Shown here one piece after another: positions 1 through 64,000 of a stretch of DNA of 64,000 nucleotides. This stretch comes from an uncultured Candidatus Rokubacteria bacterium (GTDB taxonomy: Bacteria; Methylomirabilota; Methylomirabilia; Rokubacteriales; CSP1-6): assembly GCA_963762145.1 (NCBI GenBank), contig CAVXJS010000014.1, forward strand, positions 576,001-640,000. Reading direction: 5' to 3'. The notes under the pieces were generated by a model. It had not been told where the DNA came from and ran no database searches. It saw only the letters and a list, made by a program, of their open reading frames with translations. The position numbers were made by a program, and so were the translations under genes. Each line of letters starts with the position of its first letter. Within the stretch, counting starts at the first letter, position 1.

Positions 1-1
1 G

Positions 2-421
2 CGGCGCGGCTTCGAGACGCTGATCCAGTCGGTGAGCGGGCTCGCCCACGAGCAGGGCTTCGGCGGCGGGCTCGGCCGCCCGCTCCATCTTCCCGCCCAG
101 GTCGTGGATCACGCGACCGGGTACCTGGCCGCGTTCGGCGCCCTCATGGCCCTCGCGCGCCGCGCCCGGGAGGGCGGGAGCTACCTCGTGCGCGTCTCGC
201 TGGTGCAGACCGGGCGCTGGGTGGACGGGCTCGGGCGCGTGGCCGGCCGCCACGTGGCCGACCAGACCGCGGCCGACGTCGGCGATCTGCTCGCGAGCTG
301 CGAGAGCCCGTTCGGGCGGCTCACCCACGTGGTGCCCGCCGCGCGGCTGTCCGAGACCGCGCCGTTCTGGGCGTCCCCGCCGGTCCCGGCCGGGACGCAC
401 GAGGCGGGCTGGCTCGCGTGA
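2..421 (+). CDS. Class III CoA-transferase (CaiB/BaiF), C-terminal part, truncated by window edge
   Basis: RRGFETLIQSVSG...LPAQVVDHATGYLAAFG...GGSYLVRVSL is typical of the C-terminal half of family III CoA-transferases. Confidence 0.8.
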   Translation, partial: RRGFETLIQSVSGLAHEQGFGGGLGRPLHLPAQVVDHATGYLAAFGALMALARRAREGGSYLVRVSLVQTGRWVDGLGRVAGRHVADQTAADVGDLLASCESPFGRLTHVVPAARLSETAPFWASPPVPAGTHEAGWLA

Positions 422-1116
422 GGCGCCCGCGCCTCGGCCTGGGCGCGCTGGCGCTCGCGCTCGGGCTCGCGGCGGTCGCGGACGGAGCCAGCAGCTCGAC
501 GACGCTGGACTTCGTCACCTTCGACGGGATCGACTACGTGCGCTTCATCGACGAGCCCGGCCGCGAGCTGACGCGGGCCGACCTCGGTGTGGAGTTCGGC
601 ACCGTCGCCTGCTCCATCGGCGAGGATTCCCGGGCGTGCTCGTACGGGGTCGACGCCGGGGCCGCGTTCATGCCCGCGGGCACCCGGATGTACGCGGTGC
701 GGGGGTACGCCACCGAGTTCCGCCTCGCCGCGGCCTGGCGGGATCGGCTCTTCCTCTACCAGGCGTGGCGCAACCCGCGCGCCCGGGTCGGCCGCGATCT
801 TTTCGACATCGCGGGCCGAGTGCGCGCAATAGACGTGCAGCGCCGGGACGGGCCGCGGGCGCCGCGGGAGGCGACGAGGCCCGTGCCGGTCGCCTCGGCC
901 GGGGACGTCGAGGCCCTGGTCGGGATGATCCTGGGCGGCGCGATGCGCCGGCCGACCCCCCACGCCGCCGGGGAGCCGGAGTACTGGCTCACGCTCTGGC
1001 TCGCGGATGGCACGACCCTCGGTCGGCCCTACTACGCCGACACCGGCGAGCTGATGGGCGGTCTCGCGGTGCCGCCCGAGTTCCGCGCGCTCCTCGATCG
1101 GTTCCTGGCGAGGTGA
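418..1116 (+). CDS. Hypothetical exported protein
   Basis: GTG start overlapping the upstream TGA (GTGA); signal-peptide-like N-terminus; no family recognised. Confidence 0.65.
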   Translation: MRRPRLGLGALALALGLAAVADGASSSTTLDFVTFDGIDYVRFIDEPGRELTRADLGVEFGTVACSIGEDSRACSYGVDAGAAFMPAGTRMYAVRGYATEFRLAAAWRDRLFLYQAWRNPRARVGRDLFDIAGRVRAIDVQRRDGPRAPREATRPVPVASAGDVEALVGMILGGAMRRPTPHAAGEPEYWLTLWLADGTTLGRPYYADTGELMGGLAVPPEFRALLDRFLAR

Positions 1117-1166
1117 CCGGACACGGCCTTGACAACGGGGACGCTGACGTTCGAGAGTCTCGGTCC

Positions 1167-2708
1167 ATGACCCGTTCTCGGCCGGCCTCCCGCCTCGTCC
1201 TGGTGGGGGCGATCCTCTGCGCCATGCTGGGCCTGTTCGCTCCCGGCGCGGCCGCCGCCCCGGAAGGCACGCTCACCATCGCGATGCACTTCAGCCCGGT
1301 GACGCGGTGGCTCGACCCCGCGGAGGGCGAGAGCACCATCACGCCCTATTTCTTGCTCTACGTGCTCCACGACGGGCTGATCAAGCCGATGCCCGGTGTG
1401 GGCTCGGGCCCGAGCCTGGCGCAGTCGTGGGCCATGTCCAAGGACATGCTCTCGGCGGAGTTCGTGCTGCGGCCCGCGAAGTTCCACAACGGCGATCCGG
1501 TCACCGCGGAGGACGTGAAGTTCTCGTTCGAGCGTTACAAGGGCGGCGCGGCCAAGGTGCTGAAGGACGCGGTCAAGGAGATCCAGACGCCCGCGCCGAA
1601 CCGGGTGAAGTTCGTCTTCAAGGAGCCGTGGCCCGACTTCGGGGCCTTCTACGGCACGTTCACGGCCAGCGCGGGCTGGGTGGTGCCGAAGAAGTACTTC
1701 GAGCGCGTGGGCGAGGAGGGCTACCGCAAGGCCCCGGTGGGCGCCGGCCCGTACAAGTTCGTGAGCTTCAACCCGGGCGTGGAGCTGGTCGTCGAGGCCT
1801 TCGACGGCTACTGGCGGAAGACCCCGTCCATCAAGAGGATCGTCTTCCGCAGCCTGCCCGACGAGACCACGCGCGCCGCCGCGCTCAAGAGCGGCGAGGT
1901 GGACCTGGCCATGCTGCTCACCGGGCCGACCGCGCAGGACATCAAGCGCACGCCGGGCCTGCGCCTGGCCGCGCCGCTGCTCGGCATCTTCTGGCTCGAC
2001 TTCCCGGATCAGTGGGATCCCAAGTCCCCCTGGGCCGACCGGCGCGTGCGGCTGGCCGCCAGCCTCGCGCTGGACCGGCAGGCGCTGAACGAGGCGGAGA
2101 CCCTCGGGCTCTCGCGGCCCACCGGCAGCACCGTTCCGCGCGACTTCGAGTTCGCGCTGCCCTTCGACCCGCACCCGCACGATCCGGCGCGGGCGAAGAA
2201 GCTCCTGGCCGAGGCGGGCTATCCGAACGGCTTCGACGGCGGCGAGCTGACCCCGTTCCCGCCCTACAACTCGATGGGCGAGACCATCCAGGGGTGGCTG
2301 CAGGCGGTCGGCATCCGCACGCGGGTGCGCAGCATGGAGCGTGGCACGTTCATGACGTCGTGGCGGGAGAAGAAGCTCAAGGGCGTGGTGCTGACCATCA
2401 GCGGCGTCTCCGGCAACGCGGCGACGCGGCTCGAGTCGTTCGTCACCAGGAACGGGGCCTTCGCCTACGGGGCGCTGCCGGAAGTGGACGACCTCTTCCG
2501 CCGCCAGGCCGGCGAGCTCGACCGCAAGAAGCGCGAGGCCATCCTCCACCAGATCCAGCGCATCCTGAACGAGCAGGTCATCCAGGCGCCGGTCTACCAC
2601 CTGGGCTTTCCCATCGGCGTGGGCCCGCGCGTGGACGACATCATGGCCACCGCGATCCCCGGGTTCTACATGTCTCCGTACGAGGATCTGAAGCTCCGGG
2701 CGCGCTGA
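1167..2708 (+). CDS. ABC transporter substrate-binding protein, family 5 (peptide/nickel type)
   Basis: Signal peptide; KFHNGDPVTAEDVKFS, PVGAGPYKFV and DPARAKKLLAEAGYPNGF motifs; start taken at ATG 1167. Confidence 0.9.
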   Translation: MTRSRPASRLVLVGAILCAMLGLFAPGAAAAPEGTLTIAMHFSPVTRWLDPAEGESTITPYFLLYVLHDGLIKPMPGVGSGPSLAQSWAMSKDMLSAEFVLRPAKFHNGDPVTAEDVKFSFERYKGGAAKVLKDAVKEIQTPAPNRVKFVFKEPWPDFGAFYGTFTASAGWVVPKKYFERVGEEGYRKAPVGAGPYKFVSFNPGVELVVEAFDGYWRKTPSIKRIVFRSLPDETTRAAALKSGEVDLAMLLTGPTAQDIKRTPGLRLAAPLLGIFWLDFPDQWDPKSPWADRRVRLAASLALDRQALNEAETLGLSRPTGSTVPRDFEFALPFDPHPHDPARAKKLLAEAGYPNGFDGGELTPFPPYNSMGETIQGWLQAVGIRTRVRSMERGTFMTSWREKKLKGVVLTISGVSGNAATRLESFVTRNGAFAYGALPEVDDLFRRQAGELDRKKREAILHQIQRILNEQVIQAPVYHLGFPIGVGPRVDDIMATAIPGFYMSPYEDLKLRAR

Positions 2709-2785
2709 CGCGGCCCCGGCCGGTTGGGGTATTATGTCGGGCAGTGCATAGAGACCCACAGACAAGAGAGGGCGAGAGCTGACTG

Positions 2786-3646
2786 ATGCGATATGAGGCG
2801 CCGGATTCGGTGGAAGGGGCGGTGGCCCTGCTGGCGGGGGCCAAGGGGGAGGCGCGGGTGCTGGCCGGGGGGACCGACCTCCTGGTCCAGATGCGGGCCG
2901 ACGTGGTGGATCCCGAGCTGATCGTGGACATCAAGAAGATCGCCGAGACCCGGACGGTCACCGAGGAGAAGGGCGGCTGGCGCATCGGCGCCGCGGTGAC
3001 CGGGGCGGAGCTGAAGGAGCACACCCGGCTCAAGCAGGCCTGGCCGGGCGTGGTCGAGGCGGCCAACCTGATCGGCTCGACCCAGGTGCAGGGGCGGGCC
3101 ACCCTGGGCGGCAACCTCTGCAACGGCTCGCCGGCGGCCGACAGCGTGCCCGCGCTGATCGCGGCGGGCGCAGTGGCGACCCTGGTCGGGCCCAAGGGCC
3201 GGCGGGACCTTCCGGTCGAGGACGTCATGCTCGGGCCCCGCAAGCTGGCGCTGACCAAGGGCGAGATCGTCGCGTCGTTCCTGCTGCCGGCCCGGCCCGC
3301 GCGCTCGAGCGATGCCTATCTCCGGTTCATCCCGCGCACCGAAATGGACATCGCGGTGGTGGGGGCGGGGGTAAGCTTGACCCTCGACGCGGGGGGCACC
3401 ATCACCGCCGCCCGGGTGAGCCTGGGCGCGGTGGCCGCACGGGTGCTGCTGGTGGCGGAGGCAGCCCAGGCCATCATCGGCAGTCGGCTCGACAAGGCGG
3501 CGCAGGACCGGCTCGAGGCGGCGGCGCGCGCGGCCTGCCGGCCGATCGACGACAAGCGAGGCACCATCGAATTCCGTACCGACGTGGCGGCCGTGCTGAC
3601 CCGGCGGACTGCCCTGATCGCGCTGGACCGAGCGAGGGCGAACTGA
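2786..3646 (+). CDS. Xanthine dehydrogenase/CoxM-family FAD-binding subunit
   Basis: LAGGTDL, RATLGGNLCNGSPAADS and PIDDKRGTIEFR motifs. Confidence 0.92.
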   Translation: MRYEAPDSVEGAVALLAGAKGEARVLAGGTDLLVQMRADVVDPELIVDIKKIAETRTVTEEKGGWRIGAAVTGAELKEHTRLKQAWPGVVEAANLIGSTQVQGRATLGGNLCNGSPAADSVPALIAAGAVATLVGPKGRRDLPVEDVMLGPRKLALTKGEIVASFLLPARPARSSDAYLRFIPRTEMDIAVVGAGVSLTLDAGGTITAARVSLGAVAARVLLVAEAAQAIIGSRLDKAAQDRLEAAARAACRPIDDKRGTIEFRTDVAAVLTRRTALIALDRARAN

Positions 3647-4122
3647 TGGCCAAGCACCACATCCAGGCAACCGTGAACGGCGACCCGGCGGAGTTCCTGT
3701 GCGAGACGGAGGACACGCTCCTCGACGTGCTCCGTGACACGCTCGACCTGACCGGCAGCAAGGAAGGCTGCTCCTCCGGCGACTGCGGGGCGTGCAGCGT
3801 GATGCTGGACGGCCGGCTGGTCTGCTCCTGCCTCGTGCTGGGCTGCGAGGTGAGCGGCCGGAAGATCGAGACCATCGAGGGCCTGGCCAAGGGCGAGTCG
3901 CTGCATCCGCTGCAGCGGCGCTTCCTGGAGGCGGCCGCGCTCCAGTGCGGCATCTGCACGCCGGGCTTCCTGGTAGCGTCGAAGGCGCTGCTGGAGAAGA
4001 ACTCGAACCCGAGCGAGCACGAGGTGCGCTTCTGGCTGGCCGGCAACCTCTGCCGGTGCACCGGGTATGACAAGATCGTGACCGCGGTGATGGACACGGC
4101 CGCGGCGATGAGAAAGGGATGA
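3646..4122 (+). CDS. Xanthine dehydrogenase/CoxS-family 2x[2Fe-2S] subunit
   Basis: GCSSGDCGAC...SC, QCGIC and NLCRCTGY motifs. Confidence 0.95.
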   Translation: MAKHHIQATVNGDPAEFLCETEDTLLDVLRDTLDLTGSKEGCSSGDCGACSVMLDGRLVCSCLVLGCEVSGRKIETIEGLAKGESLHPLQRRFLEAAALQCGICTPGFLVASKALLEKNSNPSEHEVRFWLAGNLCRCTGYDKIVTAVMDTAAAMRKG

Positions 4123-6432
4123 TCATGAGCGAAAAACAGAATGGGGCCGAGACCAACGGACATACCAACGGGAAGCACTACGTCGGCACCCGCACCGTCC
4201 GCCCCGACGGGGTGGACAAGGTCACCGGGCGCGCGCGGTTCGGCGCGGACTTCAACCTGCCCGGCCAGCTCATCGGGCGCGTCCTGAGAAGCCCGCATCC
4301 CCACGCCCGCATCATCTCGATCGATACGTCCAAGGCCGAGGCGCTCCCTGGCGTGAAGGCGGTCATCACCCGGGACGACTTCGCGGACCAGTCGTCGGAG
4401 TTCATCCCGGCCGGCGAGATGATGATGAATTACAAGGACGTGGTCCGGAACGTGATGGCGCGCGAGAAGGCCCTCTACGAGGGCCACGCGGTGGCCGCGG
4501 TCGCCGCTACCACCACCGCCATCGCCCGGCGCGCGGTCAAGCTGATCGAGGTCAAGTACGAGGTCCTCCCCCACGTCATCGACGTGGTCGAGGCCATGAA
4601 GCCCAGCGCGCCGCTGCTCCACGACGACCTCTTCACGGTCGGCGTCGAGCCCAAGCCGGACAAGCCCTCGAACATCGCCAAGCGCATCGAGATCAAGGTG
4701 GGCGACGTGGAGGCCGGCTTCAAGAAGGCCGACGTCATCGTCGAGCGGCTGTTCAAGACCGCGCCGGTGCACCAGGGCTACATCGAGCCGCACGCCGCGC
4801 TGGCCACCGTCTCCGAGGACGGCTCCACCGAGCTCTGGACGACCACCCAGGGCCACTACATCGTCCGCGCCCACTGCGCGCGGCTGCTCGGTCTCGACAT
4901 CGGCAAGGTCCGCGTCACCGCCACCGAGATCGGCGGCGGCTTCGGCGGCAAGACGGTCGTCTACCTCGAGCCGCTCGCCATCGCGCTGTCCCGGAAGGCC
5001 AAGCGTCCGGTCAAGATGGTCATGTCGCGCGAGGAGGTGTTCAAGGCTTCGGGCCCGACCTCCGGCGCCACCGTGCACGTGAAGATGGGCGCGACCAAGG
5101 ACGGCAAGTTCGTGGCCGGCTATGCCGAGCTCAAGTACCAGGCGGGCGCCTTCCAGGGGTCGCCGGTGCAGCCCGGCACCATGTGCGCCTACGCCCCCTA
5201 CGACATCGCGGACGTGCACGTGATCGGCTACGACGTGGTCTCGAACCGGCCGAAGGTGGCCGCGTACCGGGCCCCCGGCGCGCCGATCTCGGAGTACGCG
5301 GTCGAGAGCGTGGTGGACGAGATCGCCAAGAAGCTGCGGCTCGACCCGATCGAGCTGCGGATGATGAACGCGGCGCGCGAGGGCACCAAGGCGGCCTACG
5401 GCCCGAAGTTCGGCCCCATCGGCCTCGAGGAGACGCTGAACGCGATCAAGAAGACCGAGCACTGGAACACCCCGCTGCGGAAGTGGCAGGGCCGCGGGGT
5501 GGCCTCCGGCTTCTGGTTCAACATCGGCGGCGAGACCACCGTGTCGCTGACCGTGAACGAGGACGGCACGGTCTCGCTGATGGCCGGCACCCCGGACATC
5601 GGCGGGCTGCGCGCCTCGCTCTCCTCGGTGGCGGCGGACGAGCTGGGCGTGCCCTACGACAAGGTGCGGCCGATCATCGGCGACACCGGCTCGCTCGGCT
5701 TCAACTTCCTCACCGGCGGCAGCCGCTCGGCATTCTCGGGCTCGATGGCCATCGTGGAGGCGGCCAAGCAGATCAAGGCCGATCTCGTCGCGCGGGCCTG
5801 CAAGCTCTGGGAGGCCAAGCCGGATCAGGTCGAGTTCAAGGACGGCGCGGTGCGGCCGCTCGGCGCGCTGGGCGAGAAGGTGAAGCCGATGACCATCGCG
5901 GACTTCGCCAAGACCGCGGGCAAGACCGGCGGGCCCATCGGCGGCGTCGGCCGCATCAACGCCCAGGGCGCGGGCCCGAGCTTCGGCACGCACCTGGTGG
6001 ACCTCGAGGTGGACCCCGAGACCGGGCGCGCGACGATCCTGCGCTACACCGTCGCCCAGGACGCGGGCCGGGCGCTGCATCCGGCCTACGTCGAGGGGCA
6101 GTACCAGGGCGGGGCGGTGCAGGGGATCGGCTGGGCGCTCAACGAGGAGTACATCTACGGCGACGACGGCAAGCTGCAGAACGCGGGCTTCCTCGACTAC
6201 CGCATGCCGGTGGCCTCGGACGTGCCCATGATCGACGCGATCCTGGTCGAGGTCGCCAACCCGAAGCATCCCTACGGCGTGCGGGGTGTCGGCGAGACGC
6301 CGATCGTCCCGCCGCTCGGGCGCCATCGCCAACGCGATGGAGAACGCCACCGGCATCCGCTTCACCGAGCTGCCGATGTCGCCGCCCAAGGTGCTGAAGG
6401 CGCTCAAGGAGAAGGGCCTCAACAAGGCCTGA
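4119..6432 (+). CDS. Xanthine dehydrogenase-family molybdopterin-binding subunit, with a 1-nt frameshift near 6319
   Basis: GGGFGGK, AYRAPG, GQYQGG and GVGE motifs. After PPLG the natural C-terminus (AIANAMENATGIRFTELPMSPPKVLKAL...) continues in another frame to TGA 6430-6432. The 887-aa ORF is an artefactual fusion with the next gene. Confidence 0.88.
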
Positions 6433-6443
6433 GCCACACACGC

Positions 6444-6782
6444 ATGGCGCGAGTGGTGCTGATCGGCAACCTCGCGCAGGTCACGGGGGGCGTCGCCGAG
6501 TTCGATGTCTCGGCGACGTCCGTCCAGCAGCTCTTCCGGCAGCTCGGCGAGCTCCATCCGGCGCTCGCCCCCCATCTCGAGAGCGGGATCGCGGTCGCCA
6601 TCGACGGCCAGATCTTCCAGGACGCCCTGCTCGAGCCCATCGGCCCCAACAGCGAAGTCTTCCTCCTCCCCGCCATCGCCGGCGGAGCCGGGGTCAGGTC
6701 TTCGAATTACGACATTTCCCCGGGAGAACTTTTCGGCGGGCGGTTGACAAATGTCGTAATTCAAGACCTGACCCCATCCTAA
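6444..6782 (+). CDS. MoaD/ThiS-family sulfur carrier; C-terminus runs into a repeat element
   Basis: MARVVLIGNL...VAIDG...EVFLLPAIAGG ubiquitin-like fold with Gly-Gly at 6681-6686. The true end may be about 6705 if C6703 is an error. Confidence 0.75.
   Translation: MARVVLIGNLAQVTGGVAEFDVSATSVQQLFRQLGELHPALAPHLESGIAVAIDGQIFQDALLEPIGPNSEVFLLPAIAGGAGVRSSNYDISPGELFGGRLTNVVIQDLTPS
6690..6775. repeat. Inverted-repeat element, family A (GGGGTCAGGTCTTGAA(A/T)TACGACATT arms)
   Basis: Left arm 6690-6717 and right arm 6749-6775 are reverse complements apart from one extra C; the same arms occur at 29614 and 32378-32466. Confidence 0.9.
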
Positions 6783-6792
6783 GGAGGCCACC

Positions 6793-7311
6793 ATGGCGCG
6801 CATGCAGCCGCTTCCGATGCACGAGCTCGATGACGAGATCCGGCATATGTGCGAGGAGTCGGAGGCGCAGATCGGGACCTCGGCGAGCACGCGGACCTAC
6901 GCCCGGAACCCCGCGGTGGTGAAGGCGCTGGCCGCGTTCCGCGGGGCGCTCGTACGCGAGGGGACCATCGACCCGGTCATCCGCGAGCTGGTGCGGATCA
7001 AGATCGCGGGGCTCAACGCCTGTCGCTACTGACTCAAGGCGCGCTATGCCGGGGCCCGGCATGCGGGAGCGACCGAGGAGAAGATCGCGGCCATCAACGA
7101 CGAGACCTCCGAGCTCCTCACCCCGCGCGAGCGGGCCGCCGTCCGCTTCGCCGAGAAGCTCGCGGTGGATCACCAGAAGGTGGATGACGCGCTCTGGGCC
7201 GAGCTGCGCGCCCAGTTCTCCGAGGCCGAGGTGATCGAGCTGGTCGCGCACACCACGCTCTACATCGGCTTCGGCCGCTTCAACGAGATCGTCGGAATCG
7301 ACCCCGCCTAG
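6793..7311 (+). CDS. AhpD/carboxymuconolactone decarboxylase-family protein, putative selenoprotein (CxxU, UGA at 7030-7032)
   Basis: AAGGAGG RBS. RELVRIKIAGLNAC-R-Y-[TGA] continues in frame as LKARYAGARHAGATEEKIAAI...RERAAVRFAEKL...FSEAEVIELV...GFGRFN to TAG 7309-7311, giving a complete 172-aa AhpD-like protein. Hairpin at +13. Confidence 0.85.
7045..7063 (+). promoter_or_regulatory. Putative bacterial SECIS hairpin
   Basis: UAUGCCG-GGGCC-CGGCAUG: 7-bp stem (closing U-G wobble) from +13 to +31 after the UGA, G-containing loop. Confidence 0.65.
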
Positions 7312-8792
7312 TGCCGGGCGCCCGGCGTCTCGTCCTCGTCTTCGTGGTGGACGGGCTCCGGCCCGACGCCATCACCGCCGAGGACACGCCCACCCTCTTC
7401 CGCCTGCGCGCGGAGGGGGTGGACCTGGTGAACAGCCATGCGGTCTTTCCCACCGTGACCCGGGTCAACGCGGCGGCGATCGCCACCGGGACGCAGCCGG
7501 GCACGAACGGTCTGGTGGGCAACCAGATGTTCGTGCCCGCGGTGGACGCGCGGCGCGCCTTCGATACCGGCAACTACCGCAATCTCCAGGCGCTCGGGCA
7601 GGCGCTCGAGCAGGCCCCCGGCGGCCGTGTCCTGCACGTGCCGACGCTCGCCGAGCGGCTCCACGCCCGCGGGCTCGCGCTGGCCGGCGTCAGCTCCGGC
7701 TCGACGGGCAGCGCGTTCCTGCTGAATCCGGAGTCGCGCCACGGGGTGGGCGCCCTCGTCAACGGCTACCTCGATCCGGGCAAGACGGTGGCCTATCCGG
7801 CCGCGGTCAGCGAGGCGATCCTGGCCCGCTTCGGGCCCGCGCCGGTGAAGCCGCCGGGCGGCGCGCGCTTCGACGCGGCGGTCAACTGGACGCAGCGGGT
7901 GCTGCGCGAGTACGTGCTCCCCGAGCTCGCGCCCGCGGTGGTCATCAACTGGCTCACCGAGCCCGACCACAGCCAGCACCACGTGGGGGTGGGCTCGCCC
8001 GCCGCGCGCGAGGCGCTCCGCAACAGCGACCGGGAGCTCGCGGGGGTGCTGGCCGGGCTCGACGCCGCCTCGACCAGCGTGCTCGTGGTCTCCGACCACG
8101 GGTTCACGACCAATACCGCCGGGGTGGACGTGGCGGGCGCGCTGGTCCTGGCCAAGCTGAAGGCGGCGCCCGATTCCCTCGACGTGATCCTGGCCAGCAG
8201 CGGCCAGGCCGTCGCCCTCCACGTGCCGGACCACGATCCCGACCGGATCGCGCGCCTGGCCCGCTTCGTCCAGGCCCAGGACTGGGGCGGGGTGGTCTTC
8301 GCGGCCGCACCCGTGGACGGCGCCTTCCCGCTCGAGCTGATCAACCTGGCGAACCACGAGCGCGGCCCCGATCTGCTCTTCACATTCCCGTGGACGTCCC
8401 GGCGCGGCGCCTTCGGGGTGCCCGGCACCGATCTCGCGGCGGTGAGCGCGGGCGGGGCGCCGTACGTCAGCGACCACGGCAGCATGAGCCCGTGGAACGT
8501 GCGCAACACGTTCCTGGCGTGGGGGGCGGGCGTGAAGCGGGGCATCACCGCGTCCGCGCCGGCCGGCAACGCGGACGTGACGCCGACCGTGCTCGCCCTC
8601 CTCGGTCAGGACGGCGAGACCGGCCTGGACGGCCGCGCGGTCACCGAGGCCCTCGAGGGCGGGCCCGACCCGGAGCAGGTCGCGGCGGAGACCCGCATCC
8701 ACACCACGTCGGCGGGCACCTATCGCGCCGCGCTGCAGATCTCGACGGTGGACGGCCGCCGCTACGTGGACAAGAGCTGGCGCGTCAGCTGA
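7311..8792 (+). CDS. Alkaline phosphatase superfamily protein (type I phosphodiesterase/NPP-like)
   Basis: VVDGLRPD, FPTVTRVN (Thr nucleophile), EPDHSQH, VSDHG and DHG metal motifs. Confidence 0.85.
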   Translation: MPGARRLVLVFVVDGLRPDAITAEDTPTLFRLRAEGVDLVNSHAVFPTVTRVNAAAIATGTQPGTNGLVGNQMFVPAVDARRAFDTGNYRNLQALGQALEQAPGGRVLHVPTLAERLHARGLALAGVSSGSTGSAFLLNPESRHGVGALVNGYLDPGKTVAYPAAVSEAILARFGPAPVKPPGGARFDAAVNWTQRVLREYVLPELAPAVVINWLTEPDHSQHHVGVGSPAAREALRNSDRELAGVLAGLDAASTSVLVVSDHGFTTNTAGVDVAGALVLAKLKAAPDSLDVILASSGQAVALHVPDHDPDRIARLARFVQAQDWGGVVFAAAPVDGAFPLELINLANHERGPDLLFTFPWTSRRGAFGVPGTDLAAVSAGGAPYVSDHGSMSPWNVRNTFLAWGAGVKRGITASAPAGNADVTPTVLALLGQDGETGLDGRAVTEALEGGPDPEQVAAETRIHTTSAGTYRAALQISTVDGRRYVDKSWRVS

Positions 8793-9666
8793 CCTGCGCC
8801 ACCGTCGGCCGGTCGCCCGCCAGGGTGGTCCGGCGCACGTCGCGCGGCTCGTGCTCGGGGAAGGGCCGCGCGCGGTGCATGGTCTGCCGGTTGTCCCACA
8901 TCACGAGGTCGCCGACCTGCCACCGGTGCGAGTAGACGAACTGCCGCTGGGTGGCGTGCTCGATCAGGTCGCGCAGGAAGGCGCGCGCCTCCGGCACCGG
9001 CCAGCCGATGATGCCGCCGGCGTGTGACGAGAGGTACAGCGACTTGCGCCCGGTCACCGGGTGGGTGCGCACCAGCACCTGGCGCACCGGGGCGAAGCGC
9101 GCGCGCTCCTGATCGGTGAAGTCGGTGAAGCCCAGGATCTGGCGCGAGTAGATCTGGGAGTGCTCGCAGATGAGCCCCTCGCACGCGGCCTGCGTCTCCG
9201 GATCGAGGCTGTCCCACCCGGCCCGCATGTCCGCGAACTCGGTGTTGCCGCCGCGCGACGGGATGCTGTGGGCGTGCAGCAGCGAGTACTTCGCGGGGGT
9301 CGGCTTGAACGAGCTGTCGGAGTGCCAGAGCCGGTTGCCGAGCGCGAAGAGCCGCGTGCGGTTGTCCCGCTCGAACACCCGGTCGTTCTTGTCGAGGTTC
9401 GACACGTCCGCGAACGTGGTGGGGATCCGGTAGCCGTTGGCCTCGCGCAGACCCGTATCGATCGCCTGCTCGATCGGGCCCAGCGCGAGGGTGAAGGCCA
9501 TCTGCTGTTCGAGGGTCACGGGCCGCCCGTGGAAGACGAGCACCGCGTAGCGATCCATGCCCGCGTGAATGGCCGCCGCGTCCTCCGGGGAAAGGGGCGT
9601 GGCGAGGTCGATGCCGTCGACCTCGCCGGCGAAGCAGGGTCCGACCTGTCGGATCGCGATGGCCAT
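8785..9666 (-). CDS. TauD/TfdA-family 2-oxoglutarate/Fe(II) dioxygenase (TfdA-like)
   Basis: LWHSDSSF, GGNTEFADMR, HPVTGRKSLYLSSH and WDNRQTMHR motifs; start MAIAIRQ at 9666. Confidence 0.9.
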   Translation of the reverse strand: MAIAIRQVGPCFAGEVDGIDLATPLSPEDAAAIHAGMDRYAVLVFHGRPVTLEQQMAFTLALGPIEQAIDTGLREANGYRIPTTFADVSNLDKNDRVFERDNRTRLFALGNRLWHSDSSFKPTPAKYSLLHAHSIPSRGGNTEFADMRAGWDSLDPETQAACEGLICEHSQIYSRQILGFTDFTDQERARFAPVRQVLVRTHPVTGRKSLYLSSHAGGIIGWPVPEARAFLRDLIEHATQRQFVYSHRWQVGDLVMWDNRQTMHRARPFPEHEPRDVRRTTLAGDRPTVAQVS

Positions 9667-10139
9667 CAGCGTTTCTCCGCGGGAGTCGAGGTCGCGGGGC
9701 CCATGCCCCAGACCTGGATGATGGTTTCCTCGGCCTTGGCGCCGTCGTAGTGCACCTTGTTGGCGTAGTGGACGACGTAGCTGCCCGCCGGCGCGGGCAC
9801 CGTGGCCTCCGGGTCGAATGTCTCGCCGGTGCCCATCCACCAGGTGCCGGAGAGCACCACGAAGAAGCGGTCGTTCGGATGGAAGTGGGGCCGGCTCATG
9901 TTCCCGGGCAGCCACTTGAGCCGCACCACGTACGGACCGGGCTTGCTCGGGTCGCCGAAGAGCACCGCGGACTCGTTGGTGCCCGCCGCGTTGCGCACCC
10001 ACTTGATCTCGGCGGGCGTCTTCCAGTCCACCGCGGAGCGGTCGATGTCGGGCGCGCCGTGGCTCCCGGGCACGATCACCACGATCAGCAGGAGCAGGGC
10101 GAGGACGGTCAGCGGCAGGACGCGGGTCGTTCGGCTCAT
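9666..10139 (-). CDS. Exported cupin-domain protein
   Basis: Signal peptide; GDPSKPGPYVVRLK, PHFHP and VHYDG cupin motifs. Confidence 0.8.
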   Translation of the reverse strand: MSRTTRVLPLTVLALLLLIVVIVPGSHGAPDIDRSAVDWKTPAEIKWVRNAAGTNESAVLFGDPSKPGPYVVRLKWLPGNMSRPHFHPNDRFFVVLSGTWWMGTGETFDPEATVPAPAGSYVVHYANKVHYDGAKAEETIIQVWGMGPATSTPAEKR

Positions 10140-10198
10140 ACCGTCTCCTTCGGGTTTGAGTGAGCCGCCAGCACGGACGGAGGTATGATGCGCCAATC

Positions 10199-11494
10199 AT
10201 GGCGGAGACACCAGCCCCCGTCCGCCCCGTCGAGCCGCTCACGCGGCCGTTCGACGGGGTGGTGGCGCTACCGGGCTCGAAGAGCTACAGCAATCGCGCG
10301 CTCCTGGTCGCGGCCCTGGCGCGCGGGCGCTCGGAGATCGCCCAGGCCCTCTGGTCCGACGACACGCGCTACATGCACCGGGCGCTCGAGGCGCTCGGGG
10401 TGCGGGTGACGGGCGACGAGGCGTCCCGCACCTTCGTGGTCGAGGGCGTGGACGGCCGCTTCCCCGCCGCGGAGGCCACGCTCGACATCGGCAACGCGGG
10501 CACCGCGGCGCGCTTCCTGACCGCCGCCGTCGCCCTGGGGCAGGGGACCTTCGTGGTGGACGGCTCCCCCGCCATGCGCAAGCGCCCGATCCAGCCGCTC
10601 CTCGACGGCCTCCGCGCCCTCGGGGTGGACGCGGAGAGCCGCGAGGGGACCGGGTGCCCGCCGGTGGTGGTGCGCGCCGCGGGCATCGCGGGCGGCCACG
10701 CCCGCATGCGGGGCGACATCTCGAGCCAGTACTTCAGCGCGCTCCTGCTCGCCGCGCCCTACGCGCGCCACGACGTGGAGATCGAGGTGGAGGGCGAGCT
10801 GGTCTCGGCGCCCTACGTCACGATGACGCTGTCCACCATGGAGGCCTTCGGGGTGCGGGCCGTGCGGGAAGGCGACCGGCGCTTCCGCGTCCCGGCCGGG
10901 CAGCGCTACCAGGGCCGCGTGTACGCGGTGGAGCCCGACGCCTCGGCGGCCTCGTACTTCTTCGCGGCCGCGGCGGTGACGGGCAGCCGCGTGGTGGTGC
11001 CCCGGCTCGGCACCGACTCCGCGCAGGGCGACCTCGGCCTGGTGGACGTGCTCGCGCGGATGGGCTGCGAGGTCACGGTGGCGCTCGACACCGTCACGGT
11101 GCGGGGCCCCGCGCAGCTGCGCGCGGTCGACGCCGACTTCACCCGGATGGGCGACGTGGCGACCACCCTGATGGCCATCGCGCCCTTCGCGGACGGGCCG
11201 GTGACGGTGCGCGGGATCGCCCAGACCCACTTCGAGGAGAGCGACCGGCCGGTCGCCGCCGCCACCGAGCTGCGGCGCATGGGGATCCAGGTCGAGAGCG
11301 AGTGGGATTCGGTCACCATCCATCCCGGCACGCCCCGGCCCGCCGACGTGCAGACCTACGACGACCACCGCATCGCGATGAGCTTCGCGGTGACCGGCCT
11401 GCGCGCGCCGGGCATCCGCATCGTCAACCCGGCCTGCGTGTCCAAGACGTTCCCGGAGTACTTCGACGTGCTGCGCGGGCTGACCCACGGCTGA
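10199..11494 (+). CDS. aroA: 3-phosphoshikimate 1-carboxyvinyltransferase (EPSP synthase) family, with a divergent motif
   Basis: PGSKSYSNRAL, GNAGTAAR, SSQY, EPDAS, DDHRIAMSF and CVSKTFP motifs; the KE(T/S)DR motif reads EESDR. Confidence 0.85.
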   Translation: MAETPAPVRPVEPLTRPFDGVVALPGSKSYSNRALLVAALARGRSEIAQALWSDDTRYMHRALEALGVRVTGDEASRTFVVEGVDGRFPAAEATLDIGNAGTAARFLTAAVALGQGTFVVDGSPAMRKRPIQPLLDGLRALGVDAESREGTGCPPVVVRAAGIAGGHARMRGDISSQYFSALLLAAPYARHDVEIEVEGELVSAPYVTMTLSTMEAFGVRAVREGDRRFRVPAGQRYQGRVYAVEPDASAASYFFAAAAVTGSRVVVPRLGTDSAQGDLGLVDVLARMGCEVTVALDTVTVRGPAQLRAVDADFTRMGDVATTLMAIAPFADGPVTVRGIAQTHFEESDRPVAAATELRRMGIQVESEWDSVTIHPGTPRPADVQTYDDHRIAMSFAVTGLRAPGIRIVNPACVSKTFPEYFDVLRGLTHG

Positions 11495-11516
11495 TCACCC
11501 CAGAGAGGAGCGCGCC

Positions 11517-12065
11517 ATGCCACGCGTCACCCCCATCACCGGTAAAGCGGATGTTCCCGCCGCCCACCACGGCGTCGTGGACCAGGTCGTGAAGGTCTTC
11601 GGCGGCGTGCGCGGGCCGTTCAGCATGCTGCTGCACAGCCCGCCGCTCGCGGAGCGTCTGCTGCCCCTGGTCACGTTCTTCCGCGACGAGAGCTCGGTCG
11701 AGGGCAAGCTCCGCTCGGTGGCCATCCTGGCCGCGGTGCGGGAGCGCGAGGCGGCCTACGTCTGGTCGGCCCAGACCGCGCAGGCGCGGCGCAACGGGGT
11801 GAGCGAGGCGACCATCGACGTGCTGCGCGCCCGGGGCGACGCGGCCGCCCTCCCCGCCGACGAGCGCGACATCGTGGTCTACGTCCGGCAGCTCATGCGC
11901 ACCAACAAGGTGGAGCAGGCGGCCTTCGACGCGCTGGCGCGGCGGCACGACCCCCGGTGGATGGTGGAGATGACGGCGGCCGCGAGCTACTTCGCGATGC
12001 TGTGCGGAGTGGTCAACGCCTTCGAGGTGGCGGCCCCGCCCGACGGCGACAAGCTCCCGGCCTGA
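11517..12065 (+). CDS. Carboxymuconolactone decarboxylase-family protein (no CxxC)
   Basis: GPFSMLLHSP...LRSVAILAAVRE...YVWSAQ...ARRNGVSEA pattern; AGGAG RBS. Confidence 0.8.
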   Translation: MPRVTPITGKADVPAAHHGVVDQVVKVFGGVRGPFSMLLHSPPLAERLLPLVTFFRDESSVEGKLRSVAILAAVREREAAYVWSAQTAQARRNGVSEATIDVLRARGDAAALPADERDIVVYVRQLMRTNKVEQAAFDALARRHDPRWMVEMTAAASYFAMLCGVVNAFEVAAPPDGDKLPA

Positions 12066-12079
12066 CCGGGGCCGGACCC

Positions 12080-13144
12080 GTGGATCGCCTGCGGCTGGCC
12101 ATCGTCGGATGCGGCAACATCTCGCGGCTCAACGCGCCCGGCTATCTCCAGCACCCGCGCTGCGATGTGGTGGCGCTCTGCGACCCGGTGCCCGACCGGG
12201 CGAAGCGGCGGGCCGGCGAGTGGGGGATCACGCCGCGGCTGTACACCGACTTCGCGCAGGCGCTGGAAGACCCCGCGGTGGACGCGGTCGAGCTGCTCAC
12301 CCCCACCTGGATGCACGCGGACCAGATCGTGGCCGCGCTCGGCGCGGGCAAGCACGTGTCGTGTCAGAAGCCCCTCGCGATCACGGTGGCGGAGGCGGAC
12401 CGGATCGTGGCGGCGGTGGCCCGGGCGCGCACCACGTTTCGCGTCACCGAGAACTTCCTCTACTACCCGCCCATCGTGAAGGCCAAGGCGCTGCTCGACG
12501 CGGGCGCGATCGGCGAGCCGTCGCTCGTGCGGATCCACACCACGCGCGCCCAGCGCGTCGAGGGGATCACGCTCGACATGGAGCCGGACGCGATGGTCTG
12601 GCGCCGGGACCCCTCGCGCAATCCGGGGGGTGTCCTGTTCGACGACGGCGTGCACAAGTACGGCACCGCGGCCTACTGGATCGGCGAGATCGGCGAGGTC
12701 TCGGCGATCGTCACGCGCGGGGCTGACTTCATCCTGGAGACGCCGAGCGTGGCCACGTGGCGCTTCAAGGACCGCGACTGCCTCGGGATCATGGACTACA
12801 CCCACGCGCCCGAGATGGTCATCCGGGGCCGCTACGTCCGGGTGGACGAGTTCTTCGAGATCCACGGCAGCCGCGGCATCATCTGGGTGACCCGCTGCAG
12901 CGGCGAGATGCTCGACCTGCCGCCGGTGCAGGTGATCCGCGGCACCGAGACCGTGAGCTACCAGGTGCCGATGGACTGGCGGCTCGGCTTCGACGGGGCG
13001 GCGGCGGACTTCGTGGACGGCGTGCTCGACGGACGCCAGCCGGCCCAGGACGTGCGGGCCGCCCGGCACATGCTGCAGGTGTCGCTCGCGATCTACGAGT
13101 CCGGGCGCACCGGCCACACCGTGCGCCCGGACTCCATCGTCTAG
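12080..13144 (+). CDS. Gfo/Idh/MocA-family oxidoreductase
   Basis: AIVGCGNIS, AGKHVSCQKP and GGVLFDDGVH motifs. Confidence 0.88.
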   Translation: MDRLRLAIVGCGNISRLNAPGYLQHPRCDVVALCDPVPDRAKRRAGEWGITPRLYTDFAQALEDPAVDAVELLTPTWMHADQIVAALGAGKHVSCQKPLAITVAEADRIVAAVARARTTFRVTENFLYYPPIVKAKALLDAGAIGEPSLVRIHTTRAQRVEGITLDMEPDAMVWRRDPSRNPGGVLFDDGVHKYGTAAYWIGEIGEVSAIVTRGADFILETPSVATWRFKDRDCLGIMDYTHAPEMVIRGRYVRVDEFFEIHGSRGIIWVTRCSGEMLDLPPVQVIRGTETVSYQVPMDWRLGFDGAAADFVDGVLDGRQPAQDVRAARHMLQVSLAIYESGRTGHTVRPDSIV

Positions 13145-13145
13145 C

Positions 13146-14450
13146 TCAGGCGGACGGCAGGGCCTCGTAGATCGCGCTCTCGAACTGTCCGTAGAGCCTG
13201 AGCGCGCGCTGATCGGCGAACGGCAGGATCTGGGTCATGATCAGCCCGGTGAGGCGCTTGGCGGGGTCGAGCCAGTAGTAGGTGTTGAAGATCCCGCCCC
13301 AGCTCACGGTGCCGGCGCTGCGGCCGTTCGGCCCGGGCTGGAGATTGAGCATGTAGCCGAGGCCCCAGCGGATCTGGGCCCCGGGGAAGAGATCCACGTC
13401 GTTGGACAGGCCCGGGTTCTGCGTCTTCATGATGCCGGCCGGGATGCTGCCGGTGTGGTTCTGCTGCATCAGCGCGATCGTCTCCGGCCGCAGGATGCGC
13501 GCGCCCTTCCAGGTCCCTCCGTGCAGCATCATCTGGAGGAACTCGATGTAGTCGCGGCCCGTCGAGTAGAGCGGGCCGCCGCCCGACCAGAACTCGCCCG
13601 CCACCGGCACCGCCTCGAGCGGCTGCGGCGCGAGGCTCCCGTCGGCCTGGCGCAGGTGGAGCCGGGCCTGGCGCGCGCGCTGCTCGGCCGAGGGCACGTA
13701 GCCGCTGTCCTTCATGCCGAGTGGCGCGAAGATCTTGTCCCGGAAGTAGGCGTCGAGCGGCTGGCCGCTGGTCGCCTCGACGAGCCGGCCGACCCAGTCG
13801 GTGTTGACGCCGTACTCCCAGCGCTCGCCCGGATCGAAGATCAGCGGCGTGCGGATCGACGCTACCTTGGCGGTCGCCCGCGCGGGCATGCCCGACGACT
13901 TGATGTAGCGCCCGGTGCTCGCGTCCCAGATGTCGTAGCTGAATCCGGCGGTGTGGGTGAGCAGGTGGCGCAGGGTGATCGGCCGCTTCGCGGGGCGGAG
14001 CTTCGGCGCGCCCGCGGCGTCGAAGCCCTCGAGCACCTGGGGCGAGCCCAGCGCGGGGTCGACGTTCGGCACCGGGTCCTCCAGCTTGAGCTTGCCCTGC
14101 TCGACGAGCTGCATCGCCGCGACCGAGGTGATCACCTTGGTCATGGACGCGATGCGGAAGACGGTATCCATCGTCATGGCGACCGCGCCCGGCTCCAGCA
14201 CGCGCGGGCCGAAGGCGCCCTCGTAGAGCACGCCCTTGTCGGTGGCCGCCATCGCGACGACTCCGGGCACTTCCTTGGCGTCGGCGGCCTGGCGGAGCAC
14301 GCCGTCGATGCGCGCGCGGGCCGGACCGGTGCTTCCTTGAGCGTGAGCGGGGCGGGACATCGTGGCGTCCCCCGCGCCGACGGTTACCGCGGCGGCAAGG
14401 GCGGCGGCTCCTTTCAGCAGGTCGCGGCGGGTGTGGGAACCTGGCGTCAT
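13146..14450 (-). CDS. Tat-exported serine hydrolase (beta-lactamase/esterase family)
   Basis: TRRDLLK Tat signal; FRIASMTK (SxxK), LLTHTAG, WEYG and WGG motifs. Confidence 0.88.
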   Translation of the reverse strand: MTPGSHTRRDLLKGAAALAAAVTVGAGDATMSRPAHAQGSTGPARARIDGVLRQAADAKEVPGVVAMAATDKGVLYEGAFGPRVLEPGAVAMTMDTVFRIASMTKVITSVAAMQLVEQGKLKLEDPVPNVDPALGSPQVLEGFDAAGAPKLRPAKRPITLRHLLTHTAGFSYDIWDASTGRYIKSSGMPARATAKVASIRTPLIFDPGERWEYGVNTDWVGRLVEATSGQPLDAYFRDKIFAPLGMKDSGYVPSAEQRARQARLHLRQADGSLAPQPLEAVPVAGEFWSGGGPLYSTGRDYIEFLQMMLHGGTWKGARILRPETIALMQQNHTGSIPAGIMKTQNPGLSNDVDLFPGAQIRWGLGYMLNLQPGPNGRSAGTVSWGGIFNTYYWLDPAKRLTGLIMTQILPFADQRALRLYGQFESAIYEALPSA

Positions 14451-14479
14451 TGCTCTCTCCTCTTCCGGGTCCGGACGGT

Positions 14480-15271
14480 TCAGAGCACGGAGCGCACGAG
14501 ACCTCCGTCCACCAGGATGGTGGTCCCGGTGATGTAGCTGGACTTGCCCGAGGCGAGGAACGCCACCAGGTTGGCCAGCTCGCGCGGCTCTCCGACGCGC
14601 CCCACCGCGGTCTCGGCCGCGCGCTGAGCCAGCGCCTCTTCCAGCGTGATGCCGAGCTGCTTGGCCCGGGCCGCCACGTTCGACTGCATCCGCTCGCTCA
14701 TGATCGAGCCGGGGCACACGTTGTTGACCAGGATGCCGTCGCGCCCGACCTCGTCGGCCAGGGTCTTGGCGAAGGCGACCACGCCCATGCGGGTGACGCC
14801 GGAGAGCACGAGGTTGGGGATCGGCTGGTAGACGGTGCTGGCCAGGATGTTGATGATCCGGCCCGCGCCGGCGGCCTTGAGATGCGGCAGCGCGTCACGG
14901 CACATGCGGGCGAAGAAGAAGAGCGACCGCTCCACCGCGGTGGCCCACTGCTCCTCGCTGGCGGACTGGGCCTGGGCCAGCGGCGGCCCGCCCGAGTTGT
15001 TGACCAGGACGTCGATCCGGCCGAATCGCTCCACGGTGGCGGCCACGAGGGCGCGGATCGTCTCGGGTCGGTCCAGGTCGCCCGCGAACGCGAGCACGTC
15101 GCGGCCGGTCGCGCTCCGGATGTCCTTCGCGGCCTTCTCCAGATCGTCCCGCGAGCGACTGCAGATCGCGACGCGGCAGCCTTCCTCCGCCAGCACCTCG
15201 GCGCAGGCCCGCCCGAGGCCTTTGCTGGCGCCGCCGACGATCGCCACCTTGTCCGTGAGCTCGAGATCCAT
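14480..15271 (-). CDS. SDR-family oxidoreductase
   Basis: GGASKGLG, VNNSGGP and YITGTTILVDGG motifs. Confidence 0.9.
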   Translation of the reverse strand: MDLELTDKVAIVGGASKGLGRACAEVLAEEGCRVAICSRSRDDLEKAAKDIRSATGRDVLAFAGDLDRPETIRALVAATVERFGRIDVLVNNSGGPPLAQAQSASEEQWATAVERSLFFFARMCRDALPHLKAAGAGRIINILASTVYQPIPNLVLSGVTRMGVVAFAKTLADEVGRDGILVNNVCPGSIMSERMQSNVAARAKQLGITLEEALAQRAAETAVGRVGEPRELANLVAFLASGKSSYITGTTILVDGGLVRSVL

Positions 15272-15343
15272 GGCGCGTGTTATACCACCAAAGCCTGTGA
15301 TACGCTTCAGCGCCGGACATTCTTTTACCGACGAGGTGTGACG

Positions 15344-16111
15344 ATGCGGCCGAACAAGATCAAGCAGATGTGGCGCGAGAACAAGTGCGTGACCATGGGC
15401 TGGCTCTCGGTGTCCAACGGGTTCACCGCCGAGGTCATGGCCCGCCAGGGCTTCGACGCCCTCGTCATCGACATGCAGCACGGGCTCACCGACATGGCCA
15501 ATCTCTGGCCCATGCTCCAGGCGGTCTCGCAGACCGACACGGTGCCGGTGGTGCGGGTGGCCTCGAACGACCAGGCCACGATCATGAAGGCGCTCGACTT
15601 CGGCGCCTACGGCATCCTGGTGCCGCTGATCAATACCGCCGAGGACGCCGCGAAGGCGGTGGCGGCATGCCGCTATCCCCCGGCCGGCGTGCGCTCCTCG
15701 GGGCCGGTCCGCGCGGTGCACTACGGCGGCGCCGACTACGTCTCCAAGGCCAACGACGAGATCGTGGTCATGGCGATGATCGAGACCAAGGAGGGCCTGG
15801 CCAACCTGGACGCGATCTGCGCCACCCCGGGCCTCGACTGCATCTACATCGGCCCCGCCGATCTCTCGTTCGCCCTCGGCCTCGCGCCGCGGGGCGACAA
15901 CCCGGACCCGCTGCACATCGCGACCTGCGACCGCATCCGGGACGCGGCTCACAAGCACGGCAAGAAGGCGGCGATGCACTGCGCGAGCGCCGCCTTCGCG
16001 GCCGGCTCGGTGAAGCGTGGCTTCGACCTCGTGATGCTCTGCTCCGACCTGGCGTCGATGGTCGCGGGCGTGCGCAAGCAGCTCGACGATCTGAAGGCGG
16101 CGACTGCATAG
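15344..16111 (+). CDS. HpcH/HpaI aldolase family protein
   Basis: IDMQHG, KALDFGAYGILVP, CRYPP, MIETKEG and IGPADLS motifs. Confidence 0.9.
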   Translation: MRPNKIKQMWRENKCVTMGWLSVSNGFTAEVMARQGFDALVIDMQHGLTDMANLWPMLQAVSQTDTVPVVRVASNDQATIMKALDFGAYGILVPLINTAEDAAKAVAACRYPPAGVRSSGPVRAVHYGGADYVSKANDEIVVMAMIETKEGLANLDAICATPGLDCIYIGPADLSFALGLAPRGDNPDPLHIATCDRIRDAAHKHGKKAAMHCASAAFAAGSVKRGFDLVMLCSDLASMVAGVRKQLDDLKAATA

Positions 16112-16154
16112 CGGACTCGGCCGTGACCCGAAGTGACCCCTGAGAGGCGAGTCC

Positions 16155-17186
16155 ATGCTCCACACCCTGCGCGCCACACCCGAGACCTGCTTCTGGGGTT
16201 TCTTCGACGCGGCGCTGCCGCCCGTGCTGCGGGTGCGATCGGGCGACCTGGTCCGGATCGAGACGCTGACGCATCAGGCCGGGGACGCGCCAGACCTCAT
16301 GATGGACGCGGGGGTGAAGGCGGTGTACGACGCCATCCCGATCGCCACGCGCGGGCCCGGCGTGCACGTGATGACCGGCCCCATCCACGTGGAGGGCGCC
16401 GAGCCGGGCGACACGCTCGAGATCCGCGTGCTCTCGATGGAGCCGCGGCTCGCCTACGGCACCAACATCGCGGCGTGGTGGGGCCATCTCTACGACGACT
16501 TCGGCAAGGAGCGGATCACGATCTACCGGATCGACGCGGCGGCCGGGCTCGCGTGCGCCGCGTTCGCCTTCGACTACACGACGACGTCGCGTTACGAGCA
16601 GCCCGGCATCATCGTGCCGCCCGACGCGGGCGCCCGGCAGCCCGCGCTCGCGAACGTCGTGGTACCGCTGCGACCCCACTTCGGGGTGGGGGGCGTCGCC
16701 CCACGCGAGGCGGGGAAGCTGAACAGCATCCCGCCCGGCGAGTTCGGCGGCAACGTGGACAACTGGCGCTTCGGGCCGGGCGCGGCCATGTACTACCCGG
16801 TCTTCCGTCCCGGCGCGCTCTGCTACCTGGGCGACCCGCACATGGCTGAGGGCGACGCGGAGCTCTCCGGCACCGCGATCGAGGCCTCGGCCAACGCGGT
16901 CGTACAGATATCGGTGCGAAAGGACCTGAAGCTGACCACCCCGATGCTCGAGACGCCGACCCACTGGATCGCCCACGGCTTCGACGAGGACCTCGACCGC
17001 GCGATGAAGGCCGCCGCGCGGGCCCTGCTCGCGTTCCTGGTCGAGCAGCGCGGGCTGAGCCGCGACGACGCCTACTCGCTGATCTCGGTGGCGGGCGACT
17101 TCGGCGTGACCCAGGTGGTGGACCAGCGCCAGGGCGTGCACGGCATGATCGCGAAGAACCTGTTCGTGCCGACCGCGAAGGGCTGA
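16155..17186 (+). CDS. Acetamidase/formamidase family protein
   Basis: HVMTGPIHVEGAEPGD, GGNVD and GDPHMAEGDAELSGTAIE motifs. Confidence 0.9.
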   Translation: MLHTLRATPETCFWGFFDAALPPVLRVRSGDLVRIETLTHQAGDAPDLMMDAGVKAVYDAIPIATRGPGVHVMTGPIHVEGAEPGDTLEIRVLSMEPRLAYGTNIAAWWGHLYDDFGKERITIYRIDAAAGLACAAFAFDYTTTSRYEQPGIIVPPDAGARQPALANVVVPLRPHFGVGGVAPREAGKLNSIPPGEFGGNVDNWRFGPGAAMYYPVFRPGALCYLGDPHMAEGDAELSGTAIEASANAVVQISVRKDLKLTTPMLETPTHWIAHGFDEDLDRAMKAAARALLAFLVEQRGLSRDDAYSLISVAGDFGVTQVVDQRQGVHGMIAKNLFVPTAKG

Positions 17187-17191
17187 GCTCC

Positions 17192-18565
17192 ATGGCCTAC
17201 GATCTGATCATTCGCGGGGGGCTCGTGGCCACCGCTACCGACGCGGTCGTGGCCGACCTCGGCATCCGCGGCGGGCGCATCGCCACGATCGACCAGGGCC
17301 TGCCGAGGAACGAGCCGGAGATCGACGCGCGCGGCCTCGTGGTGGCCCCGGGCGGGGTGGACGTGCACACACATCTGGACCTCGACCTGGGCGGCTCGCG
17401 GACCGCGGACGACTTCGAGTCGGGCACCGCGGCGGCGGCCTGCGGCGGGGTCACCACGATCTGCGACTACGCCTGGCAGACGAAGGGCAACACCCTGGCC
17501 GGCACGATCGAGACGTGGAAGGCGAAGGCCCACGGCCGGGCCCACGTGGACTACGGATTTCACGTGATCCTCTCCGAGGCCACCGACGCGATCCTGGGAG
17601 AGTTGCCCGCGCTGGTCGGCGCCGGCTTCCCGAGCGTCAAGGTCTTCACGATCCGGGAGTTCGGCCTGCCCGACGAGGCGCTGCTGCGCGTGATGCGGGC
17701 GGCCCGTACGACGGGCGCGATGCTCAACGTGCACTGCGAGAACACCGACGTGCTCGACCTCGCGCAGGCGGATCTGATCGCGGCCGGCCGCACCGACCCG
17801 CGGCACTACGCGGCCAGCCGGCCCGTGCTGGCCGAGGTTGAGGCCACGCGCCGGGTGATCGATTACGCGGAGCTGGTGGATGCCGAGGTCTACATCGTCC
17901 ACATGTCCTGCTCCGGTGCGGCCGAGGCCCTGCGCGCGGCGCGCCGCCGGGGCCTGCGGGTGTGGGGCGAGACGCGCCCGATCTACCTGGGCCTCACCGA
18001 CGAAGCCTACGCGAAGGGCGGGGTCGAGGCCGCGAAGGTCTGCGGCGCGCCGCCGCTCCGCACCGAGCCGGACCTGAACGCGCTCTGGGACGCGCTCCGG
18101 GCCGGCGACATCCAGACCATCGGCAGCGACAACACCTCCTGGACCGTGAAGCAGAAGGCCGAGGGGGCGGCCGACTTCCGCAAGATCCCTTACGGCGTCC
18201 CCGGGCTCGAGACCGAGATGCGCGTGGTCTACTCGGAGGGCGTGGCGAAGGGGCGCATCTCGCTCCAGACCTTCGTCTCCGCGTTCGCCACCACGCCCGC
18301 AAAGCTCTTCGGCCTCTACCCGCGGAAAGGCACGATCGCGGTGGGGAGCGACGCCGACCTGCTGCTGCTGGATCCCGCCGGGACGCAGACCATCGACGAG
18401 CGGGTCCTGCACTCGCGCGCCGGGTACGATCCGTTCCACGGTTTCGAGATCCGCGGCGTGCCGCGGATGACCATCTCGCGCGGGGAGGTCATCGCTCGCG
18501 ACGGGCAGCTCCTGAGCCGGGCGGGCCGGGGCCAGCTCGTGCTGCGGCAGCGCGCGCGGGGCTAG
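17192..18565 (+). CDS. hydA: Dihydropyrimidinase/D-hydantoinase
   Basis: PGGVDVHTH, GTAAAACGGVTT, VHCEN, PPLR and AKLFGLYPRKGTIAVGSDAD motifs. Confidence 0.85.
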   Translation: MAYDLIIRGGLVATATDAVVADLGIRGGRIATIDQGLPRNEPEIDARGLVVAPGGVDVHTHLDLDLGGSRTADDFESGTAAAACGGVTTICDYAWQTKGNTLAGTIETWKAKAHGRAHVDYGFHVILSEATDAILGELPALVGAGFPSVKVFTIREFGLPDEALLRVMRAARTTGAMLNVHCENTDVLDLAQADLIAAGRTDPRHYAASRPVLAEVEATRRVIDYAELVDAEVYIVHMSCSGAAEALRAARRRGLRVWGETRPIYLGLTDEAYAKGGVEAAKVCGAPPLRTEPDLNALWDALRAGDIQTIGSDNTSWTVKQKAEGAADFRKIPYGVPGLETEMRVVYSEGVAKGRISLQTFVSAFATTPAKLFGLYPRKGTIAVGSDADLLLLDPAGTQTIDERVLHSRAGYDPFHGFEIRGVPRMTISRGEVIARDGQLLSRAGRGQLVLRQRARG

Positions 18566-18577
18566 GCCCGGAGCCAC

Positions 18578-18704
18578 CCCCTCACCCTGCCCTCTCCCCC
18601 TCGCGGGGGAGAGGGTTGATCATCTCCCTCTCTCTCCCAGGCAGAGGGCCGGGTGAGGGTTCATGATCGCCCTCTCCCTGGGAGGGAGAGGGCAGGGTGA
18701 GGGT
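18578..18704. repeat. REP-like palindrome cluster, family B (CCCTCACCCTGCCCTCTCCC...GGGAGAGGG)
   Basis: Three CCCTCTC...GAGGG hairpin units with CCCTCACCC/GGGTGAGGG outer arms between convergent genes; recurs at 44188 and 60229. Confidence 0.85.
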
Positions 18705-18710
18705 GGGCGC

Positions 18711-19622
18711 TCAGCGTGACGGGGCCGGGTGGGTCTTGATCCAGTGCTGCGCGATGTCGACCCGCCGGGTGAACCACACGTCCTTGTGACTGCCGATGTA
18801 GTCGAGCGCGCGCTCGAGGCCGGCAGCCCGCGAGGGGTGACCGATCAGCCGCAGGTGCAGGCCCAGCGACATCATCTTGGGCTGGGTCTTGCCCTCGCGG
18901 TAGAGCACGTCGAAGCCGTCCTTCACGAACGTGAAGTAGTCGTCCGCGGTGAAGAAGCCGCCGCCGCCGAACTTGGAGTCGTTGGCGGTGAGGCTGTAGG
19001 GAACTACCAGATGTGGTTTCTCATTCACGCGGAGCCAGTAGGGCAGCTCGTCGTTGTAGGCGTCGGAGTCGTAGAGGAAGCCGCCCTCCTCGACCACCAG
19101 CCGCCGCGTGTTCACGCTGGGGCCGTAGCGGCAGTACCAGCCGAGCGGCCGCTCGCCCACCGTCTTCTTCATGGACTCGACCGCCATCCGGATGTGCTTG
19201 CGCTCCTCGTCCTCGCTGAGCTCGTAGTGCTTGACCCAGCGCCAGCCGTGCGAGCAGACGTCCCAGCCCGACTCGCGGATGGCCGCGGCCACCGCGGGGT
19301 TGCGCTCGAGCGCCAGCGCGCAGCCGAACACGGTGAGGGGCAGGCCGCGCTCCTTGAAGATGCGCTGCACGCGCCAGAATCCGACGCGGCTGCCGTACTC
19401 GAACATGCCCTCGGCGGCGAGGTCGCGGCCCTTCACGCCGTAGTTGGCGGCGCCCGATTCGGTCAGCGTGCCCTCGGAGAAGCCGTCGTCGGCCGCGTTG
19501 TACTCGGAGCCCTCCTCGTAGTTCATGACGAAGTTCACGGCGATCCGCGCCCCGCCCGGCCAGTGCGGGTGAGGGGGATTGCCGGCGTAGCCGACGAGGT
19601 CGCGCGGGGCGGCGGTGGTCAT
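18711..19622 (-). CDS. puuE: Allantoinase PuuE (polysaccharide deacetylase fold)
   Basis: PRDLVGY...WPGGARIAVNFVMNYEEGSE, FEYGSRVGFWR, HGWRW and PKMMSLGLH motifs. Confidence 0.9.
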   Translation of the reverse strand: MTTAAPRDLVGYAGNPPHPHWPGGARIAVNFVMNYEEGSEYNAADDGFSEGTLTESGAANYGVKGRDLAAEGMFEYGSRVGFWRVQRIFKERGLPLTVFGCALALERNPAVAAAIRESGWDVCSHGWRWVKHYELSEDEERKHIRMAVESMKKTVGERPLGWYCRYGPSVNTRRLVVEEGGFLYDSDAYNDELPYWLRVNEKPHLVVPYSLTANDSKFGGGGFFTADDYFTFVKDGFDVLYREGKTQPKMMSLGLHLRLIGHPSRAAGLERALDYIGSHKDVWFTRRVDIAQHWIKTHPAPSR

Positions 19623-20110
19623 CGTGCGGGCTCCTCGGGAAGGGCGATGGTGAGCGGCGTGGTGACCGGGACGAACTCCTCGTCGGCCTGGGTCCCGTCG
19701 CGCCACATGAAGACCGCGAACGAGGCCGGGCCGTCCAGCACCGTGACCGGGTGGTGCCACGTGCCCATGGCGTAGGTCACGCCCTGGCCGGCGCGGGCCA
19801 CGAAGGCGCGCAGCCGGGAGAGGTCGGGGCCGCCGCCGGGGGCGTCGAGGGTGGCCAGCACCAGGTAGCGCGAGACGCGCAGGGGGACGAAGGTCTGCGA
19901 GGAGTGCTCGTGGCGCTCCAGGACCTTGACCTCCATCGGGAACGTGGCCTTCGGCTCGACGGTGGCGACGGAGAGGCTGACCGGGGCGTGGGCGCGGCCG
20001 TTGGCGAGCGTGTCGCTCAGGTAGACGCGGCCCGGGACGGACGGACCCTCCAGCACGGCCCCGAAGGGCTTGAACGCTTCCGCGGTGAGTGGCTCGGCGA
20101 CGATGCGCAT
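19619..20110 (-). CDS. Ureidoglycolate lyase (AllA-like)
   Basis: AEPLTAEAFKPFG, LERHEHSSQTFVP and GQGVTYAMGTWHHP motifs; adjacent to puuE. Confidence 0.85.
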   Translation of the reverse strand: MRIVAEPLTAEAFKPFGAVLEGPSVPGRVYLSDTLANGRAHAPVSLSVATVEPKATFPMEVKVLERHEHSSQTFVPLRVSRYLVLATLDAPGGGPDLSRLRAFVARAGQGVTYAMGTWHHPVTVLDGPASFAVFMWRDGTQADEEFVPVTTPLTIALPEEPAR

Positions 20111-20928
20111 CAGGAGATCCTCCGTGTGAGCCCCACCACCCGGTCCATGATCACCACGAGCAGGGCGGTGGAGAAGATGAGCACGCCGGACACCGCGGCG
20201 GTGCGGACGTCGAGCGTGGACTCCAGCATGCTCCACATCCGGATCGGCAGCACGTCGGTCTCGGGGCCCGCCAGGAACAGGGAGACCGACACGTTGTCGA
20301 GCGAGGCCATGAAGGCGATGAAGGCCCCGGCCAGGATGCCCGGCCGGATGACGGGCAGGGTCACGCGCCGGAAGGTGTAGAAGGCGCCCGCCCCGAGGCT
20401 CGCCGAGGTGTCGAGCAGCCCGCGGTCGAGCTGCGAGAGGCTGGCGATCGTGGTGCGGAGGATGAAGGGCACGATCACCGCCACGTGGCCCACGATCATC
20501 AGGGGAATCGAGAGTGGCAGCCCGAGCGTGCTGAAGAACATGAGCGCGGCGAGCCCGAAGGCCAGGGTGGGCAGGATGAGGGGCGACATGAAGATGGCGT
20601 CGAGCGCCTGGGCCCACCACGAGCGCCGTCCCGCGATGGCCAGCGCGGCCGCGGTCCCGAGCACGACCGCGACGGTGGTCGACCAGAACGCCACCAGCAG
20701 GCTGTTCCAGGCCGCCATGTGGATCTGCTCGGACTGGATGGCGTCGAAGAGGCTCCGGTACCAGCGCAGCGAGAGCGCGGGCGGCGGGAAGCGCAGGGAG
20801 CGCGAGTCGGTGAACGAGGTGATCAGCACCACGAGCACCGGGGTGATCAGGATCAGCAGCGCGATCCCGCTCAGCAGGCCCAGCACGAGCCGGTAGGAGA
20901 TGTCGCCGCCGCTCGATCGCCGCGCCAT
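20110..20928 (-). CDS. ABC transporter permease (PotC-like)
   Basis: FPPPALSLRWY; EAA loop (SASLGAG...FRRVTLPVIRPG). Confidence 0.9.
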   Translation of the reverse strand: MARRSSGGDISYRLVLGLLSGIALLILITPVLVVLITSFTDSRSLRFPPPALSLRWYRSLFDAIQSEQIHMAAWNSLLVAFWSTTVAVVLGTAAALAIAGRRSWWAQALDAIFMSPLILPTLAFGLAALMFFSTLGLPLSIPLMIVGHVAVIVPFILRTTIASLSQLDRGLLDTSASLGAGAFYTFRRVTLPVIRPGILAGAFIAFMASLDNVSVSLFLAGPETDVLPIRMWSMLESTLDVRTAAVSGVLIFSTALLVVIMDRVVGLTRRIS

Positions 20929-20932
20929 CGCG

Positions 20933-21793
20933 CTAGCCGTTCGCGAGGGCGCGGCTGCGCCGGCCGAGCGCGTTCAGCGTGGTCACCACCGCGAGGACCG
21001 ACACGAGGAGGATCATCGAGATGGTCGCGGCGAACGGCCAGTTGAAGAGGGTGGTGGCCTGCTGCCAGATGTAGAACGGCATCAGCACCATGCGGCCGCC
21101 GCCGATGATGGTCTGCGACACGAAGGCGGTGACCGAGCTGGCGAAGACGAGCAGGCAGCCCGCCAGTAGCCCGGGCAGCGAGAGCGGCAGGGTCACGCGG
21201 AAGAGGGTGCGCCAGCGCCCGGCCCCGAGGGCGGCGGAGGCGTCCTTCAGGTTCGGGTCGAGGCGCGACATCACGCTGATCAGCGGCAGCAGCATGAGCG
21301 GCATCTCGATCTGGGAGAGGGCCACCACCAGGCCCATCTCGGTGTGGAGCAGGCGCAGGGGGACGGTCACCAGCCCCAGGCCCATCAGGGCGTTGTTGAT
21401 GAGTCCCTCGCGTCCGAGGATGACGATCCAGGCGAAGGTGCGCACCACCACGCTGGTGAGCAGGGGCAGCACGATGATGAAGAGCAGGATGGGCTGCAGG
21501 CGCCGCGGCGCCTCCATGAACAGCAGCCCGAGCGGCACCCCGATGCAGGCGGTGAGCGCCACCGTCTTGACCCCGAGGAGCAGGGTCTGGCCCAGCACGC
21601 TCCAGTTGAACGAGTCGCCCGCGAACTTGGCGTACTGGACCAGGCCCCAGCCCTCGAACTGCGGCGTCACCCGCAGGCTGATGCCCGCGAGAAGCGCCAG
21701 CGGCGCGAAGAAGAAGAACAGGAAGAAGCACGCGAGGGGCAGGGCGAGCCACCCCTCGCGCGCGCGGGGCGCGGCGGCGCGCGGCTCGGCTAT
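20933..21793 (-). CDS. ABC transporter permease (PotB-like), probable ATA start
   Basis: LPLLTSVVVRTFAWIVILGREG; DASAALGA EAA loop; no ATG/GTG before the first TM helix; ATA at 21793 lies 8 nt after AAGGAG. Confidence 0.8.
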   Translation of the reverse strand: MAEPRAAAPRAREGWLALPLACFFLFFFFAPLALLAGISLRVTPQFEGWGLVQYAKFAGDSFNWSVLGQTLLLGVKTVALTACIGVPLGLLFMEAPRRLQPILLFIIVLPLLTSVVVRTFAWIVILGREGLINNALMGLGLVTVPLRLLHTEMGLVVALSQIEMPLMLLPLISVMSRLDPNLKDASAALGAGRWRTLFRVTLPLSLPGLLAGCLLVFASSVTAFVSQTIIGGGRMVLMPFYIWQQATTLFNWPFAATISMILLVSVLAVVTTLNALGRRSRALANG

Positions 21794-22833
21794 TGCCGGA
21801 TCTCCTTGTTGAAGCGCTCGATCCAGCCCGCCCGCTTGGGATTGATCTGCCGCCAGTCGTGGTGGACGAAGCTCGCCAGCTCGGCGTGCGACTTGACGAT
21901 GTCGGCCGGGAAGTCGGGCTGGAGCGACACGTTCTTGTTCACCGAGAGAAGGCCGTAGGGCGGCTTCTGGAGCGCGGTCTGCACCTCGGTGCTCAGCACG
22001 GTGTCGATGAACCGGTAGGCGTTCTCCTTGTTGGTCGCGTTCTTGACCACGTGCAGCGTGGTGTAGAAGGCGATCGGCCCGGTCTCGGGCTTCACGAACT
22101 CGATGTCCACCCCGCGCCCCTTGAGGGTCGAGACGGTCTGATAGTTCGTGTAGGTCACGTCCATCTGTCCCTGCTGGAAGAGCGTGTTGACCGCCACCGG
22201 GTTCTGGGCGATCACCGCCACGTGAGGCAGCCACTTCTTGAGCTGCTCGAACGCGGGGTCCACGTTGGTGAGCGAGCCGCCGTAGAGCTTGGAGATCTCG
22301 ATCAGCGACGAGGTGCCGAAGGTGGTGCCGAAGCCCGAGATGCCGACCTTGCCGTTGTACTTGGGCTCGAAGAGATCCTTCCAGCCCTTGGGTCGGTCCA
22401 CCTTCTTGGGGTTGTAGGCGATGCCCACGATCTGCGCGGCCACCGACACGCCCCACTCGTCGTAGAACGTCTTCTCGAGATGCACGATGTTCTTGCACCG
22501 GGCCGGCTCGAACTTCTCGATGAGGCCGTCCTCGGCCGCGACCACCACCGGGCCCGGGTCGAGCATGAACACGTCGAGCGGCGGCGTGTTGCGCGAGGCC
22601 TTCACCTTCGCGACCTGGTCGAGCGACAGCAGCGGGGTCAGGACCGTGTCGACGTCCGCGCCCTTCTTGAGCGCGGGCAGCACCACCGCGCGGTAGGCTT
22701 CCTCCCACGGACCCGGGTAGGCGGGCGCCACGACGCGGCCGGCCGCGGCCGCGAAGCGGGGAAGCATCGTGGTGGTGGCGAGGACCGCGCCGCCGGCGAG
22801 CAGCGCGCGGCGCGTGATGACGGGGGTGGGCAT
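21790..22833 (-). CDS. ABC transporter substrate-binding protein (PotD/family 6-8 like), Tat signal
   Basis: TRRALL signal; GIAYN...PKGWKDLF...YNGKVG motif. Confidence 0.88.
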   Translation of the reverse strand: MPTPVITRRALLAGGAVLATTTMLPRFAAAAGRVVAPAYPGPWEEAYRAVVLPALKKGADVDTVLTPLLSLDQVAKVKASRNTPPLDVFMLDPGPVVVAAEDGLIEKFEPARCKNIVHLEKTFYDEWGVSVAAQIVGIAYNPKKVDRPKGWKDLFEPKYNGKVGISGFGTTFGTSSLIEISKLYGGSLTNVDPAFEQLKKWLPHVAVIAQNPVAVNTLFQQGQMDVTYTNYQTVSTLKGRGVDIEFVKPETGPIAFYTTLHVVKNATNKENAYRFIDTVLSTEVQTALQKPPYGLLSVNKNVSLQPDFPADIVKSHAELASFVHHDWRQINPKRAGWIERFNKEIRQ

Positions 22834-22845
22834 GGGGTGGCCTCC

Positions 22846-23979
22846 TCAGGCGGTGGCCGGCTCGGCAGCCGGCGCGGGGAATAAGGACACGGCGGACGGC
22901 GTGACGATACCGCAGTAGACCGCGGCGCCCGGCTCGCCCGGCGGCGTCAGACTCTCGCGCGGCTCGGTGACCTTGAGCGACTCGCCGGTGCGGGTGACCA
23001 CCTCGCTCACGGTCTGCGCGCCGACCGGCATGCGGATGCGCACCTCGACCGGCCAGCGCCCGGGCCCGGGTGTGGGGTACAGGCGCAGGTTCTCGGGCCT
23101 CGCGGAGACGACGATGCGCTTGCTCCCGATCTCTCCGGGCACGTCGACGGTCACGCCCGCGTCGAGCGCCACCACGCACATCCCGCTCTCCCGGGCGACG
23201 ATCTCGCCCGCGAGCAGGTTAGCGGTGCCCACGAAGCTGTTGACGAAGAGCGTGCGCGGCCGGTCGTAGACCTCGACCGGGCTCGCGAACTGCTCCACCC
23301 GCCCGCGGTGCATCACCGCGATGCGGTCGGCCAGGCTCATCGCCTCCTCCTGATCGTGGGTGACCAGGATCGCGGTGATGCCGAATTGCCGCTGCAGCCG
23401 CTTGACCTCGATCTGCATGTCGAGCCGCAGGTTCTTGTCGAGCGCGCCGAAGGGCTCGTCGAGCAGCAGGATGCGCGGCTCCACCGCGAGGGCGCGGGCG
23501 AGCGCGACGCGCTGCTGCTGGCCGCCCGAGAGCTGGCGGGGCATGCGCTCGGCGAGCGCCTCGAGCTGGACGGTGGCGAGCATGCGCGCGACCCGCTCGC
23601 GGATCCGCTCGCGCGGGGCGTGGCGGGCGCGCAGCCCGTAGGCCACGTTCTCGTATACCGTCATGTGCGGAAACAGCGCGTAGTTCTGGAACACCACGCC
23701 GATGTCGCGGCGGCTCGCGGGCAGGTGATCGATGGAGCGGCCGTCCACCCGGACGCGGCCCGCGGTGGGCACGATGAAGCCGCCGATGATCCGGAGCAGG
23801 GTGGTCTTGCCGCAGCCGCTCGGCCCCAGCAGGGCGACCAGCTCGCCCGCCTCGACGGGCAGGCTGACGTCGTCCACCGCGGTGGTCGCGCCGAAGCGGT
23901 GGGTGATCGACTCGAGCTGGACGCTGTGGCCCGCTCGGCGGGCCTCGGCCTCGGTGATCACGGCGGTGGGATCAGCCAC
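22846..23979 (-). CDS. ABC transporter ATP-binding protein (PotA-like)
   Basis: GPSGCGKT, FQNYALFPH, LSGGQQQR and LLLDEP motifs; TOBE-like C-terminus. Confidence 0.95.
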   Translation of the reverse strand: MADPTAVITEAEARRAGHSVQLESITHRFGATTAVDDVSLPVEAGELVALLGPSGCGKTTLLRIIGGFIVPTAGRVRVDGRSIDHLPASRRDIGVVFQNYALFPHMTVYENVAYGLRARHAPRERIRERVARMLATVQLEALAERMPRQLSGGQQQRVALARALAVEPRILLLDEPFGALDKNLRLDMQIEVKRLQRQFGITAILVTHDQEEAMSLADRIAVMHRGRVEQFASPVEVYDRPRTLFVNSFVGTANLLAGEIVARESGMCVVALDAGVTVDVPGEIGSKRIVVSARPENLRLYPTPGPGRWPVEVRIRMPVGAQTVSEVVTRTGESLKVTEPRESLTPPGEPGAAVYCGIVTPSAVSLFPAPAAEPATA

Positions 23980-24111
23980 GTACGCGCATCCGTAACGTCA
24001 CGTATCGAGCGTTGACGATGATGGCGCGCATCCTACCACACGCGTGGCGTCCGGGTTATGCTGCGTGCGGCGTCGATCCGCGGCGCCGATCCAGGCCAGG
24101 AGGTCACCCGC

Positions 24112-25231
24112 ATGAGCACCGGCCCGCTCCGTCCCACCACGCTCGAGATCGATCTCGACGCCGCCGCCGCGAACCTGCGCGCGGTGCGAGGCCTCGTGGG
24201 CCCGTCGCGGAAGATCTTCGCGGTCGTGAAGGCCGATGGCTACGGCTACGGCGCGGCCGAGATGGGGGCGGTGTTCGCCCGGAACGGCGCCGACTACCTC
24301 GCGGTGGCCGACGTGACCGAGGGCATCCGGCTGCGCGGGCGCGGGATCGCCGCGCCGATCCTCGTCTATCCGAACTCGCTGCCCGACGCCGCGGGCGAGA
24401 CGCTCGCCCACGGTCTCATCCCGACCCTGGTCGATCTCGACGCCGCGCGGGCCTACGCCGAAGCCGCCGGCGGCCCGTGCCGAGGTGTTCGTCAAGGTGG
24501 ACGTCGGCCTCGAGCGTCTCGGGGTGCCCGCGGAGCAGGCGGTGAAGATGGTGCTCGCGATGCTCGAGCTGCGCCACCTCCGCCTGGGCGGGCTGTGCGC
24601 CCATCCCCACGCCGAGGTCGGCGGCGATCCGGCGTACGCCGACTGGCAGCTCGGCCGGTTCACCGGCGTGGTGGACGAGCTGGAGGCGCGCGGGGTGCGC
24701 GTCCCGGTGCGGCTCCTCGCCGCGAGCCCGTTCGTGCTGCGCTTCCCGCACACGTATCTGAACGCGGTGGATCCCGGCCGCATGCTCTACGGGATCACGT
24801 TCCCGGGGGAGACGCCGCCGGTCCCGCTCCGTCCCGCGCTGCGCGCCCTCACCACCCGCGTCATCGCGCTCAAGGAGCTGGCCCCGCGCGAGCGCTTCGC
24901 CGAGCAGGCGCCCTTCCCGGTGTCGGCGCCGCTGCGGCTGGGCGTGATCCCGATGGGATCGGCCGACGGCCTGCGCTGGCTCCACGCCGGACGCGTCCTC
25001 GTCCGCGGCCGGGCGGTGCCGCTGATCGGCTCGCCCTCGCTCGAGCACACCCGCATCGACCTGACCGCCGTCCCCGACGCCGCGGTGGGCGACGAGGTCG
25101 TGATCATCGGCCGCCAGGGTGGCAGCGAGATCACGCCGGCCGAGGTCGCCGCGCAGCACGGCCTCGGCCTGCACCACATCGCGACGACGGTCGGCCCTCG
25201 GGTCGCCCGCGTCTATCGTTCGGGAGGGTGA
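24112..25231 (+). CDS. Alanine racemase-like PLP enzyme, divergent active site, 1-nt frameshift near 24482
   Basis: AVVKADGYGYG PLP lysine motif. After the frameshift: VKVDVGLERLG, DPGRMLYG, IPMGSADG and GDEVVIIG. AGGAGG RBS. Confidence 0.8.
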
Positions 25232-25233
25232 CC

Positions 25234-26277
25234 ATGCGCTACCGTCCATTCGGCCGCACCGGGTTGAAGGTCTCCGTGGTGGGCTTCGGCTGCTGGCCGA
25301 TGGCCGGCGATCGCTACGGCGCGATCGAGGACGGGGAGGCGGTGAAGGCCATCCACCGCGCGCTCGACCGCGGGGTGAACTGCGTGGACACCGCGCCCGC
25401 CTACGGCGCCGGGCATTCGGAGGAAGTCGTCGCCCGCGCCCTGGAGAAGCACCGCAAGGACGTCATCCTCGTCACCAAGTGCGGCGTGAAGGTGCCGCCC
25501 GCCGGGCAGCCGGGGCCGCTGCGGGATTCGAGCCGGGCCAACATCTTCCGCGAGGTCGACGAGAGCCTGAAGCGGCTGCGCACCGACTGGGTGGACGTCC
25601 TGCTGGTGCACTGGCCGGACCCATCCACTCCGTTCGAGGAGAGCATGCGCGCGCTCGAGGAGGTGGTCGCCTCCGGCCGCGCCCGCTTCGTGGGCGTCTC
25701 CAACTTCACCGGCGCCATGCTCGGCGAGTGCATGCGCACCCGGCGCGTGGACGTCTCCCAGGTGGGCTATCACATGCTCGACCGGCGCCAGGAGCAGGAG
25801 ACGTTCCCGTACTGCGTGGAGCACGGCATCGGGGTGATGGGCTACGGCTCGCTCGGCCACGGCCTGCTCACCGGCGCGTTCACCGCGACCACCACGTTCG
25901 AGGCCGGGCGCGACTGGCGCGCGGGCGGCGTGGCGTTCGGGCAGCCGATCTTCCGCGGCGACAATCTCAAGACCAACGTCGGGGTGGTGGAGCGGCTGCG
26001 CCGCGAGGTGGCCGAGCCACGCGGGGTGCCGCTGAGCCAGATCGCGCTCGCGTGGGTGCTGGCGAATCCCGCGATCAGCACCGCGCTCGTGGGGGCCCGC
26101 ACTCCGGCCGAGGTGGACGCCAACGACGCGGGCGCGGAGCTGGAGCTGACGGCGGCGGAGCGGGCGACGATCGACGGGATCCTGGGCGGCGTGGCGGGCC
26201 GCGTGCGGGAGTTCACTCCGCTGCGGCCCGCCATGGAGCCCTGGGGCGAGGAGCTCCCGGCCGGGCAGTCCGTCTGA
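25234..26277 (+). CDS. Aldo/keto reductase
   Basis: TGLKVSVVGFG, DTAPAYG, ILVTK, LLVHWPD, GVSNF and QIALAW motifs. Confidence 0.92.
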   Translation: MRYRPFGRTGLKVSVVGFGCWPMAGDRYGAIEDGEAVKAIHRALDRGVNCVDTAPAYGAGHSEEVVARALEKHRKDVILVTKCGVKVPPAGQPGPLRDSSRANIFREVDESLKRLRTDWVDVLLVHWPDPSTPFEESMRALEEVVASGRARFVGVSNFTGAMLGECMRTRRVDVSQVGYHMLDRRQEQETFPYCVEHGIGVMGYGSLGHGLLTGAFTATTTFEAGRDWRAGGVAFGQPIFRGDNLKTNVGVVERLRREVAEPRGVPLSQIALAWVLANPAISTALVGARTPAEVDANDAGAELELTAAERATIDGILGGVAGRVREFTPLRPAMEPWGEELPAGQSV

Positions 26278-26311
26278 GGAGCTCCGGAGCCGAGCCACCG
26301 GCCTGCCCGGC

Positions 26312-27925
26312 ATGACCACCCCCGCACCCGATCTCCCGCCGATCTCGGCCGGTCGGAAGTGGGCCATCACCCTCACGGTGATGGTGGTGGCCTTCATGCA
26401 GATCCTGGACACGAGCGTGACCAACGTCGTGCTCCCGCATCTTCAAGGATCGCTGTCGGCGGGGCTCGACGAGGTCTCGTGGGTGATCACCTCGTATCTG
26501 GCCGCCAACGCGGTGGTCATCCCGGCCACGGGGTGGCTCGTCAGCGTGTTCGGGCGCAAGCGGTTCTTCCTGATCTGCTGCACCCTGTTCACGATCAGCT
26601 CGTTCATCTCCGGGGCCGCGCCCGACCTGCCCACGCTGATCGCGGCCCGGATCTTCCAGGGGCTCGGCGGCGGGCCGATCATCCCGCTCTCGCAGGCCAT
26701 TCTCTGGGAGATCTTCCCCTTCCATCAGCGCGGGATGGCGATGGCGGTGTGGGGGGTCGGCTTCATCCTCGGCCCGATCCTGGGGCCGACCGTCGGCGGG
26801 TATCTGGCCGACGAGTGGTCGTGGCGCTGGATCTTCTACATCAACCTGCCGGTCGGCATCGTCGGCTTCTTCCTGGCCACCGCCTGCCTGTTCGACTCGC
26901 CGTTTCAAAAGAAGCGCGGGCGGATCGACGCGTGGGGCCTGGGGCTGATGGTCGTGGGCTTCGGGTGCCTCCAGCTCGTCCTGGATCGAGGGGAGCGTGA
27001 GGAGTGGTTCGACTCGACGGCGATCCTCGCGATGGCGGTCGTCGCGGTCTGCGCGCTGGCGGGCTTCCTGATTCGAGAGCTGAGGGCCGATGACCCCATC
27101 CTGGACCTGACCGTCTTCACCGACCGCAACTTCGCCATGGGCGCGACGCTGATCTCGGTCATCGGCTTCGGCATGTTCTCGAGCATGCTGCTGGTCGCGG
27201 TCTTCACCCAGAAGCTCCTGAACTACGACGCGTGGACGGCGGGCCTGGTGCTGGCCCCGAGCGGGGTCGGCAACATCCTCTCGCTCTTCGCCTCCGGCAT
27301 CGTCACGCGGGTCGATCAGCGGATGATGCTGGCCTTCGGGTGTCTCCTGAACGCGGTCAGCCTCTACATGATGACGTCGCTCACGCTCGGGATGGACTAC
27401 TGGGCGCTCGCGCTCCCGCGCCTCGTCCAGGGCATCGCGGTCGGCTTCATCTTCGTCCCGCTCTCGACCCTCGCCCTCGCGACGATCCGGCGCGACAAGC
27501 TGGTCAACGCCACCGCCGCCTACGGGATGATGCGGAACGTGGGGGGCAGCGTGGGCATCGCGCTGATGACCACGCTCCTGGCCCAGCGCAGCCAGTTCCA
27601 CCAGTCCACGCTGGTGAGCCACGTCACGGTGTGGGATCCGGAGACGCGCGCCCGGCTGTCGACCTGGGCGGGCTACTTCGCCACCCAGGGCACCGACACC
27701 TTCACCGCCGAGCGCCGGGCGGTGGCCATGCTGTATCGCGAGACGGTGACGCAGGCGCAGCTGCTGGCTTACACGGACACCTTCTGGATGCTGGCGGTGA
27801 TGTTCGCGGCGGCGCCGCTCCTGCTCCCGCTCATGCGCCGCATCCGGCTCTCACCGCCGCCGGCCGAGGAAAAGCGCGAGGGCGCCGCGGACCCGCCCGC
27901 CCGCGACGCCCCCGATCATCTATAA
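26312..27925 (+). CDS. DHA2-family (EmrB/QacA) MFS efflux transporter
   Basis: FMQILDTSVTNV, WVITSY, GPILGPTVGG and WRWIFYINLPVG motifs. Confidence 0.92.
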   Translation: MTTPAPDLPPISAGRKWAITLTVMVVAFMQILDTSVTNVVLPHLQGSLSAGLDEVSWVITSYLAANAVVIPATGWLVSVFGRKRFFLICCTLFTISSFISGAAPDLPTLIAARIFQGLGGGPIIPLSQAILWEIFPFHQRGMAMAVWGVGFILGPILGPTVGGYLADEWSWRWIFYINLPVGIVGFFLATACLFDSPFQKKRGRIDAWGLGLMVVGFGCLQLVLDRGEREEWFDSTAILAMAVVAVCALAGFLIRELRADDPILDLTVFTDRNFAMGATLISVIGFGMFSSMLLVAVFTQKLLNYDAWTAGLVLAPSGVGNILSLFASGIVTRVDQRMMLAFGCLLNAVSLYMMTSLTLGMDYWALALPRLVQGIAVGFIFVPLSTLALATIRRDKLVNATAAYGMMRNVGGSVGIALMTTLLAQRSQFHQSTLVSHVTVWDPETRARLSTWAGYFATQGTDTFTAERRAVAMLYRETVTQAQLLAYTDTFWMLAVMFAAAPLLLPLMRRIRLSPPPAEEKREGAADPPARDAPDHL

Positions 27926-27989
27926 CTAGTCAGGTCTGCGGTACTGCTTTTCTTGTATCCGCTCGGCTCGCCTTCGGCTGCACCTCGCC

Positions 27990-29537
27990 CTACTTGATGG
28001 ACATGTCGTAGGCGCGGATCAGCTCGTCGCTGCGCGCCTTCCACTGCAGCCGCTTGTTGGCCCCGTAGAGGTCGATCTGCTGATAGAGCGGGATCGCGGG
28101 GATCTCCTCGATCCACAGCTTGTTGATCCGGTGGTACTGCGGCGAGGCGCTTCTTCTCGTCCATCTCCGACTGCGCCTGGTCCACCATCCCGTTGAAGTC
28201 CTCGTTGTGCCAGTTCACGAAGATGTTCGGCGGACTTGAAGAGCGGCACGTAGATGGCCTCGGCGTCCATCGTCGGGTGGCCCCAGCCGATCAGCCAGAC
28301 CGGGCCGGCCTTGTGCACGTACACCATGTTGTTCAGGTAGTTGACGAACTCGAAGGTCCGCAGCGTGGTCTTGATCCCGGCCTTGGTGAGCTGGCCCGAG
28401 ACCGCTTCCGCGACCTCCTTGTCCCGCACGTAGCGGCCCTGCGGGCCGTTCAGGACGATCTCGAGGCCGTTGGGGAAGCCGGCCTCGGCCAGCAGCTTCT
28501 TGCTGCGGGCCAGGTCCTGCTTGACCGGCTTGAGCGAGGCGTCGTAGCCGAAGTGCAGGCTCGGCAGCATGGTCGCCACCCGCACCGCCTTGCCGTCCAT
28601 CACGCCCTTGATGATCTCGTCGGCGTCGATGGCGGCGGACAGCGCCTGGCGGACGCGCTTGTCCGCGGTGGGCCCCGCGTAGGGGCCGGTGGGCTTGTGG
28701 GCCGCGTCCATCTGGTGGGTGTAGATCATGAGCTGGATCGTGCGGATGGAGGGCGCGGTGCTGAGGTAGATCTTCGGGTGCTTCTCGATGATCCCGCCCA
28801 GGTGGGGCGGAATATTCGACCGCCACGTCGATCTCGCCGTTCTGCAGCGCGGCCACCCGCACCGCGTCGTCGGGGATCGGCTTGAAGACGACCGTCTTGA
28901 TCTTCGCCGCGCCGCCCCAGTAGCCCGGGAAGGCCTCCATCACGATCTCTTCGTCCTTGGACCAGCGGACGAACTTGTACGGCCCGGTCCCGATGGGGGC
29001 CCGGGAGATCGCGGCCGCGTCCTTGCCCGCGTACTCCTTGGGCGGGTACATCGCGGCCTGACGCAGGGCGATGTGGCTCAGGAACACCGGCCAGGGCTTC
29101 TTGGTGTGGATCCGCACCGTGTAGGCGTCCACGATCTCCACCCGGTCGATCGGGGCGAACGACGAGGAGCCGCGCAGCTTGTTGGCCGGGTTGGCCAGAC
29201 GCTCGATGCTGAACTTGACCGACTCGGCGGTGAAGTCCTCGCCGTTGTGGAACTTGACGCCGCGCCGCAGCTTGAACTCCCACGTGGTCGGCGCCACCAG
29301 CTTCGGCATCTCGGCCGCGAGCGCGGGGACCAGCTTGAGGGCCTGGTCGCGCTCGAGCAGCGACTCGAACATCTGCGCGCCCACGTTCGACGCGGGCTGC
29401 TCCTGCTGGTTCATCATGTCGAGCGTGGTGGGGTCCACGCCCTGCGCGATCACGACCCGGCCCTCGGGGGCCGCTCCCGCAGTCAGAGGGACCAGGACGA
29501 GAGAGAGGACGACAACCGCCGTGCGCCAATGGCCCAT
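27990..29537 (-). CDS. ABC substrate-binding protein, family 5, with three 1-nt frameshifts (~28817, ~28230, ~28142)
   Basis: FHNGEDFTAESVKFS and PIGTGPYKF motifs; continues ADKRVRQAL and LAEAGFPNG, then IPLYQQIDLYG...AYDMSIK* in successive frames. Confidence 0.82.
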
Positions 29538-29613
29538 ATTCTCGGCTCCTTGGAGGGGGAGATTCCTGTCGAGTTGCGCTACTCTATGGGCCATCGCCGG
29601 AGGAGTCAAGTTT

Positions 29614-29640
29614 GGGGTCAGGTCTTGAAATACGACATTT
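29614..29640. repeat. Single arm of family A repeat
   Basis: GGGGTCAGGTCTTGAAATACGACATT is identical to the left arm at 32380. Confidence 0.85.
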
Positions 29641-29655
29641 CGGACGGAGGATTCG

Positions 29656-30501
29656 ATGCCCAAGGTGCTGACGGAAGCCCAGATCCAGGCTTTTGATCGG
29701 GACGGCTGCCTCTCCCCGGTGCGGGTGATGAGCGCCGAGCGCGCCCGCCGCTACCGGGAGCGCTTCGAGGCCCTCGAGGCGCGCGTCCCCGACATCAAGA
29801 AGATGAAGACCAAGTCGCACCTGCTGTGCCCGTGGGTGCTGGAGATCGCTGAGGACCCCCACATCCTGGACATCTTCGAGGATCTGATCGGGCCGAACAT
29901 CCGCTGCTGGAGCATGGCCTGGCGGGTGAAGAAGGCCGACAACCAGACCTTCGCGGGCTGGCACCAGGATTCCGCCTACGGCGCCGCGCTCCCGGTGGTC
30001 CTGGGGGGGCTGGCCCTGTCCGAGTGCGGCGTGCGCCAGGGGTGCCTGCGCGGCATCCCCGGCTCGCACAAGTGGGGCATCCTCAAGCACGACGAGACCG
30101 AGGATCCCCACAGCATCCTCGCCAAGGGGCAGTTCATCATCGACGAGTTCGACGAGTCGAAGGCGGTGGACTTCGCGCTCCAGCCGGGCGAGATGGTGCT
30201 CTTCGACAACAGCCTGGTGCACGGCTCCGGAACGAACGCGGGCCCCGACCGACGCTTCCTCCTCCTGGTCGAGATGTTCCCGACCTGGGCCAAGCCGCCC
30301 CGCCTGCGCCAGGCCGGCATGCTGCTGCGCGGCGTCGACACCACCGGCAACTTCGACGACGAGCCGCGGCCCGACGCCGAGTGGTCCGACACCGCGGTGG
30401 CCAACTGGGCGGCGGTGGTGAACCGGCGCGCCCGGCTGATCTTCGAGGACGGCAAGGTGACGGCGAGCGAGGCCTACGGGGGAACGCGACCCGCGACGTA
30501 G
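29656..30501 (+). CDS. Phytanoyl-CoA dioxygenase (PhyH) family 2OG/Fe(II) oxygenase
   Basis: WHQD, IPGSH and LVHGSGTN...RR motifs; GGAGG RBS. Confidence 0.88.
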   Translation: MPKVLTEAQIQAFDRDGCLSPVRVMSAERARRYRERFEALEARVPDIKKMKTKSHLLCPWVLEIAEDPHILDIFEDLIGPNIRCWSMAWRVKKADNQTFAGWHQDSAYGAALPVVLGGLALSECGVRQGCLRGIPGSHKWGILKHDETEDPHSILAKGQFIIDEFDESKAVDFALQPGEMVLFDNSLVHGSGTNAGPDRRFLLLVEMFPTWAKPPRLRQAGMLLRGVDTTGNFDDEPRPDAEWSDTAVANWAAVVNRRARLIFEDGKVTASEAYGGTRPAT

Positions 30502-30514
30502 TGGTCCGCGGCTG

Positions 30515-30556
30515 CTGCCCACGACTACTGCCGACGACTACTGCCCACGACTACTG
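30515..30556. repeat. 13-bp tandem repeat x3 (CTGCC(C/G)ACGACTA)
   Basis: Units at 30515, 30528 and 30541, plus a partial fourth unit. Confidence 0.85.
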
Positions 30557-31548
30557 AAAAATCTGATCGGCCCGCTGGAGCAGCGGCTGGGGAATCGACA
30601 GGTTGACCGCCCGGGCCCCCGTCAGATTGACGATCAGATCGAACTTCGTCGGCTGCTGCACCGGCAGCTGCGCGGGCTTGGCCCCCTTGAGGATCCGGTC
30701 CACGTAGACGCCCACCCGTCGGTACATGTGAACGTAGTCGGGGCCGAACGCGATCGTTGCGCCGTCGGCGGCCGCGGCCGGGAACGGGTAGATCGTGCCG
30801 AGTCCCTGACCGGCCGCGGTCTCGATGATCCGGTGCCGGTGCCGGAAGGTGAAGGGGCTGGGCTGGACGACGATCGCGCCGGCGCCCTCGCTCTTCATGG
30901 CGGCCATGACGTGGTTGATCTCGTCGAGGTCCCCGATCCCCCGGGAGCGAAGCTTCACCCCGAGCGACTGCGCGGCCCGATCGGTGGCCTGGAAGCGGTG
31001 CTGCCGTCCGGCCACAGCGTGTGCCAGAGGTAGTCGACGGGCGCCCGCGGCTTGCCCAGCTCACGGGCGAGCTCCACGTATTTCCCGCGCAGCTCGGCGA
31101 GCATGTCGCTGAATCCGGTGGCGTTGCCGCCCGGATGGGAGAGACTCTTGACCATCCCGATCCCGACCGGATTGCCCACGCTGATGAAGACGATCGGGAC
31201 CGTCTTGGTCTGGCGCAGTGACGCCGCCGACGCGCTCGAGCCGCACGGAATCAAGAGCTTGACGCCGCGCTCGAGGAGGCCGTCCACGACCTGGTAGGTG
31301 TCGGGCTCCCGCGCGATCCAGGCGACCTCGAGCGCGACCTGCCGGTTCTCGACGAGGCCGACGTCGCGCAGCCCCGCCCGGAAGGCCTCGACCAGCGATT
31401 GGTCGTAGGCGCTCGCGGGTGATCCGAGCGGGAGCATCCCGATCCGGACCGGGCTCCCGGCCGGTTGGGCGCTCCCGAGTGTGGGGCCCGAGAGGGCGCC
31501 CACGGCCATCGCGCCCAGCAGCGCGCGGCGGGAGACCGGCACGCTCAC
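30551..31548 (-). CDS. ABC transporter substrate-binding protein (ABC_sub_bind type), frameshift near 31005
   Basis: AFRAGLRDVG, PIVFISVGNPVGIGMVKSLSHPGGNATG; then YVDRILKGAKPAQLPVQQPTKFDLIVN in the second frame. Confidence 0.82.
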
Positions 31549-31603
31549 GGGATGGCGGGACAGGTCCGCCGCGGCCGCAGTCGCTCGAGACGGCGCCGGC
31601 CGA

Positions 31604-32362
31604 TCACTGCGCCAGCGCCCCGCCGTCGATGAGAACCTCGCTGCCGGTCATGTAGGACGAGTCGTCGGAGGCCAGGTAGAGCACCGCGCTCACGATCTCG
31701 GCCACCGTGCCCATGCGCCCCAGCGGGATGCGCTGGAGCCGGCGCGCCATCGCGTCCTTGTCCTGGAAGGCCTTGTGGAACATGTCGGTGTCCACCGGGC
31801 CCGGGTGCACCGAGTTGCAGCGGATCTTGTCCTTGGCGTGCTGGCTCGCGGTCACCTTGGTGAAGATGCGGACCGCGCCCTTGCTCGCCGCGTAGGCCGG
31901 CTCCTGGTGCAGCGACTGGCCGATGCCCGCCACCGACGAGATGTTCACGATCGACCCGCCGCCCGCCCGGCGCATGGCCGGGATCGCGTGCTTGGTGCCG
32001 AGGAAGACGCCGCGGGCGTTGATCGCCATCACCTGGTCCCACTCGGCCACCGTGCGCTGCTCGATCGGCACCCGGGGGATCGTGATGGCCGCGTTGTTGA
32101 TGAGGATGTCGAGCTTGCCGTAGCGCTCGACCGCGGTGCGGACCGCCGCCTCCCAGTCCTCCTCGCGGCTCACGTCGAGATGGAGATAGACCGCCTCGCC
32201 GCCCGCGGCGCGGATCGCCGCCTCCACCTTCTTGCCGTCGTCGTCCCGAACGTCGCCGAAGACGACCCGGGCGCCCTCCCGGACGAACGTCTCCGCCTCG
32301 GCCGCGCCCTGGCCCCGCGCCCCGCCGCTGATCAGCGCCACCTTCCCGTCGAGCTTTCCCAT
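31604..32362 (-). CDS. SDR-family oxidoreductase (3alpha,20beta-HSD/cyclopentanol dehydrogenase-like)
   Basis: GGARGQG, NNAA, NISS, YAASKG and SVHPG motifs. Confidence 0.92.
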
Positions 32363-32377
32363 GGCCGGGGATGATAC

Positions 32378-32488
32378 CTGGGGTCAGGTCTTGAAATACG
32401 ACATTCTTGCGTCGCCGCGGTGTGCGGGCGCGCCTCGGAATGTCGTATTTCAAGACCTGACCCCAGATTGACCTGACCCCAGATTGAC
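32378..32488. repeat. Inverted-repeat element, family A, with a 16-bp tandem duplication of its right end
   Basis: Perfect 29-bp arms at 32378-32406 and 32438-32466; GACCTGACCCCAGATT repeated at 32454 and 32470. Confidence 0.92.
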
Positions 32489-32520
32489 AAGGCGCGACCG
32501 GACGTGCGATTGAATCGCCC

Positions 32521-33897
32521 ATGCTGGAAGAGCCGACGTCGCTGCGGATCGAGGATCCGGGAGTGCGCGCCCTCTTCACCGAGCCGGCGCGCTTTCAATC
32601 CTGGCTGGACGTGGAGGCCGCGCTCGCGCGGGCGCAGGCCGAGCTGGGCATCATCCCGGAGGCCGCCGCCCGCGAGATCGTGCGCAAGGCGCAGCTGTCG
32701 TACCTGGACCTGGGCGCCGTGCGCGAGGGGCTGGCGCGCACGGGGCACCCGCTGGTGCCGCTGGTGTGGGAGCTCGACCGGGCCTGCGAGGGTGACGCGG
32801 GCGGCTACGTGCACTGGGGCGCGACCACCCAGAACGTCACCCAGACCGGCCAGCTCCTCCAGGTGCGCCGCGCCCACGCGATCTTCCTGCGCCAGCTCGC
32901 GGCGATCCTGACCACCCTGGCCGACCTGGCCGAGCGCACCAAGGACGTGCTGCTGCCGGGGCGCACCCACGGGCAGCACGCGGTGCCGGCCACCTTCGGG
33001 TTCAAGGTCGCGGTGTGGATCGACGAGCTGGGCCGTCACGTCGAGCGCCTCCAGGGCTGCGAGGACCGCGTGTTCGTGGCGATGCTGGGCGGCGGCGCGG
33101 GCACGCTCGCCTCGCTGGGCGAGCTCGGCCTCGCCACCCAGGAGCGAATGGCGGCCCACCTCGGCATGCGGCCGATGCCCTTGCCCGCCCGCACCATCGG
33201 CGACCACCAGGCCGAGTACGTGCTGTTGCTGGCCATGCTCGCGGCCACCTCGAGCAAGATCGGGCGCGAGATCTACACGCTCATGAAGCAGGAGTTCGGC
33301 GAGGTCGAGGAGCCGGTGCCGCCCGGCACGGTGGGCAGCAGCACGATGCCGCAGAAGCGCAATCCCAAGCTCTCGCAGGACATCATCGCGGCGGCGGCGC
33401 AGATCCGCGCGCTGGCCCCGCTGGCGCTCGAGGCCATGCAGACCGAGCACGAGGCCGATCGCACCACCAGCATCATGATGAGCCGCGCGATCGTGCAGGC
33501 CTGCGAGCTGACCGGGGACATGCTGCAGCGGATGATGGCCCTCTTCGACGGGCTCCAGGTCTTCCCGGACCGCATGCGGGAGAACCTCGACCTCTCGGGT
33601 GGCCTCATCATGGCCGAGGCGCTCATGCTCGAGCTGGGCAAGCAGATCGGCCGACAGCGCGCCCACGACGCGGTGTACGAGGCCGCGCAGGGCTCGGTGA
33701 CCGAGGGCCGCCCGTTCCGCGAGATGCTGGCCCTCGACCCGCACGTGAGCGCCGGGCTCACCCCGTCGCAGATGGAGGCGCTGCTCGATCCCGCGCGCTA
33801 CGCCGGGCTCTGCCGCGAGTTCGCGGAGCGGGGCGCTGCGCAGGGCCGGCAGATCGCGGCGGCGATCGAGCGCCGGCCCGCGAGCCGCGCTACCTGA
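32521..33897 (+). CDS. Adenylosuccinate lyase / 3-carboxy-cis,cis-muconate cycloisomerase family protein
   Basis: HWGATTQN, GRTHGQHA and GSSTMPQKRNP fumarase-superfamily signature. Confidence 0.88.
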   Translation: MLEEPTSLRIEDPGVRALFTEPARFQSWLDVEAALARAQAELGIIPEAAAREIVRKAQLSYLDLGAVREGLARTGHPLVPLVWELDRACEGDAGGYVHWGATTQNVTQTGQLLQVRRAHAIFLRQLAAILTTLADLAERTKDVLLPGRTHGQHAVPATFGFKVAVWIDELGRHVERLQGCEDRVFVAMLGGGAGTLASLGELGLATQERMAAHLGMRPMPLPARTIGDHQAEYVLLLAMLAATSSKIGREIYTLMKQEFGEVEEPVPPGTVGSSTMPQKRNPKLSQDIIAAAAQIRALAPLALEAMQTEHEADRTTSIMMSRAIVQACELTGDMLQRMMALFDGLQVFPDRMRENLDLSGGLIMAEALMLELGKQIGRQRAHDAVYEAAQGSVTEGRPFREMLALDPHVSAGLTPSQMEALLDPARYAGLCREFAERGAAQGRQIAAAIERRPASRAT

Positions 33898-35416
33898 GCT
33901 TCAGGTCCTCGTAGGGCGACAGGTACGGGTGCCCGGGGATCGTGGGCGCCTCGCCGAGCCGCGATCCGATGCCGATGAGGAGCGGCGGCTCCACGATGGG
34001 CGCGAACATCGCGCGCTCGTGCATGAGCTGCTGGATCCGGTGGAGCAAAGCCTCGCGGCGCTTGCGGTCGGGCTCGGCGGCCTGGTCCCGGAAGAGCGCG
34101 TCGATGTCCGGGTAGCCGCCGTACGAGCGGATCCCGGTCGAGAGCACGAAGGCCTCGATCCGCGTCGCCGCGTTCCCGGCGGTGCCGCTGCCCACGCGAA
34201 TCAGATGCTTGAACTGCTTGTCCTGGTCCGCCTTGTAGAAGGCGGCCCGCTCCATCGGGCGCAGGCGTGAGCGGATCCCGATGGCCTGGAGCCCGTTGAT
34301 GACCGCCTCGGCTTCGGGCGCGAAGACCACGTCGGTCGCGACCTCGACCGCGTCGAAGCCCTTCGGGTAGCCGGCCTCGGCCAGGAGCTGCTTCGCCCGC
34401 GCCGGATCGTGCGGGTACTCGGGGGGCGCCCAGTAGAAGTCGTAGTCCCGGGGGATGATGCTCGAGGCCGCCTTGCCGAATCCGAGATACTCCGCCTGGC
34501 TCAGGGTCTTGCGGTCGATGGCCAGGTTGGCCGCGAGGCGCACCCGGCGGTCGGCCCACGGTGACTTCGGATCCCACTGCTGGGTGAACACGAGCCACTC
34601 AGTGAAGGTCGGGTAGGTGACCTTGAGGGTGAGGCCCGGCGTCCGCCGCACCTCCTCGCCGAGCGGGCCGCGCAGCGTGTAGGCCACGTCGGCCTCGGCG
34701 CGCTTGAGCATGGCCAGGCGCGTCGATTCGTCGGGGACCACCTTGAAGATGAGCCGCTTCACGGCCGGCGCCTTCCGCCAGTAGCCGTCGTGCGCCTCCA
34801 CGACCAGCTCCACCCCGGGGGAGAAAGAAACGAAGCGGTACGGGCCCGCGCCGACCGGCGCCCGCTTGAAGCCGTCCTCGCCGACGCGCTCGGTGTAGGC
34901 CTTCGGCACGATCCAGGCCGCCCCGCTGGCCGGCGTCGCGTAGAACGTCATGAAGTCGGGCCACGGCTGCTTGAGCCGGAAGCGCACGCGGTGGGTGTCC
35001 ACGACCTCGACCGCGGCGAGGTGGGCCTTGAGCGTGGTCGCGGCGGCGCCCTTGTACCGCTCGAAGGAGAACTTCACGTCCTCCGCGGTGAGCGGGTCGC
35101 CGTTGTGGAAGCGCACGCCCTTGCGAAGCACGAACTCGTAGGTGAGCCCGTCCTTCGACTGCGTCCACGACTCGGCGAGGCACGGCGCCCAGGCATTGCC
35201 CGGCATCGGCTTCACCAGCGCGTCGTGGAGCGCGTAGAGCGTCAGGAACGGGGTGATGACGCCCGGCGTCTCGGCGGGGTCGAACCACGTGGGGGCCAGC
35301 GAGACGTGGACGGCAAGCGTGATCTGCCCGTCCGCCGCGCCGGCCGGCGAGGGCGCCAGCCAGAGGGCCAGGGCGAGAACGAGGGCGACGAGCGGTCGGG
35401 ACCGGCCGCGCTCCAC
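33890..35416 (-). CDS. ABC substrate-binding protein, family 5 (paralogue of 1167-2708)
   Basis: FHNGDPLTAEDVKFS, WDPKSPWADRRVRLAA and SPYEDLKLR motifs; start uncertain (GTG 35416 or 35431). Confidence 0.9.
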   Translation of the reverse strand: MERGRSRPLVALVLALALWLAPSPAGAADGQITLAVHVSLAPTWFDPAETPGVITPFLTLYALHDALVKPMPGNAWAPCLAESWTQSKDGLTYEFVLRKGVRFHNGDPLTAEDVKFSFERYKGAAATTLKAHLAAVEVVDTHRVRFRLKQPWPDFMTFYATPASGAAWIVPKAYTERVGEDGFKRAPVGAGPYRFVSFSPGVELVVEAHDGYWRKAPAVKRLIFKVVPDESTRLAMLKRAEADVAYTLRGPLGEEVRRTPGLTLKVTYPTFTEWLVFTQQWDPKSPWADRRVRLAANLAIDRKTLSQAEYLGFGKAASSIIPRDYDFYWAPPEYPHDPARAKQLLAEAGYPKGFDAVEVATDVVFAPEAEAVINGLQAIGIRSRLRPMERAAFYKADQDKQFKHLIRVGSGTAGNAATRIEAFVLSTGIRSYGGYPDIDALFRDQAAEPDRKRREALLHRIQQLMHERAMFAPIVEPPLLIGIGSRLGEAPTIPGHPYLSPYEDLKLR

Positions 35417-35459
35417 GGCGGGAGCATACACTTGGGACCCGCCCCGCAGCAGGGCCGGC

Positions 35460-35861
35460 TCAGTCGATGACCGCGATCGCCTCCACCTCCACCACCAGGT
35501 CGGGATGGGCGAGCTTGCGCACCTCCACCGTGGTGCTGGTCGGGAGCGCGCCGAAGTACTCCATGCGCACGTCCACGTGCTTGAAGAACTCCTCGATGTC
35601 GGTCACGTAGGTGTTGGTCTTCACGATGTCGTCGAGGGTGGCGCCCGCCGCGGCCAGCGCCGCCTTGATATTCTCGCCCACCTGACGGAGCTGCGCGCGC
35701 ATGTCGCCCGCCCCAACCACCTCGCCGCTCGGGCTCCGGGCGAGCTGGCCCGACACGAAGATCGTCCTCTTGCCCTCGACGACCACCACGTGGGAGTAGA
35801 GCACGTGGCCGCCGACGACTCTCTTGCTGAGGGAGGCCGGTTGGATGTTCTGTCGCTTCAT
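35460..35861 (-). CDS. RidA/YjgF family protein
   Basis: IFVSGQ, NIKAALAAAG and PTSTTVEV..L.HPDLVVEVEAIA motifs. Confidence 0.9.
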   Translation of the reverse strand: MKRQNIQPASLSKRVVGGHVLYSHVVVVEGKRTIFVSGQLARSPSGEVVGAGDMRAQLRQVGENIKAALAAAGATLDDIVKTNTYVTDIEEFFKHVDVRMEYFGALPTSTTVEVRKLAHPDLVVEVEAIAVID

Positions 35862-35899
35862 GGGGACGTATGATAGCGGGCCGGGAGGGAGAACACCAC

Positions 35900-36787
35900 A
35901 TGCTACCAACCCATGGACGCTACGATTACTCGAGCATCACGGCACGGCCGGACTACAGCTGGCCGGGCGGCCGGCGGCTGGCCGTCTACATCGCGCTCAA
36001 CGTCGAGGCGTTCGGGTTCGGGGTGGGCAAGGGCGCGGCGATCGCGCCGCCGGATCAGGCCCAGAGCCACTCCGTCTACAGCTGGCGGGACTACGGCAAC
36101 CGGGTGGGCATCTGGCGCCTCTTCGAGCTGCTCGACGAGCTCGGGCTGCCCGCCGAGGCCCAGCTCAACGCCGCGATCTACGACGTCGCGCCCGACGTCC
36201 CGGCGCGCCTGCGGGCCCGCGGCGACGAGATCCTGGGCCACGGGCTGACCAACTCGGACGAGCAGGGGCATCTCTCGGAGCCGGAGGAGCGCGCGCTGAT
36301 CGAGCAGGCCACCGCCACGATCGCGCGCCACGAGGGGGCGCGCCCGGTCGGCTGGATGAGCCCGTGGCTCTCCAACAGCCCGGTCACCATGGACCTGCTG
36401 CAGGAGGCGGGCTACCGCTACGTGATGGACTGGACCATGGACGATCAGCCGGTGTGGCTGCGCACCCGCAAGGGCCGTATCCTCGCGGTGCCGTACCCGA
36501 TCGAGGTCAACGACACGCGCGGGATCGTGTGGTACCGCTACACCGCGGACGAGTTCGCGGACATGATCGTGGATCAGTTCGACGAGATGCTGACGCAGTC
36601 GGCGGGCCAGCCGCTGGTGTGCCCGATCTCGCTGCACCCCTTCGTGATCGGCCGGCCGTACCGCATCCGGCGGCTGCGCCGGGCCCTGCAGCACATCCTC
36701 GGCCACCGCGAGCGCGTCTGGCTGACCCGCCCGCGCGACATCTGTGCCCACGTCGAAGCGCTGCCGGCCGGGGTCGTGCCCGGCTAG
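35900..36787 (+). CDS. Polysaccharide deacetylase/PuuE-like protein
   Basis: WPGGRRLAVY, WRDYGNRVGIWR, GWMSPW, DDQPVW and SLHPFVIGRP motifs. Confidence 0.88.
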   Translation: MLPTHGRYDYSSITARPDYSWPGGRRLAVYIALNVEAFGFGVGKGAAIAPPDQAQSHSVYSWRDYGNRVGIWRLFELLDELGLPAEAQLNAAIYDVAPDVPARLRARGDEILGHGLTNSDEQGHLSEPEERALIEQATATIARHEGARPVGWMSPWLSNSPVTMDLLQEAGYRYVMDWTMDDQPVWLRTRKGRILAVPYPIEVNDTRGIVWYRYTADEFADMIVDQFDEMLTQSAGQPLVCPISLHPFVIGRPYRIRRLRRALQHILGHRERVWLTRPRDICAHVEALPAGVVPG

Positions 36788-36797
36788 CGTCGAGGTG

Positions 36798-37601
36798 ATG
36801 GACCGCGGACGGCTCACGGATCGGGGGATCTGGGTGGCGCGCGGCGGGCGCGGCGAGCGCCTGCTCGTCCTCCTGCACGGCATGGGCGCCAACGCGGACG
36901 TCTGGGAGCGCCTGCTGCCATTCGTCGAGAGCGCCTGGCGCGGCCGATGGCTGGCCCCGGACCTGCGTGGCCACGGGCGCTCGGTCCGGGAGGGCCCTTA
37001 CGGGTTCGGCGCGCACGCCGCCGACGTGGCGGCCCTCATCGAGGCGGAGGCGCCGGGTGCGGTCACGCTGGCCGGGCATTCGTTCGGCGGGGCGGTGGCC
37101 GCGCTGGTGGCCAGCGGGTGGTTCGGTCCCCGCGCGCGGGACGTCGCGGCATTCGGCGTCAAGATCGACTGGACGGCGGACGAGACCACGAAGGCCCGCG
37201 AGCTGGCCGGTCGCCCCGCGACCGTCTTCGCCACCCGCGAGGAGGCGACCGCGCGCTACCTCCGGGTCTCGGGGCTCACCGGTCTCGCGCCGCCCTCCTC
37301 GGCGACCGCGGTCGCCGGGGTGACCGGGGCGGAGGGCGGCTTCCAGGTGGCCTTGGATCCGCGCGTCTACGGCGCGGTGGGCCCGTCGGTCGAGGGCCTG
37401 CTGCGCCTCGCGGAGGCGCCGCTCCGGCTCGCCGCGGGTGGTCGGGATCCGATGGTGACGCTCGAGCGGATGCGGCGCATCGACCCCGCCGCGCGGGTCT
37501 TCGAGGGGGTCGGCCACAACGCCCACTGGGAGGCCCCCGAACAGGTCTGGGAGTTCATCGCGGGAGGTTTGGCGGCTTCCTCGGCTACCCTGTTCGAGTG
37601 A
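36798..37601 (+). CDS. Alpha/beta hydrolase
   Basis: LLHG, PDLRGHG, GHSFG nucleophile and GHNAHWE motifs. Confidence 0.88.
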   Translation: MDRGRLTDRGIWVARGGRGERLLVLLHGMGANADVWERLLPFVESAWRGRWLAPDLRGHGRSVREGPYGFGAHAADVAALIEAEAPGAVTLAGHSFGGAVAALVASGWFGPRARDVAAFGVKIDWTADETTKARELAGRPATVFATREEATARYLRVSGLTGLAPPSSATAVAGVTGAEGGFQVALDPRVYGAVGPSVEGLLRLAEAPLRLAAGGRDPMVTLERMRRIDPAARVFEGVGHNAHWEAPEQVWEFIAGGLAASSATLFE

Positions 37602-37605
37602 GCCC

Positions 37606-39072
37606 ATGAAGCCCGCGCCCATCTCCCGACGCGCGCTGCTCGGCACCGGCGCGGCCGCCGCGCTCGTGCGGGCGGTCCCCGCGGGGGCCCAGGCGCCCGC
37701 GACGCCGCCGGTCCTCGACGACGCCAGCCGGCTCAACGCGACGCCGGTCGCCCGCCACTGGCGTCCCACCCGGATCACCGGCGACGCCTGGCTCGACGCG
37801 CTCCGCGCCGAGCTGCGGGCGGCGGCGGCCGCGGGCCGGCCCGTCGCGCTGGGCGCGGCCCGGCACTCGATGGGTGGGCAGGCGCTCATGCGCGACGGCG
37901 TCGCGATGACCCTGGACGTGAAGCCGGGCGCCGAGCCCTGGATCGTGCTGGATCGGAGCTCGCGCACGTTCCACGTCGCGCCGGGCGCGCGCTGGCGGCA
38001 GGTGATCGGCGCGCTCGACCCGGCGGGCTTCTCGCCCGCGGTGATGCAGTCCAATCACGACTTCGGCGTCGCTGCGACGTTCTCGGTCAACGCCCACGGC
38101 TGGCCCGCGCCCTACGGGCCATTCGGCTCGACGGTCCGGTCGCTCCGCCTCATGCTCGCCTCCGGCGAGGTCGTCACGTGCGGGCCCACCGAGAACCCCG
38201 AGCTCTTCTCGCTCGCCATGGGCGGCTACGGACTCTTCGGCGTCATCGTGGACCTCGAGGCGGCGATGGTGGACAACGTGCTGCTGCGCCCGACCTACGA
38301 GCTGATGCCCGCCGCGCAGCTCGGCCCGCGCTTCGTGGCGAGCCTGGCGCAGGACGCCGCGATCCGCATGGCGTACGGGCGCCTGGCGGTGGACGCCGAG
38401 CGGTTCCTCCGCGACGCCCTGCTCGTCACGCTCCGGCCCGTGGCGGGCGCGCCACCGGCCGCGACGTCGGGCGGCCTCTTCGTCACGCTCTCCCGCGAGG
38501 TCTTCCGTGCCCAGATCGGCTCGGACCGGGCCAAGCGGGCCCGCTGGTACGCGGAGACGGTCGCGGGCCCGCGGGCGTCCTCCGGGATCGCGTCGCGCAA
38601 CCGCCTCCTGAACGAGCCGGTGGCGAACCTGGCCGGCCGGGATCGGTCGCGCACCGACATCCTGCACGAGTACTTCCTGCCCGCGGCGGGCCTCGAGCCG
38701 TTCCTCACCGCGTGCCGGACCGCCATTCCGGAATCCCGGCAGGAGCTGCTGAACGTCACGCTCCGCTACGTGCAGGAGGACCGGACCAGCGCGCTGGCCT
38801 TCGCGCGGGGCGACCGGATCGCCGCGGTGATGCTCTTCTCGCAGCGGATGACGCAGGCCGATGAGGAGGACATGAGGGCGATGACCCAGATCTTGATCGA
38901 CGCCGCGCTCGACGCGGGCGGCAGCTTCTACCTTCCGTACCGGCTGCACGCCCGCCCCGACCAGGTCGTGCGGGCGTACCCGCGCCTCGAGGAGGTGGTG
39001 GCCCGCAAGCGCCACCACGATCCGGGGCTGCTCTTCCGGAACGCGATGTGGCACCGGTACTTCGCGCCATGA
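37606..39072 (+). CDS. Tat-exported FAD-binding oxidoreductase (VAO/DprE1-like)
   Basis: SRRALL signal; GARHSMGG, SVNAHG, GGYGLFGVI, GSFYLPY and DPGLLFRN motifs. Confidence 0.85.
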   Translation: MKPAPISRRALLGTGAAAALVRAVPAGAQAPATPPVLDDASRLNATPVARHWRPTRITGDAWLDALRAELRAAAAAGRPVALGAARHSMGGQALMRDGVAMTLDVKPGAEPWIVLDRSSRTFHVAPGARWRQVIGALDPAGFSPAVMQSNHDFGVAATFSVNAHGWPAPYGPFGSTVRSLRLMLASGEVVTCGPTENPELFSLAMGGYGLFGVIVDLEAAMVDNVLLRPTYELMPAAQLGPRFVASLAQDAAIRMAYGRLAVDAERFLRDALLVTLRPVAGAPPAATSGGLFVTLSREVFRAQIGSDRAKRARWYAETVAGPRASSGIASRNRLLNEPVANLAGRDRSRTDILHEYFLPAAGLEPFLTACRTAIPESRQELLNVTLRYVQEDRTSALAFARGDRIAAVMLFSQRMTQADEEDMRAMTQILIDAALDAGGSFYLPYRLHARPDQVVRAYPRLEEVVARKRHHDPGLLFRNAMWHRYFAP

Positions 39073-39515
39073 ACCCGCTGCGGTTCCTCGCCCTCGTCTA
39101 CGCGGCGCTCTTCGTGCTCGTCACCAGCCTGAACTACATCCCCGGGCTCACCGACGCGGAGGGGCGCACCTTCGGCCTCTTCGCGCTCGACGTCTTCGAC
39201 GACGCGCTGCACGCGGCCTCGGGTCTCTGGGCCGCGCTGGCCGCGTGGTGGTCCACGCGCGCCACCGTCACCTACTTCCGCTGGTTCGGCACCCTCTACT
39301 GCCTCGACGGGCTGCTCGGACTCGCCACCGGCTCGGGCTACCTCGACCTCGGCATCTTCCTCCACGGTGCGCTGGACCTGCCGTTCACGACCCGCGTCCT
39401 CATGAACCTGCCCCACATCGCGATCGGCGGCTTTGCCGCGTTCACCGGCTTCGTGCTGGCCCGCCGCTGGGCGCCGAGCGCGGCCGGGTCGCGCCCCGCG
39501 GGAGCGCGCTACTAG
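39069..39515 (+). CDS. Small membrane protein (DUF4383-like)
   Basis: About four hydrophobic helices; FGLF..D..DDALH and NLPH motifs; ATGA overlap with the oxidoreductase. Confidence 0.7.
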   Translation: MNPLRFLALVYAALFVLVTSLNYIPGLTDAEGRTFGLFALDVFDDALHAASGLWAALAAWWSTRATVTYFRWFGTLYCLDGLLGLATGSGYLDLGIFLHGALDLPFTTRVLMNLPHIAIGGFAAFTGFVLARRWAPSAAGSRPAGARY

Positions 39516-39516
39516 G

Positions 39517-40605
39517 ATGCGCCGCTGGGCGAAGCGTGTCGCGGGTGCGCTCGCCGTCCTCGTCCTGATCCTGCTAACGCCCATCCTCTGGGTCGAAGTC
39601 GCCTGCACGACCGCGCGCGAGCCCGGCACCCTGGCCCGCGCGCCGCTCGTGAACGAGCGCGGCTACGCGCGGCGCGAGGCGGACAGCTATCTGTCCTTTC
39701 CCGAGTGGCACATCGTCTATGCCTACGAGGACCTGGCCGCGGTCCTGCGCCGGGGTAACGAGAGCGACTTCGCCTACGGCCGGCAGATCCTCCGGTTCTG
39801 GACGAGCCTCTGCGGGCTCACCCGCGTGGTGACCGCGCGCGGTCCGGTAGGGATGGACACCCGGATCATGCTCTACACGATCGGGTGGAGCTTCACCGCC
39901 GAGCTCGCCATCAAGGGCGCTTACGAGGAAACCGTGGGGCGCGCCTTCGAGCGGCTCCGCGGGCCCAACAAGACCGCCGAGGACGAGTTCGCCGCGCGCG
40001 ACATGCACGCCTACGCCGAGTTCCTGCGGCAGACCCCCTGGTACGAGTATCCGTTTGGCTGGCGCCTGCTCGCGTTCTGGCGAAGCACCCCGCTGTGGGG
40101 CGACGGCCTCGTGCGAAAGATCGAGCGCCGGGTCGTGTTCACCACCGAGTACGCCACGAAGGCGGTGTACGGCGCGCTGATCGGCTACGTGTCCGGCGCC
40201 ACCCTGGGAGCCTCGGATCTCGAGATCCACACGGTGGTGGTCGGGCTCGAGCCCGGCGACGCGGCCCGCGAGCCCAAGATGCGGATCGTGCGCGAGCTCG
40301 GCGGCGGCCGCACCCTGATCCGTACGCCGCGCTACCAGGCCTACACCGATCTGCTCGTCCGTCTCGCGCGACGCGGGCGCGCGTTCGCGGAGATCGCCGG
40401 CAACCACCGCATCCTGGTCACCGTGCTGGCGCCGCCGGATCCACTCCCGCCGGTGCCCGGCGCCACGGAGCTGTTCGAGGCGCCGATCCAGTCAGGCCCG
40501 GACCGCCGCCGCCTCGGCCTCGACGTCTCCGTCGAGAGTCTGGCCGCGGCGATCCGGGCGCTGGAGGCCGCGGGCGCCTCCATCGAGCACATCTATGACT
40601 ACTGA
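39517..40605 (+). CDS. Hypothetical membrane-anchored protein
   Basis: N-terminal TM anchor; SYLSFPEWHIVYAYE, IKGAYEETVGR and PWYEYPF motifs; C-terminus EHIYDY. Confidence 0.75.
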   Translation: MRRWAKRVAGALAVLVLILLTPILWVEVACTTAREPGTLARAPLVNERGYARREADSYLSFPEWHIVYAYEDLAAVLRRGNESDFAYGRQILRFWTSLCGLTRVVTARGPVGMDTRIMLYTIGWSFTAELAIKGAYEETVGRAFERLRGPNKTAEDEFAARDMHAYAEFLRQTPWYEYPFGWRLLAFWRSTPLWGDGLVRKIERRVVFTTEYATKAVYGALIGYVSGATLGASDLEIHTVVVGLEPGDAAREPKMRIVRELGGGRTLIRTPRYQAYTDLLVRLARRGRAFAEIAGNHRILVTVLAPPDPLPPVPGATELFEAPIQSGPDRRRLGLDVSVESLAAAIRALEAAGASIEHIYDY

Positions 40606-40624
40606 CCGCGACTGCTGACGAGGC

Positions 40625-41008
40625 TCAGATGCGCGAATGCGTGTGATGGACGTCCTCACCGCTCCGGCGGCTCATCGCCACGATGCCGATGACGACCACG
40701 ATCACGAGGATCGCGCCGAGGACCATCGCCACGGTCGCGTCCACGCCGAGGAAGGTGCCGGGCCGCTCGACCACGCGCTCGGTCCGCTCGGTGCGGGTCT
40801 CGATCTGCGTGTTGCTGGACGGGGGCTGTGCCGGCTGCGCCTGCGGGGTGCTGCTCGCATCGCCCTGCGGCGCCGGCTTCGTGTCCGGTGTCTGCTGGGT
40901 CTCGGCGGGTGCCGGAGGTGCGGCCGGCTGCTGCGCGGTGACGTCCACCGCGAAGCCACCGATCAGAAGCAGGCTCAGGACGATTCCTGCAATCCAGTTC
41001 GTACGCAT
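40625..41008 (-). CDS. Hypothetical protein: signal peptide, P/Q-rich linker, C-terminal TM helix
   Basis: AAGGAGG RBS; signal peptide; low-complexity middle; TM helix followed by RR. Confidence 0.7.
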   Translation of the reverse strand: MRTNWIAGIVLSLLLIGGFAVDVTAQQPAAPPAPAETQQTPDTKPAPQGDASSTPQAQPAQPPSSNTQIETRTERTERVVERPGTFLGVDATVAMVLGAILVIVVVIGIVAMSRRSGEDVHHTHSRI

Positions 41009-41184
41009 GGGTGCTGTCCTCCTTGCTCAGGAGAGGGAGCAATGGAGGTGCCAGGCCAGGAAGCCCTAAGATCAACTACTTGCGCCGGCCGGCGGACCGG
41101 GCGCTCCGGCAGGGGGCAATTCCTCCCGGGTAGGGGTTTCCCGGCCGCCCAACGGGCGTCCGGACGAGAGTAGAGTCAAGGATC

Positions 41185-42045
41185 ATGGCCACGATGCCTC
41201 GCGCGCGGGCCGGCGGAGCCGCGTCCCGGAAGCCCCGGACGCGACGGGCTCGTCTGCGCCCGGCGCTGCGGTCCGTCGGCCGCGGGCTCGCGCGCGCGGG
41301 CCGCGTGCTGCTCGCCGCGCCGCTCGCGGTGCGCATCGTGGTGCTGGCCGTCGCGCTCGTGATCGTGTGGTCGGCGGTGAACTGGACGTACCAGGTCATC
41401 CGCAAGCCGAGCGAGCTGTTCTTCCCGGTGAGCGGCACGCTCACCAAGGCCCCGGCCGAGACGTGGCGGAGCTACGCGCCGCTCTTCCGCCGCCACGCGA
41501 CCGCCACCATCACTCCCGAGCTGCTCGCCGCGCTCGCGCAGGTCGAGGGCGCGGGTGATCCGGTGGCCCGCACCTACTGGCGCTGGCAGGTGGCGTGGCA
41601 CCCGTTCGAGGTGTATCGTCCCGCCTCGAGCGCGGTCGGCATGTACCAGATCACCGATCCCACGTTTCGTGAGGCGAAGCGCTTCTGCGTGCGCGATCAC
41701 GTGGTGGCCGAGGACGCCTGCTGGTTCCGCAGCCTCTACACGCGGGTGCTGCCGAGTCACGCGGTCGAGCTGACCTCGGCCATGCTCGATCGCGGCGTGA
41801 CTCGCATCCTCGAGCGCCGGCGCATCGTGACCGCGACGCCCCGGCAGAAGCAGGATCTCGCCGCCCTCATCCACCTCTGCGGCGAGGGCGCGGGCGACGC
41901 CCACGCGCGGCGCGGCTTCCGGCTCACGCCGGGGCAGCAGTGCGGCGACCACGACGTCGCCCGGTACCTCGCGCAGGTCAATGGCATGAAGCGCCACTTC
42001 GCCCGGCTGGCCGACGGAGAATCGAGCATCTCGGAGAGGAGGTAG
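41185..42045 (+). CDS. Lytic transglycosylase (SLT)-like protein
   Basis: TM anchor; LLAALAQVEG catalytic-Glu helix; SSAVGMYQIT motif. Confidence 0.75.
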   Translation: MATMPRARAGGAASRKPRTRRARLRPALRSVGRGLARAGRVLLAAPLAVRIVVLAVALVIVWSAVNWTYQVIRKPSELFFPVSGTLTKAPAETWRSYAPLFRRHATATITPELLAALAQVEGAGDPVARTYWRWQVAWHPFEVYRPASSAVGMYQITDPTFREAKRFCVRDHVVAEDACWFRSLYTRVLPSHAVELTSAMLDRGVTRILERRRIVTATPRQKQDLAALIHLCGEGAGDAHARRGFRLTPGQQCGDHDVARYLAQVNGMKRHFARLADGESSISERR

Positions 42046-42047
42046 CC

Positions 42048-43301
42048 ATGCGTCCACGCCCCGCGCTCTCGATCTGGCTCCTGGGTCTCGCCCTCCTGAT
42101 CGGCGGGGTCGCGCCGCCGCCGCCCGCCGACGCGCAGGCGGCGAAGCCCATCAAGATCGGGTTCCTGGCGCCGCTCACCGGCGGCGCGGCCCAGATCGGG
42201 CGCGACACCGTGAACGGATTCGAGATGTACCTGGAGGAGGCGGGGAATCAGATCGCGGGCCGCAAGGTCGAGCTGATCGTCGAGGACACCGCGGGGAATC
42301 CGGGCACCGCGATCACCAAGTTCCGCAAGCTCGTCGAGAGCGATCGGGTCGACATGGTGGTCGGCGAGGTCTTCGCGCACATTGGTTACGCCCTGGCCCC
42401 GAAGGCCGAGGAGTTCAAGATGCCCACCATCTTCCCGGTCATCGCGGCGGACGACCTCACGCAGCGGAAGCCGTCGAAGTGGGTGGTGCGCCTCGGGTGG
42501 ACCGGGAGCCAGCCGTCGCACCCCTTCGGGGAGTACGTGGCGAAGACCCTGGGCTACAAGAAGGTCGCGGTCTTCGGGACCGACTACGCCTTCGGCTACG
42601 AGGTGGTGGGCGGGTTCCAGCGAAGCTTCGAGGAGGCGGGCGGCCAGATCGTCCAGAAGCTCTGGGCGCCGCTCGGGACCAGCGATCTGGCGCCCTACAT
42701 CACCCAGCTCAAGCGCGACGCGGACGCGGCCTTCATCATCGTGGTCGCGGCCTCCGCGCTCCGCTTCCCGGCTCAGTACCGGGACGCGGGCCTGCTCGGG
42801 CGGCTCCCGGTGATCGGGGGCGCGGTGATCGTGGACGAGTCCATCCTGCCGAGCTTCGGCGACGAGGCCCTCGGCTATGTCACGCCGCTGATGTACAGCG
42901 CGGCCCTCGACACTCCGGCCAACCGCAAGTTCGTGGCGGACTACCGCAAGAAGTACGGCAAGGTGCCGTCCTACTTCTCGGAGACGTGCTACACGAGCGC
43001 GCGCTGGATCAACGAGGCCGCGAAGCTGGTCGGCGGGCAGGTGGAGGAGCGCGAGAAGTTCATGGCCGCGTTCCGCCGGGTCGAGATCCCCGACGCGCCG
43101 CGCGGGCCGGTGAAGCTCGACCAGTGGGGCAACCCGATCCAGAACATCTACGTCCGCAAGGTGGAGCGCAAGGGGGGCGAGCTGCAGAACACCGTCATCC
43201 ACACCTTCCCGGGCATCTCGCAGTTCTGGACCTACAAGCCGGAGGAGTATCTGAAGCAGCCGGTGTACAGCCGCGACTACCCGCCGTGCAAGGCCTGCTA
43301 G
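42048..43301 (+). CDS. Branched-chain amino acid-type ABC substrate-binding protein
   Basis: IKIGFLAPLTG, GRKVELIVEDT and DYAFGYE motifs; AGGAGG RBS. Confidence 0.9.
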   Translation: MRPRPALSIWLLGLALLIGGVAPPPPADAQAAKPIKIGFLAPLTGGAAQIGRDTVNGFEMYLEEAGNQIAGRKVELIVEDTAGNPGTAITKFRKLVESDRVDMVVGEVFAHIGYALAPKAEEFKMPTIFPVIAADDLTQRKPSKWVVRLGWTGSQPSHPFGEYVAKTLGYKKVAVFGTDYAFGYEVVGGFQRSFEEAGGQIVQKLWAPLGTSDLAPYITQLKRDADAAFIIVVAASALRFPAQYRDAGLLGRLPVIGGAVIVDESILPSFGDEALGYVTPLMYSAALDTPANRKFVADYRKKYGKVPSYFSETCYTSARWINEAAKLVGGQVEEREKFMAAFRRVEIPDAPRGPVKLDQWGNPIQNIYVRKVERKGGELQNTVIHTFPGISQFWTYKPEEYLKQPVYSRDYPPCKAC

Positions 43302-43311
43302 GGGCGCCCGC

Positions 43312-44187
43312 ATGCTGACCCGCATCGACCACGTGATGATCTGCGTGCCGGACCTGGCCAAGGGGATCGAGGCCTACACGCGTCTCGGGTTCACCGTCTA
43401 CCCCGGCGGCTCGCATACCGGCCGGCCCACCCACAACGCGATCGCGTTCCACGACGAGGACTATCTCGAGATCCTGAGCATCCGCGATCGGCACGCGGTC
43501 GTCCCCGGCAGCCCGGACGCGGGCCTCGCCGAGTACCTGGACCAGGGGGGCGGCTTCCGGATCGTGTCGATCCAGAGCGACGACCTGGCCGCGGACGTGG
43601 CCGCGATGCGGAGCCGCGGCGTGGACGTGGGCGAGATTCGCGACGGCGGGCGGCGCACCCTGGAAGGCCAGGAGCTGCGCTGGCGCGCCGCGTTCCTCGG
43701 CCCGCGCGACGCCCTGCCGATCTTCTTCATCCAGCACCTGACGCCGCTCGCGGAGCGGAAGGCGCACGCCCGGCGCCTGCCGGATCACCCGAATGGGGTG
43801 ACCGGGATCGAACGGGTCTACATCGCGGTCCCCGACGTGGCCGCGGCGGCCCGGGCCTACGCCCGCGTGCTCGGGGTGCCCGCGCCCGCGGTCCATCGCG
43901 GCGCGGTCATCAAGGCGGACATGGCGGTGTTCGATCTCGGCCCCACCGGCCTCACGGTGGCCCAGCCCGCCGAGCCCGGCCCGGCCGCGGAGGCGCTGGC
44001 CCGCCGCGGGCCCGGGCCCTTCCAGGTGCTCCACCGCACGCGTGATCTCGGCGCGGTCGCGCGCGTTCTGGCCGATCACCGCGTCCCCGACGTGGTCGAG
44101 GGCGTGCGCAACACCGGCGAGCGCGCTCTCCTGGTGCGGCCGGAGCACGCCGCCGGCGCGTATATCGGGTTCGTGGGGATGGCCTAG
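43312..44187 (+). CDS. VOC/glyoxalase-like family protein
   Basis: IDHVMI...GGSH...THNA...YLEI, LPIFFIQH and HPNGVTGI motifs. Confidence 0.85.
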   Translation: MLTRIDHVMICVPDLAKGIEAYTRLGFTVYPGGSHTGRPTHNAIAFHDEDYLEILSIRDRHAVVPGSPDAGLAEYLDQGGGFRIVSIQSDDLAADVAAMRSRGVDVGEIRDGGRRTLEGQELRWRAAFLGPRDALPIFFIQHLTPLAERKAHARRLPDHPNGVTGIERVYIAVPDVAAAARAYARVLGVPAPAVHRGAVIKADMAVFDLGPTGLTVAQPAEPGPAAEALARRGPGPFQVLHRTRDLGAVARVLADHRVPDVVEGVRNTGERALLVRPEHAAGAYIGFVGMA

Positions 44188-44305
44188 CCCCCTCACCCTG
44201 CCCTCTCCCCCTGCGGGGGCGAGGGTTCCTCGACCACACCCTCTCCCCTCCGGGGCGAGGGTTCACGACACCCTCTCCCCTCGGGGGAGAGGGCAGGGTG
44301 AGGGG
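44188..44305. repeat. REP-like palindrome cluster, family B
   Basis: Outer arms CCCCTCACCCTGCCCTCTCCCC / GGGGAGAGGGCAGGGTGAGGGG enclosing three hairpins, between convergent genes. Confidence 0.88.
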
Positions 44306-44313
44306 TCCGCCTT

Positions 44314-45144
44314 TCAGCGCTCGCGCTCGCGATAGTCGCCGAACGCGGCGTCGCGCTGGCTCAGCAGGTCGCGCACGCTCCCGCCGTCGCGCTTGAACTG
44401 GGCGCGGTACTGCAGGCTGGCCTGGGTGGTGAACGCGAGCGCCTGCAGCTCGGTGCCCGCCCGGATGGCCGCGCGCAGCCCCATGATCTCCATCGCCCGG
44501 TGGACCGCACGCTTGTTGATCTGTGACAGCTCGGTGGGCACGAGCGCGATGCGCTCGGCCACGCCCAGCACGGTCCGCTCGAGCTCCGTCGCCGCGACCG
44601 CGCGATTGGCGAACCCGCGCGCGGCCGCTTCCGTCCCGGTGATCGCGTCGCCGGTCAGGAACATCTCCATCGCGGTGCGCATGCCCATCAGGAAGGGATG
44701 GAACTGGTTGTCGGGCGGGCTCATCAGGCGGGTGGGCGGGTAGCCGATGCGCGCGTCCTCGGCCACGTAGACGAGATCGCAGCACGCGGCCAGCTCGCTG
44801 CCGCCGGCCAGGCAGTAGCCGTGCACCTGGGCGATCACCGGCTTGGCCAGATCCCAGATCGTGAACCACCCGTCCACCACGTGCCGCGCCCATTGCCCGG
44901 GGCCGCCGGGGGAGTAGTAGGGCTGGTTCGCCGAGTTGTCGGCGGAGAGATCGTAGCCGGAGGAGAACGCGGGCCCGGCCCCGCGCAGGACCGAGACCCG
45001 CACCGCGGGATCGGCGTCGGCCGCCCGGAGCGCGTCGAGGATCGCGCCGCGCAGCTCGTTGCTGAGCGCGTTGCGCTTCTCCGGGCGGTTCAGGGTGAGA
45101 CGGCGGACGCCGGGGAGGGGATCGTCGAGCAGCAGGACGGCCAT
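44314..45144 (-). CDS. Enoyl-CoA hydratase/isomerase family protein
   Basis: TLNRPEKRNAL, FSSGYDL and KPVIAQVHGYCLAGGSEL motifs. Confidence 0.92.
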   Translation of the reverse strand: MAVLLLDDPLPGVRRLTLNRPEKRNALSNELRGAILDALRAADADPAVRVSVLRGAGPAFSSGYDLSADNSANQPYYSPGGPGQWARHVVDGWFTIWDLAKPVIAQVHGYCLAGGSELAACCDLVYVAEDARIGYPPTRLMSPPDNQFHPFLMGMRTAMEMFLTGDAITGTEAAARGFANRAVAATELERTVLGVAERIALVPTELSQINKRAVHRAMEIMGLRAAIRAGTELQALAFTTQASLQYRAQFKRDGGSVRDLLSQRDAAFGDYRERER

Positions 45145-45153
45145 GGCGGCCTC

Positions 45154-46186
45154 CTAGGCGAGCTGCGCGCGGACGGCGCGCGCGCTCGCGGTCAGCATGC
45201 AGAGCTTGTTGAACGCGGTGTGGCGCGGCAGGTACTTCATGCCGCAGTCCGGGGCCAGGATCAGGCGCTCCGCGGGCACCCGCTCGAGCCCGGCGCGGAT
45301 CCGCGCGGTCACCTGCTCGATCGTGTCCACCCCGGGGTCCGCGAGGTCGATCACGCCGAGGATGATCGTCTTGCCCGCCAGGTCGCTCGAGCACGGCCAG
45401 GTCGAGCCGGGGCTGCGCGGCCTCGATCGAGATCTGCTGGGCGGTGGTGCCCGCGAGCTGCGGCAGGAACGAGTAGCCGGTGGGCTTCTGGTGCTTCACC
45501 ACCGCCGCGTAGCCGAAGCAGAGGTGGAGCGCGGTCGAAACCGTGAGGCCGTGGAGCGCGCGATTGATCGCGGGCACCGCGTAGCGCTTGGCCGCCTCGG
45601 GGTCGTTGCGCAGCCAGGGCTCGTCGAGCTGGATGACGTCGGCGCCGGCGGCCTGCAGGTCGTGGGCCTCGGCGTTGACCGCCTCCGCGTAGTCCATCGC
45701 CAGCTCTTCCAGATCGCGGTAGTGCTCGTTCCGGGCCTGCTGGGCCATGGTGAAGGGGCCGGGCAGGGTGATCTTGGCCGGGCGGTCGGTGTTGCGGCGG
45801 AGGAACTGCATGTCGCGCAGCTCGACGGGCCGCACGCGCCGGATCGGGCCGACCACGCGGGGCACCTGCGTCTCGTTGCCGTTGCGGTCCTTGATGACGC
45901 CGGGGTTGTGGTTGTCCACCCCGTCGAGCGCGGTGGCGAACCGGTTCGAGTAGCTCTCGCGCCGGATCTCGCCGTCGCTGATGATGTCGATCCCGGCGCG
46001 CTCCATGTCGCGGATGGCGACCACGGTGGCGTCGTCCTGCGCCTGCTCCAGGAGATCTTCCGGCACGCGCCAGATGCTCCGCAGGCGCACGCGCGGGACG
46101 CCCTTGGAGAGGGCGGCCCGATCGACGAGCCAGTCGGGCTGGGGATAGCTGCCGACCACCGTGGTGGTGAGCACCTGCTGGGCCAT
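45154..46186 (-). CDS. Single-domain cobalamin-independent methionine synthase-like (MetE C-terminal) protein, frameshift near 45385
   Basis: TTVVGSYP, SDGE, KITLPGP, IQLDEP and HLCFG motifs; APDCG in the second frame. Confidence 0.85.
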
Positions 46187-46205
46187 GGTCTGGACCTCCT
46201 TCGGG

Positions 46206-46949
46206 TCAGGTCTGCCGATAGGCCGCCACCCGCTGCTCCAGGCGGCGGAGAAGGATCTCGTGCATCCCGGTGATGCCGAGCACGAGCACGATGCCCGCGT
46301 AGACCCCGGGGCTATTGAGCAGCGTCCGGTGCCGGGTGATCAGGTAGCCGAGGCCGTCGGCCGCGCCCAGCATCTGGGCCACGATGACGCCGACGATCAC
46401 CAGCGCGCCCCCGAGCCGCAGCGCGGCCACGATGGACGGCAGGCTCGCGGGCAGCGAGACGTAGAGGATCTGCTGGGCGCGGGTGGCCCCGAAGGCGCGC
46501 GCGGTCTCCGCGAGCGCGGGGCTGAGCGCGGCCACTCCCGCGACCGCGGTCAGCATGGTGGGGATGAAGGCGTAGATCGAGGCGAAGGCGATCTTCGACT
46601 CCGAGCCCAGGCCGAACCACACCATCATCACCGGGTAGAGCACGACCAGGGGCACCGCGTAGGCGCTCCGCAGCACCGGCAGGAGCATCCGCCGCGCGGC
46701 CGCCGAGGCGCCCACGAGCTGGCCGAGAAGGATGCCGCCGCCGCACACGATGACGTAGGAGACGGCGATCTCGCCGAACGTGGTGGGCAGGCTGCCGAGG
46801 TACTCCCGCCGGTCGGCCACGAGGGCGCCGAGCGCCTCGCTGAGCGGCGGCACGAAGAGGCGGGGGATCACCCCCGCGCGCGGCAGCAGCTCCCAGGCCG
46901 CGAGGATGGTCAGGTAGAGGGCGGCCTGGCTCCAGTGCAGGCGGGTCAC
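46206..46949 (-). CDS. ABC permease (SsuC/TauC-like)
   Basis: AVPLVVLYP..WFGLG..SKI; ARAFGA EAA loop. Confidence 0.88.
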   Translation of the reverse strand: MTRLHWSQAALYLTILAAWELLPRAGVIPRLFVPPLSEALGALVADRREYLGSLPTTFGEIAVSYVIVCGGGILLGQLVGASAAARRMLLPVLRSAYAVPLVVLYPVMMVWFGLGSESKIAFASIYAFIPTMLTAVAGVAALSPALAETARAFGATRAQQILYVSLPASLPSIVAALRLGGALVIVGVIVAQMLGAADGLGYLITRHRTLLNSPGVYAGIVLVLGITGMHEILLRRLEQRVAAYRQT

Positions 46950-47720
46950 CGGCGCTCCGCGTGCTTGATGTGCTGCCAGATCCGGTCCTTGAGGACGCCG
47001 AAGCGCTCGCTCGAGGTCATCGCGAAGCTGCGCGGGCGCGGCAGGTCGACGGGCACGTCGTCCACCACGCGGCCGGGCCGCGCGCTCAGCACCACCACGC
47101 GGTCGGAGAGGTACACCGCCTCGTTCAGGCTGTGGGTCACGAACAGCACCGTCTTCCGCGTCTCCGACCAGATGCGCAGCAGCTCGTCGCCCAGCACCAT
47201 GCGCGTCTGCTCGTCGAGGGAGGCGAACGGCTCGTCCATCAGCAGCACCGCCGGGTTCTGCACCAGCCCGCGCGCGATGGCCACGCGCTGCTTCATGCCC
47301 CCCGAGAGCTGATGCGGCAGGCGGGTCTCGAAGCCGGCGAGGCCGGTCAGCTCGAGCATGCGGCCCGCGGCCTCGAGGCGCTCCGCCTTCGCCACCCGGC
47401 GCAGCTTCAGCGGGAACGCCACGTTGTCGACGGCGGAGAGCCAGGGCAGGAGGTTGGCCTCCTGGAAGATCACCCCGACCTTGCGGGGCATCGGGCGCGG
47501 TGATCGGCTCGCCGTCGCAGAAGACCGCGCCGCTCGACGGCGCGCGCAGGCCCGCGATCAGCGAGAGCAGGGTGGACTTGCCGCAGCCGCTGGGCCCGAC
47601 CACGGAGACAAATTGCCCGTCCGGGATCTCGAGGTCGATGCCCTCCAGCGCGGTCACGCCGGCCCCGTCCGCGCCGAAGCGCTGCGACACCCCGCGGATG
47701 GCGACCAGGGGACGGGTCAC
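46946..47720 (-). CDS. ABC ATP-binding protein (SsuB/TauB-like), frameshift near 47492
   Basis: GPSGCGKST in one frame; LSGGMKQR, LLMDEPF and VTH in the next. Confidence 0.88.
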
Positions 47721-48472
47721 GAGCGCTGCCGCCACGCGCCGAGCCGGGTCTCGACCAGGCGCAGCGCCTCGTTGACCGCCACCGCGGCCACCGCCACGAG
47801 CACCAGCGCGGCGTAGAGCTGGGGCATCTGGAGGTTCTCGCCCCAGGCCGCGATGCGGTAGCCGATGCCGTCGCGCGCGCCGTAGATCTCGCACAGGAGC
47901 ACCGCGGTGATGTTGAAGACCATGCCGAGGCGCGCCGACTCGAGCAGGATCGGCGCCATCGCGGGCAGGTAGATCTCCCGGATGATCTGCAGCCGGCTCG
48001 CCCCGTACACGCGGCTGACCGTGACCAGCTCGGGCGGCACCGACTGCACCGCCGCGATGCCGCCCATGATCAGCACGAAGATGGTGGTGAAGACCCCGAA
48101 GGCGATCTTCTGCGGGATGCTGACCCCGAACACCAGGATGAACACGGGCAGGAAGATGGACTTGGGCACCCCGAACAGGAAGTTGACGAGCGGCCGGAAC
48201 AGGCCGCCCAGCCCGGGGATCTCGGCGAGGGTGAAGCCGATCAGGAGGCCCACCGGGACCGCGATCAGGAAGGCGGCGACCGCTTCCCACGCGGTGACCG
48301 CGAGGCTCGCCAGCACCTCGGGCCGCTCGAGCAGCCGGACGAGCGCGCCCAGGATCGTGCTCGGCGCGGGCGCGAGGCTCGCGTCGATCCGTCCCAGGCG
48401 CCCCAGCCCCTCCCAGAGGCCGAAGAGGCCGAGGACGACGGCGGCGACGATGACGCGCTCGTGCCGCCGCAT
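47717..48472 (-). CDS. ABC permease (SsuC/TauC-like)
   Basis: VPKSIFLP, SRVYGAS EAA loop and GIGY motifs. Confidence 0.88.
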   Translation of the reverse strand: MRRHERVIVAAVVLGLFGLWEGLGRLGRIDASLAPAPSTILGALVRLLERPEVLASLAVTAWEAVAAFLIAVPVGLLIGFTLAEIPGLGGLFRPLVNFLFGVPKSIFLPVFILVFGVSIPQKIAFGVFTTIFVLIMGGIAAVQSVPPELVTVSRVYGASRLQIIREIYLPAMAPILLESARLGMVFNITAVLLCEIYGARDGIGYRIAAWGENLQMPQLYAALVLVAVAAVAVNEALRLVETRLGAWRQRS

Positions 48473-48482
48473 CCCGGGGTCT

Positions 48483-49445
48483 CTACGGCTTGGTCGGGCT
48501 GATCGGCATGTTCATGAACACGTCGGCGGCGGGCGCCATGTCCTTCACCCCGCTCGCGGCGGCCAGGTCCATGGCCTTCTGCACCGAGGCGAGCGTCATC
48601 TTCCCGTCGCGGGAGAGCCGGAGGAAGGTCTTCTCGTACTCCATCTTGGCGATCTCGATCGGCAGCTCGTTGTTGGCCGCGATGGTCTTGATCGCGTAGT
48701 CGGGATTGTTGCGCATGTACTCCAGCGCGCCGTAGAGCGCGTTGAGCCCCTTCTGGATGAAGGGACGCCGCTCGGTCAGGTTCTTCTCGGTCGCGGTCCA
48801 GCCCCCGATCAGGTTCGGCGGCATCGCGGTGGCGAAGTCCATCAGCACGCGGACCTTGCCCTCCGAGACGACCTGGTAGCTGAGGGGCGAGTAGATGACC
48901 GCGGCGGCGAGGTTGTCGTTGAGCAGGTTGGGCACGAGCCCGCCCCCGCCCACCGGCACCCGCTGGAAGGTGACCTTGTTCTCGCTCTGGCCCCAGAGGG
49001 CGAGCGTGTCGGTGCCCGAGCCGGCCGAGGTGATGCCGACCTTCTTGCCGTCGAGCTCCTTCGCCGACTTGATCGGCGAGGCGGTCCTGACCCCGAGGAT
49101 CCAGCCCGACCACTCGTCGCCGTTGCCGCCGACGATCTTGGTGAGCACGCCGCGGGTGCGCGAGGTCGCCACGAGCGGCACCGCCACCGGACCCAGGTCG
49201 GCCGAGTTCGCCGCGATGGCCTCGAAGGTCTCGCCGCCGCCGCGGTAGATCGTGATCTCCGGCCGGAGGCCCTCCTTCTCGAACAGCCCCTTCTCCTTGG
49301 CGACGGTCGCGAGGATGGTCGGGAAGTACGTCTTGGTCGGGCAGCCGATGCGGATCACTTCCTGGGCGCCCGCCCCCGTGGGAAGGAAGAGCAGCGCGCC
49401 GGTCACCACCGCCAGCGCCAGCCGAGCCATGAGCTTCGTTGCCAT
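48483..49445 (-). CDS. ABC substrate-binding protein (NMT1/SsuA-like)
   Basis: Signal peptide; KGLFEKEGL and LDGKKVGITSAGSGT motifs; AGGAGG RBS. Confidence 0.88.
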   Translation of the reverse strand: MATKLMARLALAVVTGALLFLPTGAGAQEVIRIGCPTKTYFPTILATVAKEKGLFEKEGLRPEITIYRGGGETFEAIAANSADLGPVAVPLVATSRTRGVLTKIVGGNGDEWSGWILGVRTASPIKSAKELDGKKVGITSAGSGTDTLALWGQSENKVTFQRVPVGGGGLVPNLLNDNLAAAVIYSPLSYQVVSEGKVRVLMDFATAMPPNLIGGWTATEKNLTERRPFIQKGLNALYGALEYMRNNPDYAIKTIAANNELPIEIAKMEYEKTFLRLSRDGKMTLASVQKAMDLAAASGVKDMAPAADVFMNMPISPTKP

Positions 49446-49494
49446 GGAGGAGTCCTCCTGAGGAGATCGGGTATCGCCGGGCATCCTAGCACGG

Positions 49495-49523
49495 TTGACC
49501 GCCCCCGCCGACGGCGGTAGATT
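49495..49523 (+). promoter_or_regulatory. Putative sigma70 promoter of the LLM operon
   Basis: TTGACC-N17-TAGATT upstream of ATG 49551. Confidence 0.5.
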
Positions 49524-49550
49524 CGCGCGGTACCTCGAAAGGGAGGCCAC

Positions 49551-50405
49551 ATGGACGCGGGCGCGGCGATCTTCTTCACCGACTACTCGATCGGCCCGGC
49601 GGCGCTGGGCCGGGCGCTGGAGGAGCGCGGGCTCGGCTCGCTCTGGGCGCCGGAGCACTCGCACATCCCGCTCTCGCGCACCTCCGCGTTCCCCCAGGGC
49701 GGCGACCTGCCCAAGAAGTACTACGACGTGATGGACCCGTTCGTCACGCTCGCGGCCGCCGCCGCGGTCACCACGACGCTCCAGGTGGCCACCGGGGTGT
49801 GCCTGGTCGTCCAGCGCGATCCGATCCAGACCGCCAAGGCGGTGGCGACTCTCGACCAGGTCTCGGGCGGGCGCTTCCTCTTCGGGATCGGCGCGGGCTG
49901 GAACGCGGAGGAGATGGCCGACCACGGCACCGAGTTCAAGTCGCGCTTCAAGGTGATGCAGGAGCGCGTCGAGGCCATGCGGGCCATCTGGACGAAGTCG
50001 AAGCCCGAGTACACCGGAGAGTTCGTGAAGTTCGCGCCGATGATGACGTGGCCCAAGCCGGTGCAGAAGCCGCATCCGCCGGTGCTGGTGGGCGGCGCCT
50101 TCCCCTACGGGGCGCGCCGGGCCATCGCCTACGGCGACGGGTGGGTGCCGCACGCGCGCCGGCCCGCCTACGGCGACGTGCTCGGCAAGCTGCCCGAGTT
50201 CCGCGCGATGGCCACCGCGGCCGGGCGCGATCCCGCCACGCTGCCGATCACCGTCTTCGGCGTGGCCGAGGACGCCGATCTCATCAAGCGCTACCGCGAC
50301 GCGGGGGTGGCGCGGCTCATCTTCAATCTCCCATCCGCGAAGGCCGACGAGGTGCTCCCCGTGCTCGATCGCTGTGCTGATCTCATGCGGCAGGTGCAGT
50401 CCTGA
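49551..50405 (+). CDS. LLM-class (probably F420-dependent) oxidoreductase
   Basis: WAPEHSHIP, DPFVTL, TLDQVSGGR, GAGWN.EE and PKPVQ.PHPP motifs. Confidence 0.9.
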   Translation: MDAGAAIFFTDYSIGPAALGRALEERGLGSLWAPEHSHIPLSRTSAFPQGGDLPKKYYDVMDPFVTLAAAAAVTTTLQVATGVCLVVQRDPIQTAKAVATLDQVSGGRFLFGIGAGWNAEEMADHGTEFKSRFKVMQERVEAMRAIWTKSKPEYTGEFVKFAPMMTWPKPVQKPHPPVLVGGAFPYGARRAIAYGDGWVPHARRPAYGDVLGKLPEFRAMATAAGRDPATLPITVFGVAEDADLIKRYRDAGVARLIFNLPSAKADEVLPVLDRCADLMRQVQS

Positions 50406-51343
50406 TGGCCACCCACAAGCCCGCGATCAAGCAGATCGCCTCGGGGCTGCGGTTCCCCGAGGGTCCGGTGGCGATGCCGGACGGCTCCGTCATCCTGGTC
50501 GAGATCGAGCGCCGGACGCTCTCGCGCGTGACGCCGGACGGGAAGGTCCACGTGATCGCCACCCTCGGCGGCGGCCCGAACGGCGCCGCGATGGGCCCGG
50601 GCGGCAAGATGTACGTGACCAACAACGGCGGCCTCAAGTTCGTGGACCGCCCGGGCAAGCTCTTCCCGGTGGCCCAGGCCGACGACTACTCGACCGGCAG
50701 CATCCAGGTGGTGGATCCCGAGACGGGCAAGTTCGACACGCTCTACGACCGCTGCGACGGCCAGCGCCTGCGCGGGCCGAACGACCTGGTGTTCGACGGG
50801 GCGGGCGGCTTCTGGTTCACCGATCTGGGCAAGACGCGCGAGCGCGACAGCGACCGCGGCGTCGTCTACTACGCCAAGGCCGACGGCTCCTCGATCAAGG
50901 AGGCGATCTTCCCGCTCGAGCGGCCCAACGGCATCGGCCTCTCGCCCGACGAGAAGACGCTCTACGTGGTCGAGACCCCGACCGCGCGCTGCTGGGCCTT
51001 CAAGCTCTCCGGGCCCGGTCAGATCGAGTCGGCGAACGGCCCGTACCGCGGCGAGAAGGGCACCGTGATCTCCGGGCTCGGCGGCTACCAGATGTTCGAT
51101 TCGCTCGCGGTGGACGGCGAGGGGCACGTCTGCGTGGCCACCCTGATCACCGGGGCGGTGAGCGACATCTGGCCCGACGGCAGCCGGGTGGACCAGTTCA
51201 TGCTGCCGGACATGATGGTCACCAACGTGTGCTTCGGCGGCAAGGACCTCCGCACCGCGTACGCGACGCTCTCGATGGGCGGCACCCTCGTGTCGTTCGA
51301 CTGGCCGCGCGCGGGGCTCGCGCTGCGGCATCTGAACCGCTGA
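50405..51343 (+). CDS. SMP-30/gluconolactonase family protein
   Basis: GLRFPEGP, GPNG, PNDLVFD, PNGIGLSPD and TNVCFGG motifs. Confidence 0.9.
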   Translation: MATHKPAIKQIASGLRFPEGPVAMPDGSVILVEIERRTLSRVTPDGKVHVIATLGGGPNGAAMGPGGKMYVTNNGGLKFVDRPGKLFPVAQADDYSTGSIQVVDPETGKFDTLYDRCDGQRLRGPNDLVFDGAGGFWFTDLGKTRERDSDRGVVYYAKADGSSIKEAIFPLERPNGIGLSPDEKTLYVVETPTARCWAFKLSGPGQIESANGPYRGEKGTVISGLGGYQMFDSLAVDGEGHVCVATLITGAVSDIWPDGSRVDQFMLPDMMVTNVCFGGKDLRTAYATLSMGGTLVSFDWPRAGLALRHLNR

Positions 51344-52238
51344 TGCAGGTCGGGGTCTGGATCCCGAACTGCCGGCACCTCGCGACACCGGACATCATCC
51401 GGCGCACCGCGGTGCGCGCCGAGCAGCTCGGCTACGACTCGGTGTGGGTGAGCGACCACGTGGTGGTGCCCGACGCCAACGTGGACCGGATCGGCGCCGG
51501 CATCTTCGACCCGCTGGTGACCCTCGCGGTGGCGGCGGGGGCGACGAGCCGCGTGCGCCTCGGCACCACCGTGCTGATCGTGCCCTACCGCAACCCGGTG
51601 GTGACCGCCAAGATGGTCTCCTCGCTCGACGCGCTCTCCGGCGGCCGCGTGGTGCTGGGCGTGGGCGCGGGCTGGCTCGCCGAGGAGAGCGCCGCCCTCG
51701 GCGTGCCCTTCGCGGAGCGGGGCGCGATGACCGACGAGTACCTGGCCGCGATGCGGGAGCTGTGGACCAGCCCCGCGCCGTCCTTCGCGGGCAAGTACAC
51801 GCGGTTCAGCGGCCTCAAGTTCGAGCCGAAGCCGGTCCAGCAGCCGCACCCGCCGATCTGGGTCGGCGGCCACGGCCGCGCCTCGCTCCGCCGCGCGGCC
51901 GAGATCGGCGCCGCGTGGCACCCGATCAACCGCTCCCCGAGGAGCTGCGGGCCGGCCGTGCGGAGCTGGCCGCGCTCTGCACCGCGCGCGGGCGCGGGGT
52001 GCCGCCGATCGCGCTCCGCAACGACCTCTGCGTGCTGCGGCCGGGCGGGCGCCCCGGCACCTCGGTGCGTGGCGGCAGCGTGCTGGTGGGCGAGCCCGCC
52101 GCGCTGGTGGACCGCCTCGCCGAGCTGCACGCGGTCGGCGTCGAGCATCTCGTGATCGAGTTCCTCGCCCCCGACGGTTCCGAGCTCGACGAGCAGATGG
52201 CGCTCTTCGCCGAGCGCGTCCGACCCAAGCTCGCGTGA
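51343..52238 (+). CDS. LLM-class oxidoreductase, frameshift near 51938
   Basis: VWVSDHVV, LDALSGGR, GAGWL.EE and PKPVQ motifs; the C-terminus (GVEHLVIE...FAERVRP) lies in another frame. Confidence 0.85.
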
Positions 52239-53041
52239 CCGCGCCCCGGATGGCGGTCCACCGGTTTGGCCGCGGGCCGGATCTCGTGCTCTTCCACGGC
52301 GGCATGGGCTCCTGGAAGCACTGGATCCGCAACGTCGACGCCCTCGCGGCGCGCTTCACCGTGCACGCGCTCGATCATCCGTCCTATGGCGACTCCGCGG
52401 CCGTGCCGCGCGAGACCACCGGCCCGCAGTACCTCGACCTGGTCGAGGCGCTGCTCCTCGAGGCGCTGCCGGGCGAGGCGCCGCTCCGGATGGCCGGCTT
52501 CTCGTTCGGCGCCGCGATCGGGGCCAGCATGGCCCGGCGCCTGGGCCCGCGGGTGAGCCACCTCTGCCTGATCTCGCCCGGCGGCTTCCCGATGCGGAAG
52601 TTCGGCGAGCGGCCGATCCGCAGCTACAAGGAGGCCGGCGGCGATGACCGGCTCTTTCGCGAGATCTGCCGCCACAACCTGCTCGTCAACATGCTGAGCG
52701 ATCCCGCGAGCGTCTCCGAGGAGACGGTGGACATCCAGGCGGACCTGGTGCGACGAACCCGTTTCGATAGTCGGAAAGTCAGCGCCGGCGGTACGCTCCT
52801 CGGCGACCTCGCGGAGGTGGCCCGGCGGGGCGGGAAGATCCGCCTGCTGTGGGGCGATCGCGACGACTCCACGTTCCGCCCCGCCAAGCTGCTCATCGGC
52901 GAGATCCAGGGCGCCGTCCCGGGTCTCGACCTGCACCGCATCCCGAAGGCCGGCCACTGGTCGGCCTACGAGAACGCGCCCGAGGTCAACCGCCTGCTGC
53001 TGGAGTTCTTCGGCGGCGGCGCAGAAGAGAGGTCACCATGA
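52235..53041 (+). CDS. Alpha/beta hydrolase
   Basis: FHGGMGSW, GFSFG, LWGDRD and AGHW motifs. Confidence 0.88.
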   Translation: MTAPRMAVHRFGRGPDLVLFHGGMGSWKHWIRNVDALAARFTVHALDHPSYGDSAAVPRETTGPQYLDLVEALLLEALPGEAPLRMAGFSFGAAIGASMARRLGPRVSHLCLISPGGFPMRKFGERPIRSYKEAGGDDRLFREICRHNLLVNMLSDPASVSEETVDIQADLVRRTRFDSRKVSAGGTLLGDLAEVARRGGKIRLLWGDRDDSTFRPAKLLIGEIQGAVPGLDLHRIPKAGHWSAYENAPEVNRLLLEFFGGGAEERSP

Positions 53042-53881
53042 GCCCGAATCGTCAGCCGGTCGCCGTCGTGGTGGGCGCGACCTCCAAGTGGCAGGCCGAT
53101 GGCCGCAACACCAAGCTCGCACACGGCAAGGCGCTCGACGACCGCGACCTGCCGGTGGGGATCCGCTGGGGCGTCGGCGGCGCGATCGCGCAGAAGTTCG
53201 CCAAGGAGGGCTTCGTCGTCGTGCTCACGACGCGGAAGTCGGCCAACGCGACCGCGCTCGACGAGGCGATCCGCGACGCAGGGCGGGGCGAGCACGATCG
53301 TCGAGCTGGACCTGGCGTCCGACGCCTCGATCTCGAAGGCCTTCGCGACGATCCGGGAGCGGCACGGCGATCCCGAGGTCCTGGTCTACAACGCGGGCTA
53401 CCTCGAGGGCCGCGACCTGCCGCCGGACAAGGAGCTGCTGGAGCACGTCCCGGTCGAGATCTTCGAGACCGCGCAGCACATCGCGAGCCGCGGGCCGTTC
53501 CTGGTCGCCAAGGAGGTGCTGCCCGCCATGCGCAAGCGCGGGGCCGGCTCGTTCCTGATCTCGAACAACTCGTCGTCCCTGCGGGGCCGCAAGCGCCTGA
53601 CCGGGCAATCGCTCTACTACCCGCGGGTCATGATGCGCACGCTGGCCCAGGTGCTGACCGAGGAGTACTCCGAGCACGGCGTGCACGTGGCGAACGTGGT
53701 GATCGACGGCCTCATCGACTCGCCGGGGACCCGGGCCCTGCCGCGGGCCCAGAAGCAGCCGGAGATCGTCATGAACCCCGTGAAGATCGCGGAGGCGTTC
53801 TACTACCTGCACACCCAGGACCGGTCCTGCTGGACGCACGAGCTGCAGCTGACGCCGTTTTCGACCAAGCCTAGTTTCTAG
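53038..53881 (+). CDS. Atypical SDR-family oxidoreductase, frameshift near 53278
   Basis: GGAIAQKFA, LVYNAG, GVHVANVVIDG and WTHEL motifs. Confidence 0.8.
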
Positions 53882-53903
53882 GCTGGGCTATAGTCGAGAA
53901 GGC

Positions 53904-55154
53904 ATGCGCGACCAGAAGATCTTCTACGGCTGGTGGGTGGTGGGCGCGTTCTCGGTCACCACCTTCATGTCGACCGGCGTGCGCCACGCGGTCGGCCCCT
54001 TCCTGAAGCCGATGGTCGCGGATCTCGGCCTCGACCGCGCCAGCTTCTCGGCGGTGGTCGCGCTGAGCCTCTTCCTCTACGGGGTCTTCATGCCGCTCGC
54101 GGGCATGGCCCTCGACCGCTTCAGCGTGCGGGTGGTCACCACCGCGGGCACGCTGCTGCTGGTGGTCTCGCTGGTGCTGACCGCCTACGTGCGGAGCTTC
54201 TGGGAGTTCGCCGCGGTCTACGGCGTCCTGGTGCCGCTCGGGCTGGCCGGCACCGGCCCCGTGATCGCCTCGGGCGTCGTGGCGCGCTGGTTCAGCCGCC
54301 GGCGGGGCACCGCGCTCTCGGTGCTCGGCAGCGCGTCGATGACCGGGATGAGCCTGCTCGTGCCCGCGGTGACGTGGCTGATCCTCACCGCCGGGTGGCG
54401 CCACACCTACGTGGTGATCGCGGGGCTGGTGCTGGTGATCTCCCTGCCGCTCTGCCTCTGGGTGATGCGCGACTCGCCGGAGTCCGTCGGGCTGACCGCC
54501 GACGGCGCGCCGCGGCTGCCCGGGGTGCCGGCCGATTCCGTCGAGCGGGTGACCGCGGGTGAGGCGCTCCGCACCCTCGCCTTCTGGCAGCTCGCCGGCT
54601 CCTTCTTCACCTGCGGCTTCTCGATGAGCCTGCTCTCCGCCCACGGCATCCCCATGCTCACCGACCACGGCTACACCCCGATGGTCGCCTCGTGGGCGAT
54701 GGGCGTGCTCGGCGGCTCGAGCATCGTCTTCACGATCATGCTCGGCGCGCTGTCCGACCGCTTCGGGCGCCGCCCGGTACTGGCCTCGATCTACGCGGGC
54801 CGCATCTTCATCTTCACCGGGCTCTTCCTCATCCGCGACAACCCTACCGCGCTGCTCGTGGTCGCGGTGCTGGGCGGGATCACCCTGGCCGGCACCGGCT
54901 CGATGACCTCGGCGCTCACCGCCGACATCTACGGGCGCTTCTCGGTCAGCTCGGTGTTCGGCCTGATCTTCCTGGTGCACCAGACCGGCTCGGCGCTGGG
55001 CTCCTGGCTGGCCGGGGCGCTGTTCGAATCGACCGGAGGCTACGGTCCGGCCTACGTGCTGGCCTGCGGACTCCTGCTCGCCGCCGCGATCGTCGCGCTC
55101 AACGTCGACAAGGACGCGCGCCGCATCTGGCGCGCCGCCACCGTCTCGGGCTAG
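53904..55154 (+). CDS. MFS transporter (YbfB/OFA-like)
   Basis: FYGWWVV, VARWF.RRRG.A, GALSDRFGRR and HQTGSALG motifs. Confidence 0.9.
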   Translation: MRDQKIFYGWWVVGAFSVTTFMSTGVRHAVGPFLKPMVADLGLDRASFSAVVALSLFLYGVFMPLAGMALDRFSVRVVTTAGTLLLVVSLVLTAYVRSFWEFAAVYGVLVPLGLAGTGPVIASGVVARWFSRRRGTALSVLGSASMTGMSLLVPAVTWLILTAGWRHTYVVIAGLVLVISLPLCLWVMRDSPESVGLTADGAPRLPGVPADSVERVTAGEALRTLAFWQLAGSFFTCGFSMSLLSAHGIPMLTDHGYTPMVASWAMGVLGGSSIVFTIMLGALSDRFGRRPVLASIYAGRIFIFTGLFLIRDNPTALLVVAVLGGITLAGTGSMTSALTADIYGRFSVSSVFGLIFLVHQTGSALGSWLAGALFESTGGYGPAYVLACGLLLAAAIVALNVDKDARRIWRAATVSG

Positions 55155-55164
55155 CGCCCGGGCC

Positions 55165-56751
55165 TCACCGGCCCAGCGCGAAGCCCGCGTAGCCCCTGGC
55201 CGCCACCTCGTCGCACTTCTGGCGGTAGACCCCGACGCCCCCGATGTAGGGCATGAACACGCGCGGCTTGCCCGGGATGTTCGCGCCCATGTACCAGGAC
55301 GGGGCGAGCGGGTAGAGCGTCATGTGGCCCACCTCGTTGACGTGCTGGACCCACGCCTCCTGGGCCTCCGCGGTCGCCTCGATGGTCGAGAGGCCGCGCT
55401 CGCGCAGGTGGGTGACGCAGTCGGCGATCCAGTCCACGTGCTGCTCGATCGACACGATCATGTTGCTCAGCACCGACGGGCTGCCGGGGCCGGTGATCAT
55501 GAAGAGGTTCGGGAAGCCCTCGACGGTGAGCCCGAGGTAGGTGCGCGGCCCGCCGGCCCACTCGGCGGCGAGCTTCCGGCCGCCGCGCCCGCGGATGTCG
55601 ATGTTGAGCAGCGCGCCGGTCATCGCGTCGAAGCCGGTGGCGAAGACCAGGTCGTCCACCGCGTACTCGACGCCGGCCACCCGCACGCCCTTCGGAGTGA
55701 TCGCCTCGACCGGGTTCTTCTTGACGTCCACCAGCGTCACGTTGTCGCGGTTGAACGTGTCGTAGTAGCCGGTGTCCACGCAGAGCCGCTTGGTGCCGAG
55801 CGGGTAGTGCTGCGGGCACAGGAGATCGGCCACCGCCGGGTCGCGCACGATCGCGCGGATCTTCTCGCGGAAGAACCGGGCCGCGGTGTCGTTGGCCTCC
55901 TTGCTGATGAGCAGATCGGTGTAGGCGGCGGAGAAGCCGAGGCCGCCCCGGCGCCAGCGCTTCTCGTACTCGCGCTCCCGCTCCTCGGCCGGCACCGCCA
56001 GCGCGGAGTCGCCGCTCCGCTCGGTCACGAAGCCGACGCGGGACTCGCGGGCCTGGCGGCGGAAGTCGGCGTAGCCGGCCTTCACGCGGCGCTCGTACTC
56101 CGGATCGAGCGGCGCGTTCTGGGCCGGCATGCTGAAGTTGGGCGTGCGCTGGAACACGTAGAGGTGGCTCGCCTGCTTCGCGATGAGGGGGATCGACTGG
56201 ATCGCGGAGGAGCCGGTGCCGATGACGCCGACCCGGCGGCCGGTGAAGTCCACGCCCTCGTGCGGCCACTTGCCGGTGTGGTACCACTTGCCCGCGAAGC
56301 TTCCGAAGCCCTCGATGTCGGGCACCTGCGCGTCCGACAGGCACCCGGTGGCCATGATGCAGAAGCGCGCGGTCACCCGGTCGCCCCGGTCGGTCTCGAC
56401 CGTCCAGCGGCCGGTCCCCTCGTCGAACCCGGCGGAGGTCACGCGGGTCTCGAACTGGATGTCCCGGCGGAGATCGAAGCGGTCGGCGACGTGGTTGGCG
56501 TACTTCAAGATCTCGGGCTGGGCCGCGTAGCGCTCGGTCCAGCGCCACTCCTGCTGCAGCTCGTCCGAGAACGAGTACGAGTAGTCCATGCTCTCGACGT
56601 CGCAGCGCGCGCCGGGGTAGCGGTTCCAGTACCAGGTGCCGCCGACTCCCTTGCCCGCCTCGTAGACGCGCGCGGTGAGCCCGAGCCCGCGCAGGCGATG
56701 GAGCATGTAGAGCCCGGCGAATCCCGCGCCGACGATCACCGCGTCGACCAT
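55165..56751 (-). CDS. Baeyer-Villiger monooxygenase (cyclohexanone/phenylacetone MO-like)
   Basis: GAGFAG, GGTWYWNRYPGARCD, FxGxxxHxxxW fingerprint (FAGKWYHTGKW), GTGSS and ATGFD motifs. Confidence 0.95.
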   Translation of the reverse strand: MVDAVIVGAGFAGLYMLHRLRGLGLTARVYEAGKGVGGTWYWNRYPGARCDVESMDYSYSFSDELQQEWRWTERYAAQPEILKYANHVADRFDLRRDIQFETRVTSAGFDEGTGRWTVETDRGDRVTARFCIMATGCLSDAQVPDIEGFGSFAGKWYHTGKWPHEGVDFTGRRVGVIGTGSSAIQSIPLIAKQASHLYVFQRTPNFSMPAQNAPLDPEYERRVKAGYADFRRQARESRVGFVTERSGDSALAVPAEEREREYEKRWRRGGLGFSAAYTDLLISKEANDTAARFFREKIRAIVRDPAVADLLCPQHYPLGTKRLCVDTGYYDTFNRDNVTLVDVKKNPVEAITPKGVRVAGVEYAVDDLVFATGFDAMTGALLNIDIRGRGGRKLAAEWAGGPRTYLGLTVEGFPNLFMITGPGSPSVLSNMIVSIEQHVDWIADCVTHLRERGLSTIEATAEAQEAWVQHVNEVGHMTLYPLAPSWYMGANIPGKPRVFMPYIGGVGVYRQKCDEVAARGYAGFALGR

Positions 56752-58058
56752 CACGCCTCCTCGTGTACCGGCACCACGTAGGGCCCCTCGGGGACGAAGG
56801 CCACGCGGGGATCCCGGTGCCGCGCCATGCTGTCCGCGATCGCGCCGGCCAGATCGGTCACGCGCTCGACGCCGGTCAGGGCCGCGTCGCGCGCGTCGAG
56901 GCCGTCGGTGTAGAGCCGCACGCGGCCGACCCGCATGGGCTTGAGCTGCATCTGGGTCTGCCACTCGTCGATGTCGGCGTGGGGCTTCCCGGCGATGCTC
57001 GACGCGAAGCCGTCCGCGCCGAGGTCCACGAGACGGCGCTGCGCTTCCACGTAGTGCCTGGACCCCATGCCCTCCGAGCACGCGGACGCCACGATGAGGT
57101 CGCCGCCCGGCGCCAGGATGTCGAGGGGGCCGACCATGCCCTTGACGGTCTGGTAGTACGTCTTGTCGAGCGGATAGCCGGCCGCGCTGGTGACCACGGT
57201 CTGGAACCGGCGGCCCACCGGCACGCGCGCGTAGGCGCTCGCGAAGTCGACCGCCCCGAGATGGCTCTGGACCACCTCGCCGAAGTTGACGAAGGCCAGG
57301 CGCCGCCGGTCGTCGATCACGGTGTTGAGCGCGAGCGCGCCGCCGAGCATTCCCATGATGGCGAGCTGCTCCTCGTGGAGCGGGTTGCCGTCCAGCACGC
57401 AGTTGGCCGCGCGCGGGTGCGCCATGAACGCCGCGTTGTGGAACGTGGTGATGGTCTCGGCGTGCGCCACGCCGGGCGCGATGACCTTGCGCCCGCCCGA
57501 CCAGCCGGCCATGAAGTGCGGCTCCACCAGGCCGGTGGCGATGCGGAGCTCGGCCTCGACGAAGCGGCGGTCGAGGCGGACCACCGTGCCGCGGACCGGC
57601 GTGCGGCCGAGCAGCACGTGGTCCCGGTCGGCGCGCGCGTCGTGGTTGGCGACCGTCACCGTCTCGAGCACCCACGGCTCGCCCACCAGCTCGGCCAGCT
57701 CCGCGCCCTCGCTCGGGCGGTGGAGCCCCGTCGCGACCAGGACCGTGATGCCCGCGCGCGGCACGCCCGCGGCCAGCAGGGTGCGGATCAGCGCGGGCAG
57801 GAACAGGCCGTTCGGGACCGGCCGGGTGATGTCGCAGATGAGGATGCAGGCGGAGCGCTTACCGCGGGCGGCCTCGCGCAGCGACGGCCCGCCGACCGGC
57901 TCGGCCAGGGCGTCCTCCACCGCGGCGAGCGGATCGGCCAGCACCGGCATGGCGCGCTTCTCGATCACCGTCGGCACGCAGCCGTCGGGCGGCCGGACGG
58001 GCAGGGTAGAGCGGCCGTACAGGAGGTCGATCGTCACCGGGAGCCTCCCCGCGATCAT
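56751..58058 (-). CDS. larA: Nickel-pincer lactate racemase (LarA) family protein
   Basis: DITRP, ATGLHR, NHD, EPHFMAGWSGGRK and GYPLD..YQTVKG motifs. Confidence 0.85.
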   Translation of the reverse strand: MIAGRLPVTIDLLYGRSTLPVRPPDGCVPTVIEKRAMPVLADPLAAVEDALAEPVGGPSLREAARGKRSACILICDITRPVPNGLFLPALIRTLLAAGVPRAGITVLVATGLHRPSEGAELAELVGEPWVLETVTVANHDARADRDHVLLGRTPVRGTVVRLDRRFVEAELRIATGLVEPHFMAGWSGGRKVIAPGVAHAETITTFHNAAFMAHPRAANCVLDGNPLHEEQLAIMGMLGGALALNTVIDDRRRLAFVNFGEVVQSHLGAVDFASAYARVPVGRRFQTVVTSAAGYPLDKTYYQTVKGMVGPLDILAPGGDLIVASACSEGMGSRHYVEAQRRLVDLGADGFASSIAGKPHADIDEWQTQMQLKPMRVGRVRLYTDGLDARDAALTGVERVTDLAGAIADSMARHRDPRVAFVPEGPYVVPVHEEA

Positions 58059-59508
58059 AGCTCATCCCCGACGCCCACAGGTGCTGCGCGGCGTACGCGC
58101 GCCACGGCCGCCAGCGCTCGGCGCGCGCGAGCAGCGCGACCGGCGTCGGCCGGCGACCCTTCCGGTCGGCCATCGCGCGCATCAGGCCGAGATCGGCGGC
58201 GGGGAACGCATCGGGCTCGCGCATCTCGCGGATCGCGATGTACTGCGCGGTCCACTCGCCGATGCCCGGGAGCGCGCGCAGCTTCACGATCGCCTCCTCG
58301 AGGCTCCGCCGGGGACCGAAGATCTGCGGGTCGGCCACCACCGCGCGCGCCAGCCCACCGAGGGCGGCGGCGCGCGCCCGGGTCAGGCCGAGGCTCGAGA
58401 GGTCGGCGTCGGCCAGCCGCTCCGCGCCGGGAAAGACGTGGCTGAGCCCCTCGCCGCCGCCGGCCAGCGGCTTGCCATAGGCCGCCACCAGCCGGCCCGC
58501 GAGCGTGGCCGCGCCGGCCACTGTGATCTGCTGGCCGAGCAGGGCGCGCACCGCGAGCTCGAAGCCGTCCCACGCGCCCGCCACGCGCAGGCCCGGCCGC
58601 GCCGCCACCAGCGGGGCCAGACGCGGGTCCTCGGACAGGTGCGCGCCGATCACCTCCGGGTCGGCGACCAGGTCGAACACGCGCCGGAGCCGCGCGACGA
58701 TGGTGGGCAGCGCGGAGAGCTGCGGGAACTGGATCGTGGCGCGGAGCGCGTTCCCCGCCGCCGGCCGCACCGCCACCGTGCCGTGCGCCCCGGCGACCTC
58801 GATCGTCCGGGTGTAGCTGTCGCGCGTCACCACCTCGACCCCGGGGATCGCGCGGGCCCGCAGGAACGCGAGCATGGCCGGCCAGTCGTAGGGCGGGCGA
58901 TAGGGGAGGAGGATCGCGACTTCCCCGGTCGGGCCGGGCGAGGCCGTCCCGGGCCCGCGCCGCAGCGTGCTCGGTGCCCGGCCGAAGAGATGCTGAAAGG
59001 TCTCGTTGAACCGGCGGATGCTGCCGAAGCCGGCGGCCAGCGCGACCTCCGACATCGGCAGGCGCGTCTCGTGGATCAGGTGCTTGGCCAGGAGCACCCG
59101 CCGGGTCTGCGCGACCGCGACGGGCGAGGCGCCCAGATGCCGGCGGAAGAGCCGCCGGAGCTGCCGCTCGCCCACGCCGAGCCGCTCGGCGAGCGCCTCC
59201 ACGTCGGCGCCGTCGAGCCCGCCCTTCTCGATCAGCGCGAGCGCCCGCGAGACCGTGTTCGACGTGCCGCGCCACACGCCCAGGTCCGGCGCGCTCTCGG
59301 GCCGGCAGCGCAGGCAGGGGCGGTAGCCCGCCTCCTGGGCGGCCGCGGCCGAGGGATAGAACGTGAGGTTCTCCCGCTTCGGGGTCCGCGCGGGGCAGAT
59401 GGGCCGGCAATAGATGCCGGTGGACTTCACCGCGATGAAGAGCCGTCCATCGAAGCGGGCATCGCGCGTGGCGATGGCCCGGTAGCAGGCGTCGGCGTCC
59501 AGGTCCAT
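58055..59508 (-). CDS. alkA: Ada/AlkA bifunctional regulator / DNA-3-methyladenine glycosylase
   Basis: TGIYCRPIC, RPCLRC, AraC HTH, RALLGQQIT, LPGIGEWTA and WRPWRAYA motifs. The ORF as assembled runs to 57859; a missing base near 58067 would stop it at 58055 with an ATGA overlap on larA. Confidence 0.85.
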
Positions 59509-59630
59509 GGGCTGATCATCACGCACGAGCGGCCCGGCTGTCTCGCGGTTTTCGGCCATCATCGGTGCGGGTCGGTGATGGGGGCCGGATCCCGCCAGCG
59601 GGCCCTGGCCCCCTCTGCGATGATCTGGCC

Positions 59631-60203
59631 ATGGCCACGACCGATGTGCTCTGGGCCGCATGGGAGGGCCGGGGGTTCGAGCATCTCGCGCTCCGGCAGG
59701 AGGCGGGCGCGGTGCGGGCGGACAGCCTCATCATCGCGGTGGACGAAGACCACCGGCCCTTCCGCGCGCGCTACGTCGTGGAGTGCGACGGCGGCTGGGC
59801 GGTGAGGCGGGCGCGCATCGACGTGCTCGAGGAGCCGGAGCGGAGCCTCGAGATCCGGGGGGACGGTCGTGGCGGCTGGACCGATGCCGCGACCGGCTCG
59901 CCGCTGCCGCTCGACGGCTGCGTCGACATCGACATCTACCCGTCGCCCTTCACCAACACGCTGCCGATCCGGCGGCTCGTCGATGCCGTCCCCGGGCGCG
60001 CGGTGGCGATCGACGTCGCGTGGGTCCTGCTGCCCGCGCTCACCATCGAGGCGAAGCCCCAGGAGTACACGCTGCTCGAGCGTCGCGGCCCCGGCTCGCT
60101 CTGGCGCTTCCGGGGACTCGATTCGGACTTCACCGCGGATCTGGCGGTGGACGGCAACGGGCTCGTGCTCGACTACCCGGGGATCGCGCGGCGGGTGCTC
60201 TAG
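59631..60203 (+). CDS. Putative glycolipid-binding domain protein (DUF1089-like)
   Basis: LDGCVDIDI..SPFTNTLPIRR, QEYT and VDGNGLVLDYPG motifs. Confidence 0.82.
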   Translation: MATTDVLWAAWEGRGFEHLALRQEAGAVRADSLIIAVDEDHRPFRARYVVECDGGWAVRRARIDVLEEPERSLEIRGDGRGGWTDAATGSPLPLDGCVDIDIYPSPFTNTLPIRRLVDAVPGRAVAIDVAWVLLPALTIEAKPQEYTLLERRGPGSLWRFRGLDSDFTADLAVDGNGLVLDYPGIARRVL

Positions 60204-60228
60204 CGGAGACCACCCCTCACTTTCACCG

Positions 60229-60262
60229 CCCCTCACCCTGCCCTCTCCCATGAGGGGAGAGG
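60229..60262. repeat. Single family B palindrome
   Basis: CCCCTCACCCTGCCCTCTCCC-ATGAG-GGGAGAGG. Confidence 0.8.
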
Positions 60263-60281
60263 AAGATTTGGAGGTACGACC

Positions 60282-60677
60282 ATGGCGTCGATCAGGCGAG
60301 AGATGCAGGTCAACGCGCGGCCCGAGAAGATCTGGGAGGCGGTGCGGGACGTGGGCGCGGTGCACGAGCGCCTGGCGCCCGGCTTCGTGGTGGACACGAA
60401 GATGGAGGAAGGCGCCCGCGTCGTCACCTTCGCGAACGGGATGATCGCGCGCGAGCTCATCGTGGACGTGGACGACGCGGCGCGCCGCCTCGTCTGGTCG
60501 GTGGTGGGCAGCCCGCGGCTCACCCACCACAATGCCTCGCTGCAGGTCGCGGCCGAAAGGGACGGCGGGAGCCGCGTCGTCTGGATCGCGGACCTGCTGC
60601 CGAACGAGGTCGCCGGCTACATCCAGGCGATGATCGAGCAGGGGATGGCGGTCATGAAGAAGACCCTGGAGCGGTAG
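60282..60677 (+). CDS. SRPBCC (polyketide cyclase/dehydrase) family protein
   Basis: IWEAVRDVG..H.RLAPGFV, RVVTFANG and HHNAS motifs; GGAGG RBS. Confidence 0.85.
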   Translation: MASIRREMQVNARPEKIWEAVRDVGAVHERLAPGFVVDTKMEEGARVVTFANGMIARELIVDVDDAARRLVWSVVGSPRLTHHNASLQVAAERDGGSRVVWIADLLPNEVAGYIQAMIEQGMAVMKKTLER

Positions 60678-61758
60678 CCAGGGGCGGCAGCCCCATCTCT
60701 CGCGTGCACTCGCCGAACCACTCGATCACTTCCTTGTGGAGCGGGATGCCGTGGGCCCGGCGCTCCGCCAGCTCCTCGGCCTCGGACAGCCCCGGGTAGA
60801 GCACGCGCTCCTGGCCCGGCGCGGGCGCGGCGGTGCGCAGGGTGCGGAGCATCTCGTCCATCGTGTCCTTGAAGCGCCCGAGGTCGGTGAAGGCCTCGAT
60901 GTTGTAGGCCGCGAACTGGTTCTTGGACCCGCTGCCCGGCGCCAGCATGGTCGGCAGCGCGCCCGCCAGCATGGTGGCGAGCACCTCGGCCATGAGCGCG
61001 AAGCCGTAGCCCTTGTGCGAGCCCTGCTCGCGGGTGCCGCCGAGGGGAGCCTGGTAGACGTCCTCGCGATCGAAGAGGGGCTTCTCCTCCATGATCGGCG
61101 TGCCCTCCTTGTCGGTCACCCAGCCCGCGAGCAGCGGCGAGCCGATGCGCATGGCGAGCCGGATCTTGTTGCCCGCGATCGCGGAGGTGGCCGCGTCGAA
61201 GAGCATCGGCGCCTCGTGGCGCGCGGGCGCGGCGAGCGCGATCGGATTGGTGCCGAGCAGGGGCTTGGCCCCGAAGGTCGGCACCACGTGCAGGCCCGCG
61301 GCGGTGAAGCAGGCGCCCACCATGTCGGCCTGGGCGGCCTGCATCGCGAAGTGGCCGATCGCGCCGAAGTGCCCGCTGTTGTGCACCGTCACGATCCCGA
61401 CGCCGACCTTGCGCGCCTTCTCGATCGCCAGCCGCATCGCCTTCGGCCCCACGATGATACCGAGGCGCTTGCCCGCGTCGATCACCGCGGTGCCGGGCGC
61501 CTCGCGCTCGATCGTCCAGCCCGGCCGCGGGTCGAGCTTGCCGGCCCGGTAGTCGCGGACGTAAGCGCGGAGCATGTTCGACACCCCGTGGGTCTCGACC
61601 CCGCGCAGGTCGGTCATGGTCAGCACGTCCGCTGCGTCGGCGGCGTCCTCCGGCGTGACGCCGAGCGTCTCGAAGATCTGGGTGGTGGTCCGGCGCAGCG
61701 ACGCTTCCGAGACCAGCACCTGGTCCTGCGGCGGAACCTTGAAGCGCTCGAGGATCAT
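60652..61758 (-). CDS. Ldh_2-family (malate/lactate/ureidoglycolate dehydrogenase-like) oxidoreductase
   Basis: DLRGVETHG, NSGHFG, GTNPIA, FDAATS, HKGYG and VLYPG motifs. Confidence 0.9.
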   Translation of the reverse strand: MILERFKVPPQDQVLVSEASLRRTTTQIFETLGVTPEDAADAADVLTMTDLRGVETHGVSNMLRAYVRDYRAGKLDPRPGWTIEREAPGTAVIDAGKRLGIIVGPKAMRLAIEKARKVGVGIVTVHNSGHFGAIGHFAMQAAQADMVGACFTAAGLHVVPTFGAKPLLGTNPIALAAPARHEAPMLFDAATSAIAGNKIRLAMRIGSPLLAGWVTDKEGTPIMEEKPLFDREDVYQAPLGGTREQGSHKGYGFALMAEVLATMLAGALPTMLAPGSGSKNQFAAYNIEAFTDLGRFKDTMDEMLRTLRTAAPAPGQERVLYPGLSEAEELAERRAHGIPLHKEVIEWFGECTREMGLPPLATAPGSSS

Positions 61759-61795
61759 GGGTCGTCCCTCCCGGCTGCATCCTAACCGAGTTTAT

Positions 61796-61826
61796 TCTTG
61801 ACCGATCGTTCAAGATTGGCTATCGT
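61796..61826 (+). promoter_or_regulatory. Sigma70 promoter overlapped by a 20-bp palindromic operator (probable TetR site)
   Basis: TCTTGACCGATCGTTCAAGA (61796-61815, one mismatched pair); TTGACC(61798)-N17-TATCGT(61821); ATG 8 nt later. Confidence 0.7.
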
Positions 61827-61834
61827 CGCCCGCG

Positions 61835-62452
61835 ATGCCGCGCCAGAAGGAGTTCGACCGGGAGGCGGCGCTGGACCGCGCGATGAGCGCGTTCTGGAGC
61901 AACGGGTACGCCGCGACGTCCGTCGAAGACCTGGTGGCCCAAATGGGCATCCAGCGAGGAAGCCTCTACGCCACCTTCGGCGACAAGCGGTCGCTGTTCC
62001 TCAGCACGCTCGACCGCTACCAGCGGGTGGTCACCCGCGAGCTCTTCGAGGTGCTCGAGGCGCCCGGGTCCGGGCTCGAGGCGATTCGGCGGTTCTTCCG
62101 CCTCCGGGTGGAGGCGGCGCTGGACCGGAGCCGGCCGGCGGGATGCCTGGTGACGAACTCGGCGGTCGAGCTGTCGCGGCGCGATCGCGGTGCGTCGGCC
62201 AAGGTGGGCGGCTCGATGGCCGGGCTCGAGGCGGCCTTCCTCCGGGCGCTCGAGCGGGCCCGCGCCCGGGGGGAGTTGGCCGCCGGCCGGGACTTGCGGG
62301 CCTTGGCCCGATTCCTGACCAGCAGCGCCCAGGGCCTCTCGGTGATGGCCAAGGCCTTCCCGGAGCGCCCGGTGCTCCAGGATGTGGTCGCGGTCGTCCT
62401 GACTGCGATCGAGGCCGGGCGGCCGGGGCCCCGTCGGAAGCGGGCGCGGTGA
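61835..62452 (+). CDS. TetR-family regulator (NemR/ComR-like)
   Basis: MPRQKEFDRE...FWSNGY..TS...GIQRGSLYATFGDK HTH; GCLVTN motif. Confidence 0.92.
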   Translation: MPRQKEFDREAALDRAMSAFWSNGYAATSVEDLVAQMGIQRGSLYATFGDKRSLFLSTLDRYQRVVTRELFEVLEAPGSGLEAIRRFFRLRVEAALDRSRPAGCLVTNSAVELSRRDRGASAKVGGSMAGLEAAFLRALERARARGELAAGRDLRALARFLTSSAQGLSVMAKAFPERPVLQDVVAVVLTAIEAGRPGPRRKRAR

Positions 62453-62501
62453 TCACGTGAGAGGGGAGCTCGCCGCTCGGCGGTGCGCGTGAGGAGACGC
62501 C

Positions 62502-63155
62502 ATGTCACTCGAGGAAAAGCTCGCCGCGATCCGGGAGATGGCCAAGACCCGCCAGCCACCGGAGGTGCGCGCGGTCATGCAGAAGGCGACCGAGGATCTG
62601 CGCGCCTCCGGGATCATGGACCGCGTCGTCAAGGTCGGTGCGCCCGCCCCCGACTTCACGCTGCCCAACATGGCGGGCCAGCCAGTGAGCCTGGCCGTTC
62701 TTCGGGCGCGCGGCCCGGTCGTGCTGTCCTTCTATCGCGGCCGGTGGTGACCCTACTGCAACGCAGAGCTGGACGCTCTGCAGCAGGCTCTGCCCGAGAT
62801 CGCCGCTGCCGGCGCCTCGCTCGTCGTGGTGTCGCCCCAGGTGACCCGCACCACGCGAGAGACGGACGAGCCCCGGCCCATGACCTGCGAGGTGCTGCGC
62901 GATCTCGGCAATCGCGTGGCCGCGGAGTACGGGCTCGTCTTCACGTTGCCGGAGGCGCTGCAGCCCATCTACACCAAGTTCGGCATCGACCTGCCCCGGG
63001 GCAATGGGGACGGCACCTGGCGCCTGCCGGTGCCGGCTCGCTTCGTCATCGACCGGGAGGGCATCATCCGCGCGGTCGACGCCGACCCCGACTACACGAG
63101 ACGGCCGGAGCCCGCCCAGACGGTGGAGGTCCTGCGCCGTCTGCAATCCCGCTGA
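62502..63155 (+). CDS. AhpC/TSA peroxiredoxin-like protein, putative selenoprotein (UxxC, UGA at 62748-62750)
   Basis: APDFTLPN...GPVVLSFYRGRW-[TGA]-PYCNAEL...LVVVSPQ...W.LPVPA.FVID..G.I...DPDYTRRPEP; 217 aa in one frame; the family consensus here is FYRGxWCPYC. Confidence 0.88.
62763..62781 (+). promoter_or_regulatory. Putative bacterial SECIS hairpin
   Basis: GCAGAGC-UGGAC-GCUCUGC, perfect 7-bp stem from +13 to +31 after the UGA; lower stem CUGC/GCAG. Confidence 0.7.
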
Positions 63156-63168
63156 GGAGGACGTCGCG

Positions 63169-63675
63169 ATGACCACGCCGTCAGGACTGGACCCGTCGAT
63201 CCGGAGCCGCGAGATGGTCTTCGAGGCGGACGTCACGGGAGTCACGCCGTTTCTCAAGCTGGCCACCGTGAGCCTCAACGGGGCCTCGCCGATGACCTTC
63301 GCCTGCGACGAGCCGCCGAGCCTCGGCGGCCTGGGCTCCGCGCCCACCCCGCTCATGTACTTCGCCGCTGCGCTCGCGTTCTGACTGATGACCCAGGTGT
63401 CCCGCTATGGACACATGCTGAAGGTCACGGTGACGCGGATGACCATGCACGTGAAGGCGAGCTTCCGGGTGACCGGCTCGGTCCTGGACGACACGATCGC
63501 CGGCGAGATGCTCGGCGCGGAGACCACGCTCGAGCTGGAGTCGCCCGACCCGCCGGACCGCGTGGCTCGGGTCGTGCGCAGCGCGGAGCGCGGGTGCTTC
63601 GTGATGCAGGCCCTGCTCCGGCCGGTGCCGGTGACCGGTCGGACGCTCCTCAACCGTGAGCCCCTGACGGGGTAA
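63169..63675 (+). CDS. OsmC/Ohr-family protein, putative selenoprotein (UGA at 63382-63384)
   Basis: AGGAGG RBS; CDEPPSLGG.GSAPTPLMYFAAALAF-[TGA]-LMTQ...AERGCFV; 168 aa in one frame; the TGA sits at the first catalytic Cys and the second Cys is retained. Confidence 0.85.
63397..63414 (+). promoter_or_regulatory. Putative bacterial SECIS hairpin
   Basis: GUGUCC-CGCUAU-GGACAC, 6-bp stem from +13 to +30 after the UGA; lower stem CAG/CUG. Confidence 0.6.
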
Positions 63676-63683
63676 GCCTCTCG

Positions 63684-63712
63684 TTGACCCCGGGGCCCGG
63701 CGGGTCTAGATT
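63684..63712 (+). promoter_or_regulatory. Putative sigma70 promoter
   Basis: TTGACC-N17-TAGATT upstream of ATG 63764; same boxes as at 49495. Confidence 0.5.
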
Positions 63713-63763
63713 CACTTCCTGGGCGCTCCGGCCGTTCCACCCGGGGCCCCGAGGAGGCTGATC

Positions 63764-64000
63764 ATGCTCGGTCTGGGAATGGCGTCGTCGCACGCCCCGA
63801 TGATGTTCCAGAAGGCGCAGTACTGGCCGCGGGTGGTCGGGCGGATCCCGGCCGAGGCCCGCGAGCAGCTGCCGCGCAGCGCCCGGGAGGAGATCGCGAG
63901 CCCGGCCATCATCGAGGCGAACATCCAGCGCATCGAGGCCGGGCTGGCCACGCTGCGCGATCAGCTCCGGGCCTACCGCCCGGACGCGCTCGTCATGATC
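63764..64000 (+). CDS. LigB-type extradiol ring-cleavage dioxygenase family, N-terminus (truncated by window edge)
   Basis: AGGAGG RBS; MLGLGMASSHAP...LRDQLRAYRPDALVMI; not listed in the ORF track. Confidence 0.7.
   Translation, partial: MLGLGMASSHAPMMFQKAQYWPRVVGRIPAEAREQLPRSAREEIASPAIIEANIQRIEAGLATLRDQLRAYRPDALVMI

Follow-up and report, generated by a model that had tools for sequence, protein, structure and literature searches.

Three redox genes with in-frame TGA codons

The window, i.e. the whole stretch of 64,000 nucleotides which was analysed, is part of a metagenome-assembled genome (MAG), and the public records nearest to it are titled Rokubacteria, Rokuibacteriota or Methylomirabilota. 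Three redox genes on its forward strand contain an in-frame TGA. The first is an AhpD/carboxymuconolactone-decarboxylase (CMD)-like gene (6793..7311, 172 aa); a molybdopterin aldehyde-oxidase/xanthine-dehydrogenase-type gene (4119-6782) comes before it, and a type I phosphodiesterase gene (7311-8792) comes after it. The in-frame TGA of the AhpD-like gene is codon 80 (7030..7032) and occupies the second position of a CxxC-type redox motif, which would read C-R-Y-U with selenocysteine (Sec, U) at this codon. Pfam CMD matches residues 40-121 with 64.6 bits (cut-off 23), and this score above the gathering threshold together with the CxxU motif places the product among the AhpD-like/CMD-like selenoproteins (PF02627, CxxU). 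We have not filed it under the YciW-related NF053654 (75.6 bits, cut-off 310) or the peroxidase-related TIGR01926 (59.4 bits, cut-off 81.8) because both scores lie below the curated cut-offs; a paralogue at C9:213252 reaches NF053654 with 336.5 bits.

The other two genes lie next to each other at the far end of the window, directly downstream of a TetR-family regulator gene (61835..62452, forward strand; Pfam TetR_N and TetR_C_13) which serves as context only. The peroxiredoxin-like (Prx-like) thiol:disulfide oxidoreductase gene (62502..63155, 217 aa) has its in-frame TGA at codon 83 (62748..62750), the first position of the UxxC motif W-U-P-Y-C, and ends at a true TGA stop (63153-63155). Its AhpC/TSA match (94 bits, residues 45-191, cut-off 26) exceeds the gathering score and with the UxxC motif assigns it to the Prx-like selenoproteins (PF00578, UxxC); none of the NCBIfam selenoprotein equivalogs searched was reached, the best scoring 33.7 bits. 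The AhpD-like protein likewise stays below the cut-offs of all of them, so that both proteins owe their subfamily placement to Pfam and to the motifs. The OsmC-related gene (63169..63675, 168 aa) has its TGA at codon 72 (63382..63384) in the motif U-L-M-T and a second Cys at residue 152. It matches Pfam OsmC (53.6 bits, residues 55-156) and the curated selenoprotein model OsmC_like_Se, NF041052 (161.4 bits, cut-off 95, residues 19-162), and its predicted Sec takes the place of the first Cys of the active site (UxxT). The two genes probably form an operon because the OsmC-like start is only 13 nt past the Prx-like gene, and this small operon would stand behind the TetR-type regulator. By coordinates the pairing is kept in three same-genus relatives (G013, G020 and G005).

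The preliminary description of this DNA placed the TGA codons at 7030, 62748 and 63382 at the redox Cys of their families, and the open reading frames and alignments agree with it: in homologues the aligned residue is Cys or another TGA, a single Pfam domain (CMD, AhpC/TSA or OsmC) spans each TGA, and the coding signal runs on in frame on either side. The AhpD-like TGA is kept in 15 same-genus orthologues and stands at the site in 29/29 aligned relatives and paralogues; one TGA is contained in 64 of the 73 AhpD-like matches listed. At the Prx-like site the relatives' rows which cover it have TGA in all cases (17/17, with 18 rows listed), and among 79 loci spanning the site across GTDB there are 41 with TGA, 36 with TGC or TGT and 2 with other codons. 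For the OsmC-like gene TGA is found in 6 of 7 rows, including 5 relatives, the seventh being a Cys form which is 31% identical. Paralogues in the same genome read XXXXXEC at the AhpD-like site, CTGCSCTCX at the Prx-like site and CCX at the OsmC-like site, X being another in-frame TGA.

The TGA codons could be thought of as sequencing or assembly errors, or as mutations which have turned the genes into pseudogenes. The MAG is 88% complete with an estimated contamination of 5.4%, and two other in-frame TGAs of the genome, which may be real defects, align with Leu in paralogues. Against errors or broken genes, dozens of genomes which were assembled independently have the same TGA at the corresponding codon, at protein identities as low as 34-38%, and the coding signal and single domain extend over each site. 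Both operon TGAs are also covered by contigs (X5, X8 and X10) which come from three soil studies independent of one another; for X8 and X10 no variant is listed at the TGAs or within the stems, although 22-25 differences are seen elsewhere. The close relatives thus keep TGA and not TGC or TGT, and this conservation refutes the error or pseudogene explanation, to which we give a negligible probability.

Stop-codon usage and the selenocysteine machinery

TGA is an ordinary stop elsewhere, as had been stated from the sequence for positions 2708 and 63155: the ORF 636-2708 and the Prx-like gene both end in it. TGA is the most common true stop in the genome, terminating 1065 (57%) of 1859 strong ORFs with a stop, compared to 665 for TAG and 129 for TAA. 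A genome-wide reassignment of TGA, e.g. to Trp or Gly, has nothing in its favour beyond the frames which are opened by reading through TGA. It is refuted by the stop-codon usage and has practically no probability left; the homologues show Cys and not Trp or Gly at the sites, and in the whole genome there are no more than a few dozen TGAs which are flanked by coding sequence on either side and also supported by homologues.

The genome contains selA, selB, selC and selD, the set of genes by which the presence of a Sec pathway could be checked. On contig C9 selB (C9:751777-753660, 363 bits, cut-off 242) is directly adjacent to selA (C9:753893-754987, 500 bits), and the gene for tRNA-Sec(UCA), selC, is found at C9:756629-756726 (Rfam RF01852, 69.3 bits, cut-off 47). 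In the ARAGORN drawing the acceptor stem of this tRNA has 8 bp and the T stem 5 bp, the extra arm is long and the discriminator is G; this is the only UCA tRNA among 68 tRNAs. There are two selD genes, one (341 bits) in which the motif AC-A-G-U-A-S-K contains an in-frame TGA accompanied by a hairpin, the other of the Cys type. With the contamination mentioned above the sel genes could in principle be on foreign contigs; selenoprotein genes with the same style of hairpin share contigs with selA, selB and selC (C9) and with selD (C11 and C14).

According to established knowledge of the pathway the tRNA-Sec with anticodon UCA would be charged with serine, SelA would convert the serine-charged tRNA to Sec-tRNA-Sec with selenophosphate supplied by SelD, and SelB would bring it to a ribosome paused at a UGA when a SECIS hairpin just downstream binds SelB. 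A tRNA-Cys which resembles tRNA-Sec has been reported in some bacteria, and if such a tRNA were delivered by SelB here the UGA would be read as Cys; the hairpins and the SelB evidence would look identical. This possibility was raised in the preliminary description and we consider it very improbable. The single UCA tRNA scores as tRNA-Sec in Rfam, and its G discriminator does not agree with Cys identity, for which CysRS uses a U discriminator as identity element. In addition, SelA and two SelD genes are kept, one of them itself a UGA gene, and retaining them would be pointless without the use of selenium.

We therefore regard it as very probable that the three window genes are genuine selenoprotein genes, as had been proposed, and that they are decoded by the canonical bacterial selenocysteine pathway of a soil bacterium of the Rokubacteria (GTDB Methylomirabilota). 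In all three genes an in-frame UGA aligns with Cys or UGA in homologues and one domain extends across it. According to the alignments the predicted Sec stands where the nucleophilic redox Cys would be, in the AhpD/CMD-like protein (CxxU) as well as in the Prx-like oxidoreductase of the thioredoxin fold (UxxC) and the OsmC-like peroxidase (UxxT).

The hairpins downstream of the TGA codons

Each TGA is followed by a putative SECIS hairpin starting at nucleotide +13, with stems of 6-7 bp as first described; two of the hairpins have the same geometry and the third has a 6-nt loop. In the AhpD-like gene (7045..7063, forward strand) +13..19 pairs with +25..31 (UAUGCCG / GGGCC / CGGCAUG), and an alternative pairing gives 8 bp with the loop GGC. 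The Prx-like hairpin (62763..62781, forward strand) uses the same positions (GCAGAGC / UGGAC / GCUCUGC), and in the OsmC-like hairpin (63397..63414, forward strand) +13..18 pairs with +25..30 (GUGUCC / CGCUAU / GGACAC). In the published general model for bacterial SECIS elements (bSECIS) the upper stem has 4-16 bp, the loop has 3-9 nt with a G among its first two and lies 16-37 nt past the UGA, and the minimum free energy (MFE) is at most -7.5 kcal/mol. All three hairpins agree with it: 19 nt separate the UGA from the loop, which begins at +20, and the AhpD-like, Prx-like and OsmC-like genes have stems of 7, 7 and 6 bp, loops GGGCC, UGGAC and CGCUAU, and MFEs of -17.8, -18.1 and -10.6 kcal/mol, respectively, the first value being that of a 40-nt window. 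No Rfam match was found within the window at gathering thresholds, which says no more than that these hairpins fit none of the curated families.

The hairpins of the window exceed chance. Of the 1446 true TGA stops in the same genome 28 are followed by a stem of at least 6 bp which starts at exactly +13, and of its 3988 in-frame Cys codons 51; such a stem is thus not equally frequent past true stops. Stems starting anywhere from +9 to +14 follow 131 of the 1446 true stops (9%) and 321 of the 3988 Cys codons, and are found after 21/27 Sec-TGAs, i.e. 3/3 in the window and 18/24 in the other Sec genes. In the Prx-like family a stem of at least 6 bp at +11..14 is present in 41/41 TGA forms vs 0/36 Cys forms. 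The Prx-like stem covaries: 99% of the cells pair, compensatory double changes are seen at 2 of 7 pairs, and the covariation score was reached by 0 of 500 shuffles. The OsmC-like relatives retain a hairpin at the site with a different upper stem and the loop GUA.

The preliminary description proposed a lineage-specific SECIS. Such a type of SECIS, or a SelB geometry which demands a stem start at exactly +13, has in its favour that all three window stems begin there. The first loop nucleotide is also confined to +17..+22 in 24/27 Sec candidates in our tally, at the low end of the general range of 16-37. The observation holds for the three window genes but fails as a rule for the genome, where only 3/24 of the other Sec candidates have a stem start at +13; the starts span +9 to +15, with further ones at +20 and +28. 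A lineage-specific element is also at variance with the same +13 hairpin in Prx-like homologues labelled Alpha-, Beta- and Gammaproteobacteria, with the agreement of the window hairpins with every constraint of the general model, and with the G in the first two loop positions, found as in that model in 25/26 hairpins of the tally. We find it unlikely, and prefer canonical Sec insertion through hairpins of the general bacterial type. The minimal SECIS of E. coli fdhF lies approximately 11 nt after the UGA, so the spacing in the window is classical.

The selenoproteome and its relation to known systems

There is no difference of principle between the window genes and canonical bacterial Sec insertion, for which the E. 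coli formate dehydrogenases are the archetype. In both, the ORF contains an in-frame UGA and a hairpin whose apical loop lies approximately 19-21 nt past the UGA and has a G in its first two positions, and the genome has a selA-selB pair with selC nearby as well as selD; the stems here are short (6-9 bp) and have no obvious lower stem or bulged U. The suggestion that the window holds a hidden or new system is at variance with the published record. Prx-like (PF00578, UxxC), AhpD-like/CMD-like (TIGR01926/PF02627, CxxU) and OsmC-like (PF02566, UxxT) proteins are all listed in the available part of a catalogue of prokaryotic selenoprotein families in a 2026 review (PMC13188914), whose table names Kryukov and Gladyshev 2004 and Zhang et al. 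2005 as its sources, and the OsmC-like family has its curated NCBIfam model. The window genes share the Pfam domains and the Sec motifs of these families (WUPYC, CRYU and ULMT). The same part of the catalogue reports operon clustering of Prx-like genes with other redox selenoprotein genes; the window differs in that the partner of the Prx-like gene is an OsmC-like gene and a TetR regulator precedes the two, an arrangement of which that part holds no mention. Earlier work has already described the mechanism and the three protein families, and also how rich in selenium this phylum tends to be; nothing new on recoding follows from the window genes.

The proposal that the selenoproteome is unusually large is borne out by a conservative scan which found at least 33 selenoprotein genes in the MAG, with 3 weaker candidates in addition. 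Thiol-peroxidase and redox families predominate in it, together with an expanded UGSC family. For a MAG of the same GTDB phylum the number of predicted selenoprotein genes has been given as 63 (Deng et al. 2026, Cell Rep, cited in the review PMC13188914); the genome described here, from a MAG of the completeness given above, is a further one of the Rokubacteria whose selenoproteome is very large. Selenoprotein-rich bacteria are mostly anaerobes according to reviews; the in-frame TGAs described here are in stress-defence genes of a soil genome. The window genes matter mainly for annotation. Where a gene caller takes TGA for a stop, these three genes and about thirty others in the genome will come out split or truncated, so that a widespread soil phylum is made to look poorer in redox and oxidative-stress functions than it is.

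The genome may, tentatively, also hold selenoprotein forms absent from the catalogues searched, a possibility which we regard as somewhat doubtful. The strongest candidate is an enzyme resembling the medium-chain zinc-type alcohol/threonine dehydrogenases. It has a TGA at a conserved Cys in the motif C-G-V-U-G-T-D, the U being presumably at the position of the catalytic zinc-ligand Cys. This TGA and the downstream hairpin are kept in three genomes of two families, and homologues which are 58% identical have Cys. No Sec form of a zinc-type dehydrogenase was found in the selenoprotein catalogues searched. If the reading is true, Sec would coordinate a metal in an enzyme family which is very large and well studied. 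Weaker cases are MerB-like and DUF411/CopG-like proteins, in which an in-frame TGA is found at the position of a Cys motif.

Codons, domains and conservation of the three genes

According to the preliminary description, three redox genes of the window are each interrupted by an in-frame TGA. Direct reading of the sequence, which belongs to a 6.26-Mb MAG (25 contigs, 70% GC, 88% estimated completeness), bears this out. The TGA of the AhpD/CMD-like gene (6793-7311) lies at 7030 and is codon 80 of the ORF, in the context N-A-C-R-Y-U-L-K, where U is selenocysteine (Sec). In the peroxiredoxin-like (Prx-like) gene (62502-63155) it lies at 62748, codon 83, in R-G-R-W-U-P-Y-C-N, and in the OsmC-like gene (63169-63675) at 63382, codon 72, in A-L-A-F-U-L-M-T. 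Each TGA falls inside one Pfam domain (CMD 64.6 bits, AhpC/TSA 94 bits and OsmC 53.6 bits, respectively), and the OsmC-like protein, at 161.4 bits, clears the cut-off of 95 set for "OsmC-related (seleno)protein", a curated model of NCBIfam. The hairpins following the TGAs are exactly as had been described, at 7045-7063, 62763-62781 and 63397-63414, and the TGAs cited as ordinary stops are real.

The Prx-like and OsmC-like genes are separated by 13 nt and preceded by a TetR-type regulator; judged from match coordinates the pair is also adjacent in three relatives of the same genus (G013, G020 and G005). The AhpD-like gene is preceded by a molybdopterin large subunit of the aldehyde-oxidase/xanthine-dehydrogenase type and followed by a type I phosphodiesterase. 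At its C-terminus this large subunit (4119-6782) is fused to a ThiS-like domain (residues 780-856; 28.8 bits with Pfam ThiS), an unusual combination.

The TGAs are conserved in relatives; 40 of these were searched, the closest sharing the genus and the most distant only the order. AhpD-like orthologues in 15 genomes of the genus (78-94% identity) all have TGA at the site, and distant paralogues down to 27% identity keep it (29/29 aligned rows); one TGA is contained in 64 of the 73 matches listed. The Prx-like TGA is found in all 17 rows covering the site and the OsmC-like TGA in six of seven, the exception being a Cys form at 31% identity. Both TGAs of the Prx-like/OsmC-like operon are covered by contigs from three independent soil-metagenome studies (X5, X8 and X10); X8 and X10 show 22-25 other differences, and the variants listed spare both the TGAs and the stems. 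A further run (X9) does not reach either operon TGA, and among the runs listed none was an RNA run containing the operon. The TGAs could be read as sequencing errors or as signs of pseudogenes, and both readings are excluded by the retention of TGA in relatives and in independent soil contigs.

The public records nearest to the window carry the titles Rokubacteria, Rokuibacteriota or Methylomirabilota. Some of them (L073, L074, L078 and L093) are titled Limnocylindria, Deferrimicrobiaceae, Vicinamibacterales and Verrucomicrobiia; L073 shares coordinates with locus L056 of G020, and L074 with L057 of G001, both genomes belonging to the genus of the window. These off-phylum titles are probably mislabelled MAG titles.

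The hairpin downstream of the TGA

The training set for the codon-usage model consisted of 2361 long ORFs from this genome. A first scan with 40-codon windows missed the Prx-like gene and selD, and the criteria were loosened for the final scan. The final scan is still conservative in that it asks for at least 12 open codons upstream and at least 15 downstream of the TGA, with both flanks scoring as coding, and for a match to a paralogue or to a family. For the hairpin count we used 27 Sec candidates, the three of the window and 24 others, which are coding on both sides and have Cys or TGA in paralogues. These are the 30 paralogue-flagged candidates minus K95, which was dropped as adjacent genes, and K89 and K342, two 41-aa frames without a family match. 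They were compared with 1446 true TGA stops, having coding sequence upstream and none downstream, and with 3988 in-frame Cys codons of the same genome.

A stem of at least 6 bp starting at +9 to +14 (nucleotides after the TGA) is present in all three window genes and in 18 of the 24 other candidates, compared to 131/1446 true stops and 321/3988 Cys codons. The hairpin is therefore real and specific. The preliminary description had proposed a start at exactly +13 as a shared geometry. This start is found in 3/3 window genes and in only 3/24 other candidates (true stops 28/1446, Cys codons 51/3988); it is a coincidence of the three window genes and no rule. By tally, the first loop nucleotide is at +17 to +22 in 24 of the 27 candidates, and a G occupies loop position 1 or 2 in 25 of 26 hairpins. 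In E. coli fdhF the minimal SECIS (the hairpin read by SelB) lies at a spacing of about 11 nt from the UGA.

That the hairpin travels with the TGA was seen when the Prx-like protein was scanned against one genome per GTDB species, which gave 80 loci, 79 of them spanning the site. TGA stands there in 41 loci and a Cys codon (TGC or TGT) in 36, the other 2 having neither, and a stem of at least 6 bp starting at +11 to +14 follows 41/41 TGA forms and 0/36 Cys forms. When 29 distinct sequences of the TGA form are aligned, 99% of the cells in the stem pair; with the register slid the share is only 25-47%. The stem covaries: two of the seven pairs show compensatory double changes (G-C to U-A or C-G; C-G to U-A), two further pairs vary via G-U, and none of 500 shuffles reached the covariation score. 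Distant members of the AhpD-like and OsmC-like families still have a hairpin at this position, built from unrelated stem sequences; their close orthologues are too similar to inform on covariation.

The consensus bacterial SECIS, as described in PMC13188914, has an apical loop of 3-9 nt with a G within the first two loop positions, an upper stem of 4-16 bp, an MFE of at most -7.5 kcal/mol and a UGA-to-loop distance of 16-37 nt (the distance also in PMC10778597). All three window hairpins agree with every one of these constraints. The Prx-like TGA forms include records labelled Alpha-, Beta- and Gammaproteobacteria as well as Rokubacteria, and since the same hairpin occurs in the proteobacteria-labelled ones the SECIS is not peculiar to the lineage, contrary to what had been suggested. 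A comparison of the whole 64-kb window with Rfam at gathering thresholds gave no match; it covers curated families only and is uninformative on SECIS.

The selenocysteine machinery and the reading of UGA

The genes selA, selB, selC and selD are all present in the genome. A locus selB-selA-tRNA-Sec spans 751777-756726 of contig C9: selA has a profile match of 500 bits, selB directly adjoins it (363 bits, cut-off 242), and the tRNA-Sec with anticodon UCA lies about 1.6 kb from selA. In the ARAGORN fold the acceptor stem of this tRNA has 8 bp and the T stem 5 bp, the extra arm is long and the discriminator base is G; Rfam RF01852 matches the tRNA with 69.3 bits (threshold 47). ARAGORN found no tRNA in the window itself, the tRNA-Sec being on another contig. 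A 94-nt "tRNA-?" with a 4-nt anticodon (C7:118997-119090) has 84% GC and poor pairing and was treated as a false positive. There are two selD genes, a Cys form and a TGA form; in the latter the TGA lies in the motif A-G-U-A-S-K near the N-terminus, and an 8-bp hairpin with the loop GAUC comes after it. An AhpD-like selenoprotein gene of the CxxU type (L155, C9:758657) lies about 2 kb from the tRNA-Sec/selA/selB locus.

A change of the code throughout the genome was rightly denied in the preliminary description. TGA is the commonest stop, ending 1065 of the 1859 strong ORFs that have a stop codon and are 200 codons or longer (TAG 665, TAA 129).

The codons, the hairpins and their specificity for TGA forms, the sel genes and the Cys at the sites in homologues are directly established, and the earlier observation is confirmed. 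Going by the established Sel pathway, SerRS would charge the tRNA-Sec, SelA with selenophosphate from SelD would convert it to Sec-tRNA-Sec, and SelB would bind the hairpin and deliver Sec at the UGA. Sec in place of the nucleophilic Cys may then give a more reactive peroxide- or disulfide-reducing centre.

The earlier interpretation stands for the reading as Sec and for a large selenoproteome; it falls for the lineage-specific SECIS and for a hidden new system. The table in PMC13188914 already lists Prx-like thiol:disulfide oxidoreductase (PF00578, UxxC), AhpD-like protein (TIGR01926, CxxU), CMD-like protein (PF02627, CxxU) and OsmC-like protein (PF02566, UxxT) as selenoproteins. All three families were known, and the finding in the window is already known in kind. 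A full-text literature search for Rokubacteria together with selenoprotein returned only work on another phylum.

The selenoproteome

In the conservative scan 380 TGAs were flanked by coding signal upstream and downstream, and 30 of these were backed by Cys or TGA in paralogues; further candidates were chosen by hairpin. When 35 candidates were read through and compared with NCBIfam and Pfam, 33 genes had a family match spanning the TGA. Besides the three window genes these are eight of the UGSC family (three above the NF041046 cut-off), six further AhpD/CMD/YciW-like genes (one above the NF053654 cut-off), four peroxiredoxins, two PrdB-like genes, two TlpA/ResA-like genes (one of the WAxxUGC type), two rhodanese C-x-U forms, and one each of a second OsmC-like protein, CUAEP-tail radical SAM protein, MoeB, formate dehydrogenase alpha subunit, zinc-type dehydrogenase and SelD. 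Three weaker candidates, all with downstream hairpins, are MerB-like (L184, C14:533939; Pfam MerB, 58 bits, spans the TGA), DsrE-like (L183, C21:611844; motif H-V-U-G-A-C) and DUF411-like (L178, C11:562809; motif K-S-P-T-U-G-C-C), the last ranked as weak since its TGA lies outside the Pfam domain. With at least 33 genes and three weaker ones the earlier guess of a large selenoproteome was therefore right. It is not new for this phylum; a Methylomirabilota MAG predicted to have 63 selenoprotein genes has been given as the new upper bound (Deng et al., 2026, as cited in PMC13188914).

The eight UGSC paralogues (L152, L163, L164, L165, L166, L167, L173 and L177, on contigs C7, C11, C14, C19 and C21) all have the TGA in D-U-G-S/T-C. 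Seven have a similar stem of 7-10 bp starting at +10 to +13 with the loop GUN, and in L173 (K291) the stem has 6 bp, begins at +20 and encloses the loop GGUC. The UGSC family, of unknown function, is markedly expanded in this genome.

Candidates K223 and K269 were rejected; their translation looked non-coding and no family matched. The in-frame TGA of K315 (C21:986023), in a gene for an ABC-transporter ATPase, and that of K320 (C21:75245), in a permease-like gene, align with Leu, Ile or Met in 40-56 paralogues and not with Cys; this suggests genuine defects, be it a pseudogene, a frameshift or an assembly error, and not Sec sites. Two 88%-identical frames of about 41 aa (L157, C9:79249; L176, C21:210534) have TGA in G-P-P-D-U-P-S-E, with no family match and no clear SECIS.

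Sec forms of the zinc-type dehydrogenase, of MerB-like and of DUF411 proteins are not mentioned in the main-text passages of PMC13188914 that were consulted, in the main texts of BSepDB and deep-Sep or in work returned by a literature search; supplementary tables may list them. The zinc-type dehydrogenase, in which TGA replaces a conserved Cys, is the one lead that merits separate attention. It is a medium-chain enzyme with the domains ADH_N and ADH_zinc_N (L154), its best NCBIfam matches being scyllo-inosose and threonine dehydrogenases. The TGA (L154:148-150; C9:387706-387708, + strand) lies in the motif R-A-C-G-V-U-G-T-D, at a position which we take to be that of a zinc-ligand Cys; 16 of 20 paralogues have Cys there, and homologues at 58% identity have TGC at that codon. 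The TGA is kept in G011 (97% identity) and in G034 from another family (84%), at loci L190 and L191, and the hairpin of 5 bp, whose loop GCCGAAG starts at +33, is unchanged in both.
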